Shown here: positions 1 to 64,000 of the stretch, piece by piece
Layout: each line of letters starts with the position of its first letter
Position numbering within the stretch: position 1 is the stretch's first letter
Origin: a virus
Lineage: Duplodnaviria; Heunggongvirae; Uroviricota; Caudoviricetes
Virus record (IMG/VR): IMGVR_UViG_3300032053_000007
Direction: 5' to 3' (one strand)
Length of the DNA: 64,000 nt
Position numbers and translations under genes: made by a program
The notes under the pieces: model-generated
Told to the model about the DNA's origin: nothing
Databases searched by the model: none
The model's input: the letters and a program-made list of their open reading frames with translations, nothing else

Positions 1-87
1 CAAGAATAAGAACTACCTTCACTCTCCCTCTTTTTCCGCAAGATTTAAATACTTCCTTTACTCTATGTTATCCCTTAGTGAGAAAAT

Positions 88-408
88 ATGCCTAACCCGA
101 AAATTCATGAAGATATTGATTGGAAAATTTTTGGAGAATCTTATCCCGAAGTTCATAAGTGGATAGATGGAACATATAATGGAACTAACGGACGTACTCA
201 TTGGATAGATACACACTATACAATTGCAATTTATGATAAATACAACCCAGAGGATTACCCAGATATAAAACAACGTGAAAGATTTATTGAAGTAGCAAAG
301 ATGCACGTTATGTTCGATTGGGCACTCTATTATAAGAGAATACTTCTACCAATTTCTCGTGACGATGTAATTAGAGAATTAAGGTCCGAGGGTATATTGA
401 TTGAGTGA
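88..408 (+). CDS. hypothetical protein (106 aa)
   Basis: Track ORF with ATG start; stop overlaps TTG start of next ORF. Confidence 0.45.
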   Translation: MPNPKIHEDIDWKIFGESYPEVHKWIDGTYNGTNGRTHWIDTHYTIAIYDKYNPEDYPDIKQRERFIEVAKMHVMFDWALYYKRILLPISRDDVIRELRSEGILIE

Positions 409-802
409 ACGAAAGGTATATACAAAGCATGACCTATTAGGTTTCAAATTTACATGTGTTCATGAATGTAGTGAATGGAAACATGATATATGTAAACATT
501 GTCGTTCTCGACATTTATGCAATGACCATGTTCGCCCAGTTTATCTTTCCGAAACTGGGGTTTGTTTTGCAACAGAAACAGTAGAAATTGCTCCCAGATA
601 TTCTCAGGATTTAGGAACATATATTCATGAATTCACAGAAGTTGAGATTATCAAAATCCTAATAAAGTATCGCAAAGATTGGAATGCAGACTTTAACATT
701 AAAGGATATAGAGGAACTTTCATAGCTCACTTCATTTCTTTGTATGGAGTAAATGGCACTTGCCTAGAACCTGTAACAAAGAGAAATAGACCAAGATGGT
801 AA
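401..802 (+). CDS. Cys/His-rich hypothetical protein (133 aa)
   Basis: Track ORF with TTG start overlapping the upstream stop; multiple C/H pairs. Confidence 0.45.
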   Translation: MSERKVYTKHDLLGFKFTCVHECSEWKHDICKHCRSRHLCNDHVRPVYLSETGVCFATETVEIAPRYSQDLGTYIHEFTEVEIIKILIKYRKDWNADFNIKGYRGTFIAHFISLYGVNGTCLEPVTKRNRPRW

Positions 803-803
803 T

Positions 804-962
804 ATGAGTTTCGAATATGATGGACTTTGGATTCATGCAACCGATAGATATAGTATAGAATGGAAAATGAAGGGCGAAAATCTTATTCCACCAGTTGAGG
901 GATTTCATCATCAATTTATTATTCTGAGACATCTTGGAAAAGAACAGAGACTCGAAAGTTGA
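804..962 (+). CDS. small hypothetical protein (52 aa)
   Basis: Hand-translated ATG ORF; stop lies inside the TGAGCATGG terminator/promoter module. Confidence 0.3.
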   Translation: MSFEYDGLWIHATDRYSIEWKMKGENLIPPVEGFHHQFIILRHLGKEQRLES

Positions 963-995
963 GCATGGTCTTTCTAGGGCAAGGTTTATATAGGA
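958..995 (+). promoter_or_regulatory. conserved promoter module (TTGAGCATGGTCTTTCTAGGGCAAGG-TTTATATA-GGACG)
   Basis: BRE/TATA-like TTTATATA at 985-992, upstream GAGCATGG plus T-tract; about 30 nt to the ATG. Confidence 0.6.
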
Positions 996-1028
996 CGAAT
1001 GCGTGTATATATTCAAGGTAAGAAAAAA

Positions 1029-1298
1029 ATGATAAAACAAATCCGAAGTTGTATGCGGATTCCTTTAGAAAACATAAGCGAAGACGAGAAACGAAAAATC
1101 AAGGAAATGGATGGGCGAATCGTTGTAGTTAATGTTGAAGAACCGTGTCTTACTTGTGGACGACATAAACGTATGAAGTACACACAACATATTGACGGAA
1201 AGCTATTCGTTATTGAGGAATGTCTCTACTGCACAATCAACAACGGGAATGGCAAATTACATGGGATTCTCACATACGCCAATAGACAAACGAAGTAG
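1029..1298 (+). CDS. small Zn-ribbon protein
   Basis: In-frame ATG about 37 nt after the TATA (track ORF 999-1298); CxxC...CxxC. Confidence 0.45.
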   Translation: MIKQIRSCMRIPLENISEDEKRKIKEMDGRIVVVNVEEPCLTCGRHKRMKYTQHIDGKLFVIEECLYCTINNGNGKLHGILTYANRQTK

Positions 1299-1306
1299 AT
1301 GGTTTT

Positions 1307-1537
1307 ATGCCAGATTATATGTCAATGGTTTACATCGGAGAAAAAACTTATCTTGTTGACCGAGAAGCATACTATTTGCTTTGTAAGTTACAAGAGAAGA
1401 AGATGCCGAGAACCCCATATGAGACTATCTATCTAAAAGTTCTTAGCTGGCTAGTGGATAATAAAAAAGCCATTGAATTATCGCAGAAACCAATACAATT
1501 GGTAATACCGCATTTCAATCAATGGAGCGAAGAATAA
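1307..1537 (+). CDS. hypothetical protein (76 aa)
   Basis: Track ORF. Confidence 0.4.
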   Translation: MPDYMSMVYIGEKTYLVDREAYYLLCKLQEKKMPRTPYETIYLKVLSWLVDNKKAIELSQKPIQLVIPHFNQWSEE

Positions 1538-1546
1538 AGGTGGTGA

Positions 1547-1933
1547 ATGAGTTTGAACCCTAGATGTCCAGAACCAAAATGTATTAGATTACTGCGAACC
1601 AGAAAACTCATAACTAACTTGGGATTATCCGAATGCCCTAACTGTAAAAGAAGTCAATCTAAGCCATTCATCTTGACCGAGAAAAAGAAAGGTATGCGTA
1701 AATGCTTGAAATGCCGCAAAGATTTCATGCCTAAATGCCGAGAAGGACTCACCAAATATTTCATATGCCAAGACCATCCGTGGCAGAAATTCAAAGTTGG
1801 TGCAGAAGTCATCTCATACAAGACTAAACCAAAGACGGCAGAAGAATTAGTTAGAGATGCTGGCGCAAAGAAACCATTCCAAGCGAAGAAGAAACAGAGG
1901 CAATCTAATGTCCAAATGCGACCACGAGCATAA
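1547..1933 (+). CDS. Lys-rich Zn-ribbon protein (128 aa)
   Basis: Track ORF; CPEPKC...CPNC...CLKC pairs, K/R-rich tail. Confidence 0.5.
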   Translation: MSLNPRCPEPKCIRLLRTRKLITNLGLSECPNCKRSQSKPFILTEKKKGMRKCLKCRKDFMPKCREGLTKYFICQDHPWQKFKVGAEVISYKTKPKTAEELVRDAGAKKPFQAKKKQRQSNVQMRPRA

Positions 1934-2165
1934 GGTCTGCGAAAGTCGTTTGCGTACAGTCCTTAAAGGTGTAACCGCAAAGATGTTGGAAGTAGTATTT
2001 GACTTCATAGTTCTCGACCTTATCTTCCAACGTCCAGCGGAATCTTTAGGCGTAGCAATTGGGATAGAAGGACTTTGTTATGCTATTACCTATTTCAATG
2101 AACGTGGATGGAATAGAATACAATGGGGAAGAAAAATAATCAATGTTGCCACTAATAGAAATTGA
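1908..2165 (+). CDS. hypothetical protein (about 85 aa)
   Basis: Internal ATG of track ORF 1857-2165; overlaps neighbours. Confidence 0.3.
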   Translation: MSKCDHEHKVCESRLRTVLKGVTAKMLEVVFDFIVLDLIFQRPAESLGVAIGIEGLCYAITYFNERGWNRIQWGRKIINVATNRN

Positions 2166-3078
2166 GGGCTTCAAAGTTTCTTTCACTCTTCTTTGGGTTA
2201 GAGATGATACCCCATTTTTAGGGAAAGTAGCTAAAGATGTAGTTCTTCTTGTGCCTATTTACAATACTACAAGACGTTGCTGGAAAGTTTTCGAACGAGC
2301 ACTTTATCGCTTAGACCCACAGCCTGAAAAAGTCATCTTCTGCGAAAACAATAGCGTAGATAATACTCTTGAACTGATTGAAAAGTTTCAGTTGCCACAC
2401 GAAGTTATTCGTATTTGGTTCAAAGAAGATGCCGCTAAGGGACAACCTTATGAGCCAATAGCTAATGTTCGTCAACTGCTTTTAACACGGGCAAGAACAT
2501 TTGGTGCAAACATAGCGATATTTCTCGATGATGACTGTATCCCACAGGATAAAGATTTTATTCAAAGGTTTTTGGATAATATTTATTACGACAATAATCT
2601 CGATATTTGTGGCGGGTCATATACTAGGGATTTTCCACAAGAAACTATGGTAGCAACCGTATGGTCTATTGATGCTCCTATTAAGGACATGCCGAAAGGG
2701 ACTGTTCCGATTATAAAACGAGGAATTGCAAAAGAGATAAGAAAAGCCAGACAACTTAATCTTAATGTTCTCGGCTTTAAATATCAAGATTATGACGAGG
2801 GAAAGATATACAAAGCGACTTGCACAAGTGCTGGTGCTTTGGCGTTAAGCAGAAAAATTCTTAATGATAAAAGATTGAATTTTGTTCCTATACGCCATGA
2901 TTTGGCTAAACAAGAAGAGGGGGCAAGCGAAGACTTTGGATTTTGTCTTTTAGCTGGTAGTTTGGGATATTCAGTTCATCTTGATTTCAGAATAAAGTTC
3001 GCTCATTTGGGTGCTATGTCTAATGAAACGGCAAAAAACCGTCCGTGGGCTACCTATGTGAAAGATTTCAAATATTGA
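2143..3078 (+). CDS. family-2 glycosyltransferase (GT-A fold)
   Basis: N-terminal LVPIYNTTRR and DxD motif AIFLDDDCIP; 311 aa. Confidence 0.6.
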   Translation: MLPLIEIEGFKVSFTLLWVRDDTPFLGKVAKDVVLLVPIYNTTRRCWKVFERALYRLDPQPEKVIFCENNSVDNTLELIEKFQLPHEVIRIWFKEDAAKGQPYEPIANVRQLLLTRARTFGANIAIFLDDDCIPQDKDFIQRFLDNIYYDNNLDICGGSYTRDFPQETMVATVWSIDAPIKDMPKGTVPIIKRGIAKEIRKARQLNLNVLGFKYQDYDEGKIYKATCTSAGALALSRKILNDKRLNFVPIRHDLAKQEEGASEDFGFCLLAGSLGYSVHLDFRIKFAHLGAMSNETAKNRPWATYVKDFKY

Positions 3079-3115
3079 GCATGGTGTTTTTTACGCAAGA
3101 TTTATATAGGACGAC
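3076..3115 (+). promoter_or_regulatory. conserved promoter module
   Basis: TTGAGCATGGTGTTTTTTACGCAAGA-TTTATATA-GGACG. Confidence 0.55.
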
Positions 3116-3141
3116 TGATATAATAGGATAGTGACCTAAAA

Positions 3142-3309
3142 ATGGGTAAAATAACTATAAGGGATTACGAGAGCTTGAGAAGATGGGCACAAAGAAAAAT
3201 AGGCGAATCCTATAATCTTTGGATAATGGAACAAGCTCTTAGGGAAATAAATGAAGCATTCAAAGCCTATATCGTTATGGGAGCCAAATCAGTAGAGGTT
3301 AATGAATAA
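3142..3309 (+). CDS. small hypothetical protein (55 aa)
   Basis: Hand-translated; TAATG overlap with next gene. Confidence 0.3.
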   Translation: MGKITIRDYESLRRWAQRKIGESYNLWIMEQALREINEAFKAYIVMGAKSVEVNE

Positions 3310-3698
3310 TGCCAGAAATACCGAAAGTACCAACAATCAAGCCAGTTCTTCCTATCAATCAAGAGAAATGTCCGAAGTGCGGCTCAATAGAAGTCAAACT
3401 TACATATGTTTCAGAAACTTATACAAAGATGGAATGTCGTAAATGTGGTTATCGGGTTGGTGACGATTGGAGACAACCAGCACCACTTAAGGAAGGATGG
3501 GTTTGGTTTCTTAATAGCAAAAAGGCACATTATGTCAAGGAACATCGTGCGCTTTGCGGACGTTGGCTATATCTAGGAAACACTTATGAGTTAGGAAATG
3601 ACGACAGCGTAGATAATTGTGCGGAATGCAAACGAAAATTGCTCAAAACGAATTGGAGAGAAGCAAAGAAATTAGCAAAGGAAGGATTGATACAATAA
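3309..3698 (+). CDS. Zn-ribbon protein (129 aa)
   Basis: CPKCGS...CRKCGY...CAEC. Confidence 0.5.
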   Translation: MPEIPKVPTIKPVLPINQEKCPKCGSIEVKLTYVSETYTKMECRKCGYRVGDDWRQPAPLKEGWVWFLNSKKAHYVKEHRALCGRWLYLGNTYELGNDDSVDNCAECKRKLLKTNWREAKKLAKEGLIQ

Positions 3699-4012
3699 TG
3701 CCAGTAACCATTCATTGTCCACATTGTAACGCAGAACTTCAACTCAAAGAAGAGAATAAAGGTCCAGAAGGTTTACTTGAATGTCCTAAATGTAAATGCA
3801 CATTCAGAGTTTGCTTGGCTACTTTTAATAGAGAATGTTTTGCTAAAATTTATCCAAAAACTGAGTGGAAAGCAGACAAAGACATTCAGATGGAAATTGG
3901 GGAAACTCTTGAGAAACGAAAGCGTGGGCGACCAAAGAAGGATAAAGTAGAATGGCAAGGTGGTCCTATGCAAGAAGTACCAAAAGAGAAGGAAGAAAAA
4001 AATGCCTCTTGA
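3698..4012 (+). CDS. Zn-ribbon protein with KR-rich tail
   Basis: ATG in TAATG overlap; CPHCNAE...CPKCKC; RKRGRPKK tail (track ORF 3617-4012). Confidence 0.5.
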   Translation: MPVTIHCPHCNAELQLKEENKGPEGLLECPKCKCTFRVCLATFNRECFAKIYPKTEWKADKDIQMEIGETLEKRKRGRPKKDKVEWQGGPMQEVPKEKEEKNAS

Positions 4013-4358
4013 ATTGAATTTTCCTAATGCACCACAGATAAAGACAATACGAATAAAAGACAAGTATATATTCAAAGAACCTGATATAGATGAAGACCCC
4101 TATATTATCTGGGTCTGGAACAAAAGACTTCAATCTGGAAATACATTCTATGCAAAGCCTATTAACTTGGTGACGATGAATCTTTATATGGCTAAGAAGA
4201 TGCATGACTGTCCAGAGGATATGGTCGGAATAAGTCAATTCATGAGTGCTGTCTTGGTTGAGGAACTTTCTCATTGTGCAACTCGTTCAATGAAGAATCA
4301 TGAGAATTGGATTAGTTTCTTAGTCAAACTACAGGAGCAACTTCATTATGGCGTATAA
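4002..4358 (+). CDS. hypothetical protein (about 118 aa)
   Basis: Internal ATG of track ORF 3960-4358. Confidence 0.4.
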   Translation: MPLELNFPNAPQIKTIRIKDKYIFKEPDIDEDPYIIWVWNKRLQSGNTFYAKPINLVTMNLYMAKKMHDCPEDMVGISQFMSAVLVEELSHCATRSMKNHENWISFLVKLQEQLHYGV

Positions 4359-4524
4359 GAGAAAAACTGTTGAAGAAATTCATATGATGATTGATTCTTT
4401 CAAGAAGTTGAGAGAAAAAGCTAAAGTTGACCACGAGTGGGCGATGTTCCATATTTTGAAAAGTTACATAGATTTGTTAGAATGGACTTTAGGAGAAAAA
4501 GAACTCAATGTGCCAAGTAAATGA
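4348..4524 (+). CDS. small hypothetical protein (58 aa)
   Basis: Hand-translated ATG ORF. Confidence 0.3.
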   Translation: MAYKRKTVEEIHMMIDSFKKLREKAKVDHEWAMFHILKSYIDLLEWTLGEKELNVPSK

Positions 4525-4525
4525 A

Positions 4526-4786
4526 ATGAAACTTCACGTTCGGTGCAAGACTCTCGAAGACCCAGCCATTGTTTATATAACTTGGAAAAAGAAGGGTCAA
4601 ATAGGTGTATGTGCCAAATGCTGGGAGCGTATTGCAGATAAGGATTGGGAAACTGGTGATAGTCCCAAATCAACTATGGAAGAAATACTTTCCGATAAAG
4701 CTAGGTTCGGAGAAAATCCAGTAGAAACCGAATACAAACTTAGAGGTAAGAAACTTGAAGAGCAAAAAGACGAAGAAGATTTCTAA
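4526..4786 (+). CDS. Zn-ribbon protein
   Basis: Track ORF 4508-4786 (GTG); ATG at 4526; CKT...CAKC. Confidence 0.4.
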   Translation: MKLHVRCKTLEDPAIVYITWKKKGQIGVCAKCWERIADKDWETGDSPKSTMEEILSDKARFGENPVETEYKLRGKKLEEQKDEEDF

Positions 4787-5030
4787 GTCCTATCGCACAT
4801 TTCTTTTTAAAGAACGCATGATAAACATAATTTCTATAATGCAAAGGTCTAATCCAACAATATGCTACTTTTGTGGTTTGCCTTTTGATGCATCCGATTT
4901 TCCGATTGATGGAAGGGACAAAGTTGATATTCACCATGTTTCTTATTCTCCTGAATATCTAGTATTGGCTCACACAAAATGTCACAAAAAGTTTCACGCC
5001 AAGCAGAAAAAAATCAGAACTAAAGTTTGA
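4755..5030 (+). CDS. HNH-like endonuclease domain protein
   Basis: CYFCG...DIHHV...LVLAHTKCHKKFH. Confidence 0.4.
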   Translation: MKSKKTKKISKSYRTFLFKERMINIISIMQRSNPTICYFCGLPFDASDFPIDGRDKVDIHHVSYSPEYLVLAHTKCHKKFHAKQKKIRTKV

Positions 5031-5096
5031 TAACTATATTATAAAGCATGTTGAAAGCATGGGAAAACGGCGGAGAAGGTTATCAAAACCAATATT

Positions 5097-5112
5097 TTAA
5101 TCAGTTGATTAA
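5097..5112. promoter_or_regulatory. palindromic operator-like site TTAATCAGTTGATTAA
   Basis: Perfect 7-2-7 inverted repeat about 20 nt upstream of the promoter module. Confidence 0.55.
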
Positions 5113-5133
5113 CTGGCATCATAACCTTTAAAT

Positions 5134-5170
5134 TGAGCATGGTTATTCTAGCGTAAGGTTTATAAGGGAC
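5134..5170 (+). promoter_or_regulatory. conserved promoter module
   Basis: TTGAGCATGGTTATTCTAGCGTAAGG-TTTATAAG-GGACG. Confidence 0.55.
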
Positions 5171-5204
5171 GGAGAGATTATAGTAGTTGGAGTATTGATG
5201 TATA

Positions 5205-5897
5205 ATGGCTCTTAATATAGATATGAGATTTTGGATTAACACGTTAATTTTCAATAATCTAGCTGAAATTTGTCCATTGCTAAGTCTTACTGGCGAAGAC
5301 CGAAAGGTTTATGAAATCTGCATTGAAGACTTTAAGAATTATACTGAATATCTTGACAGAAACCATATGAGTGTTGATAAACAAATATCTCAAGAGTTTC
5401 TACCTTCGCAACAAGTAATCATGGAAGAGATTATATCATTAATTGTAGAAAATTTTGGCGTAACCAAAAATTTGCAAGATATAAAAGACACAGAGGAATT
5501 TGTTCATTTTTGGGTTCAGTCGTGGTGGAAGAAATGGCAATATAGGACGAAAATTATTTTCAAAGACCAACCACATATGATTAATGTTAATTCACACTTT
5601 ACGGTGAATGATTTTACAGGAGAAGAACTTAACGAATTAACTCATGTCGTGACTGACAGACTTATACAATGTGGTGAGATATGCTGTGTCAACATTATGG
5701 CTGATGCCCTTATTAAGAAAGATATTCAAGCCGCTCAAAAATCAGAATGGACCGTTCAAGATAAACTTAATCTGATTCCAAGATTGCAAAGAGAAGTTAA
5801 GGAAATGAGTTATACCCACGGTCCACTCGTGTTCATTAAGGCAAACAAAAGTTACGGACTGAGGGAATGGCGGGATGGCTCAAACAAAATTATATAG
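5205..5897 (+). CDS. hypothetical protein (230 aa)
   Basis: Track ORF downstream of the promoter. Confidence 0.5.
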   Translation: MALNIDMRFWINTLIFNNLAEICPLLSLTGEDRKVYEICIEDFKNYTEYLDRNHMSVDKQISQEFLPSQQVIMEEIISLIVENFGVTKNLQDIKDTEEFVHFWVQSWWKKWQYRTKIIFKDQPHMINVNSHFTVNDFTGEELNELTHVVTDRLIQCGEICCVNIMADALIKKDIQAAQKSEWTVQDKLNLIPRLQREVKEMSYTHGPLVFIKANKSYGLREWRDGSNKII

Positions 5898-5973
5898 GCA
5901 AATCCATAATCACAAATTTCGACTTGGAAATAACAAATGCAGAGCGGCTTTAGGATGGTACACTCGTTTTATT

Positions 5974-6021
5974 ATGATGGCAATTAAATTTGTAGAAGAA
6001 GAAAAGGTTACGTTCACATGA
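5974..6021 (+). CDS. 15-aa leader mini-ORF ending in the junction motif (MMAIKFVEEEKVTFT)
   Basis: GAAAAGGTTACGTTCACATGA; stop overlaps ATG of the next gene. Confidence 0.3.
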   Translation: MMAIKFVEEEKVTFT

Positions 6022-6167
6022 AACCAAAAAATACATGGGGATGTATAATACCACCACCGACCACTCAATGTGGTAGTAATCATAGAGCATGTATGAGATG
6101 GTTTGTACGACTTGCTCACGAATATTACAACTATTTTCATAAAATAGAGAAGGTCCAATTCGATTGA
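6018..6167 (+). CDS. small Cys-rich protein, junction-motif family (49 aa, ...KVQFD)
   Basis: ATGA/TTGA coupling on both sides. Confidence 0.4.
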   Translation: MKPKNTWGCIIPPPTTQCGSNHRACMRWFVRLAHEYYNYFHKIEKVQFD

Positions 6168-6343
6168 AATGCCTTAATTGCGGTATCGAATTCGAATGTG
6201 ATGCCAAGTTTAAAGACTGTAGAACCAAAGAATGTTTCTGTAGAAAATGTTGGAAGAAAACTCGTTCGTATATTGAGAATCCCCATGCATTTGATGACTG
6301 TTATAAAGTTCGTGTAGAGTCTGAAAAGGTGAAGTTCGATTGA
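6164..6343 (+). CDS. Zn-ribbon protein, CxxCxxxFxC...CFCxxC family (59 aa, ...KVKFD)
   Basis: TTG start in TTGA overlap; paralog of the 35184 family. Confidence 0.4.
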   Translation: MKCLNCGIEFECDAKFKDCRTKECFCRKCWKKTRSYIENPHAFDDCYKVRVESEKVKFD

Positions 6344-6519
6344 TAAAAGAACTTAGAATACGTCCTTCGATGGTTCAAAGAATTTATTGGACAGACCGAA
6401 AGCCTTACTTCTTTATCGAGTTGTTTCTATTTTTAGATATTCCAGAGTTTCCAAAATACCCAGATGACATTATGGTTCTCGTCAATGAATGGTTGACCCT
6501 CTCATTGATTAGAAGTTGA
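6340..6519 (+). CDS. small hypothetical protein (59 aa)
   Basis: TTG in TTGA overlap; stop inside the TGAGCATGG module. Confidence 0.35.
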   Translation: MIKELRIRPSMVQRIYWTDRKPYFFIELFLFLDIPEFPKYPDDIMVLVNEWLTLSLIRS

Positions 6520-6555
6520 GCATGGAGTTTCTGACGCAAAGTTTAAATAGGACGA
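6516..6555 (+). promoter_or_regulatory. conserved promoter module (TATA variant TTTAAATA)
   Basis: TTGAGCATGGAGTTTCTGACGCAAAG-TTTAAATA-GGACG. Confidence 0.5.
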
Positions 6556-6584
6556 GTGCGTAATACCTTTATAGTGATTGAAAT

Positions 6585-7298
6585 ATGAAACAAAAACAGA
6601 AATGTTCATCATGTGGACAAGATTATTTCGTAACAATGTTGAAGGTTTACGTCTTCAAGAAACATACTTGCCCTGACGACAAAACAGAATTGGCGAAGTC
6701 TATTGATGGGAATATTTTTGGTTGCCCTAAATGTAAGAAGGTATTTCGTAAAACTGTTCCAACCGAATGGAATAGTATGGGCACAAAAATTGAGGGTTCA
6801 ACTCGAAGTCTCGAAGAAAAAGGAAAAAGACTAATAAAGGAACCGAACACAGAGGTTGACAATGTTATGATTCCAGAGAAATCAATGTGCCAGAAATGTC
6901 GTAATTGGCAAATTAGAAGCGAACAAGCTACCAAGAATCGTGAACGAAAAATTGCAATGGGTGTGCCTGATGACATAAAGGTGGTTCCAGATTCGATAAG
7001 TAACGCTGATATTTACAAATATGAAATTTTCAGAAAAACCCAGACAGACTATCAGGAAACTAGAAAAGCGGAAGCATATGAACTACAGAAGAAAGAACGT
7101 GCCGCAATGGAAGCTGAACGCCAAGCAAAACTAGCCGAACAATTTAAGAAACCAGAAACTATGATACCCACAAAAGAAGAAATGATACCATTGATTGACC
7201 CCGAAACTGCAAAAATCATAGAAGAAGTAAAGAAGAAAGACGCTCACATAGCCGAACTGAAAAAGAAACTTGAGAAAGCACAAAAGGCTGAGAAGTAA
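6585..7298 (+). CDS. Zn-ribbon/coiled-coil protein with Lys/Glu-rich C-terminus (237 aa)
   Basis: CSSCGQ...CPKCKK...CQKCRN. Confidence 0.5.
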   Translation: MKQKQKCSSCGQDYFVTMLKVYVFKKHTCPDDKTELAKSIDGNIFGCPKCKKVFRKTVPTEWNSMGTKIEGSTRSLEEKGKRLIKEPNTEVDNVMIPEKSMCQKCRNWQIRSEQATKNRERKIAMGVPDDIKVVPDSISNADIYKYEIFRKTQTDYQETRKAEAYELQKKERAAMEAERQAKLAEQFKKPETMIPTKEEMIPLIDPETAKIIEEVKKKDAHIAELKKKLEKAQKAEK

Positions 7299-8416
7299 TG
7301 ACAGGCGCAGATAATCCAGACGAAATCTGGAAACCTTCCAAAGTATTCAAAAGGTTGGAGAAATTAGGAAAGAAGATGAGAAAACCACGAAAGATTCCAG
7401 AAGGATTCGAATGGGACCCTAAAGCTAAAGAATTGATTGATACTAGATGTAATAATGCAAAACTGAGAAAGTTGGTTAAGGAATCTGTTAAGGTTGATTT
7501 CGATAAACCAGCCATATGTATATCTCCATTCTTTACTGGAACAAAGAAACGCCAAAAAGAACTTCCGTGGGAACACTACCCTCATATTCCTATTTTGACA
7601 ACTAATGCCAGACTTAGAAGGTCATTGCTCGGACTTAGACTTCAATGGACAATAAAAGAAGATGGTGAAAATGTTACCATATGGAAGAGAAAGAAACCAC
7701 ATACGCGGAAACAGTTCGAGTTTGTCATATCAAGTCATAATCAAGAGATAGCCGCTAAGGATATTCAAGCCAGAGTAAGAAAAGATTGTGTAGAGGATTA
7801 TGAGAAAATCGTAGCACTAATCGAAGCTAATCCAACATTCAGAGTAATTGTAGAAGAATGTGCCAAAGGTGCAAGCGTCACAGGGATAAGAAGGTATGAA
7901 AAGCCTATCCTGTTCGTTGTTGACATCTACGATACCGCACTCAAGAATTTCCTTCCTTATACACAGGTATATCAATATTGTTATCACTCTAAAATTCCAG
8001 TTGTCCAGCTTTACGCATCAACAAGACACAGAACAATAAAGGATTTGATAAAGTTTTCTAATCACGTTCTGGAATACTGTAACACCGAAAAGGATTACGG
8101 CAAAGATGAAGGTATGGTACTGAAAACATTCGATAAAGAAGGAGAGTATATTCAAGCAAAAGTGAAACTAGATATTCCAAAGCCAATAGTCGAACGGATA
8201 CGAGAGGGACCGCCAAAGTTACCACAAATTCCAGAGAGCGAAATCATGGGTGCAATAAGCCATGTCGAAGCGGACTTTGGATTAGATGGTACACCAAAAC
8301 ATGATATGCCACTTATTGCTAAAGCCGTTTCAGAAGAATGCCGAAAACATCTCTACTCAAGTCGTGGAAACTTGTTCACATTCTATGAAGATTACATGGA
8401 GCGAAGAAAGAAATGA
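7298..8416 (+). CDS. ATP-dependent ligase-like nucleotidyltransferase (RNA/DNA ligase or capping-enzyme superfamily)
   Basis: Motif I KxDG (TIKEDGENV), motif IV-like EGMVLK, motif V-like AKVKLD; 372 aa. Confidence 0.5.
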   Translation: MTGADNPDEIWKPSKVFKRLEKLGKKMRKPRKIPEGFEWDPKAKELIDTRCNNAKLRKLVKESVKVDFDKPAICISPFFTGTKKRQKELPWEHYPHIPILTTNARLRRSLLGLRLQWTIKEDGENVTIWKRKKPHTRKQFEFVISSHNQEIAAKDIQARVRKDCVEDYEKIVALIEANPTFRVIVEECAKGASVTGIRRYEKPILFVVDIYDTALKNFLPYTQVYQYCYHSKIPVVQLYASTRHRTIKDLIKFSNHVLEYCNTEKDYGKDEGMVLKTFDKEGEYIQAKVKLDIPKPIVERIREGPPKLPQIPESEIMGAISHVEADFGLDGTPKHDMPLIAKAVSEECRKHLYSSRGNLFTFYEDYMERRKK

Positions 8417-8529
8417 GAAGGTATCCCGTTAACTTTAGACCGTATAATTGTTGTGCAACCTGTGGAAATGAAGAATGCACCCATAGATGGTGGGGAAGTT
8501 GCAGAGAATGGACGGAGAAGAAAAAATGA
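8413..8529 (+). CDS. small Cys-rich protein (38 aa)
   Basis: ATGA overlaps at both ends; CCATCGNEEC. Confidence 0.3.
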   Translation: MRRYPVNFRPYNCCATCGNEECTHRWWGSCREWTEKKK

Positions 8530-8810
8530 AAGCTACATTTGAAGGAATATTAAATCTTTCTAATGAGGAATGGGAACAGAAAAAGAAAGAGATAGAATCC
8601 TTTCGAAATTGTACTATTTGTAATGCACGGCTTGTTATGAATCTTTGTCATCTTTACGAAGACAAATACTATTGTGAAGAACATTGCCCAGAACATAAAT
8701 GGCAAAGTGATTATGATTGGGTTACAGAATGTGCCAAATGTGGATTACATTACGAACATTATCTCCAAAAACTTCTCGAAGATAATAAAATTTCTTATTT
8801 AAAAAGATGA
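8526..8810 (+). CDS. Zn-binding protein
   Basis: ATG in ATGA overlap (track ORF 8487-8810); CTIC...CEEHC...CAKC. Confidence 0.45.
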   Translation: MKATFEGILNLSNEEWEQKKKEIESFRNCTICNARLVMNLCHLYEDKYYCEEHCPEHKWQSDYDWVTECAKCGLHYEHYLQKLLEDNKISYLKR

Positions 8811-8839
8811 TGATAGTGATATATGGAGAGTAGAAAGAA

Positions 8840-8956
8840 ATGACCGATGAAGAATTACGAATAATTTCAGAAAGTCTTAAAGAATATTTGGAAGCAAGGC
8901 GAGAATATAACAGAGTCTATAGGTATCTTAAAGTTGTAAAGGTAATGAGAAAATGA
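8840..8956 (+). CDS. small basic protein (38 aa)
   Basis: Hand-translated; ATGA overlap with 8953. Confidence 0.3.
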   Translation: MTDEELRIISESLKEYLEARREYNRVYRYLKVVKVMRK

Positions 8957-9174
8957 TATGTCCACATTGCAGAAAAGGAGAATTAGTAAATCCCAGACAT
9001 AACGTTCAACTAGATGCCGACCTTTATACTTGTAATGTTTGTCATCGTGGTTGGCATCAGGATAAAAAGAAGAGATGGCACAGTCACTTTGCGGCAGACG
9101 TTGAAGTATATAGTGAAAATGGGCATACTCTAATAGACTGTTCAACTTGGCACATAAATGAGGGAAGAAAATGA
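8953..9174 (+). CDS. Zn-ribbon protein (73 aa)
   Basis: CPHC...CNVC. Confidence 0.45.
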   Translation: MICPHCRKGELVNPRHNVQLDADLYTCNVCHRGWHQDKKKRWHSHFAADVEVYSENGHTLIDCSTWHINEGRK

Positions 9175-9596
9175 ACTGGCTTAAAAAAGCTAAAAAGAGT
9201 CTTAAAGAAAAATATAACCCCGATACACAGATAGATAAATGTGAATTGTGCGTATGTTGCTTCAAGAAATATAGAGAAGAATATGCCGTGGATTTTAACG
9301 ATGTATTTTTGAGGGCTTCTAATCTCGATAGTCGTATTAGTGGGGAATATTCACCTTATTACAACCTTATTAGGTTGAACAAAATGTATTTGAAACGTTT
9401 GTTCCAATTGAAAACCGTTGATGATGTAATTAGCCACGAGTTGGAACATGCATTAATTTATCGAATAATGCGGCGATTTGGTTTTTCAGAAGAAGTAAGC
9501 GATATTGGTTCTCTCTGTGTTTCCAAACCGTCACAATTTGATTTAAAAGATTTACGAGAGAAACTACATAAAAGGAAGCCAAAAAAATATGCCTGA
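9171..9596 (+). CDS. small HExxH metallopeptidase-motif protein
   Basis: VISHELEHALIY. Confidence 0.4.
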   Translation: MNWLKKAKKSLKEKYNPDTQIDKCELCVCCFKKYREEYAVDFNDVFLRASNLDSRISGEYSPYYNLIRLNKMYLKRLFQLKTVDDVISHELEHALIYRIMRRFGFSEEVSDIGSLCVSKPSQFDLKDLREKLHKRKPKKYA

Positions 9597-10266
9597 TGAA
9601 GAGAAAAGAAAAGAAATAAGACACCCAAGTTTTGGTGTAATAAATATCTCTAGGGGCGTTTGCTCAGAGAAAATGAATTTGTTTGGAAGCAGTATCCAGC
9701 AGAGAACATTCATCAGAGTAGATATTAGCAAAGCTATTCTTATGAGGGACCTTTACAAAGATTGGATTATGTCGGACCACGGCGTACCGATAGTATCCGT
9801 TTATCTTTCGCCGTCACAGTTTGCAGATGCTATAACATCTTTGAATCAGGGTGAAGGAACCCCATGCACAATACGTTACATGGATGGACATGAAGTAAAA
9901 GAGGCACAATTTGAAAGTAAACGTGTGCAGTTCGATACCGAATTCGAAGATAAGATGAAGGAAGTCGCATCGACTACTAACCAATTTTACACCAAGATTG
10001 CTGGGATACTAGCGAAGCCGAGCATAGGAAAACATGATAGGGAAGAAATTCAAAAGCAACTCGACCAGTTAAAGATGCAGATAGAAAATAATGTTCCTTT
10101 TATAAAAAGACAATTCTCAGAACAGATGGATGAAACTGTAGTCGAAGCAAAGAATGAAGTTACCGCATTCATAGAAGACAAAATAAAGAAGTTGGGCTTA
10201 GAGGGATACAAAAAGGAACTACAGAAATCTTTAGAATTCAAGGAAGAAAAGAAGGAAGAACCATGA
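9589..10266 (+). CDS. hypothetical protein (225 aa)
   Basis: Track ORF. Confidence 0.5.
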   Translation: MPDEEKRKEIRHPSFGVINISRGVCSEKMNLFGSSIQQRTFIRVDISKAILMRDLYKDWIMSDHGVPIVSVYLSPSQFADAITSLNQGEGTPCTIRYMDGHEVKEAQFESKRVQFDTEFEDKMKEVASTTNQFYTKIAGILAKPSIGKHDREEIQKQLDQLKMQIENNVPFIKRQFSEQMDETVVEAKNEVTAFIEDKIKKLGLEGYKKELQKSLEFKEEKKEEP

Positions 10267-10430
10267 ACTTTAACGAAGCCAGATGGAAAATTCAAGTGGA
10301 CATAATGTTTTTCCTAGATAGAAAAAATATTCCAATGGCTCTTGAAATTAGTCTATGGCTTACAACCCCGATAACTCTTTGGTACTGGATTATAGGAACA
10401 TTCGTCAAATTGGGGATTCTCGATTTATGA
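10263..10430 (+). CDS. small membrane protein (55 aa)
   Basis: ATGA overlaps at both ends; hydrophobic LWLTTPITLWYWIIG. Confidence 0.35.
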   Translation: MNFNEARWKIQVDIMFFLDRKNIPMALEISLWLTTPITLWYWIIGTFVKLGILDL

Positions 10431-10615
10431 CCGAGGAAGTTAAACTTCTTAAATGCCCCAAATGTGGTGAATTGCTTATTCGGGTTAATGAAGAGAAGGA
10501 ACGTCAGCGTGTCGATTGCAAATGGATGTGTATTAACCAAGATTGTAGAAAAGGTTTAGAGTTTCCTGTCTATTATGGTTATACACAAAAAGATATTGAC
10601 AATCAGGTGAAATAA
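10427..10615 (+). CDS. Zn-ribbon protein
   Basis: CPKCGE...CINQDC (track ORF 10355-10615). Confidence 0.45.
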   Translation: MTEEVKLLKCPKCGELLIRVNEEKERQRVDCKWMCINQDCRKGLEFPVYYGYTQKDIDNQVK

Positions 10616-10746
10616 TGGTTGCTATTAAATCTTGTGACCATTGTGGAAACGATGTTCTCGTTCAAGAAGTTCATCTTTACTGGAACGGCACTTCAATGTC
10701 ATGGATATGTGAAGTGTGTTGGAATAAATGTGGTAGTAAAAATTGA
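10615..10746 (+). CDS. small Zn-ribbon protein (43 aa)
   Basis: CDHCGN...CEVC; TAATG overlap. Confidence 0.3.
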   Translation: MVAIKSCDHCGNDVLVQEVHLYWNGTSMSWICEVCWNKCGSKN

Positions 10747-10754
10747 ATGAAACA

Positions 10755-10922
10755 ATGAAACAATGGGTTAAGTCGTCTGGTAAAAAATGTAAAAGTTGTA
10801 AAAGAGAATTAACAGAAATCGAAGCGGCATATTGTGAGAATTTGCATACCTGTGCATACTATTGTATTAACTGTCTTTCAAAGAAGTATTATCTAATGCC
10901 AAAATTGCATGAGGACGATTGA
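10755..10922 (+). CDS. small Zn-ribbon protein (55 aa)
   Basis: CKSC...CINC. Confidence 0.3.
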   Translation: MKQWVKSSGKKCKSCKRELTEIEAAYCENLHTCAYYCINCLSKKYYLMPKLHEDD

Positions 10923-10935
10923 TATGTTCGAAATT

Positions 10936-10985
10936 TTGAGCATGGGCGTTCTACCACAAAGTTTATAAGGAATGAATGCGTATTA
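10936..10985 (+). promoter_or_regulatory. conserved promoter module
   Basis: TTGAGCATGGGCGTTCTACCACAAAG-TTTATAAG-GAATG. Confidence 0.5.
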
Positions 10986-11008
10986 GTGTGTAGATAGGTG
11001 AAACAGTA

Positions 11009-11404
11009 ATGTTTGAAATCTGGAAAGACCATTTGGCAACTTGTAACATCTTAGAATCTATGACTCCCGAAGGATGGATAATCGTAGATGTTAGAGATAT
11101 AAAGGATGGAACTGGCAACGATATTGAAGCTATAAAAACCAAAATACAAATCATAGCTAACCTTCTTTCTGTCGGGCAAAAAGTTGTAGTTAGATGTTGC
11201 GGCGGAATATCTCGGTCAAATACTATCGCATGTGCCGTAATGGTATTTATGCTTAATATTGACGGCAGAGATTTCGCTTATCATTGGGCAAAAGTTCGAA
11301 AAGCATGTCCACGGGCACTTATAAATATGGGATTCTTTGATGAAGTAAAGAAAGCCTTAGAAGAATTAGGCGTTGAAGAGAAACGGTTATTCTATGATAC
11401 CTAA
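11009..11404 (+). CDS. dual-specificity/tyrosine protein phosphatase (CX5R)
   Basis: VVVRCCGGISRSNTIACAVMVF active-site loop. Confidence 0.6.
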   Translation: MFEIWKDHLATCNILESMTPEGWIIVDVRDIKDGTGNDIEAIKTKIQIIANLLSVGQKVVVRCCGGISRSNTIACAVMVFMLNIDGRDFAYHWAKVRKACPRALINMGFFDEVKKALEELGVEEKRLFYDT

Positions 11405-11651
11405 AAAGAAAGTATGGTTAGTCTGGGAATTTCAAATAGTAACTATAGAAACTGCTAAAGTTCAGTTACAGAGTCTTAGAGTTATCGCTGATACGGAAGA
11501 GAAAGGCGTTATCTATAAAGCCATATTTGAAAGAGAGAAACAATGGAAGTTTACTAAAGATGAATTATGGTTTGAACTTGAGGAAAGAGAGGTTAATCAT
11601 ATGTTCGGAATAGAAGACTTGAACAGATATGTGAGTAGAAATAGAATATGA
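11373..11651 (+). CDS. hypothetical protein (92 aa)
   Basis: Track ORF. Confidence 0.4.
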   Translation: MKRNGYSMIPKKKVWLVWEFQIVTIETAKVQLQSLRVIADTEEKGVIYKAIFEREKQWKFTKDELWFELEEREVNHMFGIEDLNRYVSRNRI

Positions 11652-12304
11652 ACAAACTTATTTGCTTAATGCCAGTTTACAACTCGGCTGATGTAGTTCT
11701 AGAAGCCTTAAAATCTATAGACGGCAAAGTTGATGAGATATTTTGTCTTGACGGGCGATGGATTGGTACGAGTGGTTTAGACCATTCAACTGATGAAACA
11801 CAGGAAATAATTTTGAATTTTTCTGAACATTCAAAATCTCGTGTTTGTTACACAAGATTACGACCTATGCATCAATGGGAAGCTAGGACAGAATCATTAA
11901 AATTTTGTGGTGATGGAGATTGGGCAATTTTTCTCGACTCAGATGAGATAATAATCATGTGGGGCGATAATGTTCGTAAAACGCTTGAAATATCAAATGA
12001 GAAAGTATATCGTATTTATTGGAAATTTTATAAACCTCATACGGCACTTCTAAGATATGGACTTGTTAAAAAGACAGAAACAATACATTGGTCAACAGAC
12101 CATAGGAGAATATTTGATAAAGATGGTGAATTAGATATAGTACATGCTCCAATAATCAATATTGTATTTGACCATCAAAAAATAGCCGACATAAAGAAGA
12201 TGCGTAAACGAGAGGAAGAATACAAACATTGGCTTCACGAATATGAAACTACACATTGGAATTTAGAAGATGGTCCAGACCCCAATCAAATTGATTTGGG
12301 ATAA
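11648..12304 (+). CDS. GT2-like glycosyltransferase
   Basis: LMPVYNSADVV and DxD AIFLDSDEII. Confidence 0.5.
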   Translation: MNKLICLMPVYNSADVVLEALKSIDGKVDEIFCLDGRWIGTSGLDHSTDETQEIILNFSEHSKSRVCYTRLRPMHQWEARTESLKFCGDGDWAIFLDSDEIIIMWGDNVRKTLEISNEKVYRIYWKFYKPHTALLRYGLVKKTETIHWSTDHRRIFDKDGELDIVHAPIINIVFDHQKIADIKKMRKREEEYKHWLHEYETTHWNLEDGPDPNQIDLG

Positions 12305-12555
12305 TCAAGATAGGAATTAGGTGGGTAATAAATTTTCCCATCAAAACATGGTATTTCTTTATAGTTCAATTCTTTACAACAAAAGTACCGATGATGACCA
12401 TTCAGAATTATGGCTTTTCCATCTTCACGAAACATTACTCGCAAAGGCTCTTTTAATCCATTAACTCGAATATCTTCAAGTAATACCTTCTCAACTTTGG
12501 GATTTCCTCTTGGAATTATTTTGTCTATGGGAACCATAATTATAGGGATTTTCAA
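12286..12555 (-). CDS. ParB/Srx-like nuclease domain protein
   Basis: AIILNGHHRYFCCKELNYKEIPC; TTG start in TTGA overlap. Confidence 0.5.
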   Translation of the reverse strand: MKIPIIMVPIDKIIPRGNPKVEKVLLEDIRVNGLKEPLRVMFREDGKAIILNGHHRYFCCKELNYKEIPCFDGKIYYPPNSYLDYPKSI

Positions 12556-12671
12556 GTGAACTGCACCTTAGTTTTTTCTTTTATATGTTTACAATTCTCA
12601 CAGAGCCATCGTGTCGTCTTTGGCTTCTTGTATAATACTTGAACATCTTTGCCACACCCATCGCAAATCAA
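12552..12671 (-). CDS. small Zn-ribbon protein (39 aa, ...TKVQFT)
   Basis: Minus-strand junction motif at both ends. Confidence 0.4.
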   Translation of the reverse strand: MICDGCGKDVQVLYKKPKTTRWLCENCKHIKEKTKVQFT

Positions 12672-12850
12672 GTGAACTCGACCTTCTCTCCAAGTTCTCT
12701 ATAACCACATTCTTTAATTTGACCTTTACTTTTACAAGTGCATTTTTTACAAAGACAAACAGAAAGTCCTTTTGACACACTTTCCTCACACACTATATCA
12801 CCTTTACAGAAAAATTCTTTTCCACAATCAACACATTTCATTTTTATCAA
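12668..12850 (-). CDS. Zn-ribbon protein, CxxCxxxFxC family (...KVEFT)
   Basis: MIKMKCVDCGKEFFCKG...CKKCTC; paralog of 35184. Confidence 0.5.
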   Translation of the reverse strand: MIKMKCVDCGKEFFCKGDIVCEESVSKGLSVCLCKKCTCKSKGQIKECGYRELGEKVEFT

Positions 12851-12903
12851 TCGAACTGCACCTTTACCCTCTCATCTTCTTTTTTCGGAAATTTAGGTTT
12901 CAT
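12847..12903 (-). CDS. 18-aa leader mini-ORF MKPKFPKKEDERVKVQFD
   Basis: Consists almost only of the junction motif; TGA/TTG overlap with 12668-12850. Confidence 0.3.
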   Translation of the reverse strand: MKPKFPKKEDERVKVQFD

Positions 12904-13036
12904 TTTGTCGGCTGGAAGTAGAACAATGTTGTAATAGTCATCCCAACGATAGTTGCACATGGTAATCAATAGAACAATAACCATAAGACTTATATATACC
13001 TTTCTCCTTCTATATACAGATTGTGTAGTGATAAGC

Positions 13037-13201
13037 ATGGCAAAGCCATTTATTCCTTTGACAAAAGAGGAACAACAGGCTAGAGCCACTAGGATAGCAC
13101 AACGGGTTTGTACTTCATGCCGTTACGACTACGAAACTGGATGCAAAAAATGTATCTGGTATTTCATAATGAATGGAATGATAGGAGAGGAAGAATTTTG
13201 A
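13037..13201 (+). CDS. small Zn-binding protein
   Basis: CTSC...CKKC (track ORF 12953-13201). Confidence 0.4.
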   Translation: MAKPFIPLTKEEQQARATRIAQRVCTSCRYDYETGCKKCIWYFIMNGMIGEEEF

Positions 13202-13274
13202 GCGAGGAAGAATTAGAAGACGGTTCATTATTCTGGCAAGCATATCTTACTGACAATTGGGTGTTTAATCCTTC

Positions 13275-13481
13275 ATGAATCCCCTCAAGAAACTCTGGAA
13301 TCTTTTCATTACTCTACAGCTTTCTCTAATGTGGTGGCTTCTAACGGCTGTGATTCTTTTCAATTACTTTGGGTTTCTGGGATTGGTATGGGCGTTTTTT
13401 ATCATGTATTATGCCCGATACGCTAAACGAGAAGACCTCAAAAAGATGAGAGAAACCGCAAGGTTTATTAGTGACCGATAG
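13275..13481 (+). CDS. small membrane protein
   Basis: Two hydrophobic helices. Confidence 0.45.
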   Translation: MNPLKKLWNLFITLQLSLMWWLLTAVILFNYFGFLGLVWAFFIMYYARYAKREDLKKMRETARFISDR

Positions 13482-13494
13482 ATACATTCTATAG

Positions 13495-14250
13495 ATGACT
13501 AATATGGCAAAATATATGATATGTATTTGCGGTTGGGTAAGTGAAGAATATCCAGATAATTGGATGCCTATAGGTTTAGGCGGAGTATTGGACTGTCCAA
13601 TATGTCATGCTCAACAACGAAATGCTACACTTGAAATGTGTTACGGTCACGTTTCTGTAGTTACCTTAAAGGAACTCAAAATGATTAGAGAATTTGAAGC
13701 AAGAGATATTCCGTGGGAAAAAGCAATATCGTTGTATCATGAAATAAAAATATGGGAAGGAGCTAGTGTGGAAAACTTGGCTAAAACTTATGAAAAACTT
13801 GAAACCAAATCTATTCATTGTCATCTTGCGTGGTTTGGTAGCGAGTTGGTTTGCAAAGAATGTAACCCAGTTTGCTATAAGAATCACCAGATGGGCAACC
13901 CAAATCATCTCAAATGGTGTGGCGAAGAGAAGTGTCCGATAAATCCCGAAAGATTCAAGAAACCAACATTTCCAGTAACATATAACCAAGAATTAGCTGA
14001 CTATCTAAGTTCTCCGCGAGAAGGTGTTTCTCCTAGAGAAAAAAAGGAAATAAAAAAGGGATTAGACGCATTAAAGACAGAAGAGGCTAAACCATTTGTT
14101 CCTGTAATACGTTCTCGAAGTGATGAATGCTGGGAAGAAGAGGAAGAACTGGAAGCAAAAGAGGATGCTATTCGAATGTCAAAGCGCAAGTCAATTCGCA
14201 AGGGTGGAAAATATAAAGAGCGAGGCAAGGAAAAACGGCGTGAACCATGA
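13495..14250 (+). CDS. Cys/His-rich protein with charged KE-rich tail (251 aa)
   Basis: Track ORF. Confidence 0.5.
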   Translation: MTNMAKYMICICGWVSEEYPDNWMPIGLGGVLDCPICHAQQRNATLEMCYGHVSVVTLKELKMIREFEARDIPWEKAISLYHEIKIWEGASVENLAKTYEKLETKSIHCHLAWFGSELVCKECNPVCYKNHQMGNPNHLKWCGEEKCPINPERFKKPTFPVTYNQELADYLSSPREGVSPREKKEIKKGLDALKTEEAKPFVPVIRSRSDECWEEEEELEAKEDAIRMSKRKSIRKGGKYKERGKEKRREP

Positions 14251-14411
14251 GTGATTGTAATAGATGTCCATATTGTGGTTCTGTTCCTATTCATGACCCA
14301 ATAATGTGTATAAATAAGTGCCCCCATTGTGGACGAATATGGTCTGATATTTACGCTGAGAATTATCTTTCAGATTTTTGGAACCGACCAGTAAAGGTAC
14401 AATTCGACTAA
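14247..14411 (+). CDS. small Zn-ribbon protein (54 aa, ...PVKVQFD)
   Basis: ATGA overlap; CNRCPYCG...CPHCG. Confidence 0.4.
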   Translation: MSDCNRCPYCGSVPIHDPIMCINKCPHCGRIWSDIYAENYLSDFWNRPVKVQFD

Positions 14412-14454
14412 CCGTAAAGTTTATATACTTCTTTTAATACAGTATCTCTTAGAC

Positions 14455-14770
14455 ACGGGTAATTGTTCACAACTTACATAGATGGACATGCCCCATGTTA
14501 GGACCTTTCGGGTACACGATTGGCGACAACATGATTGGTCGGACAACGAACAAGACCTATAGGAGTTGGGTGAACCCGCCAGCAATGCATTGGGGGTGGC
14601 GAAACCCTGACAAAACCGTGTCATGACCGAAGACCCACGGTGGGAGCGAAACGTACACTATGATATACGGATTGGCAGAACGGCTCGCCGTGATAGCTAT
14701 GGGGTCGGGTGTACTTTACCCGTCCCCACATTCTATTTCCATAACCTTTAAATACCCGTTTTTCTTCTCA
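14455..14770 (+). ncRNA. candidate structured ncRNA (GC-rich, ORF-free, own BRE/TATA at 14413-14427, 3' hairpin plus T-tract)
   Basis: GC-rich island in an AT-rich genome; hairpin 14702-14727; T-rich 14756-14770. Confidence 0.3.
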
Positions 14771-14785
14771 TTCTAATGGATAGCA

Positions 14786-15229
14786 ATGGCTAGAATAAAG
14801 AAAAACATCAAAGGTATTCCGTTATTTTTATACGACTTTTTACAAATTTCCTTGTCAGCCTTCAAAGATTATTATCTAAAATTGAAGGTTTCTATAACAG
14901 GAGAAAATTATATTGGTCGTTATGTGGGAATCATTAGTTCATCTGAAAGACGACTTAGTTTTGAGAAATGCATAGCTGGTGGCTATACGGGGTATGTTCA
15001 GATAAAACTTTTCTCAAATCCAGATTGTGATGATTATGAAGAATGTGCAGAAGAAATTCTCAATCATGAAATACTTCATCAAGTGCTTGACAAAGTTGTG
15101 GGGCATGAAGCCAAAATGGGATTAGATAATATTCACAAGTCTTTCTATGTTCTCGATTGCAATGATAATAAGTGGCGGTTTGTGATAAAATTCATTAGCA
15201 AGAAAAAAGGGAATGTAGCCATTATCTGA
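14786..15229 (+). CDS. small HExxH motif protein
   Basis: ILNHEILHQVLDKVVGHE. Confidence 0.45.
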   Translation: MARIKKNIKGIPLFLYDFLQISLSAFKDYYLKLKVSITGENYIGRYVGIISSSERRLSFEKCIAGGYTGYVQIKLFSNPDCDDYEECAEEILNHEILHQVLDKVVGHEAKMGLDNIHKSFYVLDCNDNKWRFVIKFISKKKGNVAII

Positions 15230-15292
15230 GGTAAACAAAAACCTATAAGATGAACCGAAAGATTTATATATTAGTTAGAAGTATATAAGTTT

Positions 15293-15679
15293 GTGATTTC
15301 AATGTCATTAAAAGATAGAAAACAAAAAAGACAATATATGAAAGATTATTGGATAACTCATCCAGAGAAATATGCGGACCAAAAGAAATCCATGACAAAA
15401 TTTCATAGAAAACAAAGACAATCGTTGAGAGTTGAGATTATTCAACTGCTCGGTAGCAAGTGTTCTAATACAGATTGTCCTATTCCACCTGAAAAGATGG
15501 ATATTAGATGTTTGCAAATAGACCATATAAATGGAAACGGAAATAAAGAACGAAGTCAATTTAGCAATTATAACCAATGGTTGAAATTTATCTTACCAAA
15601 AATACAAGTTGGTTCTAAAGATTATCAACTTCTTTGTGCATATTGTAATTGGATAAAACGTTATACTGAAAAATCCTAG
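15293..15679 (+). CDS. HNH endonuclease
   Basis: CSNTDC...QIDHINGNG...N...LLCAYCNWIKR. Confidence 0.55.
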   Translation: MISMSLKDRKQKRQYMKDYWITHPEKYADQKKSMTKFHRKQRQSLRVEIIQLLGSKCSNTDCPIPPEKMDIRCLQIDHINGNGNKERSQFSNYNQWLKFILPKIQVGSKDYQLLCAYCNWIKRYTEKS

Positions 15680-15845
15680 TATAAAAACCTATCGCAAGAT
15701 GTAAATAGGCGTTATACGTGAATTCTTTTAATCATATGATTAAACTTTCAAAATGTGCGATTGGGCAAAAAGCGATTTCAAATCTTAACACCGTGGCTCT
15801 GCTCCGCACCATATGTTCAAACCGACTTATAAATGTTGCGGAAAT

Positions 15846-15885
15846 TGAGTATGGAGTTTCTAGCGCAAGGTTTATAAGGGACGAA
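15846..15885 (+). promoter_or_regulatory. conserved promoter module driving array 1
   Basis: TTGAGTATGGAGTTTCTAGCGCAAGG-TTTATAAG-GGACG. Confidence 0.55.
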
Positions 15886-15910
15886 AGACATTATTATTCC
15901 CAGATGGAAA

Positions 15911-16153
15911 ATGAGCGACAATCGTAAAACCCCATTCGGAAAACTCAACAGACGAGCAGAGCAAATTGCTGGTGATATTGATACAAAGAAGTTGGAAGAC
16001 GAGATTGGTGAGGCATTAGCAGATGCATGGCAAGCTGGCTATGACGAAGGATGCGGTACAGCACATGATGAGGGTTATCAGGAAGGAAAGGCAGAGGGCA
16101 TAAGGGAAGCCGAAGAGAAGTTTAAAGCCAAAGAGAAAGTGACGTTCACATGA
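15911..16153 (+). CDS. acidic small protein (...EKVTFT)
   Basis: Junction motif; ATGA. Confidence 0.5.
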   Translation: MSDNRKTPFGKLNRRAEQIAGDIDTKKLEDEIGEALADAWQAGYDEGCGTAHDEGYQEGKAEGIREAEEKFKAKEKVTFT

Positions 16154-16287
16154 TGAAGCCACCGAAAGAATGTTTTGTTTGTAGAGGAATTGGTTACGTG
16201 ATAGAAAGAAATCCAGACCCAAAAGGAGATAGATGGATTAGAGTTATGTGTAGAAGATGTAAAGGAGCGGGGTTTCTGAGAGAATGA
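16150..16287 (+). CDS. Zn-ribbon mini-protein (45 aa)
   Basis: CFVC...CRRC; ATGA at both ends. Confidence 0.45.
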   Translation: MMKPPKECFVCRGIGYVIERNPDPKGDRWIRVMCRRCKGAGFLRE

Positions 16288-16502
16288 TTCATTGTGAATG
16301 GAGAGGGTGTTCTAAGAAATCGGAATATGTTATCAATTGGAAAAACGAGCCTAGACCAATAATCATTGAACCTTTTGCGGACCATAACTTTCTTTGTGGA
16401 ACACACTTCAAAAAATTACAGCATGATTTTCCTGAGACAAAACAGAAACCTATAGAAATCTATGAACTTACAGACCCAGTTATAAAGGTGACATTTACTT
16501 GA
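16284..16502 (+). CDS. small C/H-rich protein (...KVTFT)
   Basis: Junction motif; TTGA. Confidence 0.5.
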   Translation: MIHCEWRGCSKKSEYVINWKNEPRPIIIEPFADHNFLCGTHFKKLQHDFPETKQKPIEIYELTDPVIKVTFT

Positions 16503-16735
16503 ACTTTGACAAAATAAGGGCTGGCGACATTGTAATGTTCGAGCGAGAAGGAAAAATGCTTCATGGCAGAGTGTCAGCTAAAGGTTATCGTTATGTTGTT
16601 AGACCATTTGTGAATACTGATGAGCCAATTCTTTTCATTAGAGTGATTGAACATCCAGAATGGAAGGAAATAACTTTGTCTAGTAAAGAAGTAAAAAATA
16701 TTATCACAATAGGAGAAGTAGTGCATTTCACATGA
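16499..16735 (+). CDS. small protein (...VVHFT)
   Basis: TTG start; junction motif. Confidence 0.5.
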   Translation: MNFDKIRAGDIVMFEREGKMLHGRVSAKGYRYVVRPFVNTDEPILFIRVIEHPEWKEITLSSKEVKNIITIGEVVHFT

Positions 16736-16833
16736 ACAGAAAAGATATAGACTATCCTCTCATCTTTAGACGACTTCGCTGGTTTAAACGACTTGCTAAA
16801 GAATATCAGAAAGAAAAGGTGCAGTTCACATGA
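16732..16833 (+). CDS. 33-aa mini-protein (...EKVQFT)
   Basis: ATGA at both ends. Confidence 0.4.
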   Translation: MNRKDIDYPLIFRRLRWFKRLAKEYQKEKVQFT

Positions 16834-17102
16834 CAATCATACTTAAAAAGAACTTCAAGAAATGTCCTATGTGCGGCTCACGAAATTTAGCCCCTCATCT
16901 TCATAGCCAACATACTGAAAAGGAAGTACCGTGGGTTCGTTGCGAAGATTGTACGGCAATGTTTGTTAGAAGTTGTTCAAGTAATTCCCCAACAGAATCT
17001 ATTGTTATTTGGAATCGTAGAGGAAATGGCACTAAAATTGAGCCTGAAAGCACTAGCGTCTTTGTAACGCCAGAAGACCCAGAGGTTGTGCATTTTACAT
17101 GA
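16830..17102 (+). CDS. Zn-ribbon protein (...VVHFT); paralog of 19202
   Basis: CPMCGSRN...CEDC. Confidence 0.55.
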   Translation: MTIILKKNFKKCPMCGSRNLAPHLHSQHTEKEVPWVRCEDCTAMFVRSCSSNSPTESIVIWNRRGNGTKIEPESTSVFVTPEDPEVVHFT

Positions 17103-17347
17103 TTGGGTCAACTATTGCTAATATAAGAAAAGACGGACACACTAGATGTGTAGCAATGCATGGTCGGAGTGACCAATGCCCAAAAGAGGCAGAATTCTTA
17201 CTTTACTATAAAATACAAGGAAGAGTTAATGTTGAACCGTTTTGCGAAGATGACGCATATGAATTCTCAATGTATTTCTCGAATTATCTAGGGCTAAAAG
17301 TAATAATCGAAGAGATGAGACTTAAAGAGAGGGTACAATTTACATGA
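17099..17347 (+). CDS. small protein (...RVQFT); paralog of 18682
   Basis: Shared AYEFSMYFSNYLGLKV segment. Confidence 0.55.
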   Translation: MIGSTIANIRKDGHTRCVAMHGRSDQCPKEAEFLLYYKIQGRVNVEPFCEDDAYEFSMYFSNYLGLKVIIEEMRLKERVQFT

Positions 17348-17595
17348 TGAAGAGACCATGTGACAAGTGCAATAATATGTCTGATGCGTTAGTAAGAGTA
17401 CATCCAATTGATAAAAATGGACAAAATTTGGAAACTGTTTATCTTTGCCCAAATTGTCGTGCGGCGTGGGGAAAAGTTTATGATAAGGAAGTAAAGAATG
17501 TTGATTCTATTAAATTCCAAAGTGCGTGGACTAATTCTTGGGAAAACTTTATGAGTGGGAAATATGAAGAACGAGAAGTGGTGCAGTTTACATGA
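17344..17595 (+). CDS. Zn-ribbon protein (...VVQFT)
   Basis: CDKC...CPNC. Confidence 0.55.
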   Translation: MMKRPCDKCNNMSDALVRVHPIDKNGQNLETVYLCPNCRAAWGKVYDKEVKNVDSIKFQSAWTNSWENFMSGKYEEREVVQFT

Positions 17596-17774
17596 GTGCT
17601 GAACCAGTTCTTTTAACGCATCCTTCTAAACTGAACGTTAAATGGAGTATTTCGGGATGCACAGTACATAATTCGCTTAACAAAGAATATTGCATAAAAT
17701 CTTGCAGAATAAGAGAACATTGTACGGTTTATGTGTCAATTATGAATGAACGGGAGAAGGTTCAATTCACATGA
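17592..17774 (+). CDS. small Cys-containing protein (...KVQFT)
   Basis: Junction motif. Confidence 0.5.
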   Translation: MSAEPVLLTHPSKLNVKWSISGCTVHNSLNKEYCIKSCRIREHCTVYVSIMNEREKVQFT

Positions 17775-17998
17775 AACAACTCAAAGTTTTGCATTATGAT
17801 AAAGATTGTGGTTTGGTTCGTTTGACTACGCGAGAACATAGGTCTATACATTCTAATATTTGTTTCGGTTGTGGATATAATGGAGCAATAAAATGGAATT
17901 CTTATAACAAAGTTGTTCAATGTCACAATTGCGGACAGATAATAGCTAAACCAGAAAGTCATCCAGAATTAGAACGAGAGGTAGTGCAATTTACATGA
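17771..17998 (+). CDS. Zn-ribbon protein (...VVQFT)
   Basis: CFGCGY...CHNCGQ. Confidence 0.55.
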   Translation: MKQLKVLHYDKDCGLVRLTTREHRSIHSNICFGCGYNGAIKWNSYNKVVQCHNCGQIIAKPESHPELEREVVQFT

Positions 17999-18210
17999 CT
18001 GAACTACTAATTATTGGAATGATAAGTACAATTTGTGGTCTAATTATTGCAATGGTATTAGAGGCAAAAAGACAAAAACGCAAAATGATAAAAAGAGTAA
18101 GAATATATATCAAAGACCGTAATAAAACTTTACGTCTTTCAAAATGGAAAAGAATTGCTACTGAATGGAGAGAAGAATTAAAGAGACCTGTAAAGGTGAA
18201 GTTTACATGA
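17995..18210 (+). CDS. small membrane protein (...VKVKFT)
   Basis: N-terminal TM helix. Confidence 0.5.
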   Translation: MTELLIIGMISTICGLIIAMVLEAKRQKRKMIKRVRIYIKDRNKTLRLSKWKRIATEWREELKRPVKVKFT

Positions 18211-18560
18211 GCAAATTTTTACGGGCATATCTAGTTCAGGGTAACAAGAAATATGAGGGGATTTCATCAGTCGATATGACAGTAAAAGTGAATGGTGGCG
18301 ACATTTGGGAAATCGAACTTAAAATAGATAACGCACAGAAATTATGTAAAGATTGTGATAATAACAAAATGTTCAGGCTTCATATAGAAAGTACATCAAT
18401 GAAGGATTCAAAACCAATGATTGAAACTACTACAGGGGAAATACTAATAACTGAGATTGAATTTTTATCACAAACTCAATGTCGTGTAAATGGAATCGCA
18501 TCTAATATACGTTGGGCTTCCAGAGAAGGAATCACTAGAGAAAAGGTGCAATTTACGTGA
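18207..18560 (+). CDS. small protein (117 aa, ...EKVQFT)
   Basis: ATG in ATGA overlap (track ORF 18165-18560). Confidence 0.5.
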   Translation: MSKFLRAYLVQGNKKYEGISSVDMTVKVNGGDIWEIELKIDNAQKLCKDCDNNKMFRLHIESTSMKDSKPMIETTTGEILITEIEFLSQTQCRVNGIASNIRWASREGITREKVQFT

Positions 18561-18685
18561 AGTCAAAGTTATTTGATAATTGGGATACAGAAATTCAATA
18601 CAAAGCTAGAGTAATAGATTGGATGCTTGTTGTTGCAATTTGGAGACAGAACAAACACAGAAGGGAAAAGGTGCAGTTTACTTGA
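18557..18685 (+). CDS. 42-aa mini-protein (GTG start, ...EKVQFT)
   Basis: GTGA and TTGA overlaps. Confidence 0.35.
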   Translation: MKSKLFDNWDTEIQYKARVIDWMLVVAIWRQNKHRREKVQFT

Positions 18686-18930
18686 ATGGTCGTGTTTTAA
18701 CCTGTTGTCTCGCGGTTGATTGTAGAAAAGAATCAGAGATTATTTTGTCATACAAAATGGTGCGAAGCGAAGGGAGCACTCGTGAATTTGCTACAAAAAT
18801 AACACATATATGCCACGATGAATTTTGTGAAGAACATGCTTATGAGTTCGGTATGTATTTTTCAAATTACTTAGGACTAAAAGTAAGAACAAAGAGAATA
18901 AATAGACCAGTAAAGGTGCAGTTTACATGA
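18682..18930 (+). CDS. small protein (...VKVQFT); paralog of 17099
   Basis: TTG start (track ORF 18619-18930). Confidence 0.5.
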   Translation: MNGRVLTCCLAVDCRKESEIILSYKMVRSEGSTREFATKITHICHDEFCEEHAYEFGMYFSNYLGLKVRTKRINRPVKVQFT

Positions 18931-19157
18931 AACGATGGTATCATAAAAAGTGTTGTTATTGCCATTGCAGTTTTATGTGTCACGGAGAATGTGGAATAGA
19001 ACTTAAAGCTAAACAAGAAACTGCTTGCTATTGTGGGGCTTGCATTCAAGAATTTGAGAGAGAGAAGGGTGGCAGAGAAATTGTCTCTGGAAAAGAGCGT
19101 TGTAGAAGTAGAATGGATTTTGGAATTGATGCAAAGGAGAAGGTGGAATTCACATAG
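18927..19157 (+). CDS. Cys-rich protein (...KVEFT, TAG stop)
   Basis: CCYCHC...CYCGAC; junction mutated to ACATAG. Confidence 0.5.
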   Translation: MKRWYHKKCCYCHCSFMCHGECGIELKAKQETACYCGACIQEFEREKGGREIVSGKERCRSRMDFGIDAKEKVEFT

Positions 19158-19201
19158 CTCTCAATACTTTTGGTTTAAAATTCAACTTCACTAAATGCCC
19201 T

Positions 19202-19405
19202 ATGTGCCATTCACGAAATATAGAAAAGAAAGAAGTATGTATGGAATGTAAAGATTGTCATGCTCAGTTTGTTCGAAGAGTACATCTTTTCGACAAAGAA
19301 TCATTGACGTGTATTTGGAATAGAAAAACAGATGGGACATATTTTGAGCATAGCAACAAAGTTTTTATAGTACCAGAGGACCCAGAGGTAGTGCAGTTCA
19401 CATGA
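19202..19405 (+). CDS. Zn-ribbon protein (...VVQFT); paralog of 16830 with lost coupled start
   Basis: Homology continues upstream in frame to 19154 with no start codon. Confidence 0.45.
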   Translation: MCHSRNIEKKEVCMECKDCHAQFVRRVHLFDKESLTCIWNRKTDGTYFEHSNKVFIVPEDPEVVQFT

Positions 19406-19692
19406 CTGTTTGGATTTGTCCGTTCTGTAAAAGTGAACTGATATTTACTGGAAAACGAAATGGCATAGGTTGGTTTGGAGATTTAGGCGCGAGTTTCTAT
19501 GCTTGTGAGTGCGGGCACAATATTATTAGCGAGGCATTCAAAAATGAAGATGGGACTCCAAAGATTTTCTATGATAATAAATGGGAACATCTTCTTAATG
19601 ACAAATGGAGATTTTATGATGAAAGGGATATGTGGGGAACGCCTAAAGATGTGCCGAAAGAATTAAAGAGAATAAAGGTGCAGTTTACTTGA
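19402..19692 (+). CDS. Zn-ribbon protein (...IKVQFT)
   Basis: CPFCKSE...CECGHN. Confidence 0.55.
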   Translation: MTVWICPFCKSELIFTGKRNGIGWFGDLGASFYACECGHNIISEAFKNEDGTPKIFYDNKWEHLLNDKWRFYDERDMWGTPKDVPKELKRIKVQFT

Positions 19693-19868
19693 CTGAATAT
19701 AAATGTACTTGTTGCACACTTACCAAAGGATGCATATTACGGACTAACAAACATGGAGAAATTTTTTGCACTCATGGTGGTAAAAGTATCAAAATTCCAA
19801 TTGAAAGGGAAATAAAACGTGGGGATTTAAAAGTGATAATACCGAGAGAGGTAGTGCAATTCACATGA
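19689..19868 (+). CDS. Cys-rich mini-protein (58 aa, ...VVQFT)
   Basis: TTGA and ATGA overlaps. Confidence 0.4.
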   Translation: MTEYKCTCCTLTKGCILRTNKHGEIFCTHGGKSIKIPIEREIKRGDLKVIIPREVVQFT

Positions 19869-20104
19869 GAGCTAATTGGCTTAAAGGTAGAAAATGTGAC
19901 CGTTGTGGAAAAGAATCTGAATTGGTTTTAGGCAAATTTGAACATTTTCTTTGCAGAGAATGTAGTACAGAATGGGGTAATTTTATACAACCATTTCTTT
20001 CCAAACTTCATGATGTAGCGAGAACTCCTAAATGGTCTGAATTATGGGAAAAAATTTACGCCAAGTTTTTGGCTGAATGGATAGAGAAGGTACAATTCAC
20101 TTGA
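19865..20104 (+). CDS. Zn-ribbon protein, CxxC...LCxxC..W..F family (...KVQFT)
   Basis: CDRCGKE...CREC. Confidence 0.55.
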   Translation: MRANWLKGRKCDRCGKESELVLGKFEHFLCRECSTEWGNFIQPFLSKLHDVARTPKWSELWEKIYAKFLAEWIEKVQFT

Positions 20105-20385
20105 CCGAAGAAATAAATCTTGAAAACCTCATTATTAAGGTGCGAAAAAGTACGCCTAAAAATCATAGACGAGCAAAAATTTGGGTTAAAAAAGGTTCGG
20201 CTAAAGTGGAGATTACTGACCAAGAAAAGTGGCTTAATGTAGAAGATATGTGTTGCGTTCTTAATCACGAGTTTCTTCATTGGATAATTACAAATATGAC
20301 AAAAACAAGACCTAAACAATATGACAAATACTTAGAGAGTCTTGGATTGTACTACCACGAAATATTAAGGGAAATATGGCAATAA
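20101..20385 (+). CDS. small HExxH motif protein
   Basis: TTG start in TTGA overlap; LNHEFLHWII. Confidence 0.45.
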   Translation: MTEEINLENLIIKVRKSTPKNHRRAKIWVKKGSAKVEITDQEKWLNVEDMCCVLNHEFLHWIITNMTKTRPKQYDKYLESLGLYYHEILREIWQ

Positions 20386-20564
20386 GGGTAGTGAATAAGA
20401 TACCATTTGAAGAGATAAAGGAACGTGCAAAATGTAAGGAATGTTTAAGGGAAGAATACTGCAAGCGTATTCCAGTAAACGACCTTATCGTTCAGGCAAT
20501 AAAGGAGAATGGCAAGTGCCCAGACTTTATTACAACAGCTTCCCCGCCACCCGCTTCCTTCTGA
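20376..20564 (+). CDS. small Cys-containing protein
   Basis: Last gene of array 1a. Confidence 0.4.
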   Translation: MAIRVVNKIPFEEIKERAKCKECLREEYCKRIPVNDLIVQAIKENGKCPDFITTASPPPASF

Positions 20565-20978
20565 GCATATACCAACTTTCTCTGGGATAGTCCCCTACCC
20601 CTAGCTCCCCTAGACGTTCAAAACTCCCTGAAAAAAAGACGTTTTCAGTTATTTTCTTTTCTCGAATCCTTAGTAAATCTAAATCGAAATGCTCAGGAAA
20701 TAGGAAATAAAAATAATACCAAAATAACAATCATAACAGAAATCACAAAGTTCGCCGACCAAAATCAAATTTTCGCCTGCGCGCCGCCTATGTGTGGGTA
20801 TGTGGTTTCAAAAAGTGTGACCGATGGTTTTTTCCTAAAGGTTTTTCTGCGTTACCCTTTTCCGTGTTTCCGTCTGGGTCACTTTCGAGGTTACGGTTAG
20901 TGTAACTTTCTGTGTCATTGAAAGTTCAACTCTTCCTTATATAATACGAGTTGCACCATATAAACCTTTCGGTAGTTA

Positions 20979-20994
20979 TTAATCAACTGATTAA
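20979..20994. promoter_or_regulatory. palindromic site TTAATCAACTGATTAA
   Basis: Perfect inverted repeat. Confidence 0.5.
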
Positions 20995-21310
20995 AAGTTT
21001 GGGGCATGGAGCCGAGGGGGTGGAAAAAAGCCATCTGACCCCCGAACTGAATCGAACTCGGCAATACGAGCAAATTTCGGGGCGATTTGGCTCCCGCCCT
21101 TTCCCACCGAGAAAATTTCCCATAGGGTGAGTTTCGAACTGAGTCGAATTTCCGAAAACGAGCAAATTTCGAGGCAGATAATTTTTACAGGTCTCGCAAA
21201 TGACCATCACTTTTTTGCTGGTTGGGGATGTTTGTATGGAGAGAATGGCTTTCGAAATTTTTCGAAGTGCCAAAAAAGCTCCCAACCCTGCTGGTCATGG
21301 AAACCGAATG

Positions 21311-21326
21311 TTTAATCAACTGATTA
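21311..21326. promoter_or_regulatory. palindromic site TTAATCAACTGATTAA
   Basis: Perfect inverted repeat. Confidence 0.5.
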
Positions 21327-21392
21327 AAATAGTTCCTTTTATGACCTTCGGCATGGAGAAGTCCATGCAAACCAGCGATACTCATAGGGTTT

Positions 21393-21430
21393 TGAGCATG
21401 GGAGTTCTTACTAAACCTTTATATAGGGGA
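21393..21430 (+). promoter_or_regulatory. conserved promoter module driving array 1b
   Basis: TTGAGCATGGGAGTTCTTACTAAACC-TTTATATA-GGGG. Confidence 0.5.
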
Positions 21431-21459
21431 AAGCTATATCTCTAGGTAGTGACCGATTA

Positions 21460-21681
21460 ATGGGAAAAGTTAGAGATACAATGAAGCAGATAGGAATCAG
21501 GAACAGACCGAAAACCAATCTCGATAATGCTCAATGTCTCATTCAATGGGTTGCAAAGAAACACCCAAAAGTCTTAACTGAATATCTTGACTCCGAATTT
21601 TTCAAGATTCTAACGAGAACAAACCAATACGTTAGCGTCATGGAAGCAATGCACTTTCTTGATACAGGGAAGGATGAATAA
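21460..21681 (+). CDS. hypothetical protein (73 aa)
   Basis: Track ORF. Confidence 0.45.
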   Translation: MGKVRDTMKQIGIRNRPKTNLDNAQCLIQWVAKKHPKVLTEYLDSEFFKILTRTNQYVSVMEAMHFLDTGKDE

Positions 21682-22337
21682 TGATTGAGGAAAAGAGAAA
21701 GAAAATTATAGTTACAATGGAACGGTTGCAAGACCTTCACCATTTAGCTATTCGACACCCGTTTCGTGTGAGTAGAAAAGGTACAACAGATGAATATTAT
21801 GACGTTCTTGATGAACTCGGTGAAGTTTTTCTAGCGTTAGTAAAGAAGTCTTTCGAGAACTCGGACATACCTTATCCGTGGTATCCGACAGGTAGATGGA
21901 TTTGGTCACACCAATATTGGTCATGCCTTCTTTCTCTCAGAGGGGAGATTGACGCTCAAACACCCGAATACATGGAAACTGTCGAACATTACCTAAATAC
22001 AATTCATCAATTCATGGAAAGAGAAAAACTCGAATCTTTCTATATGCACTCTGGTTATTCAACTTATGACAAGAAACAGCATGAAGAAAATCCCATGCGA
22101 AGTATGTTGTATGTCTATTATCCGAAAAGTAAAAGATGGGATTTGACAAAGTTCTGGGCTGAACGGGAATTGGAATATTGGAAGAAAGAACTAGCCGATG
22201 ATTTGGAACAAGTCAGGAAAGCAAAAAAAGATAAGGGACAATTCGTAAAAGTAAACGTCAACTATTATGAACGAAACACATATTACGATAGAAGAAGAAT
22301 AAAGGAATTGAAGGAGATAATAAATGGTGAAGCATAG
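21681..22337 (+). CDS. hypothetical protein (218 aa)
   Basis: Track ORF; TAATG overlap. Confidence 0.5.
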   Translation: MIEEKRKKIIVTMERLQDLHHLAIRHPFRVSRKGTTDEYYDVLDELGEVFLALVKKSFENSDIPYPWYPTGRWIWSHQYWSCLLSLRGEIDAQTPEYMETVEHYLNTIHQFMEREKLESFYMHSGYSTYDKKQHEENPMRSMLYVYYPKSKRWDLTKFWAERELEYWKKELADDLEQVRKAKKDKGQFVKVNVNYYERNTYYDRRRIKELKEIINGEA

Positions 22338-22427
22338 ATTCATTCCGCGTCCTTTCATTGAGGACGATGAACGCCCGACTAGACCGATGCCTCACGGGAA
22401 TCCATTCGACTTAGGAGAACTTGATTA

Positions 22428-22661
22428 ATGCCTAAGAAATTCTACGCGCGTTGTGGTTTGTGCAAGAAAAACTTTGCAACAAAGAGAGGCGTTGATACTC
22501 ATTTTAAAAGTGAAGAACATCTCAGACGACTTGCAAGATGGTATGAACTTTGTACGGAAGGTAAAGAAAAAGGATTCACTTATATTTTAGGAAACATGGA
22601 AGGAAGTGCAAAGGAAGTTCTTGCAGAAGAGGAACGTCCAGAAGTTGTTAGCTTTGACTAA
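22428..22661 (+). CDS. C2H2-like Zn-finger protein (...VVSFD)
   Basis: CGLCKKNF...HFKSEEH. Confidence 0.5.
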   Translation: MPKKFYARCGLCKKNFATKRGVDTHFKSEEHLRRLARWYELCTEGKEKGFTYILGNMEGSAKEVLAEEERPEVVSFD

Positions 22662-22893
22662 AAGAAACTGTGAGAAATGTGGACGAGTTTTCACGGTGAC
22701 AGAAGATAAACTAAAATATCCTCATTCTATAGACGCTATTCTTTGTGGTTCTTGTCTAAGAAAATGGCTAGAGTTTTTTGCTGACCATAATACATTTTTT
22801 GTTGCTAAATATCCTAAGAAAATAAACCCAACTTGGGAAGTATTTAAGGGGAAAATTGCAGACTATACTAGAGAGAAGGTTGTGTTCACTTGA
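22654..22893 (+). CDS. Zn-ribbon protein (...KVVFT)
   Basis: TTG start (track ORF 22606-22893); CEKCG...CGSC. Confidence 0.45.
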   Translation: MTKRNCEKCGRVFTVTEDKLKYPHSIDAILCGSCLRKWLEFFADHNTFFVAKYPKKINPTWEVFKGKIADYTREKVVFT

Positions 22894-23078
22894 CGACTTG
22901 GCAAATTGTTAAGTGTGACGTTTGCGGACGGTCTTATGAACAATACGGGGACGCTCACGATATTGGTGAACAAAACTTCTGCTGTGAACATTGCCTCTGG
23001 ACAGCAGTTAGTAATAGTGGAGAACCACAACCTAGACATACTTGCATAGAGGTAAAGGAAAAGGTGAACTTTACTTGA
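22890..23078 (+). CDS. Zn-ribbon protein (...KVNFT)
   Basis: CDVCG...CCEHC. Confidence 0.5.
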   Translation: MTTWQIVKCDVCGRSYEQYGDAHDIGEQNFCCEHCLWTAVSNSGEPQPRHTCIEVKEKVNFT

Positions 23079-23263
23079 GTGGTTTATCAATTAATCGTGG
23101 TTGCTTCAACTGTAAGAAATACAAAAATTGTCGTGGTTCCATAGATAGTGAAAAAGGAATAGACCCAAAAGAAATTCAGAAAGGTAGAAATAATATACCT
23201 TATCGTGCTGGCTGTTGTTGCCAAAATTACGAGTTTGTCAAAGAAAAGGTGCTGTTCACATGA
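23075..23263 (+). CDS. Cys-rich protein (...KVLFT); paralog of 46391
   Basis: GCFNC...GCCCQNYEF. Confidence 0.5.
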   Translation: MSGLSINRGCFNCKKYKNCRGSIDSEKGIDPKEIQKGRNNIPYRAGCCCQNYEFVKEKVLFT

Positions 23264-23535
23264 TTTGTGCTAAATGCGGAAAGGAAAACGGAAAAGCCAC
23301 GATGTTTAGGGAAACGGGGACAACCAACATTCTTAAACTAAATCCTGTATTTTATATTGGTGCTGATTGTGGTTGTTTTTGGAAGTGGTTGAAATTTCTT
23401 AAAGAGAAAGACCCAAATATCAAAATTGAAAAGAAAAGATGGGGCGCGTCTATAATATTTTCAAAGGGAATAGGTGAAGCAAACGAATTAGCCAAAGAGT
23501 TCGCGGACGATTTTGTGAAGGTGCAATTCACTTGA
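23260..23535 (+). CDS. Zn-binding protein (...VKVQFT)
   Basis: ATG in ATGA overlap; CAKCGKENGK. Confidence 0.5.
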   Translation: MICAKCGKENGKATMFRETGTTNILKLNPVFYIGADCGCFWKWLKFLKEKDPNIKIEKKRWGASIIFSKGIGEANELAKEFADDFVKVQFT

Positions 23536-23735
23536 AATGCCAAATTCCGATGTGCAATAAAGAAGCTGTAAAAGAAGTTCACGTTTACAAAAAGGTGAAC
23601 AGAGTAGAAATAATTTTTCTTTGTGAAGAACATTTTAAACAAGAAAATAAATGGCTCAGATATAAGAATATACAGCGAGAGATTTTCGACTTGAAACCTA
23701 AAGTGGATGATAGAATAAGGGTGCAATTTACTTGA
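23532..23735 (+). CDS. small protein (...RVQFT)
   Basis: TTG start; junction motif. Confidence 0.5.
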   Translation: MKCQIPMCNKEAVKEVHVYKKVNRVEIIFLCEEHFKQENKWLRYKNIQREIFDLKPKVDDRIRVQFT

Positions 23736-23968
23736 AACCGAAAAATAGACAAAACGTAAAATGTCCTAAATGTGGAAACGGATGGAATGAATGGGGATTT
23801 GCTTTTGAGCAAAAAGACATAAAATGGGTTCCGAACGGACATAAATTCTTAATGGGATATAAAGTTGTTGAAGGACACGACCCTTATCCTCTTAAAGTAA
23901 CTTGCAAGAAATGTGGTAAAGTTTTCAGAATAGAGTATGTTGATAAGGAAAAGGTCGAGTTCACTTGA
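23732..23968 (+). CDS. Zn-ribbon protein (...KVEFT)
   Basis: CPKCGN...CKKCGK. Confidence 0.55.
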   Translation: MKPKNRQNVKCPKCGNGWNEWGFAFEQKDIKWVPNGHKFLMGYKVVEGHDPYPLKVTCKKCGKVFRIEYVDKEKVEFT

Positions 23969-24288
23969 CTTACTATTGTCCCTTCTGCAAACAAAAAATG
24001 TTTCATCAACCGAACAACCAAAGCGTAACTCAAGACGAAAAACTGAAAGCCAAAGTTGGAGACACTTTCAAATGTAGTTGCAGTATTTTTCAAGAAGATT
24101 CAGACGGGCAAGTTTACCAACTAAATTCGTGGAAACTTGAAAATGATGGATGGTATCATTTCGGCTCAACAAACGGCAAACCAATTAGAGAACATTTTCA
24201 CATGCACAACGAAAATGAGTGGGTAAAAATTTGTGGCAGAACTAGCGAACCATTTGATACACTTCCAGAGGTTGTGAGTTTTACTTGA
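23965..24288 (+). CDS. Zn-binding protein (...VVSFT)
   Basis: CPFCKQ. Confidence 0.5.
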   Translation: MTYYCPFCKQKMFHQPNNQSVTQDEKLKAKVGDTFKCSCSIFQEDSDGQVYQLNSWKLENDGWYHFGSTNGKPIREHFHMHNENEWVKICGRTSEPFDTLPEVVSFT

Positions 24289-24443
24289 GCAAAAGAATCA
24301 CTATGAGTATAGACTACGCTGACATTCAGAAAGCCATAGAAATAATGGAGAAAGACGGGTTCTTGGTTGCTATTAGAGGAGATAAAATGATTGTCATGGG
24401 AAAACCAATAAAGGATACAAAGGAGAAGGTACAGTTTACATGA
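24285..24443 (+). CDS. 52-aa mini-protein (...EKVQFT)
   Basis: TTGA and ATGA overlaps. Confidence 0.4.
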   Translation: MSKRITMSIDYADIQKAIEIMEKDGFLVAIRGDKMIVMGKPIKDTKEKVQFT

Positions 24444-24580
24444 CCGAACTTCCAGAACATAAGTGCAAAGGTTGTCAAATGGATTGTTGGGGCAAAGAAT
24501 GGGACGATGAGAAGAAACAATATTTCTGTATAGCTGACGGATTTTATATTCAACAGAAAGAAAGAGTTGAGTTTACTTGA
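24440..24580 (+). CDS. 46-aa Cys mini-protein (...RVEFT)
   Basis: CKGC...C. Confidence 0.4.
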   Translation: MTELPEHKCKGCQMDCWGKEWDDEKKQYFCIADGFYIQQKERVEFT

Positions 24581-24870
24581 CAGACCTGAAAATTTGTTCT
24601 GTTTGTAATGAGGAAAAGACATGCCATTCTATTGCCCCATATACTATATGTAAAGATTGTTTTTCAAAATGGACACACTTTCTTGACAAAGGAAGTAGAA
24701 TACAAAGATTAAATGATGCTCGTAAAAATTATAACAATAGTGCAAAATTTGGAAATGATAACGATGAGGGTGAAAAAGCGTGGAAAGAATTCAGCGAAAT
24801 TTGGAACAAATATTTTGAAGAGTTTTTGAAAAACATAGAAACCAGAAAAGAGAAGGTTGCATTTACATGA
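24577..24870 (+). CDS. Zn-ribbon protein, CxxC...CxxC..W..F family (...KVAFT)
   Basis: CSVCNE...CKDCFSKW. Confidence 0.55.
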   Translation: MTDLKICSVCNEEKTCHSIAPYTICKDCFSKWTHFLDKGSRIQRLNDARKNYNNSAKFGNDNDEGEKAWKEFSEIWNKYFEEFLKNIETRKEKVAFT

Positions 24871-25013
24871 ATGCCAAAATCACTATGGCTTATACAGGAT
24901 TAACGTGTGACGGATGCGGAAGAAAACAGATTGTGGTAGTTCTTAAAGGAAGAAAGTGGCTTTGTTATGACTGTATGCACAAAATGGACGTGGAGAAAGT
25001 AACCTTTACTTGA
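24867..25013 (+). CDS. 48-aa Zn-ribbon mini-protein (...EKVTFT)
   Basis: CDGCG...CYDC; stop inside the TGAGCATGG module. Confidence 0.45.
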   Translation: MNAKITMAYTGLTCDGCGRKQIVVVLKGRKWLCYDCMHKMDVEKVTFT

Positions 25014-25046
25014 GCATGGTTCTTCTACCACAACCTTTATATAGTA
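25011..25046 (+). promoter_or_regulatory. terminator/promoter module after array 1
   Basis: TGAGCATGGTTCTTCTACCACAACC-TTTATATA. Confidence 0.45.
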
Positions 25047-25369
25047 GTTTGCACATACTACTTCTCAGCTATGGGTGATAGCATGGAAAACTACACCACA
25101 ACGAATCGTCTGAATGCTAGAATAGGACTTGAAACAACGATTACTGTTTCCATTATATATATTTAATGAATTGGTATATAGAATTAAAATGCGTGTAGAA
25201 AGAAACACGTACTTCTAGCCTAATCGTGCCCGTCCCGTTCAAGTGGACGAAGCGAAACCCCCTAACGGCTGTTCCGTTTTGGATGTTTCATTTTCAATTT
25301 TTCTACGTTAGTTTTTTTTCGAATGCTCAAAATTTTGCGCGAGCGCGACTCACCCGATTTTTCGAATTT

Positions 25370-25385
25370 TTAATCAGTTGATTAA
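25370..25385. promoter_or_regulatory. palindromic site TTAATCAGTTGATTAA
   Basis: Perfect inverted repeat. Confidence 0.5.
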
Positions 25386-25420
25386 TTATCCTATATTGTC
25401 CATGCAATATACGACCACGG

Positions 25421-25436
25421 TTAATCACCTGATTAA
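25421..25436. promoter_or_regulatory. palindromic site TTAATCACCTGATTAA
   Basis: Perfect inverted repeat. Confidence 0.5.
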
Positions 25437-25763
25437 AATTCTAAAATATAATTTTAATATTTTTTATATCTATGTCCTTTTGTCAAACGGGGCATTCTTA
25501 TGGCTTCTCTGGGCAATCGGATAGTTATTTTAATCCATAAAATCCTAAATAATTATATTTTCTTTTCGAAAATTGTTCGAATAGTCTATGGTAAAAGTAT
25601 GGACTTTTTGATGTTTCGAACTAACTCCGAAATCTATCAAGGATTATATTTAGGATTTATGGAATAGTTTATAACCTATGGGAAAAGACCATGAAAAATT
25701 ATATAACAGTCCCATTAAATCTTAAATTTAATTCATATACTTTTTCGAACTAACTTCGAAACT

Positions 25764-25800
25764 GAGCATGGCAATTCTTAGGGAAAGTTTATAAGGGACA
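25764..25800 (+). promoter_or_regulatory. conserved promoter module
   Basis: CTGAGCATGGCAATTCTTAGGGAAAG-TTTATAAG-GGACA. Confidence 0.5.
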
Positions 25801-25827
25801 TTGCTATCTTAGTGTGTAGTGATTGAA

Positions 25828-26235
25828 ATGAACGACAAGAAATCAACTCAAGTCGTAGTAAAAACCTATGGAACTTCGTGGATAACTTCGCTGATTATCG
25901 CACTCATAGTCGGTGCTGTCGGCTTTCTAATTACGTCAAGCATACAAGGATTCATAGTCGGCTTCGTTATGGTTTTCCTGACTGAACTCATAATGCTGGC
26001 TTCGCTTATTCCCTACGTTGGCATATATCTCTATTGGGTCTGGGCGATACAACTAAATCAATTACTGATTAGTCTGGGAAACTTTACAACTGCACAAACA
26101 GCAACCTTCACAAACTTGCTAATCTATGCCCCATTGATTTACTGCCTGATTATCGGAATAATTCTTTTTGCCGTTTCAACACTCGTAGTCACGGTGTTCA
26201 TAGGAGCTTTGATAGGAGCATTGCTATCTCGATGA
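25828..26235 (+). CDS. integral membrane protein (4 TM helices)
   Basis: GTGATTGAAATG start context; hydrophobic throughout. Confidence 0.55.
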   Translation: MNDKKSTQVVVKTYGTSWITSLIIALIVGAVGFLITSSIQGFIVGFVMVFLTELIMLASLIPYVGIYLYWVWAIQLNQLLISLGNFTTAQTATFTNLLIYAPLIYCLIIGIILFAVSTLVVTVFIGALIGALLSR

Positions 26236-26429
26236 ACACGATAAAAACCAAAAAACTTCACCTTTTTTTAGAAGGAAAGAAAATAAAACAAACGTCCGAA
26301 GAAAAAGAATGGGAAGCACATGAAGCTGGATTTTCAGAGGGTTATGACGCTGGCGCGGACGATTTTGAAGAGGTTGCAAGACGTAAAGCAAAACTTAGAG
26401 CAAAAGGAATCCCCGTGATGCACGATTAA
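26232..26429 (+). CDS. small acidic protein (65 aa)
   Basis: ATGA overlap. Confidence 0.4.
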   Translation: MNTIKTKKLHLFLEGKKIKQTSEEKEWEAHEAGFSEGYDAGADDFEEVARRKAKLRAKGIPVMHD

Positions 26430-26431
26430 TC

Positions 26432-26468
26432 GAGCATGGACGTTCTAACGCAAAGTTTATAAGTCACA
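26432..26468 (+). promoter_or_regulatory. conserved promoter module
   Basis: CGAGCATGGACGTTCTAACGCAAAG-TTTATAAG. Confidence 0.5.
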
Positions 26469-26498
26469 TTGAGATAGTATAGAAGTAAAGTGATTGAA

Positions 26499-26657
26499 AT
26501 GGTTGACAGAGATACGAAAAAGATAGATACCAAGTCCGAGAAGATTTGGATAACACAAATTCAACAAAGACATGGCTACGATACGTTAGTCACGATGCTT
26601 GTTCCAAACCCGAATTTGGGTGGAAAAAAGAACAAACGAAAACGTAGAGAAGATTAG
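26499..26657 (+). CDS. small basic protein (52 aa)
   Basis: GTGATTGAAATG start context. Confidence 0.35.
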   Translation: MVDRDTKKIDTKSEKIWITQIQQRHGYDTLVTMLVPNPNLGGKKNKRKRRED

Positions 26658-26658
26658 A

Positions 26659-26928
26659 ATGCAAGTAGAAAAACACGACAAATGGAATGCAAAAATAGGT
26701 TTCATAGTTCCAGAAGAGAAGCAACGGGGAGCAGAGTATCATTATACTGCTTATGCAGAAGGGAAAACTCCTAAAGAGTTGCGAAAAGCGATACGCGAGA
26801 AGATAAAATATCTTGAAAACAACGGAAGAGTAGTGAAAACGATTGAATTAGTTCACGATGTTAGTTTGGCTCTTATTTTTTCAAAAGAAGAATATCTAAG
26901 CGGAAAGGCAAAGGGGAAAAGAGAATGA
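26659..26928 (+). CDS. hypothetical protein (about 89 aa)
   Basis: Internal ATG of track ORF 26599-26928. Confidence 0.45.
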   Translation: MQVEKHDKWNAKIGFIVPEEKQRGAEYHYTAYAEGKTPKELRKAIREKIKYLENNGRVVKTIELVHDVSLALIFSKEEYLSGKAKGKRE

Positions 26929-27242
26929 TAGACCCCTCAATGCTTTTCAACATTTCTAACATTCTCTTTCTGCTTGGCACATCTGCGCTGATTAGGGCAG
27001 TATTGAAGAACCGAAACATCTTGAAAGGCTACGATTGGCTAGGGGCATTGCTAACTTTGTCGGCGATGGCTTGCGTTCAGGGAGCGTATATTGTCTTTAT
27101 CGGACAGGGTTTGGGAAATTATTGGGTTTCATTTTTCTTCGCTCTTCCAACAGTTGCATATTGGGTTCTAGTCACAGTTTACTCGGTAAAGAACAAAATA
27201 CAAAAAGGCAAAATCGAAATCAAAGAAATAGAGGACGATTGA
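26925..27242 (+). CDS. membrane protein (105 aa)
   Basis: ATGA overlap; 3 TM helices. Confidence 0.5.
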   Translation: MIDPSMLFNISNILFLLGTSALIRAVLKNRNILKGYDWLGALLTLSAMACVQGAYIVFIGQGLGNYWVSFFFALPTVAYWVLVTVYSVKNKIQKGKIEIKEIEDD

Positions 27243-27243
27243 A

Positions 27244-27477
27244 ATGTTCGGATGGGGAAAGAAAGATAAATGCGATAGTTGTCCAACAGCGAAAATTTTA
27301 GAGGACGCAATGAGATTAGAGAGCGAAACGATTCGTACTTACCGCGACAGAATGGAAACACTTACGAATTATCTTCACCATTTCGAATTACGATACTTAG
27401 ACTTGAAAGAGGAAAACGAAGGTTTAAGAAAAGAGTTAAAGAAGTTGACGGGAAAAGAAAAGGTTCAATTCACTTGA
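27244..27477 (+). CDS. coiled-coil small protein (...EKVQFT)
   Basis: Junction motif outside the arrays. Confidence 0.5.
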   Translation: MFGWGKKDKCDSCPTAKILEDAMRLESETIRTYRDRMETLTNYLHHFELRYLDLKEENEGLRKELKKLTGKEKVQFT

Positions 27478-27487
27478 GTTGATTGAA

Positions 27488-27679
27488 ATGTCCGAAATAA
27501 AATTCGTAGGTACTTTCCATTTAGGCGAAAGATTCTACGCGATGCTTTCTAATCTAGCTTTCTATTTCCAGATAGGCATAGTTCCAAACCCAAAGATAGA
27601 ACATTTTATCTATTTGCAGATAGACTTTGAGGACAAGAAGATTCATTGGAGATTCTTTAAATTCACTAATTTAAGGTGA
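27488..27679 (+). CDS. hypothetical protein (63 aa)
   Basis: GTTGATTGAAATG start context. Confidence 0.4.
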   Translation: MSEIKFVGTFHLGERFYAMLSNLAFYFQIGIVPNPKIEHFIYLQIDFEDKKIHWRFFKFTNLR

Positions 27680-27684
27680 TTGAA

Positions 27685-27894
27685 ATGTCTGAAAAACAAA
27701 AAGCACAAGCACAGGGAATACTAGACGCGCTGAAAGAATTAGGTTACTTGTCGATTGAATATGATTGTGGACATAGAGTAACCGTTTCTATAAGTGCTGG
27801 CGATGCACAGCGTTCAAGACCGAAAGCAACTGCGCTGGCTGTTGTAAAACTTCGAGAAATTATCCTTCAAGCGATAGTAAAGACAGAGGAATAA
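27685..27894 (+). CDS. hypothetical protein (69 aa)
   Basis: GGTGATTGAAATG start context. Confidence 0.4.
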   Translation: MSEKQKAQAQGILDALKELGYLSIEYDCGHRVTVSISAGDAQRSRPKATALAVVKLREIILQAIVKTEE

Positions 27895-27896
27895 AA

Positions 27897-28841
27897 ATGA
27901 GCGAAGAACAAAGTAAAAAAGAACTAGAGGAAAGAGCTAAATCTGTAATGGAGAGAATGGAAGAGATAATCGCTAAGGCTCAGAATGATGGAACGCTAGA
28001 GAGTTTTAACAAACCAATTCAACTTACTAAAGACTTTCTGACCACTAGACCGAACGATGCAAAGATAAAGACACAAATAGCATTATTCAAAAGCAGAACC
28101 TTCCTAGACAATTTCTTCTTAGACAAAGACGATAAACCTATGGGGGGCATTCCGAAAGTTGCACAGATAGGTGTGGTCGGAAACCCAGATGTCGGCAAGT
28201 CTTTAATCGCTCAGGAAGTTGCGCTCAGATTAGCTAGTGACGGAAACAAAGTTATTTTCACAACTAGCGAAGATATTTTCCAAGCTGACAACGACAGATT
28301 TGATTTGCAGAGTCGAATGAAACAGATGGCAACTTTTCTGGGACTGAGTTGGGAAAACATAAAGCAGAATCTTTTTGTGCTGGACGTTATTGCACACGGC
28401 GAACTTAGAGAATGGAATACACTTGTTTCAACTTATCGCGTACTCGTAGAACAGGAAAAGGCTGAGTTTCTAATTGTCGATTCGTTAACTCTCCTAGATG
28501 ATTATCGTGCTGGACTGAAATTCCACTTAGGCGAATTTGTCCGCTATAATCAGAAGAAAGGCGTGACAGGAATCTTTATCTCACAGAAAGCAAATGAGGA
28601 ATCAGTTGACCAACACGGACTTGCAGGGGGCATTGCATTAAGCCATTTGCTAGACGTGGAGTTTGAAATCAACTTTAAGAAACTCTCAAGTTGGGACGCT
28701 CAAATGAAAATCGACACCGAAGCAAAACAAGGCGAACTTCTACACTTCATACGGGTTCTCAAGTGTCGGCTAGGCAAGGCTGATATGCGATACCACAAAC
28801 TCCAAATAAGTAAAGATGGGATACTTCAATTAATCAAGTGA
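27897..28841 (+). CDS. RecA-superfamily ATPase (KaiC/RadA-like)
   Basis: Walker A GNPDVGKS, Walker B FLIVDSLT, KaiC-like GGIPKVAQIGVVG. Confidence 0.55.
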   Translation: MSEEQSKKELEERAKSVMERMEEIIAKAQNDGTLESFNKPIQLTKDFLTTRPNDAKIKTQIALFKSRTFLDNFFLDKDDKPMGGIPKVAQIGVVGNPDVGKSLIAQEVALRLASDGNKVIFTTSEDIFQADNDRFDLQSRMKQMATFLGLSWENIKQNLFVLDVIAHGELREWNTLVSTYRVLVEQEKAEFLIVDSLTLLDDYRAGLKFHLGEFVRYNQKKGVTGIFISQKANEESVDQHGLAGGIALSHLLDVEFEINFKKLSSWDAQMKIDTEAKQGELLHFIRVLKCRLGKADMRYHKLQISKDGILQLIK

Positions 28842-28846
28842 TTAAT

Positions 28847-28963
28847 ATGTTGACCGAACTTCAATTCTACGGCTTGATGGCTCTCTACTTTCTCGGTGTG
28901 GTTATATTCGCTCACTTGAAGTATGAGAAGCACAAACCCCCAGAACCGTTCAAACGTGATTGA
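28847..28963 (+). CDS. small membrane protein (38 aa)
   Basis: Hand-translated. Confidence 0.3.
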   Translation: MLTELQFYGLMALYFLGVVIFAHLKYEKHKPPEPFKRD

Positions 28964-28995
28964 GTATGGTCTTTCTAGGGAAACCTTTATTAGTT
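28962..28995 (+). promoter_or_regulatory. promoter module (weak TATA CTTTATTAG)
   Basis: TGAGTATGGTCTTTCTAGGGAAACC. Confidence 0.4.
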
Positions 28996-29028
28996 ACGCT
29001 GTTATAACATAAGTATAAAGTGGTTGAA

Positions 29029-29136
29029 ATGACAAAGAAGATATTGGGCTACACAACTCAATTCGGAAAAGTTTGCGAAATCGTTGAGAAGGATAAAGAA
29101 ATAGTTGTCGAAGAAACAAACATAGATAGTGACTGA
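29029..29136 (+). CDS. 35-aa mini-protein
   Basis: GGTTGAAATG start context. Confidence 0.25.
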   Translation: MTKKILGYTTQFGKVCEIVEKDKEIVVEETNIDSD

Positions 29137-29138
29137 AG

Positions 29139-29408
29139 ATGGAAACAAGAAAACGAAAACTCGAAAGCGAATTGACGAAGATTGCAGAGATGGAAAAAGA
29201 ATCAAAACAACTCAGAACTTTTGAATCTTTTACAGACAAAGAAAAGATAGAATATTTCCGTAAAGTTTACGCATTCGCCAAAAAAATCATGGACGAAAAA
29301 CTCGGCGAAGATTGGTGTGAAGATAACGATAATGACCACTATGCTTTCGAGTTAGTTATGGAAATCTTCGGCAAAGACATTTGGAAACTCTACAATGGAA
29401 GCGATTAA
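29139..29408 (+). CDS. hypothetical acidic protein (89 aa)
   Basis: Track ORF. Confidence 0.45.
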   Translation: METRKRKLESELTKIAEMEKESKQLRTFESFTDKEKIEYFRKVYAFAKKIMDEKLGEDWCEDNDNDHYAFELVMEIFGKDIWKLYNGSD

Positions 29409-29586
29409 AATGAAGTGTCCTAATTGCGGAAGTTCAAAAATCGCATACGATGTGAATCGTTCAAAGTTATCGAAGAAAGCAAAGGCAGAAGCGTACAGGC
29501 ATATTGAGGGAATAGTAAAGTCAGAGGGTCGGACAGATTTTCACGCAACATGTAAAAAGTGTGGCTATAAAGGAGAAATAAGATAA
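29395..29586 (+). CDS. Zn-ribbon protein (63 aa)
   Basis: CPNCGS...CKKCGY. Confidence 0.5.
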   Translation: MEAIKMKCPNCGSSKIAYDVNRSKLSKKAKAEAYRHIEGIVKSEGRTDFHATCKKCGYKGEIR

Positions 29587-29843
29587 TGGCACACGTTAGA
29601 CTTAGAAATCGGGAAACTCCAAAGAGTGAAATAGAATGTCAAATAGGGGAAACGGTTAACCCAAAAAAGGTTTGTCCGAAATGTGCTTATGCAACGGGAT
29701 GCTCTGATTATGAGAATTATCTAAGCGAAAGGCATAGACGACATCAGGTATTAACAAAAATCAAACTAGAATTACAATATCGGTATTGGCAACTTAGAGT
29801 TTGGCTTGACAACTACAAACTGAGGTATTGGAACTATGAATAG
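29586..29843 (+). CDS. small protein (85 aa)
   Basis: CPKC; TAATG overlap. Confidence 0.45.
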   Translation: MAHVRLRNRETPKSEIECQIGETVNPKKVCPKCAYATGCSDYENYLSERHRRHQVLTKIKLELQYRYWQLRVWLDNYKLRYWNYE

Positions 29844-30057
29844 CGGTTGTAACTGTCACGAGTGCAACGGTTGTCGTGAAGTTCCCCGTAAAATGCTCAA
29901 AGAAAGACTGAAAATAATTCGAACACAAGATAAACGAATCGAAAGGGATTTAGAAAAAATGATTGCTCAAGAAACCATTCGAATACTGATAATGAATATA
30001 GGTGAACTAATAGAATATTCAGACCTATACCTAGAAAGCAAAGGTGTTTTCAGATGA
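29836..30057 (+). CDS. small protein (73 aa)
   Basis: CNCHECNGC. Confidence 0.45.
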   Translation: MNSGCNCHECNGCREVPRKMLKERLKIIRTQDKRIERDLEKMIAQETIRILIMNIGELIEYSDLYLESKGVFR

Positions 30058-30317
30058 GCGAATGTCGAGAACATCATTGGGGTTCTAACGGGCGATGCTC
30101 AGTTTGCAGTATGCAAGCTAGATATTACGGTGAAGGTATGGGAAATTTGAGGGCTTGGTCGAAAAGAGAAATTGTTGGCGATAAGGCTCATTATGAAAGT
30201 TGTCTTGAATCTATGAAGTGTCATCCTCACGTTCATTGGTTACACACATCTCACATAATGTTGCCAACTGAGAAATCTCCACTAGCACAACTTTACAATA
30301 TGGAAGGGAACCAATAA
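30054..30317 (+). CDS. small C/H protein (87 aa)
   Basis: ATGA overlap. Confidence 0.45.
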   Translation: MSECREHHWGSNGRCSVCSMQARYYGEGMGNLRAWSKREIVGDKAHYESCLESMKCHPHVHWLHTSHIMLPTEKSPLAQLYNMEGNQ

Positions 30318-30469
30318 TGAACAAAATAAATTGGAAGAAAGAAATCCGAGATTGGCGAAATTGGGTGTGGATTGGTATGTCTAGCTTTGGAACTTGGATA
30401 TGGTTTCTTAGTTGGGTTACTTCACCACAGGGACAGCAATTCATTCAACATCTGGGGCGTTTAGCATGA
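30317..30469 (+). CDS. Trp-rich small membrane protein (50 aa)
   Basis: TAATG and ATGA overlaps. Confidence 0.35.
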   Translation: MNKINWKKEIRDWRNWVWIGMSSFGTWIWFLSWVTSPQGQQFIQHLGRLA

Positions 30470-30678
30470 ACGTAAGATGTATGAATAGGGGACAATTACG
30501 AAAACATCTTGCCATTTGGGATTATCTGGGAATATCCGAAGAGGAATTTCGAAAACGTGCGCTATATGGGTCGTGTGTCAAATGCGGTCAAACAGCAAGA
30601 GTACCAGATTCTTGTTTGTGTTTAGCGCACACGAGAGGATACCACAAATGGAGAAACACTAGAGAGCGAAAACTATGA
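30466..30678 (+). CDS. Zn-binding protein
   Basis: ATG in ATGA overlap (track ORF 30412-30678); CVKCGQ...CLCLAH. Confidence 0.45.
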   Translation: MNVRCMNRGQLRKHLAIWDYLGISEEEFRKRALYGSCVKCGQTARVPDSCLCLAHTRGYHKWRNTRERKL

Positions 30679-30839
30679 ATCAAGACGAACGCCGAGCATT
30701 GAAACTTCTTCGTGAACGATGCTTCTTAGTTGACGAAATGGAATTTAGAAAGTGGTGCGATAGCAGAGTAAAAGGCGAACGTGAAGGGCAATTACAAATA
30801 TCAGAACTTTGGTTAGCAAGGAATAGGTTGAATCAATGA
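30675..30839 (+). CDS. small protein (54 aa)
   Basis: ATGA at both ends. Confidence 0.35.
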   Translation: MNQDERRALKLLRERCFLVDEMEFRKWCDSRVKGEREGQLQISELWLARNRLNQ

Positions 30840-31060
30840 CTAAAGAAAGACATTGTATTCGATGCGGACGGAGAATCTTTAATCCTTCGGACACTTGTTT
30901 TGAATGCAATAAAGAATGGCAGACGTATATGAAAACTCATCCTTTGAAAACTAACATAGATTATTCCAGAGATAACGTAGAACAAAAACTTAGAGAAATG
31001 AGAGAGGAATCAAACAAACGCTGGAAAGGCTTTATTAGCGAAAAGGTGATGTTCACTTGA
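30836..31060 (+). CDS. Zn-ribbon protein (...KVMFT)
   Basis: CIRCGR...CFECNKEW. Confidence 0.5.
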   Translation: MTKERHCIRCGRRIFNPSDTCFECNKEWQTYMKTHPLKTNIDYSRDNVEQKLREMREESNKRWKGFISEKVMFT

Positions 31061-31197
31061 AGTGGACAGTTGTAACTAGCAAACGTAAATTTGAAGTTAA
31101 GGCTAAAAGAAAAGCAGACGCGGAGCGAGAGGCGTGGAAACTAGCCGAGAAAGGCGAAGAAATTCTTTTTGTCGTTCCTAAATTTCCCTCTGACTAA
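31057..31197 (+). CDS. small basic protein (46 aa)
   Basis: TTG in TTGA overlap. Confidence 0.3.
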   Translation: MKWTVVTSKRKFEVKAKRKADAEREAWKLAEKGEEILFVVPKFPSD

Positions 31198-31213
31198 TTA
31201 ATCAGGTGTTTAA
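31198..31213. promoter_or_regulatory. degenerate palindromic site TTAATCAGGTGTTTAA
   Basis: One mismatch in the right arm. Confidence 0.35.
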
Positions 31214-31215
31214 CC

Positions 31216-31485
31216 GTGAGTGAAAAAGTAAAACAATATCTGCAATGTGGATGCAAAACAAAATTTATTCTTCTTGCTAGAGAGGAACACGAGAAACTTC
31301 ACAGAGATGCGTTTATACATTCTCTTGCACTATATAATGGTGCGATTGTTCACAACAACGTGGCACTACTTCATAGCGGAGAATCTTATTATCCTTCTAT
31401 TTCACTTAATTTAGGGGTTCGCCGTTTAGCTTGGCAAAGACGAGTTGAAATCTGGAACGAACCCGAACGTGTTCAATTTACTTGA
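31216..31485 (+). CDS. small protein (...RVQFT)
   Basis: GTG start; junction motif. Confidence 0.45.
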   Translation: MSEKVKQYLQCGCKTKFILLAREEHEKLHRDAFIHSLALYNGAIVHNNVALLHSGESYYPSISLNLGVRRLAWQRRVEIWNEPERVQFT

Positions 31486-31520
31486 ACATGGACTTTCTTA
31501 GCGAAGGTTTATAAGTGACG
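31484..31520 (+). promoter_or_regulatory. conserved promoter module
   Basis: TTGAACATGGACTTTCTTAGCGAAGG-TTTATAAG-TGACGCTGATAACTTACT. Confidence 0.5.
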
Positions 31521-31553
31521 CTGATAACTTACTTTCAGTAAGGTCGAGAATAA

Positions 31554-32450
31554 ATGAGAAATATACTAAAGAATAAAAACGGCGAATGGAGCATTATTCG
31601 AATTGCTATTGTTGTCATCATTTCCGCATTTCTAGTGTTGACAGGCGTTCTAGGAATCAGGACTGTTCCAAGCGGTTACATAGGCGTTTCTACTCAATTC
31701 GGGCAAATTACAGGCACAACGGGTGAAGGCATTCATTGGGTCAACATTTGGTTTGGACAAGACATAGTGAACATTGACTTGCAGATTCATAAAGCAGAAC
31801 TAGCAAACATGTCTTGTGGAACTAACGACATGCAAGAAGTCACAACCACAGTTGCAATAAACTATCGAATTGAGTCTGGATTTGCAGAGGATATTTACAG
31901 AACACTCCGCACAGATTGGGAATCACGGGTTATAATCAACAACATGCAAGAAAGTCTAAAAGGTTCAATCTCTACTTTCAAAGCAGAAGAACTTCTCCAA
32001 AAACGAGATGCAGTAAAAGTTCTCTTTTTAGACACACTTCGCTCACGAATAAAGGATTATCACATAACAGTCGTTGACGTTCAGCTAGAGAACTTCGCAT
32101 TCTCAACAAAGTTCAACGAAGCCATTGAGAACAAAGTAACAGCCGAACAGCAAGCAATCACAGAAAAGAACAACTTAGAAATAGTTCGCTATCAACAGGA
32201 ACAGGAAATTCTCAAGCAACAAGCACAAGCAAACATGACAAGAATTGAAGCAGACGCATACGCATACGCAACTTTGGCAAAAGCCAATGCAGACGCGGAA
32301 GCATTGCAATTAATCGCACAGAAACTAAATGTTAGCCCAGAATATCTTCAATATCTCTATCTGCAACAATGGGACGGCAAACTGCCGACCTATTACGGAA
32401 GCGGTATAATTCCGTTCTTCCAACTGCCAACCAATTCGACAACTCCATAA
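31554..32450 (+). CDS. SPFH/band-7 (prohibitin/stomatin/HflK-like) membrane protein
   Basis: N-terminal TM; SPFH-like core; Ala/Gln-rich coiled-coil C-terminus. Confidence 0.55.
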   Translation: MRNILKNKNGEWSIIRIAIVVIISAFLVLTGVLGIRTVPSGYIGVSTQFGQITGTTGEGIHWVNIWFGQDIVNIDLQIHKAELANMSCGTNDMQEVTTTVAINYRIESGFAEDIYRTLRTDWESRVIINNMQESLKGSISTFKAEELLQKRDAVKVLFLDTLRSRIKDYHITVVDVQLENFAFSTKFNEAIENKVTAEQQAITEKNNLEIVRYQQEQEILKQQAQANMTRIEADAYAYATLAKANADAEALQLIAQKLNVSPEYLQYLYLQQWDGKLPTYYGSGIIPFFQLPTNSTTP

Positions 32451-32537
32451 AATCTTCCTTTCTTTTTTTGTATATGGGTTTTCTTAGTAAACATTTATAT
32501 AGAGGATTGTTATAGTATTCTAGTAAGGTCGAGAAAA

Positions 32538-33218
32538 ATGAAAAAAAGAAATTTGATAATAATCGCGCTTTTGATTGCGTTAGTGATACCAATAGTGATA
32601 GTTCCAGCATTTGCTTCTGACGACAATGATAAGCCAAATTGCAATGACGGTGACGATGGCAACTCTTGTAACAACAAGACCAAAATAATCTACGTGGACA
32701 GAATTGTTTACGTCAACCAAACGGTTGAAGTTCCTGTTTACGTGGACAGAATAGTGTACGTTGACAGAGTTGTTGAGAAAATCGTTTACAAAGACAGAAT
32801 AGTGGAAAAGACTGTTTACATTGACAGAATAGTTGAAAAGATTGTCTATGTTGACAAAGTTGTTGAAACAGTCGTTTACGTTGAAGTGCCAATAGAGGTC
32901 ATCAAAGAAGTCATTAAGGAAGTGCCTGTCGAAGTCATCAAGGAAGTCGAAATAATCAAATACTGCAACAACACGGTCTATATCGAAGTGCCAAAAGAAG
33001 TCATCAAGTACATCGAGAAAGTCCTTTACGTGAACAGAGTTGTTTACGTTGACAAGCCATTCTACGTCTATATCACCGACAACAAGAAAGACTGTAACCC
33101 ATGTTGGCTCTTGATAATCATACTGACTTTCATACTAGGACTGATAATTGGGGCATTGCTCAACAATCGAAAGTGTGTTTGCGTCAAAGAAACCAAAAAC
33201 AAAAATACCAAACAATAG
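32538..33218 (+). CDS. secreted/membrane-anchored tandem-repeat protein
   Basis: Signal/TM at N-terminus, about 10-11-aa repeats (DRIVYVDRVVEK...) ×12, C-terminal TM. Confidence 0.55.
   Translation: MKKRNLIIIALLIALVIPIVIVPAFASDDNDKPNCNDGDDGNSCNNKTKIIYVDRIVYVNQTVEVPVYVDRIVYVDRVVEKIVYKDRIVEKTVYIDRIVEKIVYVDKVVETVVYVEVPIEVIKEVIKEVPVEVIKEVEIIKYCNNTVYIEVPKEVIKYIEKVLYVNRVVYVDKPFYVYITDNKKDCNPCWLLIIILTFILGLIIGALLNNRKCVCVKETKNKNTKQ
32690..33080 (+). repeat. roughly 30-33-nt coding tandem repeats inside 32538-33218
   Basis: GACAGAATAGTKTACGTTGACAGARTTGTTGAGAAAATCGTTTAC reiterated. Confidence 0.6.
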
Positions 33219-33388
33219 AGCATTTTTTTAATTGCTCTCTATATTTCTCTTTTTTAATCTAGTTATCCATTTTAGGGCATACTGCTTTAATTTTCTGTAA
33301 CTTTAAAACATAACAAACTCTTCTGGTTTTATATATGAACCCTTCTTAAACACTACTACTGTGGGCGGAACGGCAAATTTGAGAAATT

Positions 33389-33404
33389 TTAATCAGTTGA
33401 TTAA
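33389..33404. promoter_or_regulatory. palindromic site TTAATCAGTTGATTAA
   Basis: Perfect inverted repeat. Confidence 0.5.
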
Positions 33405-33446
33405 TTAATTTATTGGAAAGACCGTGGAATTTTTTCCAAAGTCGAG

Positions 33447-33462
33447 TTAATCAACTGTTTAA
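33447..33462. promoter_or_regulatory. degenerate palindromic site TTAATCAACTGTTTAA
   Basis: One mismatch. Confidence 0.35.
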
Positions 33463-33507
33463 AAAAGTGGCTTTTGATGGCACAAGGGCTTGGACAGACG
33501 GTTATAT

Positions 33508-33545
33508 TGGCATGGATGTTCTAGGCAAAAGTTTATAAGGGACGC
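33508..33545 (+). promoter_or_regulatory. conserved promoter module
   Basis: GGCATGGATGTTCTAGGCAAAAG-TTTATAAG-GGACGCTGATAATATA. Confidence 0.5.
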
Positions 33546-33562
33546 TGATAATATATCCTAAT

Positions 33563-33853
33563 ATGACAACAAGAGAAGATGCAATAAAGCACATTCAGAA
33601 TTATAACAAGCCAAACGAACATATCTGTCTAATAATTTGGAATGTTGAGGACGTTCTGGGACGGGCAAAAGACAGGGGTATGAAAATTACCAAAAATGAA
33701 GCAGAGGAAATTATTGACATAATGGAACATAGACATGACGCAACAATAGGTGTAACTTGGGATACTATTGACTGTTATCTAGGAGATTTAGATGACAAAC
33801 GCCAAGAAGAGGAAAAGGCAAAGAATGGGGCAGAAAAGGTGTCCTTCACTTGA
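33563..33853 (+). CDS. hypothetical acidic protein (...EKVSFT)
   Basis: Junction motif; stop inside the next promoter module. Confidence 0.5.
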   Translation: MTTREDAIKHIQNYNKPNEHICLIIWNVEDVLGRAKDRGMKITKNEAEEIIDIMEHRHDATIGVTWDTIDCYLGDLDDKRQEEEKAKNGAEKVSFT

Positions 33854-33890
33854 GTATGGGGTTTTAGGGCAAAGGTTTATAAGGGTCGAT
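33852..33890 (+). promoter_or_regulatory. conserved promoter module
   Basis: TGAGTATGGGGTTTTAGGGCAAAGG-TTTATAAG-GGTCGATGCTATTAATA. Confidence 0.5.
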
Positions 33891-33916
33891 GCTATTAATA
33901 ATTCAGGGTAGATTAG

Positions 33917-34174
33917 ATGACAAAGAAAAAAGAAACATTAATGCGTGATTTGAGTGTTAATCCAGAAAACGAAATGGATATTGAAACGGCAGTTCAAAAG
34001 CTAAAAGAAAGACAACGTAGAGCAATGCTTGTTCGAGATAAACGTATGGAAGAGTTTTCAATGTTCCGTTCGAAGAAACTTGCGTGTTTTTGGATTTTCG
34101 GGGGTTTGTTGTTAGCTTTGGCATTCATAGAGTTTATGAATGTACTATTAAGCAGTATGGCAACACCACTTTAG
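33917..34174 (+). CDS. small protein with C-terminal membrane anchor
   Basis: Track ORF. Confidence 0.45.
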   Translation: MTKKKETLMRDLSVNPENEMDIETAVQKLKERQRRAMLVRDKRMEEFSMFRSKKLACFWIFGGLLLALAFIEFMNVLLSSMATPL

Positions 34175-35041
34175 GTGAATGGAATGACCGAAACAGAAAA
34201 TAAAATCGCGGTTGAAATATCTGAACCCGATAAGGTTCAAGAAATGAGCGATGCAATACTTGAAATGATAGTGAAGAACCTAGTCGATAACGGAAGATTG
34301 CTTGTTATTGGGCTAGGGGGAACGGGCAAGACAAACGCCGTGAAGCACATAGTAAGATACATTCGAAACTCACAAAGATATAAAGAGGGAAAAATAGTAA
34401 TTCGAATAGGCGATAGTGCTAATACATGGAAACTCACATTTGATGAAATACCCTACGTTGACATAACAAAGAAACCGAGCATTCCAGAGGACGAGAAAAC
34501 AGTTTTGCTTGATTTGGGATTCTTATCAACTGCAAAAAATGTTAGCCTAGTCGAAAACTTAGTCGGACAAGACTATTACATTCAGAGAGAATCAATGAAC
34601 AAGAACAACGGGACGGCAGAAATCCAGAGAATCTACGTTCTGGAAGAGATTCAGAACTTGTTTGGTTCTTACAAGAAATCTGACTTCTGGTTGAAGATTT
34701 GGAGCGAATCAAGAAATTATAGTCAATTCTTCATAGGAATAGGTCAACGTCTGAGTGACATTTCTACTCAGATAGTTGAGCGCACAAAATATCTACTGAT
34801 AGGTTCTCTCGCTGGCGATAACGACATCTCGAAATTGAAAAGGGCATTTGGTTCAGAGAAGGGACAGAGAATAGCAAATGTAGTTATGAGTTTGCGAAAA
34901 GGCGAATTTCTCTGGGTTGACAGAGAGGGCGAAAACTCTATGAAAATTTCGTTTCCAAAGTTCGAACAGAACGGTAAACCTTATGAATTTAACGACAAAA
35001 CCATTAACACAAGGATTCATGCCGAGAGAGTTTTCCTATGA
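34175..35041 (+). CDS. P-loop NTPase (possible packaging/assembly ATPase)
   Basis: Walker A VIGLGGTGKTNAV; 288 aa. Confidence 0.5.
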   Translation: MNGMTETENKIAVEISEPDKVQEMSDAILEMIVKNLVDNGRLLVIGLGGTGKTNAVKHIVRYIRNSQRYKEGKIVIRIGDSANTWKLTFDEIPYVDITKKPSIPEDEKTVLLDLGFLSTAKNVSLVENLVGQDYYIQRESMNKNNGTAEIQRIYVLEEIQNLFGSYKKSDFWLKIWSESRNYSQFFIGIGQRLSDISTQIVERTKYLLIGSLAGDNDISKLKRAFGSEKGQRIANVVMSLRKGEFLWVDREGENSMKISFPKFEQNGKPYEFNDKTINTRIHAERVFL

Positions 35042-35183
35042 ATTTCTGGAAAGTTTATCAGAAATGGGTTTTGGTTACGGGCAATATTATTGCCTATTAC
35101 ACCCATTCTGAATTTCTTCTTTTCCTTTTTTTCCTTCTCAATGACCCATTAATAGTTTTAGCATTGAAAGGGAGAACAACAGA

Positions 35184-35405
35184 ATGATTAAGGTCAGATG
35201 TGCGAATTGCAAAAAAGAATTTTACTGTAATGGTAATGATATGTGTTCTGTCGGCATTCGAGTTTCACAATTTCACAAAAAGATACATGAATGTTATTGT
35301 GAAGAATGTACGAGAAAACAACGCTTAGATACCGCGAAAGGAATTAAAAAATGCGGTTACAGAAAAGTTGAGGACGTAGAACCAGAAATGGTGAAATTCA
35401 CATGA
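35184..35405 (+). CDS. Zn-ribbon protein, CxxCxxxFxC...CYCxxC family (...MVKFT)
   Basis: CANCKKEFYCNG...CYCEEC. Confidence 0.55.
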   Translation: MIKVRCANCKKEFYCNGNDMCSVGIRVSQFHKKIHECYCEECTRKQRLDTAKGIKKCGYRKVEDVEPEMVKFT

Positions 35406-35725
35406 TTGTCGGATTAAAAATCTTAGATGATTTTCAAGTTGGGGACGCGGAAGAGTTAGTCGAACAACTGAGAAAACGCGGTTTGCTAGATTTGACTCTT
35501 GAACAAGTGAAAGAGAAAGTTAAGAAAGAATATAATGGCACAGATTTTGAGGACGTAGTTTGTAACGATGATTGTATAGACTATATTCTCAAAGATTTAG
35601 CTGACGGTTGTTTTTATTGGGAATACCACAATAGTTCAGAACAATTTACGATAAACATAATTGACCCTAATAAACCATTCACTAAAGACGGTAAAGAACC
35701 AAAGGTTAAGGTGCAATTCAGTTGA
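35402..35725 (+). CDS. acidic small protein (...VKVQFS)
   Basis: Junction motif. Confidence 0.5.
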   Translation: MIVGLKILDDFQVGDAEELVEQLRKRGLLDLTLEQVKEKVKKEYNGTDFEDVVCNDDCIDYILKDLADGCFYWEYHNSSEQFTINIIDPNKPFTKDGKEPKVKVQFS

Positions 35726-35949
35726 GTTTACCAACACAGGGCTGTTTCAACTGTTTGTTTAACAACCGAAAAAAAGGATATTGTGATACGAAAGGAGAAC
35801 AATATGGAACGAGATATGAGAATATAGGAAAACACAGCGAAAAATCCATTAAGACGACAGGAAGCAGTTGTATAACTTGGAAACAAGGAATAGACCTTTT
35901 CGCAAAATGGGATAAAGAGAAAGTAAAGGAAAGGGTGAAGTTTACTTGA
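35722..35949 (+). CDS. small protein (...RVKFT)
   Basis: TTG start. Confidence 0.5.
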   Translation: MSLPTQGCFNCLFNNRKKGYCDTKGEQYGTRYENIGKHSEKSIKTTGSSCITWKQGIDLFAKWDKEKVKERVKFT

Positions 35950-36119
35950 AGTGTAAAAATTGTAAAAAAGAGTTTAATTGCAAGCAATCATGTGATGCGA
36001 AAAATAGAAAGATGAACCAATGTTTATGTCCTGATTGTTGGGTGAAAAAGAAAGAAAGACTTGTAGAATGTCTTAAAGTCAAGCAACCAAATGAAAGGGA
36101 AATAGTGATGTTCACTTGA
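35946..36119 (+). CDS. Zn-ribbon mini-protein, CxxCxxxFxC family (57 aa, ...IVMFT)
   Basis: CKNCKKEFNCKQ...CLCPDC. Confidence 0.45.
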   Translation: MKCKNCKKEFNCKQSCDAKNRKMNQCLCPDCWVKKKERLVECLKVKQPNEREIVMFT

Positions 36120-36265
36120 ACAAAATAATACCCAGAGGACAAGCCAACAGAGAAGAGTTGAAAGTTGGAGATGTCTTTCACAAAAACGGTTATCGTTATC
36201 TGGTTCAAAAAATAGTTCATGGGATTCCATATTTAGAAGAACAAGAGGAAGTGCAATTCACTTGA
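36116..36265 (+). CDS. 49-aa mini-protein (...EEVQFT)
   Basis: TTGA overlaps. Confidence 0.4.
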   Translation: MNKIIPRGQANREELKVGDVFHKNGYRYLVQKIVHGIPYLEEQEEVQFT

Positions 36266-36390
36266 ATCGAGAACAGATAATCAAAAATCTAAAATCTGTT
36301 CCAACAGGAAATGTCCAACAGAATCAGCAAATAATTGCTCAGGCATTAATTTACATCTTGGAGAATAAAGAAAAGGTGTCCTTCACTTGA
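36262..36390 (+). CDS. 42-aa mini-protein (...EKVSFT)
   Basis: TTGA overlaps. Confidence 0.4.
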   Translation: MNREQIIKNLKSVPTGNVQQNQQIIAQALIYILENKEKVSFT

Positions 36391-36551
36391 GAAGAATGCA
36401 ACTGCAAGCTAACATAAAAACGGGCGTAACTACTCTGAAAGTTTTGATATGCACAAACTATTTACAAGACAGATGCCAAAAGTGTGACATGTATTCTGTG
36501 TGCGATGTTAGTGGCAAAAAGCCTAAAAAGGAAGTTGTGTGTTTCACTTGA
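36387..36551 (+). CDS. 54-aa Cys mini-protein (...VVCFT)
   Basis: TTGA overlaps. Confidence 0.4.
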   Translation: MRRMQLQANIKTGVTTLKVLICTNYLQDRCQKCDMYSVCDVSGKKPKKEVVCFT

Positions 36552-36763
36552 CCGAAAAAATTCCGCTAGAAGAAGATTATGACCCCCCAGATTATAGAGA
36601 GAAACTTACTTGTTATAATTGTGAGAAGTTCGCAAGTAGTATTAGAGAAATAGGCAATGGGGGAAGAGTAAAATTTGCTCACAAGTTTTGGTGGCTTTGT
36701 CCCGAATGTTTCAAAAAGCTAATTTTGAAAGAAAAAAGAAAAGAGAGGGTTGAGTTCACATGA
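36548..36763 (+). CDS. Zn-ribbon protein (...RVEFT)
   Basis: CYNC...CPEC (track ORF 36539-36763). Confidence 0.5.
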   Translation: MTEKIPLEEDYDPPDYREKLTCYNCEKFASSIREIGNGGRVKFAHKFWWLCPECFKKLILKEKRKERVEFT

Positions 36764-37047
36764 CACGTAAAGTTAGTTTAAGATGGCTTGCGTATTCTAA
36801 TGACCCTCTTGCAGTAAAATTTAGAGGGGGTATAAGTGGGGGTTCAGAGGAATGTGCTCTTTGCTCTATGTTTTTTGAAGATGACTACGATGACGGAGAA
36901 CATATATCTAAATGTTCATTTGAAGAGATACACGAAAGCGAGATAGAACACTTTCAACAGATGGCAGATGAGATGATTTTGGATATTAAAATTACTTCAC
37001 TAGGCGATATAAGGAACGCTATAAAAGAAGTAGTTCAGTTCACTTGA
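36760..37047 (+). CDS. small acidic protein (...VVQFT)
   Basis: Stop inside the next promoter module. Confidence 0.5.
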   Translation: MTRKVSLRWLAYSNDPLAVKFRGGISGGSEECALCSMFFEDDYDDGEHISKCSFEEIHESEIEHFQQMADEMILDIKITSLGDIRNAIKEVVQFT

Positions 37048-37082
37048 GTATGGTAGTTCTGGGCTAAGGTTTATATAGGACG
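37046..37082 (+). promoter_or_regulatory. conserved promoter module
   Basis: TGAGTATGGTAGTTCTGGGCTAAGG-TTTATATA-GGACGATGCTAATATACT. Confidence 0.5.
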
Positions 37083-37108
37083 ATGCTAATATACTCTTGT
37101 TGATAAAA

Positions 37109-37318
37109 ATGGACTCCGAAGTTGATTTGATTATCGCCTACGAATCAGGCGAACTAGACGAACAGAAAACTCTGGAACTTTTCTCGATGCTAGTGAAAAA
37201 CGGACACGCTTGGAGTTTACAGGGAACCTACGGACGCATGGCTCACCAATTAATCGAAGCTGGCTACCTAGATAAACAGGGAAATATAACTCGAACATTC
37301 GAAGAGGACGAAGGTTAA
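37109..37318 (+). CDS. small acidic protein (69 aa)
   Basis: Track ORF 37097-37318. Confidence 0.45.
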   Translation: MDSEVDLIIAYESGELDEQKTLELFSMLVKNGHAWSLQGTYGRMAHQLIEAGYLDKQGNITRTFEEDEG

Positions 37319-37482
37319 TGCCTGAACCGAAATTCAAAATAGTTACGAGTAAACGCAATTGGGTTGAGAAAGCGAAGGACAAGCAAACAGCCTACATACA
37401 GGCAGAGAAAAAGTTGGACAGGGACGAAAAGATTCTCTTCAACTTAGCATGGAATCAGGAAGCAAAACTTAGCGGTGAATGA
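37318..37482 (+). CDS. small basic protein (54 aa)
   Basis: TAATG overlap. Confidence 0.35.
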   Translation: MPEPKFKIVTSKRNWVEKAKDKQTAYIQAEKKLDRDEKILFNLAWNQEAKLSGE

Positions 37483-37483
37483 A

Positions 37484-37618
37484 ATGCCAAAAACCCTTTA
37501 TGATGTTGTCTTAAAGGAATTGGACAAACAATTGAAATACTACGGAGAAGATGTCGATTCAGAAATAGTTGCTTCGGAGATTGTAAAAAAAGTTGAGAAG
37601 TTTCTAGGAGAAAAGTAA
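37484..37618 (+). CDS. 44-aa mini-protein
   Basis: Hand-translated. Confidence 0.3.
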   Translation: MPKTLYDVVLKELDKQLKYYGEDVDSEIVASEIVKKVEKFLGEK

Positions 37619-37619
37619 A

Positions 37620-37790
37620 ATGCCAAAACAAGCAACAGATGAACAAGTAAAAGACCTAGTTCGAAAGATAGACTTTCGGTCAAGAGTTTACGAAAGACTC
37701 AGAGTTCTAGGCTATTCAAAAGAAGATGCAACAGAAATAGTTATCGAATTAAGAAAAGCAATGGAGAAAATAGACGATGCCAACGCTTGA
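37620..37790 (+). CDS. 56-aa mini-protein
   Basis: Hand-translated. Confidence 0.3.
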   Translation: MPKQATDEQVKDLVRKIDFRSRVYERLRVLGYSKEDATEIVIELRKAMEKIDDANA

Positions 37791-38013
37791 ATCTTCGATT
37801 TACATTGAAGCCCAAAAGAAAAAGAAAGACCCGAATGCAGAACTTAGACGAATGAAGGGAACGGCGATTCTTTTCATCTGCGATAATCCGACCCCGATAT
37901 TCACACGACAATTTAATGCGGAGAAACAAGCCGTTTCCGAGTTGGCGTTTTCGGAAGAAATGGTTGAGAACCCCGAAAAAAGGAAGGAAAGACTTAGAGG
38001 TTACGTTTGCTGA
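37777..38013 (+). CDS. small protein (78 aa)
   Basis: Track ORF. Confidence 0.4.
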   Translation: MPTLESSIYIEAQKKKKDPNAELRRMKGTAILFICDNPTPIFTRQFNAEKQAVSELAFSEEMVENPEKRKERLRGYVC

Positions 38014-38048
38014 GTACGTTCGTTCTAGGCATACATTTATATAGGACG
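38011..38048 (+). promoter_or_regulatory. conserved promoter module
   Basis: TGAGTACGTTCGTTCTAGGCATACA-TTTATATA-GGACG. Confidence 0.5.
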
Positions 38049-38067
38049 AACACATAGACATAACTGA

Positions 38068-38343
38068 GTGTCTGCAATGGAAGGAAGTAAAGCGTTTCGC
38101 GCTCAGATAGACAAACTTGTTAAGCAACGAACAAAACTTAAACTAGACGATGACGTAAAAATATTGAGGGGGGAAAACAAAGGCAAGATAGGGTTCATTG
38201 ACAAAATAGGCTCTATAACAGACATTAAAGACGTAAATTCTACACACGTTCAATATCTTGTTCGTGTTGGCAAAGACCTTCTTGCATACGATGATTTTGA
38301 ATTACAGGTAACAATGAAACCTGAGAAAGTGGACTTCACATGA
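38068..38343 (+). CDS. small protein (...EKVDFT)
   Basis: Junction motif. Confidence 0.5.
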   Translation: MSAMEGSKAFRAQIDKLVKQRTKLKLDDDVKILRGENKGKIGFIDKIGSITDIKDVNSTHVQYLVRVGKDLLAYDDFELQVTMKPEKVDFT

Positions 38344-38606
38344 TGTTGAAAACGGATTGTCTAAAATGTGGTGCATGGGTTCCTGAATATAATCGGGACG
38401 ATGATATGATAGACGTTTCTTTGTGCAAAGATTGTCTTGCGATGTGGCACAAATTTCATCACAAATATGGAAGGGATATTGAAAGAAAATATACTCAGGG
38501 CATAAATGGACATCACGCAAGTTGGGCTGTTTTTCTAGGCGAACTTCCTAACTTCTGGGATAAGAGTATAGACAAACCTAAAAAAGAACGAGTGCAATTT
38601 ACATGA
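38340..38606 (+). CDS. Zn-ribbon protein, CxxC...LCxxC..W..F family (...RVQFT)
   Basis: CLKCGA...CKDCLAMWHKF. Confidence 0.55.
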   Translation: MMLKTDCLKCGAWVPEYNRDDDMIDVSLCKDCLAMWHKFHHKYGRDIERKYTQGINGHHASWAVFLGELPNFWDKSIDKPKKERVQFT

Positions 38607-38761
38607 ATAACCCCGATTGTGAAAAGTGTCATTGCAACGGTTGTGCTAACTTCTGCTATAAAACTTGTAAAAGTCATTCATGTGGTGCTGACAGAGAAAA
38701 TTATCCTTACAAAATTTTGTGCAGAGAAATCAAAATCAGAGAGAAGGTATTGTTCACTTGA
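38603..38761 (+). CDS. Cys-rich mini-protein (52 aa, ...EKVLFT)
   Basis: 10 Cys. Confidence 0.4.
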   Translation: MNNPDCEKCHCNGCANFCYKTCKSHSCGADRENYPYKILCREIKIREKVLFT

Positions 38762-38985
38762 AGTGCGCTAAATGTCACAAAGAAATTCAGGGACGAGAAG
38801 TTAAGATAGGAGAATCTAAAGAAACTATGAGAATTATTTGTATGGGGTGCAGAACAGTTTGGATAAAAATTTATGAGAAAAAGATTCAGATATTAGAAGG
38901 TTTCCAACTTCAAAATAAAGTTTGGAAAGAAGAGTATCACAAGTTCATAGGAATTATAGACAAAGAACAGGTAGAATTTACATGA
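38758..38985 (+). CDS. Zn-ribbon protein (...EQVEFT)
   Basis: TTG start (track ORF 38719-38985); CAKCHKE...CMGC. Confidence 0.5.
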   Translation: MKCAKCHKEIQGREVKIGESKETMRIICMGCRTVWIKIYEKKIQILEGFQLQNKVWKEEYHKFIGIIDKEQVEFT

Positions 38986-39128
38986 ATCGAAACGAACAAC
39001 CTGATTATTGCAAAAAGTGTGAGTTGGATTGTGAGGGAAGAGTATGGGATTCAAAAAGAGGATTGTGGTATTGCACAAGTTGGACTTGCTTTATTCCAGA
39101 TAACAGAGAGCGAGTTGAGTTTACTTGA
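38982..39128 (+). CDS. Zn-ribbon mini-protein (48 aa, ...RVEFT)
   Basis: CKKCELDC...C. Confidence 0.4.
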   Translation: MNRNEQPDYCKKCELDCEGRVWDSKRGLWYCTSWTCFIPDNRERVEFT

Positions 39129-39505
39129 GTGGCACTTTTTCGAATTGGACTTTACGCAAAGAACCTGAGTTTGAAACCGAACTAACAGATATTATGGAAG
39201 AATATTCAGATGACACGATAGAGAAAAATATCCTTATCATTTTGAAACGGGAGAAATTATGGGATAAGGGGTTTGAACTGATTTTTCCTATTGGAGCTTT
39301 CAAAGAGATAGATAAAGAAAATGATAGCTACCAATTTGACTATGAGATTTGGAAGGGCGATAAGGTAATTGCTAGTGGAACTTGTTACGGGACTGTCACA
39401 ACCGACTTGGCATATTCAGAAATTTTAGATATGACACTAGAAATAAATGAGGGATATAGCGAACTTGTACGTTTACATTCAAAAGAAAAGGTTGAGTTTA
39501 CATGA
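39125..39505 (+). CDS. acidic protein (126 aa, ...EKVEFT)
   Basis: TTG start. Confidence 0.5.
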   Translation: MSGTFSNWTLRKEPEFETELTDIMEEYSDDTIEKNILIILKREKLWDKGFELIFPIGAFKEIDKENDSYQFDYEIWKGDKVIASGTCYGTVTTDLAYSEILDMTLEINEGYSELVRLHSKEKVEFT

Positions 39506-39717
39506 TAGTCCCCGAACTTTTCAAAAGAACTTGTAGAACGTGTGGACGAATTTTTTACTGTGATAATGATTGTGGAAAACTTGAAAAGAGCAAACATAGT
39601 AATGGTTGTGAATGTGGATTATGCCACGCAAAAACAGTAAGGGAAAATGGTCGTTCTTGCGAAGAACGAATGGAGCGAAACAAATATCGTTATCAAGAGG
39701 TTGTACAATTTACATGA
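39502..39717 (+). CDS. Zn-ribbon protein, CxxCxxxFxC family (...VVQFT)
   Basis: CRTCGRIFYCDNDC...CECGLC. Confidence 0.55.
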   Translation: MIVPELFKRTCRTCGRIFYCDNDCGKLEKSKHSNGCECGLCHAKTVRENGRSCEERMERNKYRYQEVVQFT

Positions 39718-39815
39718 ACCATCTACAACATATTTTTACAAAATATAGAAGTCTCAAAAAATGGTATGACCGTTTTGAAATTGAGAAAGAACCCGTGAGA
39801 GTGCAATTCACATGA
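39714..39815 (+). CDS. 33-aa mini-protein (...VRVQFT)
   Basis: ATGA at both ends. Confidence 0.35.
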   Translation: MNHLQHIFTKYRSLKKWYDRFEIEKEPVRVQFT

Positions 39816-40027
39816 CACAAAAATCCTATAATCGTATTTGTGAAAAATGCGGTGAATCTTTTCAAACGAATAACGATATTCTTTGTCAAAAATGCAGAGA
39901 AAAATGGTATAATTTTTACGAACTTCACAAAAACGATGCCGACATTCCAGAATCCGAAGCAAAAGCAACCTTTCTCTGGGACAAGTTTATTAAAAGGGTA
40001 GATAAAGAGGTAGTGCAATTTACATGA
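39812..40027 (+). CDS. Zn-ribbon protein, CxxC...LCxxC..W..F family (...VVQFT)
   Basis: CEKCGES...CQKCREKWYNF. Confidence 0.55.
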   Translation: MTQKSYNRICEKCGESFQTNNDILCQKCREKWYNFYELHKNDADIPESEAKATFLWDKFIKRVDKEVVQFT

Positions 40028-40233
40028 AGAAATATCCATTAGCTCTAACAAAGAAGTGCGGTAATTGTGGTAGAACTTTCACTTGTAAAGGGAGAGGATG
40101 GACTAAATCTTCAATAACGGGAAAATGTCCTCACGAATATAGCGTTTGTTGGTGTGAAAAATGCAATCATGGGTCGGGTCGTCCAGAAGGTTGCGAAGAG
40201 GTTGACTTAAAAGAAGTGGTGCAATTCACATGA
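40024..40233 (+). CDS. Zn-ribbon protein, CxxCxxxFxC family (...VVQFT)
   Basis: CGNCGRTFTCKG...CWCEKC. Confidence 0.55.
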   Translation: MKKYPLALTKKCGNCGRTFTCKGRGWTKSSITGKCPHEYSVCWCEKCNHGSGRPEGCEEVDLKEVVQFT

Positions 40234-40373
40234 CGGAAATATACTGCGCTGGAAAAATAATTTACTGCGATGTCGGGGAGATAAATCATTATGACGATTT
40301 TTGTCAAAAGAGTTGCAGACAACGTTCGATTTGTGAAGTGAGAAAACAAAAAGAAGAGGTTCAATTCACTTGA
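40230..40373 (+). CDS. 47-aa Cys mini-protein (...EEVQFT)
   Basis: ATGA and TTGA overlaps. Confidence 0.4.
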   Translation: MTEIYCAGKIIYCDVGEINHYDDFCQKSCRQRSICEVRKQKEEVQFT

Positions 40374-40567
40374 AAGAAATGACGTGCCAAGTTTGCGGAA
40401 AAAAGTTCTTCTGTAATTGTGACGAAGAATGTTCCCCAGACGCTACATTATGCTATTGTAAAGAATGTTCAATCAAAAAATGGGGAACAAAATTTACTGA
40501 AGATATAGGGTCACTTGAATTGTGCTATGGGGGAATACCCGAAAAAGAGAAGGTGTTATTCACTTGA
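40370..40567 (+). CDS. Zn-ribbon protein, CxxCxxxFxC family (...KVLFT)
   Basis: CQVCGKKFFCNCDEEC...CYCKEC. Confidence 0.55.
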   Translation: MKEMTCQVCGKKFFCNCDEECSPDATLCYCKECSIKKWGTKFTEDIGSLELCYGGIPEKEKVLFT

Positions 40568-40773
40568 CAAACAAACTCGTTGATAAAGAAGAACTTCCAG
40601 ATTTTTGTCCCGTGTGCGGAGAAAAGAATAACGGAAAATGGGCGTTTCTTTGTATAAAATGTTGGATGGTTTTTGTCAAGTGGAGTCATGAAAAATATCC
40701 GAATGACATAATAATTTCAGACCATATTCCAGAATATTTAGCCAAACTCAAAGAGAAGGTAGAGTTCACTTGA
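40564..40773 (+). CDS. Zn-ribbon protein, CxxC...LCxxC..W family (...EKVEFT)
   Basis: TTG start (track ORF 40522-40773); CPVCGE...CIKCW. Confidence 0.5.
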   Translation: MTNKLVDKEELPDFCPVCGEKNNGKWAFLCIKCWMVFVKWSHEKYPNDIIISDHIPEYLAKLKEKVEFT

Positions 40774-41048
40774 AATGTTCGAAATGTGGAAAACCAATAA
40801 CTGTAACTCTTCCAAAAAAGAAATGGTTCCACGTAAGCAATTCTAATAATTTTGAACATAAAGACGAAGATACCAAAACGATAGATGCGGTTTTAATCTT
40901 TTTAGTAAATAGCGGATTTAAACATAACATCTGGATTTGTAGAGGATGTTATGACGAATGGGGCATCTTTCATGGGAAACATTTTGGAAGATGGGAATAT
41001 TGCTGGAATCTCTGGTTTAATATGAGAGAGGTTGTTCGATTCACATGA
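40770..41048 (+). CDS. Zn-ribbon protein (...VVRFT)
   Basis: CSKCGK...CRGC. Confidence 0.55.
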   Translation: MKCSKCGKPITVTLPKKKWFHVSNSNNFEHKDEDTKTIDAVLIFLVNSGFKHNIWICRGCYDEWGIFHGKHFGRWEYCWNLWFNMREVVRFT

Positions 41049-41260
41049 ACAAAATTTGTGGAAAATGCGGAAAACATTTCGTGTGCAATAATGGGTGCGC
41101 TAGATTAGGTCTTAGTCATGGCAAAGTGCAATACGGGGGTTGTTATTGCTCCGATTGTGCGCGAAAGTTTGAGAAATCCGAAGTTGGGGAATACCCAAAA
41201 GATTTGAAAGAAGTTTGTTCACGATTCTGTAAAGCTAAAGAAACGGTGTCATTCACATGA
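41045..41260 (+). CDS. Zn-ribbon protein, CxxCxxxFxC family (...TVSFT)
   Basis: CGKCGKHFVCNNGC...CYCSDC. Confidence 0.55.
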   Translation: MNKICGKCGKHFVCNNGCARLGLSHGKVQYGGCYCSDCARKFEKSEVGEYPKDLKEVCSRFCKAKETVSFT

Positions 41261-41487
41261 CCCATAAATCTCCGCTTGCACAATGGAAAAAGAAACCACT
41301 TGTCGAATTGAAAAGTGAAATTCATACTTTACAAGCATTGAGCAACCGATTAACTAGGTCTGCGGAACTACATAAAAAAGAGAGAAATTTTCCAATGCAA
41401 ATGGTTTGTCTGATAAAGAAGAGAAAAGTCGATATTAGAATTTCTGAACTTATGTTTCGGATTCCAGAAAAGGTGAGTTTCGATTGA
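41257..41487 (+). CDS. small protein (...EKVSFD)
   Basis: Junction variant. Confidence 0.5.
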   Translation: MTHKSPLAQWKKKPLVELKSEIHTLQALSNRLTRSAELHKKERNFPMQMVCLIKKRKVDIRISELMFRIPEKVSFD

Positions 41488-41624
41488 CAGAAGAGAAAAT
41501 GATAGAATGTTTTAGATGTGGAAAACTTTGGTTCTGCAAACCCTTCGCTGGAAGTCGTGCACTTTTTTGTCCCGAATGTCTAAAACTATTGTATAAACAA
41601 AAAGAGAAAGTTCGGTTCGATTAG
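41484..41624 (+). CDS. Zn-ribbon mini-protein (46 aa, ...EKVRFD, TAG)
   Basis: CFRCGK...CPEC; last gene of array 2. Confidence 0.4.
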   Translation: MTEEKMIECFRCGKLWFCKPFAGSRALFCPECLKLLYKQKEKVRFD

Positions 41625-41729
41625 TCCCCTACCCCTAGCTACATTTGACAGGTAAATAGACTAGGGAAAAAGACGTTCTGGATGCTAGGGCGAAGCCAAT
41701 GGGAACTGAAGCCTGAAGTCGGTGCTTTT

Positions 41730-41745
41730 TTAATCAGTTGATTAA
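41730..41745. promoter_or_regulatory. palindromic site TTAATCAGTTGATTAA
   Basis: Perfect inverted repeat. Confidence 0.5.
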
Positions 41746-42164
41746 AAGTCTGGGGAATACGTTGGGGGCTGGCAGAGGGCTTCACCATAAACCGAAATCT
41801 AATTGGGAAGAAAAAACGCCTATGTGCGTTATGTGACACTCAGGATTCTACTAAAAATTTAATTTTCGAGGGGACGGAAAGTTACACCGAAAGTGTGACC
41901 TAGCCTTCGTCCTCTAGTGCTTCCTCAAGTTCTGACGGGTCGGGACAACCAACGGGTCGCCTGAAAGTTTTAACTACTTTTGCAAGAACAATTAAACCTA
42001 TTATGAAACCCAGAGTATCAAACGGAAACATATTTGTGCCTCTTTGTGAATACTACAACACGGTAGCTTATAAATCTTTCCCTAAAAACGCCATGCTCAA
42101 TTTCCAGCACAGCTTTCACAATGGTCGCTTTTGCCAAACGGGACGCGGTGCGAGGCGCATTTAA

Positions 42165-42180
42165 TTAATCAGGTGATTAA
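42165..42180. promoter_or_regulatory. palindromic site TTAATCAGGTGATTAA
   Basis: Perfect inverted repeat. Confidence 0.5.
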
Positions 42181-42229
42181 CTGCTTCACGCCCCTTCACG
42201 CCGAGGCACGATGCGAACTGTTGAGCTTA

Positions 42230-42245
42230 TTTAATCAAATGATTA
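42230..42245. promoter_or_regulatory. palindromic site TTAATCAAATGATTAA
   Basis: Arms perfect; spacer AA instead of CANNTG. Confidence 0.45.
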
Positions 42246-42341
42246 ATTTCAAAACTCGAAGCCTTTACATTCGAAGTCTGCGCGTTGCCGTTTTCCAAGA
42301 CTGATTTTCCAAAACGAACCCGAACGAAACCCAGATTCCAT

Positions 42342-42520
42342 AGGACTGATGGTCTTTTTAACATCGTTTCCATTGGTCGAAAAGCATTATTTGAGCCTCT
42401 TCGAACAAAAGAAGGACACTCGTTCAATATCGTTTATATATGTTCGAAATTATTGAACGATTTGCCCCGAAGAGAACGCTCAGGGGATGAAATTGAGAGT
42501 CGGGCATTATCCACAGTCCT
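42342..42520 (+). ncRNA. candidate structured RNA/repeat element, copy 1 (179 nt)
   Basis: Starts AGGACTGATGG, ends CGGGCATTATCCACAGTCCT; complementary termini; second copy at 56348-56526. Confidence 0.3.
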
Positions 42521-42629
42521 TTGGGGGACACTACTTCGGGGCACAGTTAAACTCTAGGTGTAATAAAAGTTTCGACCATGCCTTTGACCATCAACATTTA
42601 AGTCACTCAGAGTGCAACCTTTCACTTTT

Positions 42630-42645
42630 TTAAACAGTTGATTAA
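42630..42645. promoter_or_regulatory. palindromic site TTAAACAGTTGATTAA
   Basis: One mismatch; 7 nt upstream of the promoter module. Confidence 0.45.
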
Positions 42646-42651
42646 CTAAAA

Positions 42652-42690
42652 CGAGCATGGTCGTTCTGGGGAAACCTTTATAAGCTACGC
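42652..42690 (+). promoter_or_regulatory. conserved promoter module
   Basis: CGAGCATGGTCGTTCTGGGGAAACC-TTTATAAG-CTACGCTGGCATCTATA. Confidence 0.55.
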
Positions 42691-42714
42691 TGGCATCTAT
42701 AAAGGTGTGGAAAA

Positions 42715-44442
42715 ATGACAAAGCAGAAACAAGCAAAGACGAACAACTTCTCTAAGATACTTGACGAGATGAGGAATCTTGCCATAGCAATTACGAAGGA
42801 CAAACGGATTCGTATCAAGTATATTCCAGAACAACCAACTTCTGCTTTCAATATGGAAAACTTTGAGATTTCTTTGAGTTTACAGAGTTATCCCGATTTC
42901 GTGAAAACATCGCCCCGTCTATTCCGAAAAATCCTAGACGGTGACATGGTTCACGAGTGCGGTCATCTGATTCTAACAAAACCGAATTGGGAATTTTTCA
43001 ACAATTGGACAACAAAAATCAAACGACAGAGAGGATTTTACAAGCTGGCTCACGAAGTTTGCAACATAGTTGAAGATAAGCGCGTGAATCATTTCATAAT
43101 TCTCAGATACAGGTTTGATGTCGGCAAGAGGCTACTTTTGGCGAATTTGATACTAAAAGACATGATAGACAACACAATTGAAAAGCCACAAATAGCCATG
43201 TCAACCATCTTACCGAAGGGCGAAAACTTAGGCGAAAACGAAATTCCAAACATGACAATTCAAGCTGGACAACAAGACGGGGTTTACATGGTTGCAATTT
43301 TGTGCAATGAAGGTCTATATGAGGCTAAATGCACAGAGTTATGGAACAAACTAAGCCCAGATGCTAGAAAGGACTGTGAAACAGCCCTTAAAGTGCTAGA
43401 GGGGACGAAATATCAACGTGTCAAACTCGACATAATAAGGTCTTGCCAAACGATTTATGAATTGGTAGCTAAACACTTGAACGCTGACTATACGACAAAG
43501 GAATATGTCGTTTCTAGAAGAGGGGGCAACGTAAAGGGCAAAATATCGGACAGACTTAGGCAATTACTAGAAAAAGAGGAAGAGCAAGAAAAGGCAGAAG
43601 AGGACAAGAAGAAACACCTAGAAGATTTGCAGAAAGGTTCGGGTGCTGGCGAAGGCACAGGCGAAGAGATTCCAGCCCCAGACCCAGATTTTGAGGCGTA
43701 TTCGAAACTTCTGGACGAATGCAAGCCTGAAATTTCCGAGCTATTGAATCAACTAAAGAAGAAAATGAAACCGAGAGTTCAACGGGACATTTTCCAGAAA
43801 CGCGGAAAAATGATGAGTCCAATTGTTCCACGCATCTACACAAACAGCTTTAGGGGAACCGTTCGCAATGTGTATCTGCGTACAACAACAAAATTTGAGA
43901 AGGAACAAGTCGCAATTCAATTTTGGTTCGATTTCTCAGGGTCAGTTAGTCGAATAGAGGCTGAAAAGATAACCACTATACTGAATGAGGTCTTTGGACA
44001 TTACGTTGACGATTACGGGTTCAGTATTGGGTGCTTTGGGGCAGATACCCAGAAAGTAAAGACTTTCTTTGAAACCTTCGAAAACACACGGGCAAGAATT
44101 GGAGCTATTTCGGTGAATGCTGGCGGTACTGAGGTTTCCGTTGGATTAGAGGCAAGCCTGAGAATGTTCAATACGATTAAAGGCGAACGCCGAAAGATTC
44201 TGGTCATTGCGTCCGATTTCTGCTTCTGTGGTGATGAAGAAACGAAAGCAGAGGAATTAATCGACCAATATGCGAAAGCTGGAATTGAATGTATCTTCAT
44301 AGGTTTCTGTGACTGTGAGAATGTAGAAACCTTCGCAAGCAAAGTGAAAAACTTGAAGTGCTCACGAACACGGATAAACCAAATATCCGAATTACCTCAG
44401 AGATTCCTAAACGTGTATCTAAACGTAGAAACCCAGAAGTGA
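42715..44442 (+). CDS. HExxH metallopeptidase-motif / von Willebrand factor A (vWA) fusion protein (575 aa)
   Basis: N-terminal MVHECGHLIL; acidic linker; C-terminal vWA MIDAS DFSGSVS...GGTEVS...IASDF. Confidence 0.6.
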   Translation: MTKQKQAKTNNFSKILDEMRNLAIAITKDKRIRIKYIPEQPTSAFNMENFEISLSLQSYPDFVKTSPRLFRKILDGDMVHECGHLILTKPNWEFFNNWTTKIKRQRGFYKLAHEVCNIVEDKRVNHFIILRYRFDVGKRLLLANLILKDMIDNTIEKPQIAMSTILPKGENLGENEIPNMTIQAGQQDGVYMVAILCNEGLYEAKCTELWNKLSPDARKDCETALKVLEGTKYQRVKLDIIRSCQTIYELVAKHLNADYTTKEYVVSRRGGNVKGKISDRLRQLLEKEEEQEKAEEDKKKHLEDLQKGSGAGEGTGEEIPAPDPDFEAYSKLLDECKPEISELLNQLKKKMKPRVQRDIFQKRGKMMSPIVPRIYTNSFRGTVRNVYLRTTTKFEKEQVAIQFWFDFSGSVSRIEAEKITTILNEVFGHYVDDYGFSIGCFGADTQKVKTFFETFENTRARIGAISVNAGGTEVSVGLEASLRMFNTIKGERRKILVIASDFCFCGDEETKAEELIDQYAKAGIECIFIGFCDCENVETFASKVKNLKCSRTRINQISELPQRFLNVYLNVETQK

Positions 44443-44448
44443 GTAAAA

Positions 44449-44613
44449 ATGGTTTGCATAATTGACGATAAAGAATGTAGAAAATTGGCAGACGAAATTT
44501 CTAAAGACCTCTTCGAATACAATAAACACAAGATAAAGCTAACCAAAAAATTCTTGTGGACTATGCTTTATTGCGAATTGAAACGAAGTAAACTTAACAA
44601 AACTCGAATGTGA
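44449..44613 (+). CDS. small basic protein (54 aa)
   Basis: Hand-translated. Confidence 0.3.
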   Translation: MVCIIDDKECRKLADEISKDLFEYNKHKIKLTKKFLWTMLYCELKRSKLNKTRM

Positions 44614-44619
44614 TAACTT

Positions 44620-44847
44620 GTGAAATATAAAAGACATTGCACACATTGTAAGAACAATTTTTTCTGCAACGGAAAATGCAAAAGTGATAGACTTAAAAAT
44701 CCGAATGACTGTTATTGTCTTGAGTGTGTAAAAAAAGTTTCGGAAGAGTTTTCAAAGTTGTCTGGGGCAGACTCTACTTATGAATCTTTTAACGTTGTTC
44801 AATTTCATTGCCAAGAATCGGGCAGAGAAGAAGTGCAATTTACTTAA
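44620..44847 (+). CDS. Zn-ribbon protein, CxxCxxxFxC family (...EEVQFT, TAA)
   Basis: CTHCKNNFFCNGKC...CYCLEC. Confidence 0.5.
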   Translation: MKYKRHCTHCKNNFFCNGKCKSDRLKNPNDCYCLECVKKVSEEFSKLSGADSTYESFNVVQFHCQESGREEVQFT

Positions 44848-44896
44848 ACTTTTGGTGCAACCTTTGGTTCGGGCGGGAGAGGGGTTTTGAGAAATT

Positions 44897-44912
44897 TTAA
44901 TCAGTTGATTAA
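44897..44912. promoter_or_regulatory. palindromic site TTAATCAGTTGATTAA
   Basis: 8 nt upstream of the promoter module. Confidence 0.55.
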
Positions 44913-44919
44913 CTAAAAT

Positions 44920-44956
44920 GAACATGGTCTTTCTAAGCAAACATTTAAATAGGACG
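44920..44956 (+). promoter_or_regulatory. conserved promoter module (TTTAAATA)
   Basis: TGAACATGGTCTTTCTAAGCAAACA-TTTAAATA-GGACGCTGGCATCTATACT. Confidence 0.55.
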
Positions 44957-44985
44957 CTGGCATCTATACTCGTAAGGTAATAAAG

Positions 44986-45873
44986 ATGAACTCAGAATTT
45001 GAAAAGATTCATGCAAAGGTCGAATCAGCACTTGAAGGTGCTGGCATCTACGTCAAAGGCATCGAGTTCGTGGACGAACATGGCTACATTGAAAAGTCAA
45101 GAGCGATTCTTGAAATTGTCGGCAACCTTAGATTAGTCGGCGAAACGGGGACGGGCAAAACAACTCTTGTTCACAAGTTGGCTGAATTGTTAGAGGTTCC
45201 GCTTTTTGAAATTGTCTTAACACGGGACGTGACAAAGTGGGATTTGCTGGCATGTGATACTCTGAAAGCTGGAAGCACAGAAACAAGAGATGGAATCATA
45301 ATTCAATGGTTGAACAGCGAGAAAGGTCTGCTTTACATAGACGGGTTCAACTATGCAGAACCATCGATAATTTCACTTCTGGAATCATTGGCAGACTTTA
45401 GGGGAAACGTGTATATTCCAGAATACAAGAAGCAATTCACACGGACAGCACAGCACTATCTCGTTATCAGCTATAACCCCTCAGAAAAATCGGGTTACTC
45501 TGGGACATTCATCGAGAACATTGCAACCATTAGACGATTTGAAGGTCTGATAATCGAATACCTTAGCCCCCAGAAAGAACGCGAATTGGTAAAGAAGTTC
45601 TCTGGAAACTATGACTTTTCTGCGAAGTTCGTAGAAATTGCCAAAAAGACGCGAACCGAATACGAGAACGGAAAACTTAGAACGCCCCTCACGACAGGCA
45701 ACCTAATAAACTACGGCAAACTCTACAAAGCGAAGATGTCCGAAGAGGACATAATCGATATAGCAAGTTCGCTTTACACCGCAAGAGAAGAGCGCAATTT
45801 ATTTAGGTCGTTCTTCGAAGATAGCTCTGAGATAGACGTAGAAAAGTTGAAAAAGAAAGAAGAGGATACCTAA
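44986..45873 (+). CDS. MoxR-family AAA+ ATPase
   Basis: Walker A GETGTGKTTL; Walker B/sensor LLYIDGFNYAEPSIISLLESL; 295 aa. Confidence 0.65.
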   Translation: MNSEFEKIHAKVESALEGAGIYVKGIEFVDEHGYIEKSRAILEIVGNLRLVGETGTGKTTLVHKLAELLEVPLFEIVLTRDVTKWDLLACDTLKAGSTETRDGIIIQWLNSEKGLLYIDGFNYAEPSIISLLESLADFRGNVYIPEYKKQFTRTAQHYLVISYNPSEKSGYSGTFIENIATIRRFEGLIIEYLSPQKERELVKKFSGNYDFSAKFVEIAKKTRTEYENGKLRTPLTTGNLINYGKLYKAKMSEEDIIDIASSLYTAREERNLFRSFFEDSSEIDVEKLKKKEEDT

Positions 45874-46200
45874 ATGAATAGATTCTTTTGCAATAGAAAA
45901 ATTATAGTAGCGAACCCTGCTGGCGAAGAACCCCCAACACCACAACCGACACGAAAAACTTTGCAGAAACCGTTTGACCCCAAAAACCCCCCGAAAGGTA
46001 TCTGTGAAATTTGCCTAGACCCGAAACACAAAACTGCACATTGCGAAGCACACGGACGGATTCACTATATTCACAAAAAATGCCACAAAATTGCAGATGG
46101 AAAACTTCTCGAATTCATACGTCATTTCTACTGTAAAGAATTCGAAGAGTTACCAATTGAACAACGTGCAATTTGGCTATGGCTACACGATAAATGGTAA
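45874..46200 (+). CDS. Cys/His-rich Zn-binding protein (108 aa)
   Basis: TAAATG overlap with the ATPase gene; CEICLDPKHKTAHCEAHG...HKKCH. Confidence 0.5.
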   Translation: MNRFFCNRKIIVANPAGEEPPTPQPTRKTLQKPFDPKNPPKGICEICLDPKHKTAHCEAHGRIHYIHKKCHKIADGKLLEFIRHFYCKEFEELPIEQRAIWLWLHDKW

Positions 46201-46233
46201 ACCCAAAATTCCACTTTTTTGAGGAAAACCAAA

Positions 46234-46386
46234 ATGACTGATTATATTGAAGAGGCGTTAGCGCGAAGAGAAATGCAAGAATTTCTAATCGAGAGAAGAA
46301 AAGACTATCAGAAAAAATACGCTCAAACTCACAAACGAAAATCGAAACCGAAAAAGAAAGTTGAACGGGAAATTTTCCATTGGTGA
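46234..46386 (+). CDS. small basic protein (50 aa)
   Basis: Hand-translated. Confidence 0.3.
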   Translation: MTDYIEEALARREMQEFLIERRKDYQKKYAQTHKRKSKPKKKVEREIFHW

Positions 46387-46390
46387 AAAA

Positions 46391-46606
46391 ATGACATATA
46401 TCGGGCAAGACGAAGAATTAACGATAGAGCGTGGTTGTTTTAATTGCGCTCGATTCAAAAAATGTCATCTTATTGAGGGACAAAGAAGAAATGGAATTAA
46501 TTTTATGGAGATTTTGAAGGACGGTGCGGAAGATTATCGTTATGGTTGTTGTTGCACAACTTATCTAGCAGAATCCGAAGCTAGAGAACAGGTGCAATTT
46601 ACTTGA
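46391..46606 (+). CDS. Cys-rich protein (...EQVQFT); paralog of 23075
   Basis: GCFNC...GCCCTTY. Confidence 0.5.
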   Translation: MTYIGQDEELTIERGCFNCARFKKCHLIEGQRRNGINFMEILKDGAEDYRYGCCCTTYLAESEAREQVQFT

Positions 46607-46890
46607 TTCAAAATTGTCCGTCTTGCGGTTCAATTCGCTTGACTCGAAAATGTCCGTCTTGTGGTTCTATTCTGGAAGAACAAAGTGGAACACTTTTTTT
46701 CACAGATAGTTTTTCACAACACGATAGACAAAAAATAAGGGAAACTCACTTTTTGCATTATTTTTGCGAAGTTTGTCGTAAAAATGATTTGCCTTTTGAC
46801 TTTTTATTTTTCAAAGGAAAACAATTCATTTATGATAAGGGCAGATGGAACCTCTTAGCTCCTGAGAGAGAATGTGTTCAATTCACCTAA
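46603..46890 (+). CDS. Zn-ribbon protein (...CVQFT, TAA)
   Basis: CPSCGS...CPSCGS duplicated knuckle. Confidence 0.5.
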   Translation: MIQNCPSCGSIRLTRKCPSCGSILEEQSGTLFFTDSFSQHDRQKIRETHFLHYFCEVCRKNDLPFDFLFFKGKQFIYDKGRWNLLAPERECVQFT

Positions 46891-46937
46891 TTAATCAACC
46901 ATAAGACTTAAATACTTAATTAACCATCTATTAATTA

Positions 46938-47300
46938 GTGTTTCAAATGAAATGTCAAGACTGTGAAAAAGAAACAAATACAAAATCTCAAAGATGTCCT
47001 GAATGCCAAAAGATATATCACCAAAAATGGCTAGAAGAATTAAAACTCTGGGCGATTCAAAAGTTAGGCGATAAGTGTTTTCATTGCGATAAACATTTTG
47101 ATTCTTGTGTTTATGATTTTCACCATGAAGGAAACGATACATGGCTTCGTTGCAATGAACAACAAAAAAATGCGAATCGAAGAGTAAAAGAATTGGTTCG
47201 TTGGAGAAGGGCAGAGAAAATTCCAGAGGACGTTCGATTAGTCTGCGCGAATTGTCACAGAATTATTAGTCATAAATCGTTTAATCACCTGATTAAGTAA
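46938..47300 (+). CDS. HNH endonuclease
   Basis: CFHC...DFHHEGND...N...LVCANCHRII. Confidence 0.55.
   Translation: MFQMKCQDCEKETNTKSQRCPECQKIYHQKWLEELKLWAIQKLGDKCFHCDKHFDSCVYDFHHEGNDTWLRCNEQQKNANRRVKELVRWRRAEKIPEDVRLVCANCHRIISHKSFNHLIK
47281..47296. promoter_or_regulatory. palindromic site TTAATCACCTGATTAA
   Basis: Overlaps the 3' end of the HNH gene; 7 nt upstream of the promoter module. Confidence 0.5.
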
Positions 47301-47302
47301 AA

Positions 47303-47340
47303 TGAGAATGGAGATTCCTAGCAAACGTTTATATAGGACG
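47303..47340 (+). promoter_or_regulatory. conserved promoter module
   Basis: TGAGAATGGAGATTCCTAGCAAACG-TTTATATA-GGACGCTG. Confidence 0.55.
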
Positions 47341-47352
47341 CTGTATTTATAG

Positions 47353-47368
47353 TTAATCAAGTGATTAA
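47353..47368. promoter_or_regulatory. palindromic site TTAATCAAGTGATTAA between TATA and start codon
   Basis: Second site flanking the same promoter. Confidence 0.5.
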
Positions 47369-47369
47369 A

Positions 47370-48059
47370 ATGGCTGACCAAAAAACGACAAACAAACTCA
47401 TCATAGACGAAAAGGCTCTTGAATCGTTAGGACTACACGGCGAAACGATTTATACAATAGAGTATGACCTTTACAGCGAGAAATATCTGACGGACGCGGA
47501 AAAGAAAAAGTTGACAAAAGAACAACGGGACGCAAACACGCGATTCAACAAACTTGCGCGAATTTTCAGAAACGCAATTGTGTTCGCTCTGAAATTCAAG
47601 CTGGACGCTGTGAAACATCTCGAAAGCAGTTGGCTTCTGGACGGCGATAAGCTGGACTTAGCTGTTGCAGAAATTGAAGAGATAAAGGCAAAGGCAAAGA
47701 GCAAAGGATTTGAGGACATCGACAGACGCATAAAAATCATTCCGATTTTCACGACCCCAGAAGGATTCGAAAACTACAAAGACAAGAAAGCAGAGTTCAT
47801 TCTTAACTTCATAATGGAACACGTCAAGATGGCAGAGGACGGGTTAAAAGACAAACGCATGGCTCAGAGCACACTTTGGAGATGTCGAAAAGCAGTTGAG
47901 ATTTGCAATTCACACATCGAAAGCATGAAGGGACACGAGCGATATAACGAAATGTTAGACACCGTGAATATGCTGGACGAATTGAACGGGCAATGCGAAA
48001 GTTTTCTCTGTGACCAAAAGGCAGAAAAGGCAAAGAAGAACAAGAAAGAAGAGGACTGA
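47370..48059 (+). CDS. hypothetical coiled-coil protein (about 229 aa)
   Basis: Track ORF 47361-48059; ATG at 47370. Confidence 0.5.
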   Translation: MADQKTTNKLIIDEKALESLGLHGETIYTIEYDLYSEKYLTDAEKKKLTKEQRDANTRFNKLARIFRNAIVFALKFKLDAVKHLESSWLLDGDKLDLAVAEIEEIKAKAKSKGFEDIDRRIKIIPIFTTPEGFENYKDKKAEFILNFIMEHVKMAEDGLKDKRMAQSTLWRCRKAVEICNSHIESMKGHERYNEMLDTVNMLDELNGQCESFLCDQKAEKAKKNKKEED

Positions 48060-48091
48060 AAACTTAGACAAAAATTCGAGCGTGAAAGAAA

Positions 48092-48370
48092 ATGTTTCAA
48101 TTCAATATAATTTCAACCAAAGAAATAGAAGAGGACGCTAAACTGTTCTCAAACCTTAAAGTACCATGTTCTCTGTTGCTCATTAGAAAAGACGGTTTCG
48201 ACATAGAAGAACAGGAAGATATTGACCTTATATGCAACCTTCTTTCTCAATTTGAATATGAGGTTAGTACCGAGTCCACTTTTTATGTTTCGACAAAAGA
48301 CATAGGCAAAATTAAAGAAGTCTTAGTTGCCTACGGAATTGCATTAAATCCACACATTAAGGAAGATTAA
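48092..48370 (+). CDS. hypothetical acidic protein (92 aa)
   Basis: Track ORF. Confidence 0.45.
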   Translation: MFQFNIISTKEIEEDAKLFSNLKVPCSLLLIRKDGFDIEEQEDIDLICNLLSQFEYEVSTESTFYVSTKDIGKIKEVLVAYGIALNPHIKED

Positions 48371-48373
48371 AAA

Positions 48374-48490
48374 ATGAGTAAAGAACTAACGGGCTACGAA
48401 ATATTTCGTAAAATCTTTAGTGAAACTGAGGGTGGCAAAAAGTTTTCAGAACACCCGTTAGCGAAAAAAATCTTTAAGGAACGGACGTGA
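48374..48490 (+). CDS. 38-aa mini-protein
   Basis: Hand-translated; GTGA overlap. Confidence 0.25.
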   Translation: MSKELTGYEIFRKIFSETEGGKKFSEHPLAKKIFKERT

Positions 48491-48648
48491 AAACTTTGAC
48501 AAAACAACCTTCGTGGACGGATAACCGAATTTTGACACGCAACGAAGTTAGACGGGGATTAGTAGAAAATTGGCTGAACGGTTGTGAATTTTCCGAAGCG
48601 TTTCTTAATTCAGACCTTTACAAACTAGAGAACAAGAGCGTGAAATAA
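48487..48648 (+). CDS. 53-aa mini-protein (GTG start)
   Basis: Hand-translated; TAATG overlap. Confidence 0.25.
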   Translation: MKTLTKQPSWTDNRILTRNEVRRGLVENWLNGCEFSEAFLNSDLYKLENKSVK

Positions 48649-48803
48649 TGTCTAAAAAGAAATTCTTAGTTACATACGAAGGGGACGACCCCCCGACATT
48701 GCTCGACATGAAAGACTGTCTGTTATCAAACGGAATGGACGAAGGGGGCATTCTCACAGTCGTAGAGGTCAAACGGACGAAGGAAAAGGTTGCATTTACA
48801 TGA
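48648..48803 (+). CDS. 51-aa mini-protein (...EKVAFT)
   Basis: Junction motif. Confidence 0.4.
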   Translation: MSKKKFLVTYEGDDPPTLLDMKDCLLSNGMDEGGILTVVEVKRTKEKVAFT

Positions 48804-49021
48804 ATCAAATAATAAAAGCTGGCGATTTTGTACGGTTGCTTAAATCAAATAATCCTTACGTTCCCGTAGGCACGATACTAGAAGTTGAATCAATTACAAA
48901 AAAAACCCCACTTGTTTTTACCGTGTGTGTGGTAAAACGAAAATGGTCAAAGTATTTCGTTCACGGTGACATAATTCGAAAGGTGAAATTCATGGTTCCT
49001 GAGAGGGTTGAATTTACATGA
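48800..49021 (+). CDS. small protein (...RVEFT)
   Basis: Junction motif. Confidence 0.5.
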   Translation: MNQIIKAGDFVRLLKSNNPYVPVGTILEVESITKKTPLVFTVCVVKRKWSKYFVHGDIIRKVKFMVPERVEFT

Positions 49022-49266
49022 CTGATTTGAAGAACGTAGCTCGAAAACTTGGGCATATTGGATTTGGAGTTCGAATTGAGGGGGACAAACTAATCGTTTA
49101 TGAGGGATGGATGAAAGATTGTCTGCTCATTCTGGGCGTTAAATCCTATAAGGACGGGCTGGCGAAGAGGGCGAAGCAATTAGAGGCTGAATATGGGCTT
49201 AAACTCGAAAGTTGTAAGATACGGAACAGTATTTCGAGAATGGTCTTTCTGGAACAACCTTTATAA
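49018..49266 (+). CDS. small protein (82 aa)
   Basis: 3' end carries TATA-like CCTTTATAAG for a downstream promoter. Confidence 0.45.
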   Translation: MTDLKNVARKLGHIGFGVRIEGDKLIVYEGWMKDCLLILGVKSYKDGLAKRAKQLEAEYGLKLESCKIRNSISRMVFLEQPL

Positions 49267-49284
49267 GTCACGGTGTTGTTCTAG

Positions 49285-49300
49285 TTAATCAGGTGATTAA
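49285..49300. promoter_or_regulatory. palindromic site TTAATCAGGTGATTAA just after the TATA
   Basis: Perfect inverted repeat. Confidence 0.5.
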
Positions 49301-49464
49301 TACGGGAAAACTTCATAGGATAAAGCGCAAACTCGCAAAACGCAAAGTCACGGGGGTCTGCCGTTGAACGTCCGAAAACTTAGACGTTTCTATTCAAGTC
49401 TGCCGACAGGCTCACATCACGGTCAACCGTTCGCACATGGCAAGTTTAGAGAGGGGTTGAAAGC

Positions 49465-49662
49465 GTGACGGATTTAAACTTAAAGGCTCTTCTGAAAAAT
49501 CACGATGTCCCTATTTGCATTGATGAGGCAGAATGTCCTCATAAGGTTCACAGAAAGAACCCCTATAAACCTCTATGCTTATTGCCTTTTCTTAACTATA
49601 AACATAAAGAATGCAAAGCGCAAAGATACCCAGACGCAAAGGAAAAGGTGAACTTTACATGA
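49465..49662 (+). CDS. Cys/His small protein (...EKVNFT)
   Basis: GTG start; CIDEAECPHKVH. Confidence 0.45.
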   Translation: MTDLNLKALLKNHDVPICIDEAECPHKVHRKNPYKPLCLLPFLNYKHKECKAQRYPDAKEKVNFT

Positions 49663-49952
49663 CGGGTAAATGGGTCTGGGATGGAACTAATTCGTGGAGA
49701 ATAGGAACCGAATTTCTTAGTTTAGACGTTTATGAAGATTGTGAAACTCATACTCCCAATGAATGTGAGTGCACAGAGATTTGGCTCAGAGATGATAAAA
49801 CAGGAAAATACGATACTGAGGGAATCTTTAACACTTATGAAGAGGCAAAAAGTCATGCTGAACAATTTATGAGAGAAAATCCGAATGGATGGCTTTTAAA
49901 GGACAGTTTAAAAACAGAATACGACAAAAGGGAAAAGGTGACGTTTACATGA
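49659..49952 (+). CDS. small acidic protein (...EKVTFT)
   Basis: ATG in ATGA overlap (track ORF 49611-49952). Confidence 0.5.
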   Translation: MTGKWVWDGTNSWRIGTEFLSLDVYEDCETHTPNECECTEIWLRDDKTGKYDTEGIFNTYEEAKSHAEQFMRENPNGWLLKDSLKTEYDKREKVTFT

Positions 49953-50068
49953 CTGACTGTGCTATAATAGTGTTCGACAAAGATACAGGAAAACTTAGAT
50001 GTTTCATTCATACGGCAGAGTTTAATCGCTGGCTAGACAGAAGAAAAGAACGGGTGATTTTCTCGTGA
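49949..50068 (+). CDS. 39-aa mini-protein
   Basis: ATGA and GTGA overlaps. Confidence 0.35.
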   Translation: MTDCAIIVFDKDTGKLRCFIHTAEFNRWLDRRKERVIFS

Positions 50069-50259
50069 CGTTTCAAGTTGGCGATAAGGCAAAGCTAAAA
50101 TACGCTGGCTTTAGGCATTGCCCCAAAGGTTCATTTGTTAAAATTACAAGAATTATGTCAAACAGAACCATTGATATAAGATATAAAACCGAAAGGTATG
50201 TTGTATCTGATACAGATTTAATCGAATTACAACAAAAGGAGAAGGTATGTTTCACATGA
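50065..50259 (+). CDS. small protein (...EKVCFT)
   Basis: GTG start. Confidence 0.45.
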   Translation: MTFQVGDKAKLKYAGFRHCPKGSFVKITRIMSNRTIDIRYKTERYVVSDTDLIELQQKEKVCFT

Positions 50260-50462
50260 CAACAATAGACGATAACGGTTATATCGAGTACGATTATGAG
50301 GATTTGTGTACGGAATGCAAGATGCACGATAAATGTCACGAAAACAGTATTGATTATGATGAAATTGATAAATGTTGTCAAGAACTTAATTCTCAAATGA
50401 AAGCGCGAGGAACCAAACTATATAAAACCCCAGAGCCAAAAGAGAAGGTGTTATTCACATGA
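50256..50462 (+). CDS. Cys-containing acidic protein (...EKVLFT)
   Basis: ATG in ATGA overlap. Confidence 0.5.
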   Translation: MTTIDDNGYIEYDYEDLCTECKMHDKCHENSIDYDEIDKCCQELNSQMKARGTKLYKTPEPKEKVLFT

Positions 50463-50605
50463 CGGGCGTTCTCGTTATACCGTGTTCAAAATGTGGCAGA
50501 CCTCTCAATATTCCCGTTAAAAACTATGCGGATGCAAAGAAGATAGGTTCAAGAATGTGTAAGCAATGCAACAACAAAGGAAGAGAAAAGGTCTGTTTCA
50601 CATGA
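50459..50605 (+). CDS. 48-aa Zn-ribbon mini-protein (...EKVCFT)
   Basis: CSKCGR...CKQC. Confidence 0.4.
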   Translation: MTGVLVIPCSKCGRPLNIPVKNYADAKKIGSRMCKQCNNKGREKVCFT

Positions 50606-50820
50606 TTTGTTCTAAATGTGGAAACGAGTTCAAACAACGAATTAACGAGAAATTATGCTTTAATTGTATGATGTACGAGCTAGACAGGCTCAGAGAGCAA
50701 GGCGAACGCATAGACAAGTTACTTTCCGATAACCCAGAGATAATGGAACTCTTAGACAAAATGAAGGCGCGAGAGATTATTAACCGTCTAAAGGGACGGG
50801 AAACGGTGACGTTCACATGA
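50602..50820 (+). CDS. Zn-ribbon protein (...TVTFT)
   Basis: CSKCGNE...CFNC (track ORF 50566-50820). Confidence 0.5.
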   Translation: MICSKCGNEFKQRINEKLCFNCMMYELDRLREQGERIDKLLSDNPEIMELLDKMKAREIINRLKGRETVTFT

Positions 50821-50996
50821 TTTGTAAAGTTTGTGGAAAGAGATTCACTTGCAATAATATATGTGATAGTTTGCATAAATTGAGCGCGAACGTGTGTTAT
50901 TGCAAACCATGTTCAATAGAAAGAGGATTCAAAGGCAATACCCTAAATGTTTGTTATAAAAAGGCTAACGAAAAAGAACAGGTCGAGTTCACATGA
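50817..50996 (+). CDS. Zn-ribbon protein, CxxCxxxFxC family (59 aa, ...QVEFT)
   Basis: CKVCGKRFTCNNIC...CYCKPC. Confidence 0.45.
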   Translation: MICKVCGKRFTCNNICDSLHKLSANVCYCKPCSIERGFKGNTLNVCYKKANEKEQVEFT

Positions 50997-51232
50997 TAAA
51001 TTCAAACCGTAAAAAGTGTTGTATTTGCGGTAAAAAAGGTTATGCAAATTATCACGATATACAGACTGAGGAAAAACTTTATCTTTGCGACTCACATGGT
51101 ATTTTGTGGGAAAAATCACAAGAACGACATGACTTCTTTCACGATAGAAGAGATAATACTTGGGAGTCTTTTTTCAAAAAGTGGCTATTAAAACGCAAAG
51201 TAACAACAAAAGAGAAGGTCAATTTCACTTGA
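50993..51232 (+). CDS. Zn-binding protein (...EKVNFT)
   Basis: CCICGKKG...CDSHG. Confidence 0.5.
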   Translation: MINSNRKKCCICGKKGYANYHDIQTEEKLYLCDSHGILWEKSQERHDFFHDRRDNTWESFFKKWLLKRKVTTKEKVNFT

Positions 51233-51456
51233 AAGAGAAAGGTTGCTTTAACTGTTCGAACAAGAGGAATCTCGACAAGATTTATTATAAATGCACAGAG
51301 ATGCGCTCACAACCTAACTTAACTGAACCGAACGGGAAAGCTACAGGATTTTTAAGGGACGTGAAAACTCCGTTAGGTAGTCCTAGACATTCTTATCGTT
51401 TAGGTTGTTCATGTGAGTATTGGAAGAGTGAACGGGAAACGGTTGAATTTACATGA
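51229..51456 (+). CDS. Cys-containing protein (...TVEFT)
   Basis: TTG start (track ORF 51160-51456); GCFNCSN...GCSCEY. Confidence 0.45.
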   Translation: MKEKGCFNCSNKRNLDKIYYKCTEMRSQPNLTEPNGKATGFLRDVKTPLGSPRHSYRLGCSCEYWKSERETVEFT

Positions 51457-51695
51457 CAAAATTTAAAGGACGTTGTAGAAAATGCAAAAGAATAGTTAGC
51501 GGTCAATTTCCAATTAAACTATTATTGGCTGTTCTCTGCGAAAGTTGTAACGAAGAATGGAAGAGATATTTTTCAAAAAGGTTTGACAAAGAACATGGGA
51601 CGCTTTTAGGTTTTCATACGCCCATTGAAGAATGGGAAAAGGAAAAGTGGTTTAAGGATTTTCTCAACAGCAAAGAGAAGGTAGAGTTTACATGA
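51453..51695 (+). CDS. Zn-ribbon protein, CxxC...LCxxC..W..F family (...EKVEFT)
   Basis: CRKCKR...CESCNEEWKRYF. Confidence 0.55.
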   Translation: MTKFKGRCRKCKRIVSGQFPIKLLLAVLCESCNEEWKRYFSKRFDKEHGTLLGFHTPIEEWEKEKWFKDFLNSKEKVEFT

Positions 51696-51907
51696 TTCAA
51701 CTAACAAAAACCGATTATAATATTTGTATTTCATCAATAAGCTATTATAGTTGCACTAATTGTTGGAAAAACAGCCTAAAAGTTTATCGTTTGAAAGGAA
51801 AAGTACAAGAAAGAGGAAAAATTGGCATAACTTTAACGTGGCTCTGCCCTGACTGTTTCGAAAAAATCATCAAAAAGAAAGACATAGAACAGGTTCAATT
51901 TACATAA
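51692..51907 (+). CDS. Zn-ribbon protein (...EQVQFT, TAA)
   Basis: CTNCW...CPDC; last gene of array 3. Confidence 0.5.
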   Translation: MIQLTKTDYNICISSISYYSCTNCWKNSLKVYRLKGKVQERGKIGITLTWLCPDCFEKIIKKKDIEQVQFT

Positions 51908-51948
51908 ACCATAACCTTTATAAGCAACTTCTACTATTTTATCTTTAG

Positions 51949-52275
51949 ATGATTCAGATGCGATTAAAGTCTATTGGAAATTTTGACGTTGAAATAAAAG
52001 AGAAAACTGAATCACAAAAAAAGAGACAACGAGAACAAATAAAAATGTGGGGAAAAAAACACCCAGAGCGAACTAAAATGAAGAATGCAAAACGGCGAGA
52101 ATTAGGGTTTGACCCTTTTAATGGGAGATTTATTGGCTCTGTTGCTCATCATATAGATTTTGAATGTGTTATCTATATTCCCAGAGAACTTCATATTTCT
52201 ATTCATCATTGCGTTTGGACAGGTCAGGGTATGGCAGAAATAAATGATAAAGTTTTCGAATGGCTTACCACATAA
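51949..52275 (+). CDS. possible HNH-like nuclease (low confidence)
   Basis: AHHIDFEC...N...HISIHHC. Confidence 0.3.
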   Translation: MIQMRLKSIGNFDVEIKEKTESQKKRQREQIKMWGKKHPERTKMKNAKRRELGFDPFNGRFIGSVAHHIDFECVIYIPRELHISIHHCVWTGQGMAEINDKVFEWLTT

Positions 52276-52305
52276 ACGTGGCGACAAGTGGTTTTTAGCG
52301 AATTT

Positions 52306-52321
52306 TTAATCAGTTGATTAA
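52306..52321. promoter_or_regulatory. palindromic site TTAATCAGTTGATTAA
   Basis: Immediately upstream of the promoter module. Confidence 0.55.
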
Positions 52322-52322
52322 C

Positions 52323-52360
52323 TCGAACATGGACGTTCTAGGCGAAACTTTATATAGCGC
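52323..52360 (+). promoter_or_regulatory. conserved promoter module
   Basis: GAACATGGACGTTCTAGGCGAAAC-TTTATATA-GCGCGCTGTACT. Confidence 0.55.
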
Positions 52361-52369
52361 GCTGTACTG

Positions 52370-52385
52370 ATTAATCAGTTGATTA
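52370..52385. promoter_or_regulatory. palindromic site TTAATCAGTTGATTAA between TATA and start codon
   Basis: Same dual-operator layout as at 47.3 kb. Confidence 0.55.
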
Positions 52386-52398
52386 ATTGGTGAACGCG

Positions 52399-52782
52399 AT
52401 GAACACGGAGAAAATTTACTTCGATAACGCTGAACTCGATGGAACAGCTTTGGCTTCTGGGACTATTTCAAGATATGATACTAAAATTACCAAAGTTATC
52501 TATTCCATTGACGGTATAATCGCTGATGATATTGGTGCTGAGTTGTTCGTTCACGAATTCAATGAAGTTGCAATTTATGAAGTATTGAATCGAATTCTTC
52601 CATACGAAAGTTTATCAGCTATTTCTCACAACTTGAACGCTGAAAGCGATAACGAGTATGTAGAAGAGAGAAACCTTTTACATGGTTATGTAAAGAGCGA
52701 TAGACTTCCAGCTATTGACAAAGTTTTCACACAACAAGAAACAGACGAGTTTAGGGCAAGAGCAAACAAACCTAGACGATAA
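52399..52782 (+). CDS. hypothetical protein (about 127 aa)
   Basis: Track ORF 52387-52782. Confidence 0.45.
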   Translation: MNTEKIYFDNAELDGTALASGTISRYDTKITKVIYSIDGIIADDIGAELFVHEFNEVAIYEVLNRILPYESLSAISHNLNAESDNEYVEERNLLHGYVKSDRLPAIDKVFTQQETDEFRARANKPRR

Positions 52783-52784
52783 AC

Positions 52785-52820
52785 GAGCATGGACTTTTTC
52801 CCGAAACATTTATATACTTG
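52785..52820 (+). promoter_or_regulatory. conserved promoter module with no ORF downstream
   Basis: CGAGCATGGACTTTTTCCCGAAACA-TTTATATA. Confidence 0.5.
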
Positions 52821-52839
52821 ATTGACATCTGTAATAACA

Positions 52840-53090
52840 TGACGCACTCGCGTCTAACTAAAGGGCGCGTAAGACCGAAGGACGCACAACGTCCAAAAAC
52901 TTACCGACCCTTCAAAGTCGCTAGGGTTACGTTCGAAATAAGCGACAAGAACGGAACCGCACAAGACCGAAGGTTTGTCTCGCGGTAAAACGGGGCATTC
53001 CACCAACTTGTGCTTCAACTGACAAAAAAACCACAAACCACGTCCGAAAACGGGGCATGGCACACTCTCCATGCCCCCTCTCTCCTTTTT
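52840..53090 (+). ncRNA. candidate ncRNA A (GC-rich, ORF-poor, promoter-to-terminator unit)
   Basis: Internal repeats AAGACCGAAGG ×2 and AAAACGGGGCAT ×2; ends in a 9-bp hairpin plus T-tract. Confidence 0.35.
53052..53090 (+). terminator. intrinsic-terminator-like hairpin GGGGCATGG-N8-CCATGCCCC followed by a T-rich tract
   Basis: Perfect 9-bp stem, then CTCTCTCCTTTTT. Confidence 0.5.
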
Positions 53091-53128
53091 AAGTATGGTC
53101 TTTCTATGACAAGGTTTATATAGGACGC
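53091..53128 (+). promoter_or_regulatory. conserved promoter module (second ncRNA unit)
   Basis: AGTATGGTCTTTCTATGACAAGG-TTTATATA-GGACGCAGACATATTACT. Confidence 0.5.
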
Positions 53129-53149
53129 AGACATATTACTTTTGGGTTC

Positions 53150-53265
53150 GTGCGGAACACTCTCAGATAGTCGGCGAGTTAATGAGCCATGAAAAACCGC
53201 TAGGGTATGGGAGTTAGGCGTGGGTAATGGCACTCACGGTGTATCAGCCACACGAACTCACTAAT
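53150..53265 (+). ncRNA. candidate short ncRNA B
   Basis: Promoter followed by a GC-rich ORF-free segment ending at the next promoter module. Confidence 0.25.
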
Positions 53266-53300
53266 TGAATATGGTCTTTCTTAGCGAAAGTTTATATAGT
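53266..53300 (+). promoter_or_regulatory. conserved promoter module (third unit)
   Basis: TTGAATATGGTCTTTCTTAGCGAAAG-TTTATATA. Confidence 0.5.
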
Positions 53301-53324
53301 TGGGTGTGTATTATACTCTTCCGC

Positions 53325-53440
53325 ACGTTGAAAAATCCTTATGCGGTGCGATACGACATAGGGCAAATTTCAACCTCTACATTAAATAAAACTAGGGTCA
53401 CGGCGAAACGCACTAGCCAAGACCCCCCTAAAATTTTGAG
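53325..53440 (+). ncRNA. candidate short ncRNA C
   Basis: As for unit B; contains GGTCACGGCGAAACGCACTAGCC. Confidence 0.25.
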
Positions 53441-53475
53441 CACGTTCTTTCTTAGCAAACCTTTATATAGGACGG
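53436..53475 (+). promoter_or_regulatory. conserved promoter module
   Basis: TTTTGAGCACGTTCTTTCTTAGCAAACC-TTTATATA-GGACG. Confidence 0.5.
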
Positions 53476-53503
53476 CGAACACTACATCTCAAAGGTTGAA
53501 ACT

Positions 53504-53893
53504 ATGAAATTGCAAGAACTTAGGGAAAAGTTGACATCGAAGGACGTTAAACCCTCAGAGTCATGGCTAGAAAATCAATATCCAGCACAACCATCTGAAC
53601 GATACTCTAAGCTAACATATTTGAACCTAGCGAACATTGAGGACAATTTCGGCAAAGAGGCAAAAGAACAACTAGAAAAATATCTTCTAAAGAACCCAGA
53701 AAAACGTGTCGTTGTTCTCGCGGAACTCACAGAGAAGGGCAATGTCAAAAAGCGACCCAGAATCTTCGTAGATTCAGGTGTTGGTTATGACAACTTTGCG
53801 TCATACTACGGAATCTATGAGCTATTCGCGTGTTCCGTTCACATGCACGGATTCATTGAAGTTTTCCAGAATATCAAAGACGGACAACAATAG
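53504..53893 (+). CDS. hypothetical protein (129 aa)
   Basis: Track ORF. Confidence 0.5.
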   Translation: MKLQELREKLTSKDVKPSESWLENQYPAQPSERYSKLTYLNLANIEDNFGKEAKEQLEKYLLKNPEKRVVVLAELTEKGNVKKRPRIFVDSGVGYDNFASYYGIYELFACSVHMHGFIEVFQNIKDGQQ

Positions 53894-53904
53894 GTGACTG
53901 AGCA

Positions 53905-54252
53905 ATGAAGAACTTCCTAACATCAAAAGACAAATTCCCACCCGTCCATTGCAATGTTTTCCAAGACTATGACAGATTAGACGCGCTGGCAAAGAAACGG
54001 GGCTACCACGCTATTGAACTAGGAAATGACGACAAAATTACGACCCGTTCAGGCACAGGGCTTCAAAATGAACACCTTCATTCTGGATGGATAACAACTA
54101 TGGGTGAATCTGGAACAGACCCGAAAGCAATGACCGAATTGCTGAAAGACAAGATAAAAGAGTGCGAAACGCGCGGAGAAACCGTTATTATTGGCTTCTG
54201 CCAAACGGGATGGTTCTCAGTCGGATATACGCTTTACTTGAAGGACGCTTAA
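53905..54252 (+). CDS. hypothetical protein (115 aa)
   Basis: Track ORF. Confidence 0.5.
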   Translation: MKNFLTSKDKFPPVHCNVFQDYDRLDALAKKRGYHAIELGNDDKITTRSGTGLQNEHLHSGWITTMGESGTDPKAMTELLKDKIKECETRGETVIIGFCQTGWFSVGYTLYLKDA

Positions 54253-54255
54253 GCC

Positions 54256-54435
54256 ATGATGGACAAAGAGTTTAAGGTCAAAATAACCCCTAAACAAGCT
54301 CGATACGTCATAAAGCTCTTGAAAGATGCCGTAAAGACGAAAAGACGCAAAAAACAGCAAAACATCGACAGCATTGAAATACTCGTCACGGACATCGACA
54401 TTCAGGTATCAACCGAGAACACACGATTTCTCTAA
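54256..54435 (+). CDS. small basic protein (59 aa)
   Basis: Hand-translated. Confidence 0.3.
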   Translation: MMDKEFKVKITPKQARYVIKLLKDAVKTKRRKKQQNIDSIEILVTDIDIQVSTENTRFL

Positions 54436-54449
54436 CCTTCTCTTTTTTT

Positions 54450-54485
54450 GTGCATGGACGTTCTACCACAATCTTTATATAGCTG
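54450..54485 (+). promoter_or_regulatory. conserved promoter module
   Basis: TGCATGGACGTTCTACCACAATC-TTTATATA. Confidence 0.5.
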
Positions 54486-54608
54486 TTTGATTATTGTATT
54501 ACTCGTATGAGCACGGGAACAAGGTTTCCAAACTACGTCCTTAGCTGACGAGTGATGGACGCTTATTGGAGAATCGTCCGTGTTCCGCGCTAATCTAAGT
54601 GGTCTAAA

Positions 54609-54746
54609 ATGATAACACTAAAAACCGTGATTAAGAAAGTAAAAGAGAACGCTGGCATAATCATGGCATTTGCCCCGATAGCCTTTTTCGTAGTTGTAAT
54701 AGCTCTAATACTTTCTGGAATACTCAAAGTTCACATTGAATTTTGA
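54609..54746 (+). CDS. small membrane protein (45 aa)
   Basis: Hydrophobic core; stop inside the TGAGCATGG module. Confidence 0.35.
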   Translation: MITLKTVIKKVKENAGIIMAFAPIAFFVVVIALILSGILKVHIEF

Positions 54747-54780
54747 GCATGGACGTTCTTAGGAAACCTTTATATAGCTC
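54744..54780 (+). promoter_or_regulatory. conserved promoter module
   Basis: TGAGCATGGACGTTCTTAGGAAACC-TTTATATA. Confidence 0.5.
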
Positions 54781-54800
54781 GGTGTTGTTGTTATTATCAA

Positions 54801-55028
54801 GTGAACAAGATGGTCAAGCAAAAAATAGGATTCTTTAAGTGGCTCTACACAAGAACCATCGAAGTCATACGTGACCCTCTAACCCAAAGTATAGGGGCAA
54901 TTCTGGGTGGAATTTTCATTTTCGCTTTTTCTGCTACTTTTGGTGCGCTATTCTCGCCTCTTCTATTTTTGGGTGTCCCTGTTGGAATATTGGTACTACT
55001 CTACGGAGTCTATAAAGTCGAACACTAG
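54801..55028 (+). CDS. small membrane protein (75 aa)
   Basis: Two TM helices. Confidence 0.5.
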   Translation: MNKMVKQKIGFFKWLYTRTIEVIRDPLTQSIGAILGGIFIFAFSATFGALFSPLLFLGVPVGILVLLYGVYKVEH

Positions 55029-55031
55029 ATT

Positions 55032-55068
55032 CGAGCATGGTCTTTCTACCACAACCTTTATATACCCG
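55032..55068 (+). promoter_or_regulatory. conserved promoter module opening an ORF-free island
   Basis: CGAGCATGGTCTTTCTACCACAACC-TTTATATA. Confidence 0.45.
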
Positions 55069-55336
55069 TTTGACATACTACTCTATCAAGGGCGAAGGGA
55101 TATTGTTCCATTTTTTCACCGTCCTTTCTCGCGCTTTCCCTTCGCCCGTTCTACTCATTCCTTCTAACCTCTCTAACCCTCTACAAACTTAGACGATTTC
55201 ACTAACACTTTTTGTTAAAGACCTCAGAACCCCCGACCCAGAGAGCCTTTACACTTTTTGATTTCACCACGTCAACCGAAACTGACCCAAGTTCTGCCCA
55301 AGCCGTCTTGAGCCTCTCTCACGAAACCCAGATTTT

Positions 55337-55352
55337 TAATCAACTGATTAAC
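55337..55352. promoter_or_regulatory. palindromic site TTAATCAACTGATTAA
   Basis: Perfect inverted repeat. Confidence 0.5.
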
Positions 55353-55672
55353 GAATCGTAGCTCGTAACGAGGCTGTGCACCCTTTACCCCGACCTCTAA
55401 CCATATAACACAAATTGTTAAGCAAATTCCCGAACCCCAGAGAACCCACGTCCGACCCCTAACCCAGACCCTCTAACGACCTCTAATCACTAACCCCCCC
55501 AAGAGAGCCATATACCCCCAAAAGTGGAGTCCATGCTTAAAAGAAATGCTCGATAAAAGATACTGATGACCTTTACATACGTAAAGGAAAGGGTTGTCAT
55601 ACGTAAAGGGTCTATGGAGTGGAATGTTGGCATACGACAACGGCGTGATTGACATAGTGCTGTAGCTCTATT

Positions 55673-55688
55673 TTAAACAGGTGATTAA
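55673..55688. promoter_or_regulatory. palindromic site TTAAACAGGTGATTAA
   Basis: One mismatch. Confidence 0.4.
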
Positions 55689-55813
55689 CGACCCCATTAT
55701 AAAGAAGTCCCCCCCCTCTAGCTCCCCTGAATGCCAAAACAAGCCTAGAAAAAAGACGTTTTGGCAAACGGTGACTTTATTATCCGAAAGGCTCGCGGAA
55801 CTGTGGAGAATTT

Positions 55814-55829
55814 TTAATCAGGTGATTAA
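55814..55829. promoter_or_regulatory. palindromic site TTAATCAGGTGATTAA
   Basis: Perfect inverted repeat. Confidence 0.5.
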
Positions 55830-56347
55830 GCAGGGCGAACCGACAGGTAGAAGGGACGGCGTGAACTCTCTGACCAGAAAATAATTGGAACCAAAAAAAC
55901 GCCTATGTGCGCTTATGTGATATTCTCAGTTGCATTCTATGGACAATTTCCTGTTAACCGAGGCGTTACCCCAAAAGTTGCACTTTTTGTTACACTAGAA
56001 GTTGTGCTAGACCAAAACGTTTATATACCCCCTATTTAAGCGTATCGCCGATAGCCTTATATAGTAGCTATTTAAACCTATCGGTTGCTTATATATGTGC
56101 AAACTTAGCAAAATTCGAACCATAAAGTACAACTCTCTATTATCACGTCCTTCGAACCATATACCGCAACTCTTATATAGATGCCATACTTACTTATAAA
56201 CGTTTGCCCAGAACGACCATGCTCGATTTAGAGGCTGATTCAGGGCGGAAACAACTAACGGAGCACACTTACAGATTCGAACTCGCGCCGATGACTAGCT
56301 CTGAGACTGATTAACTAAAACGAACGTCATCGAACGGTGAATTCATT

Positions 56348-56526
56348 AGGACTGATGACAATTTTGACGTTCTAACATTACCCCGAACTCCACGATTTAG
56401 CCTTATTCGACTAAACGGGGCGTACTCGCTCAATATCGTTGAGCAAATATAAAGGGAATTGAGCGTATTGCTCCGAACGACCCGCTCACAGGTTGATTTT
56501 AGAAAACGGGCATTATCCACAGTCCT
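56348..56526 (+). ncRNA. candidate structured RNA/repeat element, copy 2 (179 nt)
   Basis: AGGACTGATGA...CTCGCTCAATATCGTT...CGGGCATTATCCACAGTCCT; same length and termini as 42342-42520. Confidence 0.3.
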
Positions 56527-56783
56527 ACCCGCCATTGCTGGCGCGAACGGGCTTCGAACTTGGTTGTACTTTGAGTTACATTGAATATACATCATGCGTT
56601 ACTATGTAATATACGCTTAACGCGAACAACTCCAACTCTCTCAAACATACGTTCTCAGCGCACTATATATACGTTTGCTTTTTCCTGTACGACACATCTA
56701 CAAGTCAATGGTCGAACTGTTGGTTTAAGCTACACTTTAATGGAAACGTTTATAAGAGAGGGTGCGAACGTTATTCTAAGGAC

Positions 56784-57287
56784 GTGAAACACTTGAACGA
56801 TAAGGACGAATTGACACGACTTGAAAACTTAGCGCAAAAACTAGGTTTTACCGTGATATATAATTTAACCCTTAGCTGGAATCATTCGAAGGTTTCCTTT
56901 TATCCATGTCGAAGAATCCTTATCGGAACTAAGAACTATTCACCAAATTCAAATATCGGTTATGGAACCATACCTGATAAGGTTAAAGCGTTAATTCTGA
57001 ATCACGAGCTAGGGCATATTGTCGTATATGAAACGCTTTACCCTAACATGGATTTAGCTGATTTTTGTCTCTCAAATGATTCAAAATTCTTGGTACAACA
57101 AGAGATGTACGCATGGAAAACCGCAATAAATGAATCGCTCGATGATAATTCTGACCCTCTAGTGTTGGAATTGATACAAGAATCGATAAACCAATACATT
57201 TATTGTGAGTATATCGGAACATGCACAATAGAATCTCAGCAAGAACTACAGCAAAAAATAATTACTAAGTTTACACGTACAAAATAG
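56784..57287 (+). CDS. HExxH motif protein (167 aa)
   Basis: GTG start; LILNHELGHIVVYE. Confidence 0.5.
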   Translation: MKHLNDKDELTRLENLAQKLGFTVIYNLTLSWNHSKVSFYPCRRILIGTKNYSPNSNIGYGTIPDKVKALILNHELGHIVVYETLYPNMDLADFCLSNDSKFLVQQEMYAWKTAINESLDDNSDPLVLELIQESINQYIYCEYIGTCTIESQQELQQKIITKFTRTK

Positions 57288-57340
57288 TACACAAAGGTTT
57301 ATTAAGGACGGTGCTATTATACTCTTAAGGACGTGGAAAG

Positions 57341-57634
57341 ATGGTCGAAATAAAAATCTATGTCGTAACAACGGAAAACCCAGATAAGACAAAACTAGAT
57401 TCTGTGAAAGTTCAACTATGCGGTGCATTCGGCGGTTTAACCGTCATTAATAACTGTGAGGGTCTATGGCTAGATAACGGAAAATTATACGCGGACAACG
57501 TACAGATTTGGCTCATAGAAAGTTCAACTGTGGTTTCTCCTGAACAAATAATGAAATATGGTGAAGACTTAAAGGCAATATGCAAACAAAAATCTCAAAT
57601 GATAAGCATAAACGGACACCCATATTTTGTTTGA
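57341..57634 (+). CDS. hypothetical protein (97 aa)
   Basis: Variant promoter with TATA at 57293-57300 and leader TATACTCTTAAGGACGTGG. Confidence 0.5.
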   Translation: MVEIKIYVVTTENPDKTKLDSVKVQLCGAFGGLTVINNCEGLWLDNGKLYADNVQIWLIESSTVVSPEQIMKYGEDLKAICKQKSQMISINGHPYFV

Positions 57635-57702
57635 AACAATTTCCCTCTTTTTTTGATATAAACCTTTATATAGAACGCTGACATTATACTATTGAAGGAC
57701 GT

Positions 57703-58302
57703 GTGAACGTGGAACACTTACAACTTAGCGCAATATGCGAACACTTAACACAACTAGAGGACACGGACGCGGAAGGACTCTTCGATTTAAGCCTAGAATC
57801 ACAAGTGCAGTTCTTAGAATTCTTTAAACACTATAAGGACTGTGAAAAAGGCAAGGCTAAAGGAAAGGGCTTTGGAAATTGCTGGAAATTGAATTCTAAG
57901 CGTAATCCTAACGTATTTACCCATTTAGAGGCACAATTTAAGAGATTAGTGGACGACTTTAACCTAGAGTTGAACCATGAGGTACGCATAAAAGTTAAGG
58001 ATAGGTGCAACCGCTGGCACATTTTCAAATTAGACTTCTTTGACCCTAAGACCCAAATTGACATAGAAATAAGCCCAAATTGGCACAAGAATTACCTTTT
58101 AGTCGTAAGACGTGACGCATTGCGTAGAAGGCTCTTAAAACGGGTCGGGATTCGAAGTCTAACGGTTCCTGTAGTATATAAGGGCAAACACGGACACATA
58201 GATTATATAAGAGCGAAACGAATAATAAAGATAATCAAAAGTGCAACCGTCAGCCCTAACTCACTAGACTACTATACAACTAATAAAGAGGTGAATGAAT
58301 AA
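57703..58302 (+). CDS. hypothetical protein (199 aa)
   Basis: GTG start; TATA at 57665-57672. Confidence 0.5.
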   Translation: MNVEHLQLSAICEHLTQLEDTDAEGLFDLSLESQVQFLEFFKHYKDCEKGKAKGKGFGNCWKLNSKRNPNVFTHLEAQFKRLVDDFNLELNHEVRIKVKDRCNRWHIFKLDFFDPKTQIDIEISPNWHKNYLLVVRRDALRRRLLKRVGIRSLTVPVVYKGKHGHIDYIRAKRIIKIIKSATVSPNSLDYYTTNKEVNE

Positions 58303-58535
58303 TGGAATATTTCGGAAATTGTCCCAAATGCAGACACCACACGATAGTTAAATCCGTGAAGGCTATAAAAAGTGCAACTGCGAGACTACCACAGCGTACA
58401 AGCGAATGTATCAACTGCGGAACAACTGCAAGAATAACCATAATCGGCGAAATAGTTAAACTTGCAGGGATAACTAACGTGGTCAACCCAGAGTTTGCAA
58501 CGGTAAACAGACTTGTGGTGCGCCTGTGGAGTTAA
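58302..58535 (+). CDS. Zn-ribbon protein (77 aa)
   Basis: TAATG overlap; CPKCRHH...CINCG. Confidence 0.5.
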   Translation: MEYFGNCPKCRHHTIVKSVKAIKSATARLPQRTSECINCGTTARITIIGEIVKLAGITNVVNPEFATVNRLVVRLWS

Positions 58536-58830
58536 ACCACCGTGACATGCACGGTGCAACTTTCCCTTCTTTTTTTAGTACAACTTTCTATTAACTGAAA
58601 ACTTAGCGAATTTTTAATTTTCTTCCCTGTTCGAATATTGTCTTCGATTCACCACAATGACGTGCTATTGAACCATACTCTCCATTGTGATGAATTTGTG
58701 TCCCACTTCGAGGTATGGTCTTTTCCCATGCTTTTCTTCGAATGTTGACTTCGATTCATCACGAATTTTGGAAACATTGTTGGCATGGATGGAACGGTAC
58801 GGCGGAGCCGTGCGGCGAACTTAGCATTTT

Positions 58831-58846
58831 TTAATCAACTGATTAA
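58831..58846. promoter_or_regulatory. palindromic site TTAATCAACTGATTAA
   Basis: Upstream of the promoter for 58910. Confidence 0.5.
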
Positions 58847-58909
58847 CTCAGGACTGAGTAGGAATGTTTATAAGACTCGATGCTATTATACTCTTAAGGA
58901 CGTGGAATA

Positions 58910-59170
58910 ATGGCAAGAATCTTTAAAGTGAATGAAACCACAGAAATACTCTGTGAATTTGTGAGCACAAGAAGCGGTTTTAGACATGATGCAAGGCTGT
59001 TCAAAAATGGCAATGAATACGAAAAGGCTAAAGTATGCTACGTAAACAGAACATGGGAGAAATTTGACTTCGAAACCGTCATACATAAACTGCTAGAAAA
59101 GACGGACGCTTTGACCGAAACAGAAAAAGAGCAATTCAGAACCGAATTAAACAACAAATACGGCTATTAA
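58910..59170 (+). CDS. hypothetical protein (86 aa)
   Basis: Variant promoter GTTTATAAGACTCGATGCTATTATACTCTTAAGGACGTGG. Confidence 0.5.
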   Translation: MARIFKVNETTEILCEFVSTRSGFRHDARLFKNGNEYEKAKVCYVNRTWEKFDFETVIHKLLEKTDALTETEKEQFRTELNNKYGY

Positions 59171-60020
59171 CCCCCCTACCCCCTTTTTGTTTTTTTGGTG
59201 ATAATCATGGAACAAAAAAGACGAATTCGGACACAACCGAAATTAAAAGGAAATCTCGGCAAACTGTTTAATAAGCGATTTTTTGAACTGCTCGAACAGA
59301 ACCGATAAAACTCCCTCTTTTTTTGACTTGCAAACTTAGCGGAAAAACAAATTTTAACTTAATATATACCTATGTGCGTTACACCCCAGACAGTTACCCC
59401 CAGAAGTTCAACTTTCGGTTGACCACAACCTTTATATAGGTCGCCATACCGAAACGTTTATATACTACCCTATACCGAAACCCTTATATACTACCTATTT
59501 GACTTCATAGTTCCTGTTCTAACCATACAACACCGTCACTTATAAACCTTCCTATTTAACTGTTCAACAATAATACAGTTAGTACATTGTGTTCGATTCA
59601 TCACAACGATGAGAGCGAAAATTTCGTTCGAGAAAATATACATGAAAACACCATAGTACGAGTAACCACTTCGAAAACACACATATGGGGCAATAAAAAG
59701 ACCATTGTGGTGAATCGTAGCCAATTTCGAAGCATGGGAAAAGCATGGTAAATTCTCGAATCGTGACTTCGATTCACCACGCATAGGAACAAAAGTTCAC
59801 CGTGAGTTCAACTGTGGGTGACATTCAATTCAAGTGATGCGTGTCCATGTAATATACGCTTAACGCGAGGCTCTGGTTATGAACGTGGGCACGGGACTAT
59901 TTAAACGTTTGCTTTTAACTGTTTAACGTGACTACACATGACCATATAAACTGTATATTTGACCTACACTTTAAAGCCAACCTTTAAATACTACGTTCGA
60001 CACGTTACCTAATGGTGAAC
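59171..60020. repeat. ORF-free repeat island
   Basis: CCCCCTACCCCC, ACCTATGTGCGTTACAC, AGTTCAACTTTCGGTTGACC, tandem TATA-like boxes 59425-59500, CCATGTAATATACGCTTAACGCGA. Confidence 0.45.
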
Positions 60021-60024
60021 AAGG

Positions 60025-60498
60025 ATGCCAATAAAAACCGTGGAATTTGTCTTATATCTCTCGGACGTTGTAAACTTAGGCTTTTCAGAATTGACGATTC
60101 AAAAAATTAAGCAGAGATTGATAGACCACTTTTCATTTGGTACGAATTTACCAGAGAATTACGTTGTAATTTATCCTCATATTGTAGCGTTTGAGATGCA
60201 CAACGAGGATAAAATTGTTCGCAAATTTAACTATACAGTTCTGCATGAATTGATACACGGATTACTTGAAGAGAGTGAACTTAATACAGAAGAGATGTGC
60301 CACGCTTGGAGTATGATACTAACCGATGACCGTGAATCAAATGTAAGCGGTCAAGGACACCACTATTATCAAATGTTAAAAGGACGAACAGAAATCGTTG
60401 TAAACGAAGAACCCAAATTCGAGGCGGAAAAGCTAAACGCGGCGCGGAATTTGTCCAGAATGCGATTAGTGAAACACCATGAGCTAACAGGACTTTAA
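60025..60498 (+). CDS. HExxH motif protein (157 aa)
   Basis: VLHELIHGLLEE. Confidence 0.5.
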   Translation: MPIKTVEFVLYLSDVVNLGFSELTIQKIKQRLIDHFSFGTNLPENYVVIYPHIVAFEMHNEDKIVRKFNYTVLHELIHGLLEESELNTEEMCHAWSMILTDDRESNVSGQGHHYYQMLKGRTEIVVNEEPKFEAEKLNAARNLSRMRLVKHHELTGL

Positions 60499-60581
60499 AC
60501 CGCGAAGTATATAAACCTTCTGGTTTTACCCAAACCTTTATTAATGACCGTGCTATATTATATCTCAAGGATGTTGAAAAA

Positions 60582-60884
60582 ATGGCAAACGTATTTAGTG
60601 TTAAACACTACGTAAAAATTGCCGAGCTAATAGGCAAGGCAAAAGACTTAGACGAATTTTACAGATTTTTCGTAAAGTTCGCACAAGCCGAAAACCCAAA
60701 ATTCTCTATTGAGAAGTTCTATAAAGCGGTTCAGAAAAGCCACCAATTCGGCGGAATCGGGTGCGGTGCGCCCGAATTAGCCGAGAAACCCCAAAAAGAG
60801 TGGGAATTTCCTCAAGAGGCTATAGAATCGGACGGTCAACCTGACGAAGCCCAAGAATGGCACGATTTCGACCCTGACGCTTAA
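60582..60884 (+). CDS. hypothetical acidic protein (100 aa)
   Basis: Track ORF. Confidence 0.5.
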   Translation: MANVFSVKHYVKIAELIGKAKDLDEFYRFFVKFAQAENPKFSIEKFYKAVQKSHQFGGIGCGAPELAEKPQKEWEFPQEAIESDGQPDEAQEWHDFDPDA

Positions 60885-61004
60885 AGCGTCCCTCTTTTTT
60901 TATCCATAACATGTAACATAACATGTTTTCCATGCTTTGACCATGCCTGACATGACATAAAGGTTTATATAAGTCGGTTGATATAGTAGTACATGGCGAG
61001 AAAA

Positions 61005-61166
61005 ATGAACACACACAACAACACACAAGTAAAAACTCATGTCGGGACTTTTCAAGTGAAATACCACCGTGACGGCGGAAAAGTCGGCAGTACGAGCGTG
61101 ATTATCCGAAAGAAGCTCGTTTATGAACCCTATGACATTTTAGCCTATAAATTCGGAGCAAAATAA
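61005..61166 (+). CDS. 53-aa small protein
   Basis: Hand-translated; TATA at 60963-60971. Confidence 0.3.
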   Translation: MNTHNNTQVKTHVGTFQVKYHRDGGKVGSTSVIIRKKLVYEPYDILAYKFGAK

Positions 61167-61168
61167 AA

Positions 61169-61288
61169 ATGCCAAAAACTTGTTTAGGAAATTTGACTCG
61201 TGACTGTTCTGGGACATGTCCAGATTATCAGGAATGCCTTAAAAAATACATGGACATGGAAATAAGAACGTCAGAACATAACAGAGAT
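61169..61288 (+). CDS. 39-aa Cys small protein
   Basis: Hand-translated. Confidence 0.25.
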
Positions 61289-61522
61289 TAATGCAACCGA
61301 GGCGGTTCACGGGAAGTTTAACTTTAAGTTGGTTTCTAATCATGGTATCCGTGTCCATGTAATATCCCGTTTTTTCTCGCGCTGAGGTTGTCGCCCTCAA
61401 TAGTAACGTGTGCATCGAGGTATATAAACGTTTGCTTTCAAGTGTAGAACAGGACTACAGTTTAGCTACACAACAACGTTTATAAGTCACGGTGATATAA
61501 TATAGTTAAGGACGTGTGTGAC

Positions 61523-62035
61523 ATGGACGCATTAAAAAAAGCTCTTGCGGTTAAGCGTAAAATGATTCACCCAGAACGACAAAATTTTTGTCTAAACAAA
61601 CTTAGTGAATTCTCGAAACGCTTAATATTAGGAATTCAAGACACACCTTATATTTTGCTTCCTGACCAAAAACAAACCTATTCTATCGATTTGAACCTTA
61701 AGCAATGCCGAAAAGCTAAACGGGACGGTTTACAGAACGTAATTCGTGCATCATGGTCAAATCTGCCTTTTAGAAATAAAAGCGAATTTGATATTATTTA
61801 TGCTGATAATTTCGGCGATAGAAAAGACATTAACGAAATAGCGCACGAAGTAAATCGACTGAAAACCAAAAAGCTCATCGTTTTAGGTGCGGCTAGAGCA
61901 TTCAGGAAGCCAGCGAAGCGTAAATGGAAATATCTGCTCAAAACGAGGTTCCCTAAGCTAAAGCTCCAAGAATTACGGAAGGACGGCGGTTATTGTTCCA
62001 CGGTGCAATGGACAGCAATACTGTATAAGCGTTGA
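61523..62035 (+). CDS. hypothetical basic protein (about 170 aa)
   Basis: Track ORF 61514-62035. Confidence 0.5.
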   Translation: MDALKKALAVKRKMIHPERQNFCLNKLSEFSKRLILGIQDTPYILLPDQKQTYSIDLNLKQCRKAKRDGLQNVIRASWSNLPFRNKSEFDIIYADNFGDRKDINEIAHEVNRLKTKKLIVLGAARAFRKPAKRKWKYLLKTRFPKLKLQELRKDGGYCSTVQWTAILYKR

Positions 62036-62091
62036 ACACTTAAATAGGAACGTTTATATAGCTCGCCGCATACGTTACTATTGGTGAAAAA

Positions 62092-62223
62092 ATGACCAAC
62101 AACAAAAAGCCCAAAAAGTTGAGCACGGAAGACTTTAACGCGATATTTGACGCGATAAGGAACACGGAAAAACACCCAAAAATAAAATTCTCATGTCGAA
62201 CGTTCAGAGGAGTCAGGGACTAA
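62092..62223 (+). CDS. 43-aa small basic protein
   Basis: Hand-translated. Confidence 0.3.
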   Translation: MTNNKKPKKLSTEDFNAIFDAIRNTEKHPKIKFSCRTFRGVRD

Positions 62224-62310
62224 AACCCTTTTTCTTTTGTAGTTCTGTTGTACACTTGAATCGAAAGGTATATAAGGAACGGTGTACACATACTATTGAG
62301 GGAAAAACTC

Positions 62311-62538
62311 ATGGCAAGGACAATAAGGGTTAACGTGGTTGTGTGCTACAGAAATAGGCTTACAAGAATGTTTAAAAACGTTGAACTTGACATAACACAC
62401 ATAAACGAACTTAATAACCGTAACATGTCAAGAGCGTTCGAAGAACAATACCCTAAACTCGTGGCAAAAATCCCAACGTGGACGGACAACCGAGGGTTTA
62501 CTTTTAGGGCTAACTTCGAATGTGAACCGCTCTACTAA
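62311..62538 (+). CDS. hypothetical protein (about 75 aa)
   Basis: Track ORF 62296-62538. Confidence 0.45.
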   Translation: MARTIRVNVVVCYRNRLTRMFKNVELDITHINELNNRNMSRAFEEQYPKLVAKIPTWTDNRGFTFRANFECEPLY

Positions 62539-62758
62539 AACCCCAATTTTTTGTGTATTTCTGTTCTACAGTTAAAAGCGAAGGTTTAAATAGGTCGGCG
62601 ATATACTATATTTGTCGAGCGCGGGACTCGGCGGCGCGAGCTATCGGATATTACATGGGCACGGACGGCAAGAATCCACCGAAACGTTTATAAGCAACCG
62701 CCTCACCAGAACCTTTATAAGTCTCTGTGCTATACTATTCTATAAGGACTGTGAAAAC

Positions 62759-63052
62759 ATGATAGACATGAATAAGGTCAGTATGGCGTTAACTCTAACA
62801 AACGCGAAGTTAAACGCTCTCTCAACAGAAAAATACAACACACTAAAAGCCTCTGTTGACGTACCACTTGAACCGCTGGAAATAGTGAAATATCAGAATC
62901 TAAAAGCTATCGCCCAAATAGAACAGAAAATTTCACTCGAAGTTGCACTCTGGATATACACGGCAATTGAGCATTGGGCAAAAACGACACTAGGAGAAAA
63001 AATTCTGATAACTCAAATGATAGCTGGCTGGGCTGGGATTCTTCGCAAATAA
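62759..63052 (+). CDS. hypothetical protein (97 aa)
   Basis: ATG after the promoter (track ORF 62612-63052 over-extended). Confidence 0.45.
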   Translation: MIDMNKVSMALTLTNAKLNALSTEKYNTLKASVDVPLEPLEIVKYQNLKAIAQIEQKISLEVALWIYTAIEHWAKTTLGEKILITQMIAGWAGILRK

Positions 63053-63141
63053 ACCCTTTCTTTTCTGTATTATTGTTCTACAGTCAAAAGCAAACGTTTA
63101 AATACCTCTCTGAACATATACTATTATTGGTGAAAAGCGCA

Positions 63142-63288
63142 ATGAGAAACCGAAAAAGAGAATTTAGTTATGAAGAGCAACCTAGACAAATAGCTCTAGC
63201 ATTTGAACGTGAGCTATTGATAATCTGCGCTCAAGTAGAACAAGCCGAAAAAATCGAAGCACAAAAAAGACGAGGTTATCAAGTATGA
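63142..63288 (+). CDS. 48-aa small protein
   Basis: ATG after TATA at 63095 (track ORF 62974-63288). Confidence 0.35.
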   Translation: MRNRKREFSYEEQPRQIALAFERELLIICAQVEQAEKIEAQKRRGYQV

Positions 63289-63377
63289 GCGAATTACTAA
63301 TAGCTCTCTTAGGCATCTTTTCAGCGTGGTTTATCTCTGACCAACTGATACAGAACGTAGGCAAAAAGAAAAAGTAA
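63285..63377 (+). CDS. 30-aa membrane mini-protein
   Basis: ATGA overlap. Confidence 0.25.
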   Translation: MSELLIALLGIFSAWFISDQLIQNVGKKKK

Positions 63378-63389
63378 GAGGGCTTCAAT

Positions 63390-64000
63390 ACAGCACGGGC
63401 TAATTGCCCGTGTTCCTAGTGATTAGCCTCTAGGTAGAATATAGCTAACTGATGAACCTTATAGGCTATGGTTTATAGGGTCAAGGTTGTTGCACTACAC
63501 TTGCAAGCTAGAGGCTATCACACAATAATACTTTTAGTACAACTAATTAGTTACACTTTTAGTTATACCAAATCCTTATATACTAGCCTGTTTCACTTGT
63601 GCACAACACTACTATATAAACCTTTCACAACCCTTATATACTAGAGCCTCACTCACGAGCACAGCACTACTATATAAGGCTTACGCAACCCTTATATACT
63701 ACACCCTACCCCCTACCCCTATTTAAACTTATCGCAACGCTTATATACTAGACCCGCCCCTCTACCCCCTTATAAAGCTATCGGACAATTCTCAGTTGCA
63801 CTTTCGGTTGCACCCACAAGAGCACTAACAATTATCACAAAAAGTACAACTTTCAGTTACATCAACAAGTCCCCCGCCAGTTCCACCCACAGGCGAATCA
63901 GAGGTAATATAGTCCCCCCCTAAACACAGGAATTCGATTTTGGTGGATGGGACTAAGCTGGGTAAATTGCCCTATGTTTCAACTGGGTCATGATGTTTCA
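63390..64000. repeat. ORF-free repeat island at the window end (tandem CCTTATATACTA boxes)
   Basis: At least 6 TATA-like boxes 63560-63760, CCCTACCCCCTACCCC, GTTGCACTTTCGGTTGCAC. Confidence 0.5.

Follow-up and report, generated by a model that had tools for sequence, protein, structure and literature searches.

Positions 14412–14738 of the 64,000-nt viral DNA analysed here (the whole of which we refer to as the window) form a self-contained cassette in which an archaeal BRE/TATA promoter is followed by a GC-rich, ORF-free RNA of ~288 nt ending in a conserved hairpin, and this is very probably an independent structured ncRNA gene on the + strand. It is a new family within the virus-encoded structured ncRNAs and matches no described RNA family. 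At least seven full-length variants and at least one partial variant were found in metagenome contigs (L005, L008, L009, L016, L017, L020 and L023), and judging from the aligned variants, selection evidently acts on the base pairing as well as on the junction and loop sequences.

Extent and predicted fold of the cassette

The cassette follows directly after an ORF for a 54-aa Zn-ribbon protein which ends at 14411, and the BRE/TATA that the earlier note had read at this place, from the letters alone, is present as a copy of a window-wide motif. It is kept in all of the variants and is missing along with the RNA in L012 and L013, and the CCGTAAAG-TTTATATA sequence belongs to a highly regular promoter motif of archaeal type, of which the + strand of the window carries ~35 copies (AAAGNTTATATA with ≤1 mismatch occurs 20 times in the 64 kb compared with 3.2 expected, and 0/100 shuffles reach 20). 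Counted from the first T of the TATA box, the start codons in this window lie 39–44 nt downstream, and transcription starts are therefore placed near +30. For the RNA this predicts a start at 14450–14452, which is also where sequence conservation among the variants begins. No bacterial-type intrinsic terminator or sigma-70 promoter was found. The parts of the cassette and its immediate surroundings are listed here by position, with the pairs changed on both sides counted among the variants.

14412–14427, + strand: BRE-like element CCGTAAAG and TATA box TTTATATA (TATA at 14420–14427), read in the sequence; putative promoter of the RNA
14450–14452, + strand: predicted transcription start (TATA at 14420 plus ~30), the first base of P1
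14451–14738, + strand: RNA body, ~288 nt, 51% GC (match to covariance model R1 at 14449–14738, 353.7 bits)
14452–14456, + strand: 5′ strand of P1, GACAC (may reach 14458), pairing with 14618–14622
14457–14493, + strand: P2 hairpin, GGGUA..UGUUCA / UGGACA UGCCC, with a 13-nt apical loop; four pairs changed on both sides
14494–14533, + strand: P4/P5 hairpin with a conserved loop containing GUACA; seven pairs changed on both sides, mostly from L023
14550–14568, + strand: junction segment ACAAGACCUAUAGGAGUUG, which holds the palindrome CCUAUAGG; invariant in 7/7 full-length variants
14565–14611, + strand: P9/P10 hairpin, capped by an A[UGCA]U tetraloop (14585–14590); three pairs changed on both sides
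14607–14657, + strand: nearly invariant 51-nt core, comprising the 3′ strand of P1, the unpaired AUGACCGAAGACC (14623–14635) and the 5′ strand of helix 11
14618–14622, + strand: 3′ strand of P1, GUGUC (may begin at 14616), closing the ~170-nt 5′ domain
14636–14692, + strand: helix 11, CACGGUGGG..CG / CG.CUCGCCGUG (strands 14636–14648 and 14681–14692)
14701–14727, + strand: terminal hairpin, GGGGUCGGGU-GUACUUU-ACCCGUCCCC; pairing kept in every variant
14728–14738, + strand: 3′ tail ACAUUCUAUUU, the probable 3′ end region; a short, weakly conserved U-run just before the next promoter
14739–14754 (TATA at 14747–14754) and 14756–14770, + strand: promoter CCATAACC-TTTAAATA and T-rich spacer of the 147-aa gene; not part of the element

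The earlier note had also described a GC-rich segment without a convincing ORF and a stem at its end, and both are borne out, with 14509–14708 having the highest GC content of any 200 nt in the window (55%, compared with a mean of 38% and sd of 4%, or ~+4.3 sd). It had taken the T-rich tract at 14756–14770 for the end of the RNA, and here the tract exists but its role as a terminator does not stand. It lies between the TATA box of the 147-aa gene and the start of that gene, it is found together with that promoter in the RNA-less L012 and L013, and L009, L017 and L020 do not conserve its T5 run; on account of this position and of its presence where the RNA is missing (L013), we do not regard it as part of the RNA element. 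No strong oligo-T terminator was detected after the terminal hairpin, and read-through into the downstream gene is therefore possible. The 3′ end of the RNA would probably lie near 14735–14738 (promoter, start and 3′ end are all predictions).

The modelled order of helices, which the comparison supports, has P1 closing a multi-branch 5′ domain (P2, P4/P5, the junction segment and P9/P10), followed by AUGACCGAAGACC, helix 11 and the GC-rich hairpin. A-U, G-C and G-U alternate at one pair of P1 among the variants, and the AUGCAU apex of P9/P10 is invariant across the whole family, including the distant homologue L026 described below. The 22-mer GACCGAAGACCCACGGTGGGAG at 14625–14646 within the core is the same in all variants, and it was used as the query for scans of sequence collections. 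Helix 11 encloses a stretch (14649–14680) which is variable in length and sequence, and a variable linker separates it from the terminal hairpin. In the close family helix 11 shows wobble changes only (three variants have U-G for U-A, and one has U-G for C-G), with a compensatory U-A to A-U change in L026. In L005, L008, L009, L017, L020 and L023 compensatory and wobble changes leave the terminal hairpin paired, and its loop varies freely.

Evidence for a conserved structure on the + strand

The earlier note had suggested single-sequence folding and covariance with homologs as checks, and these gave opposite answers. The minimum free energy (MFE) of the window sequence was not more stable than that of dinucleotide shuffles (z = −0.69 on the + strand and 0.03 on the − strand), and as neither value is significant, thermodynamics alone would have wrongly dismissed the element; it is the comparative data which reverse this verdict. 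RNAalifold predicted 73 pairs from a plain MAFFT alignment of five sequences, eight of them with compensatory double changes. We built covariance model R1 from this alignment and then used it to align eight sequences, and it should be noted that the alignment used for the final counts is one fitted to the model. Pairing in the eight-sequence alignment was canonical in 95.3% of pair cells, and 17/73 pairs had changed on both sides, compared with 6.8 ± 1.8 in column shuffles (0/500 reach 17) and 1–4 in six controls in which the register of the pairing was slid. These changes are spread over P1, P2, P4/P5, P9/P10 and the terminal hairpin, and the comparison that carries weight here is that of whole helices with the slid registers. 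The ~8 sequences come from roughly six lineages and are in part mosaics of each other, so that few events are sampled and pairwise covariation alone is noisy. A free search for additional covarying columns or pseudoknots was too noisy to use with eight sequences, as 322 column pairs 'covary' by the loosest criterion.

The strand is indicated by the wobble pairs. In an alignment of seven sequences (A7) we counted 43 G-U cells and only 6 A-C cells, with 96% of cells paired when read on the + strand and 88% on the − strand. So many G-U cells imply a fold which works on the + strand only, though there is some circularity in this test, the + strand being the one for which the structure had been predicted. 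Covariation in six helices, the G-U signal, the lack of codon periodicity (see below) and a predicted start falling on P1 together uphold the earlier proposal of a structured ncRNA of about 300 nt with a promoter of its own.

Distribution, divergence and genomic neighbourhood

Exact look-ups of the proteins encoded on either side yielded several independently assembled contigs which are 100% identical across the region, and the other variants were obtained through homologues of the 147-aa protein, homologues of the upstream proteins and one metagenome scan with the 22-mer. The distant homologue and the variants all lie at the matching genomic position. Similarity to the window element is 99% for L016/L019, 87% for L008, 86% for L020/L021, 83% for L017 and 81% for L009/L010/L015, and L023 is the most diverged of this close set (229 bits with R1). 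The RNA also changes more quickly than the adjacent gene, as in L023 it differs from the window at 27.6% of positions, compared with 8.1% for the 147-aa gene.

Some of this variation has been exchanged in patches. Over 2005 nt the partial variant L005 departs from the window at 14 substituted positions and by a single 8-nt indel. The indel and 11 of the substitutions are inside 14668–14756, and nine of these substitutions, together with the indel, are crowded into the 27 nt surrounding the terminal hairpin. Here L005 is similar to the alleles of L008 and L017, and this is therefore a patch introduced by recombination. The L020 allele is likewise a mosaic, in which the 5′ part is of the window type, P9/P10 of the L009 type and the hairpin of the L008 type. 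From these alleles the stems evidently drift and recombine freely between co-circulating viruses.

The most distant member, L026 (identical to L027), was recognised as a 372-nt ORF-free gap after the gene for the same basic-tailed protein. This gap has its own TATA box (4426–33) and a predicted start on AGACAC at 4456, and although R1 scores it at just 11.9 bits with filters off, the motifs AGACAC, TAATT, GGCGA, ATGCAT, CCCACGG and CCGTG are ordered as in the window RNA. When the 5′ domain of L026 was folded alone, P1 (GACACAAA/UUUGUGUU) closed three hairpins, one of which has the A[UGCA]U apex, and when the 3′ part was folded alone helix 11 was formed by CACGGAGAG/UUCUCCGUG. The L026 fold thus provides compensatory support for helix 11 and for a P1 of 7–8 bp, and with this homologue the RNA family is seen to be broader than has been sampled so far.

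Each genome carries one copy, and a covariance model search of the window and all of the loci found no paralogues. There is no diversity-generating retroelement (DGR) template, repeat or second copy within the window, nor are there Borg-like tandem repeats. BLAST searches of GenBank phage records and PLSDB plasmids found no copy, and the protein-anchored searches of IMG/VR gave no match. Exact and degenerate DNA scans of IMG/VR found no copy either, the single chance match (L028) being a coding region without the promoter or fold, and in GTDB genomes (one per species) nothing matched but a 19-mer in a Clostridiaceae contig (L018), which is due to chance. The metagenome scan with the 22-mer returned three true loci plus L014, a GC-rich contig sharing 27/29 nt inside a protein ORF and nothing beyond, which we judged to be a chance match. 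A search of the literature found nothing relevant.

Gene order in the relatives indicates that the cassette is accessory and dispensable in close relatives. The RNA is missing in L012, L013, L022 and L024/25, in which the genes on its two sides stand directly next to each other with just one promoter. In L012 the homologue of the Zn-ribbon protein is followed after 67 nt by the lone promoter of a 145-aa gene, and in L013 a gene for a K/R-rich protein is followed directly by the promoter of the downstream gene. The gene after the RNA also differs, being the 147-aa gene in the window, an AAA ATPase in L008 (this gene has its own promoter and sits between the RNA and the 147-aa gene) and a 311-aa gene in L026. 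These differences in gene content among L012, L013, L022, L024/25 and L008 mark the site downstream of the gene for the ...KSIRxxGKYKxRGKEKRREP protein as a hot-spot of variation.

The neighbourhood is a block of small early-type accessory genes for Zn-ribbon and Zn-finger proteins, an HNH-like protein and a homologue of the Lar-type anti-restriction protein (Lar_restr_allev, restriction alleviation), the last of which lies ~2 kb downstream of the RNA. Nearly all ORFs in the window are on the + strand. Pfam and PHROGs matches are sparse (an RNA ligase, KaiC-like and MoxR-like ATPases, an SPFH protein, a glycosyltransferase and a fragment of a terminase-like ATPase), and tblastn of the large proteins together with Pfam and PHROGs gave nothing beyond generic ATPases, the RNA ligase and the glycosyltransferase. 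With its archaeal-type promoters, + strand ORFs and sparse matches, the window, which comes from a contig of ~86 kb, looks like a large uncultured archaeal virus or virus-like element.

Identity and possible roles of the RNA

The ~300 nt length, high GC content in an AT-rich genome and independent gene are features which the RNA shares with archaeal SRP RNA and RNase P RNA, and the earlier note had offered an SRP-like, RNase P-like or ribozyme identity, or else a novel viral sRNA. The SRP-like and RNase P-like identities and the known ribozyme classes are not supported, and the novel viral sRNA survives. The Infernal/Rfam scan which the note had proposed gave no family match, with 0 matches in the whole window to the 4227 models of Rfam 15 at gathering thresholds. 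At E ≤ 10, the region 14300–14900 matched only icd-II, Phe_leader and snoZ5, all at chance level (15–18 bits compared with thresholds of 55–99) and in the flanks or tail, and cmscan of four variants (the window, L026, L023 and L009) at E ≤ 10 found no consistent family. There was no SRP-clan match in these four variants at E ≤ 10, and in place of a single long helix 5 the consensus fold has a multi-branch 5′ domain with two 3′ hairpins. For RNase P RNA (archaeal A, M and T) there was no match at E ≤ 10 either, and inspection by eye showed none of the conserved motifs of these two RNAs. An essential housekeeping RNA such as either of these is also not what would be expected, as the RNA gene is accessory. 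ARAGORN found 0 genes in the whole window and there was no tRNA-clan match, which disposes of tRNA, tmRNA and tRNA-like molecules and agrees with the failure of the first reading to recognise a tRNA cloverleaf. No family of known self-cleaving ribozymes or riboswitches was matched at E ≤ 10, and the CUGACAA sequence, which by eye resembles the CUGAUGA box of the hammerhead, is without its G8. Of the features of archaeal H/ACA or C/D guide sRNAs, there is an ACA after the terminal hairpin (AAA in L008, L017, L020 and L023) but no internal pocket, and neither a canonical K-turn (by eye) nor a snoRNA-clan match was found in the RNA body. By-eye checks for a K-turn, hammerhead core, H/ACA pocket, BHB motif, small SD-led ORF and SD mimic found none that is conserved across the variants.

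The nearest analogues (phage-associated RNAs, decoy RNAs and phi29 pRNA) resemble this RNA by lifestyle and not by homology. GOLLD, ROOL and similar classes are large structured phage-associated RNAs of ~500–800 nt, bacterial or phage-borne, to which no function has been assigned. Like them, the present RNA is virus-borne, stand-alone and GC-rich relative to its genome, with a multi-helix fold backed by covariation and invariant junctions and loops; unlike them, it is ~290 nt in length and follows a BRE/TATA promoter of archaeal type, and none of the Rfam 15 models matches it. The phi29-type packaging RNA (pRNA) is a virus-encoded ncRNA with its own promoter whose function depends on specific loops, and here too structure is kept while the sequence drifts. 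In contrast, there is no sequence or model match to pRNA, and our RNA is dispensable, is not located beside recognisable packaging genes and differs in size and architecture. The viral decoy or scaffold ncRNAs include adenovirus VA RNA, herpesvirus EBER and HSUR, and phage RNA anti-CRISPRs. The likeness to these lies in how the RNA is proposed to act (as a plentiful viral RNA which binds or titrates a host factor), the location among accessory host-interaction genes and fast evolution, but it is a functional resemblance with no homology.

We tentatively propose that the RNA may act in trans as a protein-binding scaffold or decoy, in which a factor of the host or the virus would recognise the invariant junctions and loops, and the 3′ end would be shielded by the terminal hairpin. 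Taken on its own, this mechanism, though the likeliest of those considered, is a possibility that we would hold loosely; the combined statement, of a structured ncRNA gene which works by protein binding or as a decoy, blends this with the much firmer case for the gene and is, as a whole, somewhat favoured. No obligate protein partner was found, and the upstream K/R-rich family, encoded at 13495–14250 in the window, occurs both with and without the RNA.

An antisense role, through base pairing of an invariant unpaired segment such as AUGACCGAAGACC or ACAAGACCUAUAGGAGUUG to an mRNA of host or virus, or to a second viral ncRNA, is unlikely. Such a role would fit the long invariant single-stranded segments and the over-representation of the 8-mer GACCGAAG (4 copies compared with 1.3 expected, with 3/4 in ORF-free promoter-driven units). 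However, BLAST of both strands of the 64-kb window found no complementarity to the RNA body beyond chance 11–18-mers, most of which involve the promoter or tail, and a multi-helix RNA of ~290 nt far exceeds the size needed for an sRNA presenting a seed.

It is rather less probable that the RNA is a new ribozyme, or that it forms dimers or oligomers through the palindromes of the A[UGCA]U loop and CCUAUAGG. Here the invariant nucleotides gather in junctions and loops while the stems covary, as is the case in ribozymes and the ornate phage RNAs, and the AUGCAU apex is retained even in L026. Set against this, no known ribozyme model was matched at E ≤ 10, the presence of one 8-nt palindrome and one of 10 nt is about what chance would give in 290 nt (we estimate ~1.1 and 0.3, respectively), and a 4-nt loop makes a poor kissing partner.

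A long structured 5′ leader acting in cis, like a riboswitch or attenuator, to control read-through into the downstream gene would account for the layout of promoter, structured domain, GC-rich hairpin with U-rich tail and gene, and for the failure to detect a strong terminator. This we consider distinctly improbable, as the downstream gene retains its own promoter, which is identical in the RNA-less relatives, and the gene which follows the RNA is not the same in the window, L008 and L026. The cassette might instead work as DNA, as a replication origin, packaging site or set of protein-binding palindromes, given that it is a GC-rich island with the invariant palindromes CCTATAGG and CAATGCATTG, but its dispensability in close relatives, the promoter at the right distance and the many variable pairs which pass through G-U, workable on one strand only and as RNA, make this very improbable.

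The segment does not appear to be translated. There is no ORF of more than 67 aa on either strand and none is conserved in the relatives, so the conserved coding frame which the earlier note had named as evidence against an RNA was not seen. Variable columns are distributed evenly by position modulo 3 in the RNA (37/45/41, p = 0.68), indicating no codon periodicity, whereas the adjacent 147-aa gene has a strong excess at third positions (164/27/19, p = 6e-42). Open frames differ from variant to variant, with indels of 1–2 nt separating the variants and shifting the frame, and the ATG of the 42-aa ORF in the window is deleted in L008 and L009. A protein-coding gene or decayed pseudogene is therefore scarcely credible, even though individual variants hold open frames of 40–128 codons and the stretch shared with the unrelated L014 encodes TEDPRWE within a real ORF, since that similarity stops at 29 nt at both the DNA and protein level.

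We note several other ORF-free units which may be of the same general kind. In the window, 52838–53095 is TATA-driven and 51% GC, with a fold z of −4.06, a hairpin plus T5 end and two copies of GACCGAAG; 53145–53275 is TATA-driven with pairing ends and a weaker fold (z = −1.3); and 53321–53440 is likewise TATA-driven. A similar promoter-plus-hairpin unit is found at 6019–6200 in L026. The virus lineage may encode a set of ncRNAs, and a more speculative reading, unlikely to be right in full, is that the RNA is the founding member of a new ornate RNA class of archaeal viruses having an activity of its own (for instance as a catalyst, as a ligand binder or by self-assembling via A[UGCA]U and CCUAUAGG), as part of a suite of at least 3–4 ncRNA genes, perhaps linked by GACCGAAG, which would serve host takeover or anti-defence.

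To our knowledge, structured ncRNAs of more than 200 nt without a known function are rare, and almost none have been described from archaeal viruses. The invariant ~50-nt core of this RNA suggests a specific molecular interaction, and its pattern of presence and absence marks it as an accessory factor, probably for interaction with the host. With covariance model R1 in hand this is a concrete and testable new RNA family, through which the role of ncRNA in the conflict between archaeal viruses and their hosts becomes directly approachable.

A second ncRNA-like unit and a shared 8-mer

Besides the RNA cassette (a promoter with an ORF-free structured ncRNA gene), the window contains a second promoter-driven, ORF-free and GC-rich unit.

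52809–53095: second unit (TATA box at 52809, body approximately 52838–53095)

The body has a GC content of 51.5%, and its fold has an MFE z-score of -4.06, with none of 200 shuffles equally stable. It ends 3' in a hairpin, GGGGCAUGG...CCAUGCCCC, followed by U5, and contains two copies each of AAGACCGAAGG and AAAACGGGGCAU; no Rfam match was found for the unit (52809–53095). The 8-mer GACCGAAG occurs four times in the window (14625, 20103, 52873 and 52965) compared with 1.3 copies expected, a number reached in 0 of 100 shuffles, and three of the four copies lie within ORF-free promoter-driven GC-rich units, one being at the invariant junction of the RNA cassette. GACCGAAG may be a binding motif common to the ORF-free units.

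Two further TATA-driven units lie in succession at 53115–53460, each followed by the next promoter, and in neither does an ORF of at least 40 aa start at a plausible distance past the TATA box.

53145–53275: first of these two, 5' and 3' ends pair (GGGUUCGUG/CACGAACUC), z = -1.3
53321–53440: the other of the two, TATA-driven and ORF-free

Other promoters, GC islands and candidate RNAs

Strong TATA motifs are also present at 25036, 33328, 54474, 56020, 59431 and 59457, and no ORF of at least 40 aa begins within approximately 70 nt downstream of any of these six. Tandem repeats at 59378–59495 and 63574–63783, with the promoter core CCTTATATAC inside the repeat units, are arrays of promoter-like sites near the window end, and may mark a genome terminus or regulatory region. 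The stretch 55200–55500 has 48% GC and a strongly negative GC skew. A GC island (21000–21199, 50.5% GC) lies inside 20380–21440, a region with no + strand ORF of at least 90 aa and 72–77% identical to its counterpart in L017, a contig with a variant of the cassette; the island may be coding on the - strand or may be non-coding.

In L026, a contig carrying a distant homologue of the RNA, positions 6019–6200 include another promoter (GGCAAACGTTTAAATA) and, behind it, a stretch free of ORFs that contains GC-rich hairpins (UUGGCUAAG...CUAAGCCAAG and GGUGGGAGU...ACUCCCACC), making this a candidate small ncRNA. The unrelated GC-rich metagenome contig L014 matches the invariant core of the RNA at 27 of 29 nt (811–839, - strand) within a 189-aa ORF, where it codes for TEDPRWE; this is probably a chance match because no similarity is found outside 811–839.

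Recombination and gene turnover around the RNA cassette

When L005:1–145, a partial variant of the cassette, is aligned with window 14602–14738, the 27 nt around the terminal hairpin hold nine substitutions and an 8-nt indel; only three differences occur in the approximately 1,840 nt that remain of the wider comparison of L005 with the window. The patch agrees with the L008 and L017 alleles and is a short segment exchanged by recombination between viruses that circulate together. A single ENA assembly is the source of both L005 and L026.

13495–14250: basic-tailed protein, upstream of the cassette
14786–15229: 147-aa protein with a HExxH motif (NHEILHQ...GHE), downstream of the cassette
15293–15679: 128-aa ORF following the 147-aa gene, Cys/His arrangement HNH-like as judged by eye

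Neither the 147-aa protein nor the basic-tailed family has a Pfam match. According to the loci tables, a homologue of Lar_restr_allev (restriction alleviation) lies approximately 2 kb beyond the 128-aa ORF.

The basic-tailed family is also found in L009, L017 and L023, which have variants of the cassette, in L012 and L013, which lack it, and in L026. The N-terminus is Zn-ribbon-like except in L026, where it is missing, and the very basic C-terminal tail is universally conserved (EDKxRKxKxKSIRxxGKYKxRGKEKRREP). Immediately 3' of this gene lies a hot-spot at which the RNA cassette and varied accessory genes are gained and lost.

Follow-up and report, generated by a model that had tools for sequence, protein, structure and literature searches.

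About 84 tiny genes in a 64,000-nt window (the whole stretch of DNA analysed), 81 of them open frames on the plus strand and three on the minus strand, end in a common seven-residue tail, and the junction encoding this tail is constrained primarily at the protein level. We think it probable that three signals are written into the same ~21 nucleotides, the protein signal being primary: a C-terminal tag, a translational coupling site and a cassette boundary. The DNA probably belongs to an uncultivated virus with an archaeal host, which we infer from promoter-like motifs, archaeal DUF families and a third-party viral classification.

The tail consensus, [KRP]-E-[KVR]-V-x-F-[T/D/S], gave no matches in shuffled sequences. 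At the nucleotide level, a degenerate 21-mer with up to three mismatches matched 63 times in the window (60 on the plus strand and 3 on the minus strand at 12552–12867) and never in 100 shuffles, so the recurring junction described in the sequence-only reading is real and far above chance. The sporadic sites at 6001, 6147, 6323, 14391, 27457, 31040, 31465 and 33833 were all recovered, and the three minus-strand copies at 12.55–12.90 kb lie in a real operon. Among open frames of at least 35 codons on both strands, C-terminal [VI]-x-F-[TDSN] was found in 81/416 on the plus strand and 7/554 on the minus strand, three of the latter belonging to the real operon, and in 18,828 scanned residues all 69 occurrences of the motif were terminal and none internal. 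The earlier observation was thereby confirmed in part: "about 90" genes became ~84, and the junction is no single fixed 21-nt sequence, since the exact pattern GARAAGGTGCARTTYACNTGA occurs only three times in the window and residue −3 can be any of more than 15 residues, with Gln (CAR) merely the commonest. Nor does the stop always overlap the next start, as 74 of the 81 plus-strand tails end in NTGA, five in TAA and two in TAG; in our gene model, a −4 overlapping gene comes next after 65 of 79 tail genes. The two "mini-ORFs" of that reading, putative leaders at 5974 and at 12847–12903 on the minus strand, also have longer in-frame starts (ATG 5875, giving 48 aa, and GTG 13089, giving 80 aa). 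Boxes similar to the BRE/TATA-like element in Table 1 were found at 20933 and 42674, with a further one read from the sequence at 21417–21427, and may delimit transcription units.

Table 1. Tail genes, arrays and associated elements in the window.
Feature	Position	Strand	Details
Three tail cistrons	5875..6343	+	EKVTFT, EKVQFD, EKVKFD; start of first cistron ambiguous (5875 or 5974)
Mini-operon of three tail genes	12552..13089	−	VKVQFD, EKVEFT, TKVQFT; joined by TTGA overlaps; leads into 89-aa gene 12286-12555, ParB-like by motif reading only
Isolated tail gene	14247..14411	+	VKVQFD
Chain of 15 overlapping cistrons, 14 with tail	15911..19157	+	Includes 18557-18685 (GTG start) and 18682-18930
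Example junction	16813..16833	+	GAA AAG GTG CAG TTC ACA TGA = E-K-V-Q-F-T-stop; AAGGTG is the SD; next gene's ATG overlaps ACA TGA
Lar-like restriction-alleviation protein	16830..17102	+	Pfam domain complete (residues 8-64); residues 65-90 are linker and tail PEVVHFT
Four tail cistrons	19202..20104	+	Followed by tail-less gene 20101-20385
12 tail cistrons	22428..25013	+	Chain of 11 from 22696; last cistron (24867-25013) retains tail, with only non-coding DNA and a TATA-like box 3' of it
Archaeal BRE/TATA-like box	25033..25046	+	ACCTTTATATAGTA; just 3' of an array
Isolated tail gene	27244..27477	+	EKVQFT
Two tail genes	30836..31485	+	30836-31060, EKVMFT; 31216-31485, ERVQFT, without overlapping successor
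Isolated tail gene	33563..33853	+	EKVSFT
10 tail cistrons	35184..37047	+	Translationally chained to ATPase gene 34175-35041
95-aa tail protein, test family	36760..37047	+	Homologues compared elsewhere (see text)
Longest chain, 17 overlapping cistrons, tail in all	38068..41624	+	
Tail gene between vWA and MoxR genes	44620..44847	+	EEVQFT-TAA; no overlap, no GGTG
Two tail genes	46391..46890	+	Second ends ECVQFT, ACC-TAA, hence no SD and no start overlap
Two tail cistrons	48648..49021	+	
12 tail cistrons	49465..51907	+	Last 12 of 13-cistron overlap chain from tail-less gene 49364-49468; last ends EQVQFT-TAA without overlap

Conservation along the junction has a period of three, the variable positions being codon third positions and residue −3. 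Across 86 orthologue pairs, amino-acid identity reached 0.94 at −6 and 1.00 at both −4 and −2, compared with 0.64 for gene bodies and 0.38 for linkers. The identities at −4, −2 and −1 were computed on a set selected beforehand for [VI].[FL][TDSN]$; the unfiltered check, 116 homologue pairs found after tail removal, gave 108 pairs that keep V-x-F-[TDS], 8 with the tail of the other clade and none without a tail. The fraction of synonymous differences in the 86 pairs was 0.48, 0.47 and 0.57 at −6, −4 and −2 versus 0.35 in the body. Synonymous sites of the tail therefore drift at least as much as those of gene bodies, whereas its amino acids are held constant, which reverses the causal arrow of the sequence-only reading, in which the peptide followed from a DNA signal. 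In 33 tails with TAA or TAG stops the peptide is kept, Val codon usage is back at the background level and ACC comes into use, showing that the tail survives without any overlap.

Related loci, fetched via a vWA marker, revealed by sequence comparison that tails are clade-specific on homologous proteins: EKV[LMI]LT in L043, K[VI][KR]VxL[IV] in L047, E[TI]F[VI]LS in L045 and [DE][KR][VIL]C in L046, with no occurrences in minus-strand controls. L045 writes Ser as AGY and TCN and Leu as CTN and TTR, and uses all three kinds of stop; L045 and L046 retain tails although overlaps are mostly missing, and in L045 GGTG is mostly missing as well. Homologues of the 95-aa protein at 36760..37047 end elsewhere in EIVKFD, ETFILS, ETFVVS or KIKVELI, or have no tail. 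A profile search with one family retrieved the tails EKVEFT, EIVKFD, EIVSFT, KIKVELI and ETFVVS, together with three tail-less homologues that stop at the domain boundary; one of these tail-less homologues comes from a 161-kb contig, of which a 20-kb stretch was fetched that contained no shared tail. The L001 homologue of 33563..33853 ends in EKIQID. That each related virus has its own version of the tail points to a protein address tag. A tail acting as a nascent peptide in the ribosome, a 2A-like stop-and-restart that tunes release and holds the ribosome for the next cistron, would also account for the peptide-level conservation, the tight link to gene junctions and the presence of the tail on unrelated proteins, and in every clade the next start overlaps or lies a few nucleotides off. 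We nevertheless regard it as unlikely: tails occur on genes without a close successor (for example those ending at 25013 and 44847), their lineage-specific sequences are hard to square with a conserved exit tunnel, and the alternating hydrophobic pattern, suggestive of a beta-strand, resembles with its free −3 residue a docking strand. To our knowledge, a nascent 2A-like tail of this kind has no precedent.

Mosaic breakpoints lie at the junctions. Between L024 and the window, flanks of 98% and 96% identity enclose cassettes that are permuted or replaced, and the homology blocks end exactly at junction stops; 103 of 155 blastn block ends fell in the interval from −30 to +10 nt around a junction, where 17% would be expected. 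Because homology blocks between relatives break at junctions, the genes appear to be swapped as cassettes, although selection for intact genes alone would also leave breakpoints at gene boundaries. These observations speak for a junction that serves primarily as a recombination site for cassette shuffling, by integron-like or homology-facilitated exchange, but the three-nucleotide period and the conservation at the amino-acid level make this quite unlikely. Any two junctions have only ~15–18 of 21 nt in common, hairpins or attC-like symmetry were not found at junctions, inspection of the large ORFs yielded neither an integrase nor a recombinase, and second-order selection for evolvability is weak. 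The earlier proposal of an RNA-processing or recombination site is thus supported for a recombination boundary arising as a consequence, but not for processing, as no RNA structure was found at the junctions, whose RNA is unstructured.

The translation-coupling layer resides in the codons of the tail. As proposed before, an archaeal-type Shine-Dalgarno (SD) site, here of the AAGGTG type, precedes the overlapping start, at a distance of 8–9 nt. Lys −5 is encoded by AAG in 38/42 cases (90%, versus 30% background) and Val −4 by GTG in 54% (versus 12%), and ACC/ACG are avoided at −1. The AAG and GTG enrichment was present only where a start overlaps and fell to background level without one, showing that the SD codon bias depends on the overlapping start. 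SD-like 4-mers lie upstream of 54 of 62 downstream starts, 44 at the 8–9-nt spacing, compared with 37 of 97 other starts. Between orthologues, ACA and ACT, equivalent to ATG and TTG starts, replace each other freely. Uninterrupted overlap chains comprise up to 17 (38068–41624), then 15, 13, 12 and 11 cistrons; the "up to about 35" per transcript suggested before is not supported. Since −4 (ATGA) overlaps with an intragenic SD couple translation by termination-reinitiation (Huber et al. 2019, PMC6728339), the arrangement fits such coupling, which is predicted here from sequence.

The strong SD codon bias with its fixed spacing, NTGA at 74/81 tails, the tolerated TTG starts, the long chains and the established mechanism (PMC6728339) all speak for the earlier model, which treats the 21-nt element as first and foremost an RNA/DNA signal for obligatory termination-reinitiation, the peptide being a by-product. 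As the primary cause this model is largely refuted and very unlikely: the element's synonymous sites are unconserved and residue −3 is free, tails persist at TAA/TAG stops and operon ends, sister lineages keep an altered tail, in L045 and L046 mostly without overlaps (L045 also largely without GGTG and with disjoint Ser/Leu codon families), and 22 ATGA overlaps and several overlap chains of 4–8 cistrons in the same genome work without the motif. The earlier interpretation is therefore supported in part, for coupling but not as the origin of the motif. The CARTTYAC spacer is indeed conserved beyond the needs of an SD, because it encodes x-Phe-Thr of the tag. No dipeptide is conserved better across clades than Lys-Val, which is also where AAGGTG is written, so SD selection could still account for some of the conservation between clades.

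Tail proteins are 33–130 aa long and mostly unrelated, including many zinc ribbons and one Lar-like anti-restriction protein, and consist of a body, a variable linker and, always at the very C-terminus, the heptapeptide [KRP]-E-[KVR]-V-x-F-T. Two unrelated folds were modelled with AlphaFold on shallow alignments (7 and 17 sequences); both models placed the last 13–15 residues in coil of lowered confidence, consistent with a flexible extension. That all genes form one huge paralogous family with the C-terminus as its sole undiverged part is the least probable reading, since, although a 13-member zinc-ribbon family and seven pairs exist and the tail position is homologous across clades, removal of the last 8 residues left 79 proteins in 60 BLAST clusters, Pfam matches fall in different families including a complete Lar domain, tail-less homologues stop where the domain ends, and the two models show different folds.

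In the reading that we favor, the C-terminal heptapeptide would be an address tag whose free C-terminus is read by one putative common receptor, allowing the virus to deal with all its small accessory proteins as one group. The tag would co-evolve with its reader, which would explain why, in every lineage, all genes carry a version peculiar to that lineage. A conserved MoxR AAA+/HExxH-vWA pair encoded in the elements is the obvious candidate reader; against it, a DUF2201_N metallopeptidase is also present in the tail-less relative L056. As to purpose, we would prefer virion loading over timed turnover, and the latter over docking on a single host hub. None of the genes in the window was recognised as a capsid gene, and, against virion loading, we know of no packaging signal with ~84 different cargo proteins. 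Writing Lys-Val as AAG-GTG would place an SD 8–9 nt before the ATG or TTG that overlaps the Thr-stop (ACW-TGA), so that a terminating ribosome could reinitiate at the following cistron, along chains of as many as 17. The arrays would then be mosaic cassette stores, in which recombination could swap, delete or insert whole genes undamaged because one short sequence recurs, always in one frame, at every boundary.

Several known systems share parts of this design. Encapsulin cargo-loading peptides and phage T4 capsid-targeting sequences are, like the tail, short conserved terminal peptides carried past a flexible linker by unrelated proteins and specific to the container's lineage. Encapsulins have few cargoes compared with ~84 here, and the T4 signal (CTS; reviewed in PMC9026906) is N-terminal rather than C-terminal. 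The tail has no sequence similarity to either, and any shell or capsid partner is putative. The ssrA tag is a C-terminal degron read by ClpXP and FtsH and added by tmRNA. The tail is equally short and strictly C-terminal and would likewise be recognised at its free carboxyl end, and an AAA+ ATPase (MoxR) is encoded beside an HExxH-vWA protein; in contrast, it is genome-encoded in each gene, any protease link is putative, and the tail-less relative has the candidate pair too. RxLR, PEXEL and Dot/Icm C-terminal signals, effector addressing motifs of cellular pathogens with known translocons, likewise put one short motif on a large, fast-evolving set of unrelated small proteins, whereas here the carrier is a virus and the motif lies at the extreme C-terminus, overlapping translation signals. 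Integron cassettes, with their attC hairpin and integrase, and mosaic phage genomes, with conserved boundary sequences, also hold small promoterless genes in arrays and exchange them as units at a conserved boundary; here, neither hairpin nor integrase was found, and the boundary is part of the coding sequence, with conservation at the protein level. Calicivirus TURBS, structured RNA 40–90 nt upstream that pairs with 18S rRNA, and picornavirus 2A, which has no stop codon and ends in NPG|P, similarly yield several proteins per viral mRNA at a conserved junction, but the junctions described here lack TURBS-like structured RNA and have, unlike 2A, a stop and a −1 frame change each time. On the translational side, the −4 overlaps already described (PMC6728339) have the same co-directional NTGA overlaps, an SD in the 3′ end of the upstream gene and a weak dependence on start-codon identity. 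What differs here, besides chains of up to 17 and coupling predicted from sequence, is the recurrence of the same SD-bearing codons at ~70 junctions, explained by their second role in encoding a conserved peptide.

About 84 small genes of the window end in a shared C-terminal heptapeptide, the tail, with the consensus [KRP]-E-[KVRQT]-V-x-F-T (residues numbered backwards from −1, the last), whose codons form, with the stop and a mostly overlapping start of the next gene, a junction of about 21 nt. The degenerate 21-mer GARAAGGTGCARTTYACNTGA describing this junction had only 3 exact matches in the window and 63 matches with ≤3 mismatches (60 on the + strand, 3 on the − strand), compared with 0 in 100 dinucleotide-preserving shuffles. 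A terminal [VI]-x-F-[TDSN] was present in 81 of 416 open frames (≥35 codons) on the + strand and in 7 of 554 on the − strand, 3 of these 7 forming a genuine minus-strand mini-operon; the motif E[KVRQTEI]V.F[TDS] was terminal 69 times and never internal among 18,828 residues. Our simple gene model placed 79 tail genes of 33−126 aa upstream of 52 kb. The tail stop was part of NTGA in 74/81 cases, and a gene overlapping by 4 nt (ATGA, TTGA, rarely GTGA) directly followed 65 of the 79 tail genes, so that each such junction steps the frame by −1. The longest unbroken chain of overlaps contained 17 cistrons, followed by chains of 15, 13, 12 and 11. These counts above chance, together with chains at the reported positions, indicated that the recurring pattern noted in the sequence-only reading is real; its wording that the same 21 nt recurs, that the stop always overlaps the next start and that 35 cistrons share a transcript was overstated.

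The same reading took the tail peptide for a consequence of a DNA signal. The variable nucleotides of the junction were third codon positions (GAR, GTN, TTY, ACW) and the entire codon −3, which encoded more than 15 different amino acids. The Lys −5 codon was AAG in 38/42 cases (90%) versus 30% in the genome background (p = 3e-16), and the Val −4 codon was GTG in 54% versus 12% (p = 2e-19); ACC and ACG were avoided at Thr −1, and Gln −3 and Lys −7 followed background codon usage at their wobble base. Therefore, AAGGTG and the N of NTGA are selected as nucleotides, and the remainder as amino acids. The window and related contigs together supplied 318 non-identical tail junctions. The 270 with an overlapping start used GTG in 57% and AAG:AAA at 165:8, whereas the 33 with a TAA or TAG stop kept the peptide with Val codons GTT (14), GTA (7), GTG (7) and GTC (5) and included ACC; the AAG/GTG bias was seen only where the start overlaps. 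In 86 orthologue pairs (45−97% identity), synonymous change in the tail was slowed only at the SD-forming (Shine-Dalgarno) Lys codon −5, and frequent ACA↔ACT flips turned an ATG start of the following gene into TTG or the reverse. The tail amino acids thus stay fixed while synonymous sites drift, and tails are kept at TAA/TAG stops, contrary to the proposed primacy of the DNA signal; the expected conservation beyond the peptide held for AAG-GTG and the N of NTGA, the remainder being conserved at the amino-acid level. An RNA or DNA signal alone, for which the codon bias speaks and against which the synonymous drift stands, seems unlikely.

Conservation by tail position in 86 orthologue pairs; the target set was pre-filtered on [VI].[FL][TDSN]$, which inflates amino-acid identity at −4, −2 and −1 and leaves synonymous fractions unaffected
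Position	Amino-acid identity	Synonymous-difference fraction
Gene body	0.64	0.35
Linker (−8, −9)	0.38	0.50, 0.36
−6	0.94	0.48
−5	0.59	0.27
−4	1.00 (inflated)	0.47
−3	0.40	0.47
−2	1.00 (inflated)	0.57
−1	0.87 (inflated)	0.40

Recombination was assessed from alignments with close relatives. One of them (contig L024) shared 98% identity with the window on one flank and 96% on the other; the cassettes between these flanks were reordered, substituted or new, and all blastn blocks ended at a junction stop. When all close relatives were pooled, the interval from −30 to +10 nt around a junction contained 103 of the 155 internal block ends versus 17% expected, and 43 of 78 right-hand ends fell 0−4 nt past the stop, thus pointing to the shared in-frame boundary as the place of cassette exchange. 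The suggested dual use of the site was borne out in this respect and not for RNA, as 16 junctions taken with ±40 nt shared no structure (z-scores −1.3 to +1.7). Since synonymous sites drift freely, the recombination role appeared to be a consequence, possibly a useful one, rather than the maintaining force, and that the junction serves primarily for recombination is improbable despite the concentration of block ends.

Starts that follow a tail had an SD-like 4-mer upstream in 54/62 cases, at a spacing of 8−9 nt in 44, compared with any SD-like 4-mer in 37/97 starts not following a tail. The SD read AAGGTG or GAGGT at 8−9 nt, and this spacing, with the start-dependent AAG/GTG bias, upheld the suggestion of an SD about 9 nt before the start; no information content was seen upstream of the heptapeptide codons. 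Experiments in Haloferax and E. coli have shown termination-reinitiation at −4 overlaps whose SD is intragenic (PMC6728339). The predicted junction layout matches it, with co-directional NTGA overlaps (74/81 tails, 65/79 with a −4 gene) and an SD that sits inside the preceding gene's 3′ end, at a distance from the start that permits function. The same genome contained 22 tail-less ATGA overlaps, and several overlap chains of 4−8 cistrons carried no or one tail; the tail motif is probably not needed for the putative coupling at −4 overlaps here. A nascent-peptide restart signal, with the close association of tails and gene junctions on its side and the lineage-specific tail sequences and tails on genes with no close successor against it, is possible but in our view unlikely. 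Programmed −1 frameshifting (junctions read …TTY ACW TGA, with no slippery X XXY YYZ heptamer), a 2A-type polyprotein (no NPGP, and a stop codon always present) and an alternative genetic code (each of TGA, TAA and TAG terminates ordinary genes) were rejected.

Scanning metagenomes for the 21-mer yielded 31 loci, and arrays at 1−4.5 tails per kb were present in about 24. The vWA protein of the window had 77 homologues, all metagenomic; they come from peat and freshwater sediment, on contigs that reach 147 kb. Loci taken outward along vWA identity to the window protein carried different tails, and the antisense control gave 0 matches in the surveyed loci.

Tails of related metagenomic loci in the clade survey
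Locus	vWA identity	Tail	Stops and codons
Window, L005	85-100%	EKVxFT	
L001	68%	E[KVI][VI]xF[TDS]	
L043	59%	EKV[LMI]LT	Leu codons TTR and CTN
L044	about 51%	EK[VI]xFT	4/7 tails TAA/TAG-type, with spacer, without overlap or AAG/GTG bias
L048	about 51%	EK[VI]xFT	every stop TAA/TAG, with spacer, without overlap or AAG/GTG bias
L047	50%	K[VI][KR]VxL[IV]	overlaps present
L045	42%	E[TI]F[VI]LS	all three stops; GGTG mostly absent; Ser AGT, AGC, TCG, TCT, TCC; Leu from both codon families
L046	33%	[DE][KR][VIL]C	mostly TAA/TAG

Unfiltered homologue detection, with the last 8 residues cut from both sides and no tail filter, gave 116 pairs, in which V-x-F-[TDS] was kept in 108, the other clade's tail was present in 8, and none was tail-less. 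The 95-aa tail protein used as a test family (EVVQFT) matched homologues ending in EIVKFD in L001 and ETFILS in L045, and its family profile, run against 1.84 billion representatives, recovered the tails EKVEFT, EIVKFD, EIVSFT, KIKVELI and ETFVVS as well as three tail-less homologues ending at the domain boundary ('…IISLK'). One of the latter sits on L056, a distant relative (contig Ga0373621_000028, 161.6 kb), where the genes of the 20-kb stretch fetched around it had no common tail. Because tails differ by clade on homologous proteins and tail-less homologues exist, the tail is a property of the genome, not of the protein family, and it evolves in concert. The GC content of L056, 0.48, is much higher.

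Without the tail, the 79 tail proteins fell into 60 BLAST clusters, including 7 pairs and one 13-member zinc-ribbon family, the largest; at least 2 CxxC-like pairs were present in 35/79. Pfam and PHROGs gave scattered zinc-ribbon matches, DUF7569 and one Lar restriction-alleviation protein (90 aa), whose domain is complete at residues 8−64, the other 26 residues being linker and tail. AlphaFold2 models of two unrelated members, built from shallow alignments, had two different folds with confident bodies, at pLDDT 74−88 and 91−96; the last 15 residues of the first were at pLDDT ~50, and the last 13 of the second formed a coil at pLDDT 74. Foldseek of the 95-aa model against PDB gave no match. 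That all tail proteins form one paralogous family, as the 13-member group might suggest, is unlikely, their bodies showing no detectable common homology across 60 clusters, diverse Pfam matches and two folds. A turnover comparison did not set tail and non-tail genes apart, homologues being found for 59% versus 64%. The tail pattern is strictly terminal, with hydrophobic residues at −6, −4 and −2 and a free residue −3, and looks like a docking β-strand read through the free carboxyl end. Readings of the tail as HbYX, PDZ class I/II or PIP-box motifs were rejected, as the penultimate and last residues misfit and vary by clade.

One vWA homologue lies on GenBank contig JAFMOA010002183.1, which is among the 5006 viral populations of a study on peat in Minnesota (PMC8626947), and two others, found by profile only, are IMG/VR UViGs; both are evidence that the elements are viral. 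Scanning IMG/VR for closely related proteins gave no match, and the exact 21-mer had 0 matches there. In GTDB genomes an array occurred only on a single 1.9-kb contig binned as Pacearchaeota, the Bacillus and Bathyarchaeota matches being single chance matches. The window had no match in a phage DNA collection and none in Rfam or tRNA scans, and literature searches on the peptide (full-text), similar arrays and the virus group returned nothing relevant. From the BRE/TATA-like boxes that separate arrays, GGTGA-type SDs, archaeal DUF families and inteins in some vWA homologues we infer a probably archaeal host. These inteins carry LAGLIDADG domains and interrupt several homologues.

In the PDB sequence search, only the vWA domain of the 575-aa protein was matched, and nothing was found for the conserved 232-aa protein. 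Most of the larger window ORFs received no assignment from Pfam or PHROGs, and no capsid, shell, portal or integrase gene was recognized among them. The 16-bp palindrome TTAATCANNTGATTAA occurred at ~25 window sites versus 0.17 expected from shuffles, mostly, among sites checked against the gene model, outside coding sequence at the edges of operons or arrays, and in some cases close to TATA-like boxes. A dimeric regulator may use it as operator, or it may be a boundary/terminator element.

Coordinates of features in the window and, in the last line, on contig L056
Feature	Coordinates	Strand	Remarks
21-mer matches	12.55-12.87 kb	−	3 matches
ParB/sulfiredoxin-like protein	12286-12555	−	89 aa; ends minus-strand tail operon; motif reading only (…NGLKEPLRV…NGHHRY…)
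Lar-like tail protein	16830-17102	+	
P-loop ATPase	34175-35041		288 aa; weak match to terminase-large-subunit ATPase; kept in three clades
Test-family tail protein	36760-37047	+	95 aa
Longest overlap chain	38068-41624		17 cistrons
vWA protein, largest ORF	42715-44442		575 aa; invariant HExxH (H80, E81, H84), then C-terminal MIDAS vWA domain; near the MoxR-type gene
MoxR-type AAA_5 ATPase gene	44986-45873		
36-nt tandem repeat	46591-46672		2.3 copies, contains the junction-like string GGTTCAATTCGCTTGA; begins inside junction 46586-46606, in gene starting 46603; rejected as a junction, being an internal CPSCGS zinc-knuckle duplication
Conserved 232-aa protein	47361-48059		no detectable family; beside vWA-MoxR pair in most sampled clades; kept in L001, L043, L045, L046 (E-values 5e-104 to 4e-40)
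TTAATCANNTGATTAA sites	5097, 15728, 20979, 21312, 25370, 25421, 28830, 31198, 33389, 33447, 41730, 42165, 42231, 42630, 44897, 47281, 47353, 49285, 52306, 52371, 55336, 55673, 55814, 58831		
Archaeal BRE/TATA-like boxes (ACCYTTATATA)	20933, 21417, 25033, 42674, 52806, 53459, 55054, 56053, 57662, 59454-59493, 63572-63750		intergenic gaps
BRE/TATA-like boxes, tandem copies	59446-59495, 63574-63783		intergenic gaps
Region unlike the rest	52000-64000		GC 0.39-0.43 (higher); GC skew flat or negative; low coding density; many promoter-like boxes; 0 Pfam matches among ORFs tested
DDE transposase genes and RRXRR protein	4527-6684 (L056)		adjoin DUF2201_N metallopeptidase gene

Taken together, our analysis favors a lineage-specific C-terminal tag that would be read by one common, putative receptor. 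The SD and start superimposed on the tag codons would let the ribosome restart on the next cistron, and the tag boundary would double as a recombination joint. As the purpose of the tag, we would rank virion or cargo loading above timed proteolysis, and the latter above docking on a host hub. The MoxR AAA+ and HExxH-vWA pair next door would be the obvious candidate reader; we do not lean on it, because a DUF2201_N protein is also present in the tail-less L056. The tag may represent proteome-wide addressing in an uncultivated, probably archaeal, viral clade, where a lineage-specific heptapeptide kept in step on about half of the genes would route dozens of small, fast-evolving effectors to one virus-encoded machine, for example for capsid loading and co-injection or for scheduled destruction; or the peptide might be an intraribosomal prokaryotic 'stop-and-restart' counterpart of 2A, and in both versions the tag codons would serve as ribosome-binding site (RBS), start and in-frame recombination joint, a self-contained means of capturing cassettes and expressing them. 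We advance this joint reading tentatively, as possible rather than probable.

If a reader exists, the tag would name the accessory and effector repertoire of a large peat and sediment virus group from sequence alone and provide a portable tag-receptor pair. As a natural example of triple coding (protein tag, RBS with start, recombination joint), the junction would be uncommonly clean, with layers separable by comparative genomics. Its layout offers a ready-made architecture for in-frame cassette exchange, and, with chains reaching 17 cistrons, it makes long-range termination-reinitiation in archaeal-type translation directly accessible to experiment.

Short terminal tags on many unrelated proteins are familiar from encapsulins, degrons and pathogen effectors, and translational coupling, terminal targeting peptides and cassette mosaicism are each already known. 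The tail resembles C-terminal cargo-loading or targeting peptides in being a short conserved end placed after a flexible linker on unrelated proteins. The junctions differ from calicivirus TURBS, having no structured upstream RNA and no conserved element upstream of the heptapeptide codons, and from integron cassette arrays, with no attC-like hairpin at the 16 junctions (±40 nt) and no integrase among 30 larger window ORFs (Pfam/PHROGs). Our literature search found no earlier description of a single tag that about half of a virus's genes carry, concerted between sister lineages and triple-coded, and there is a substantial chance that the underlying system is new.
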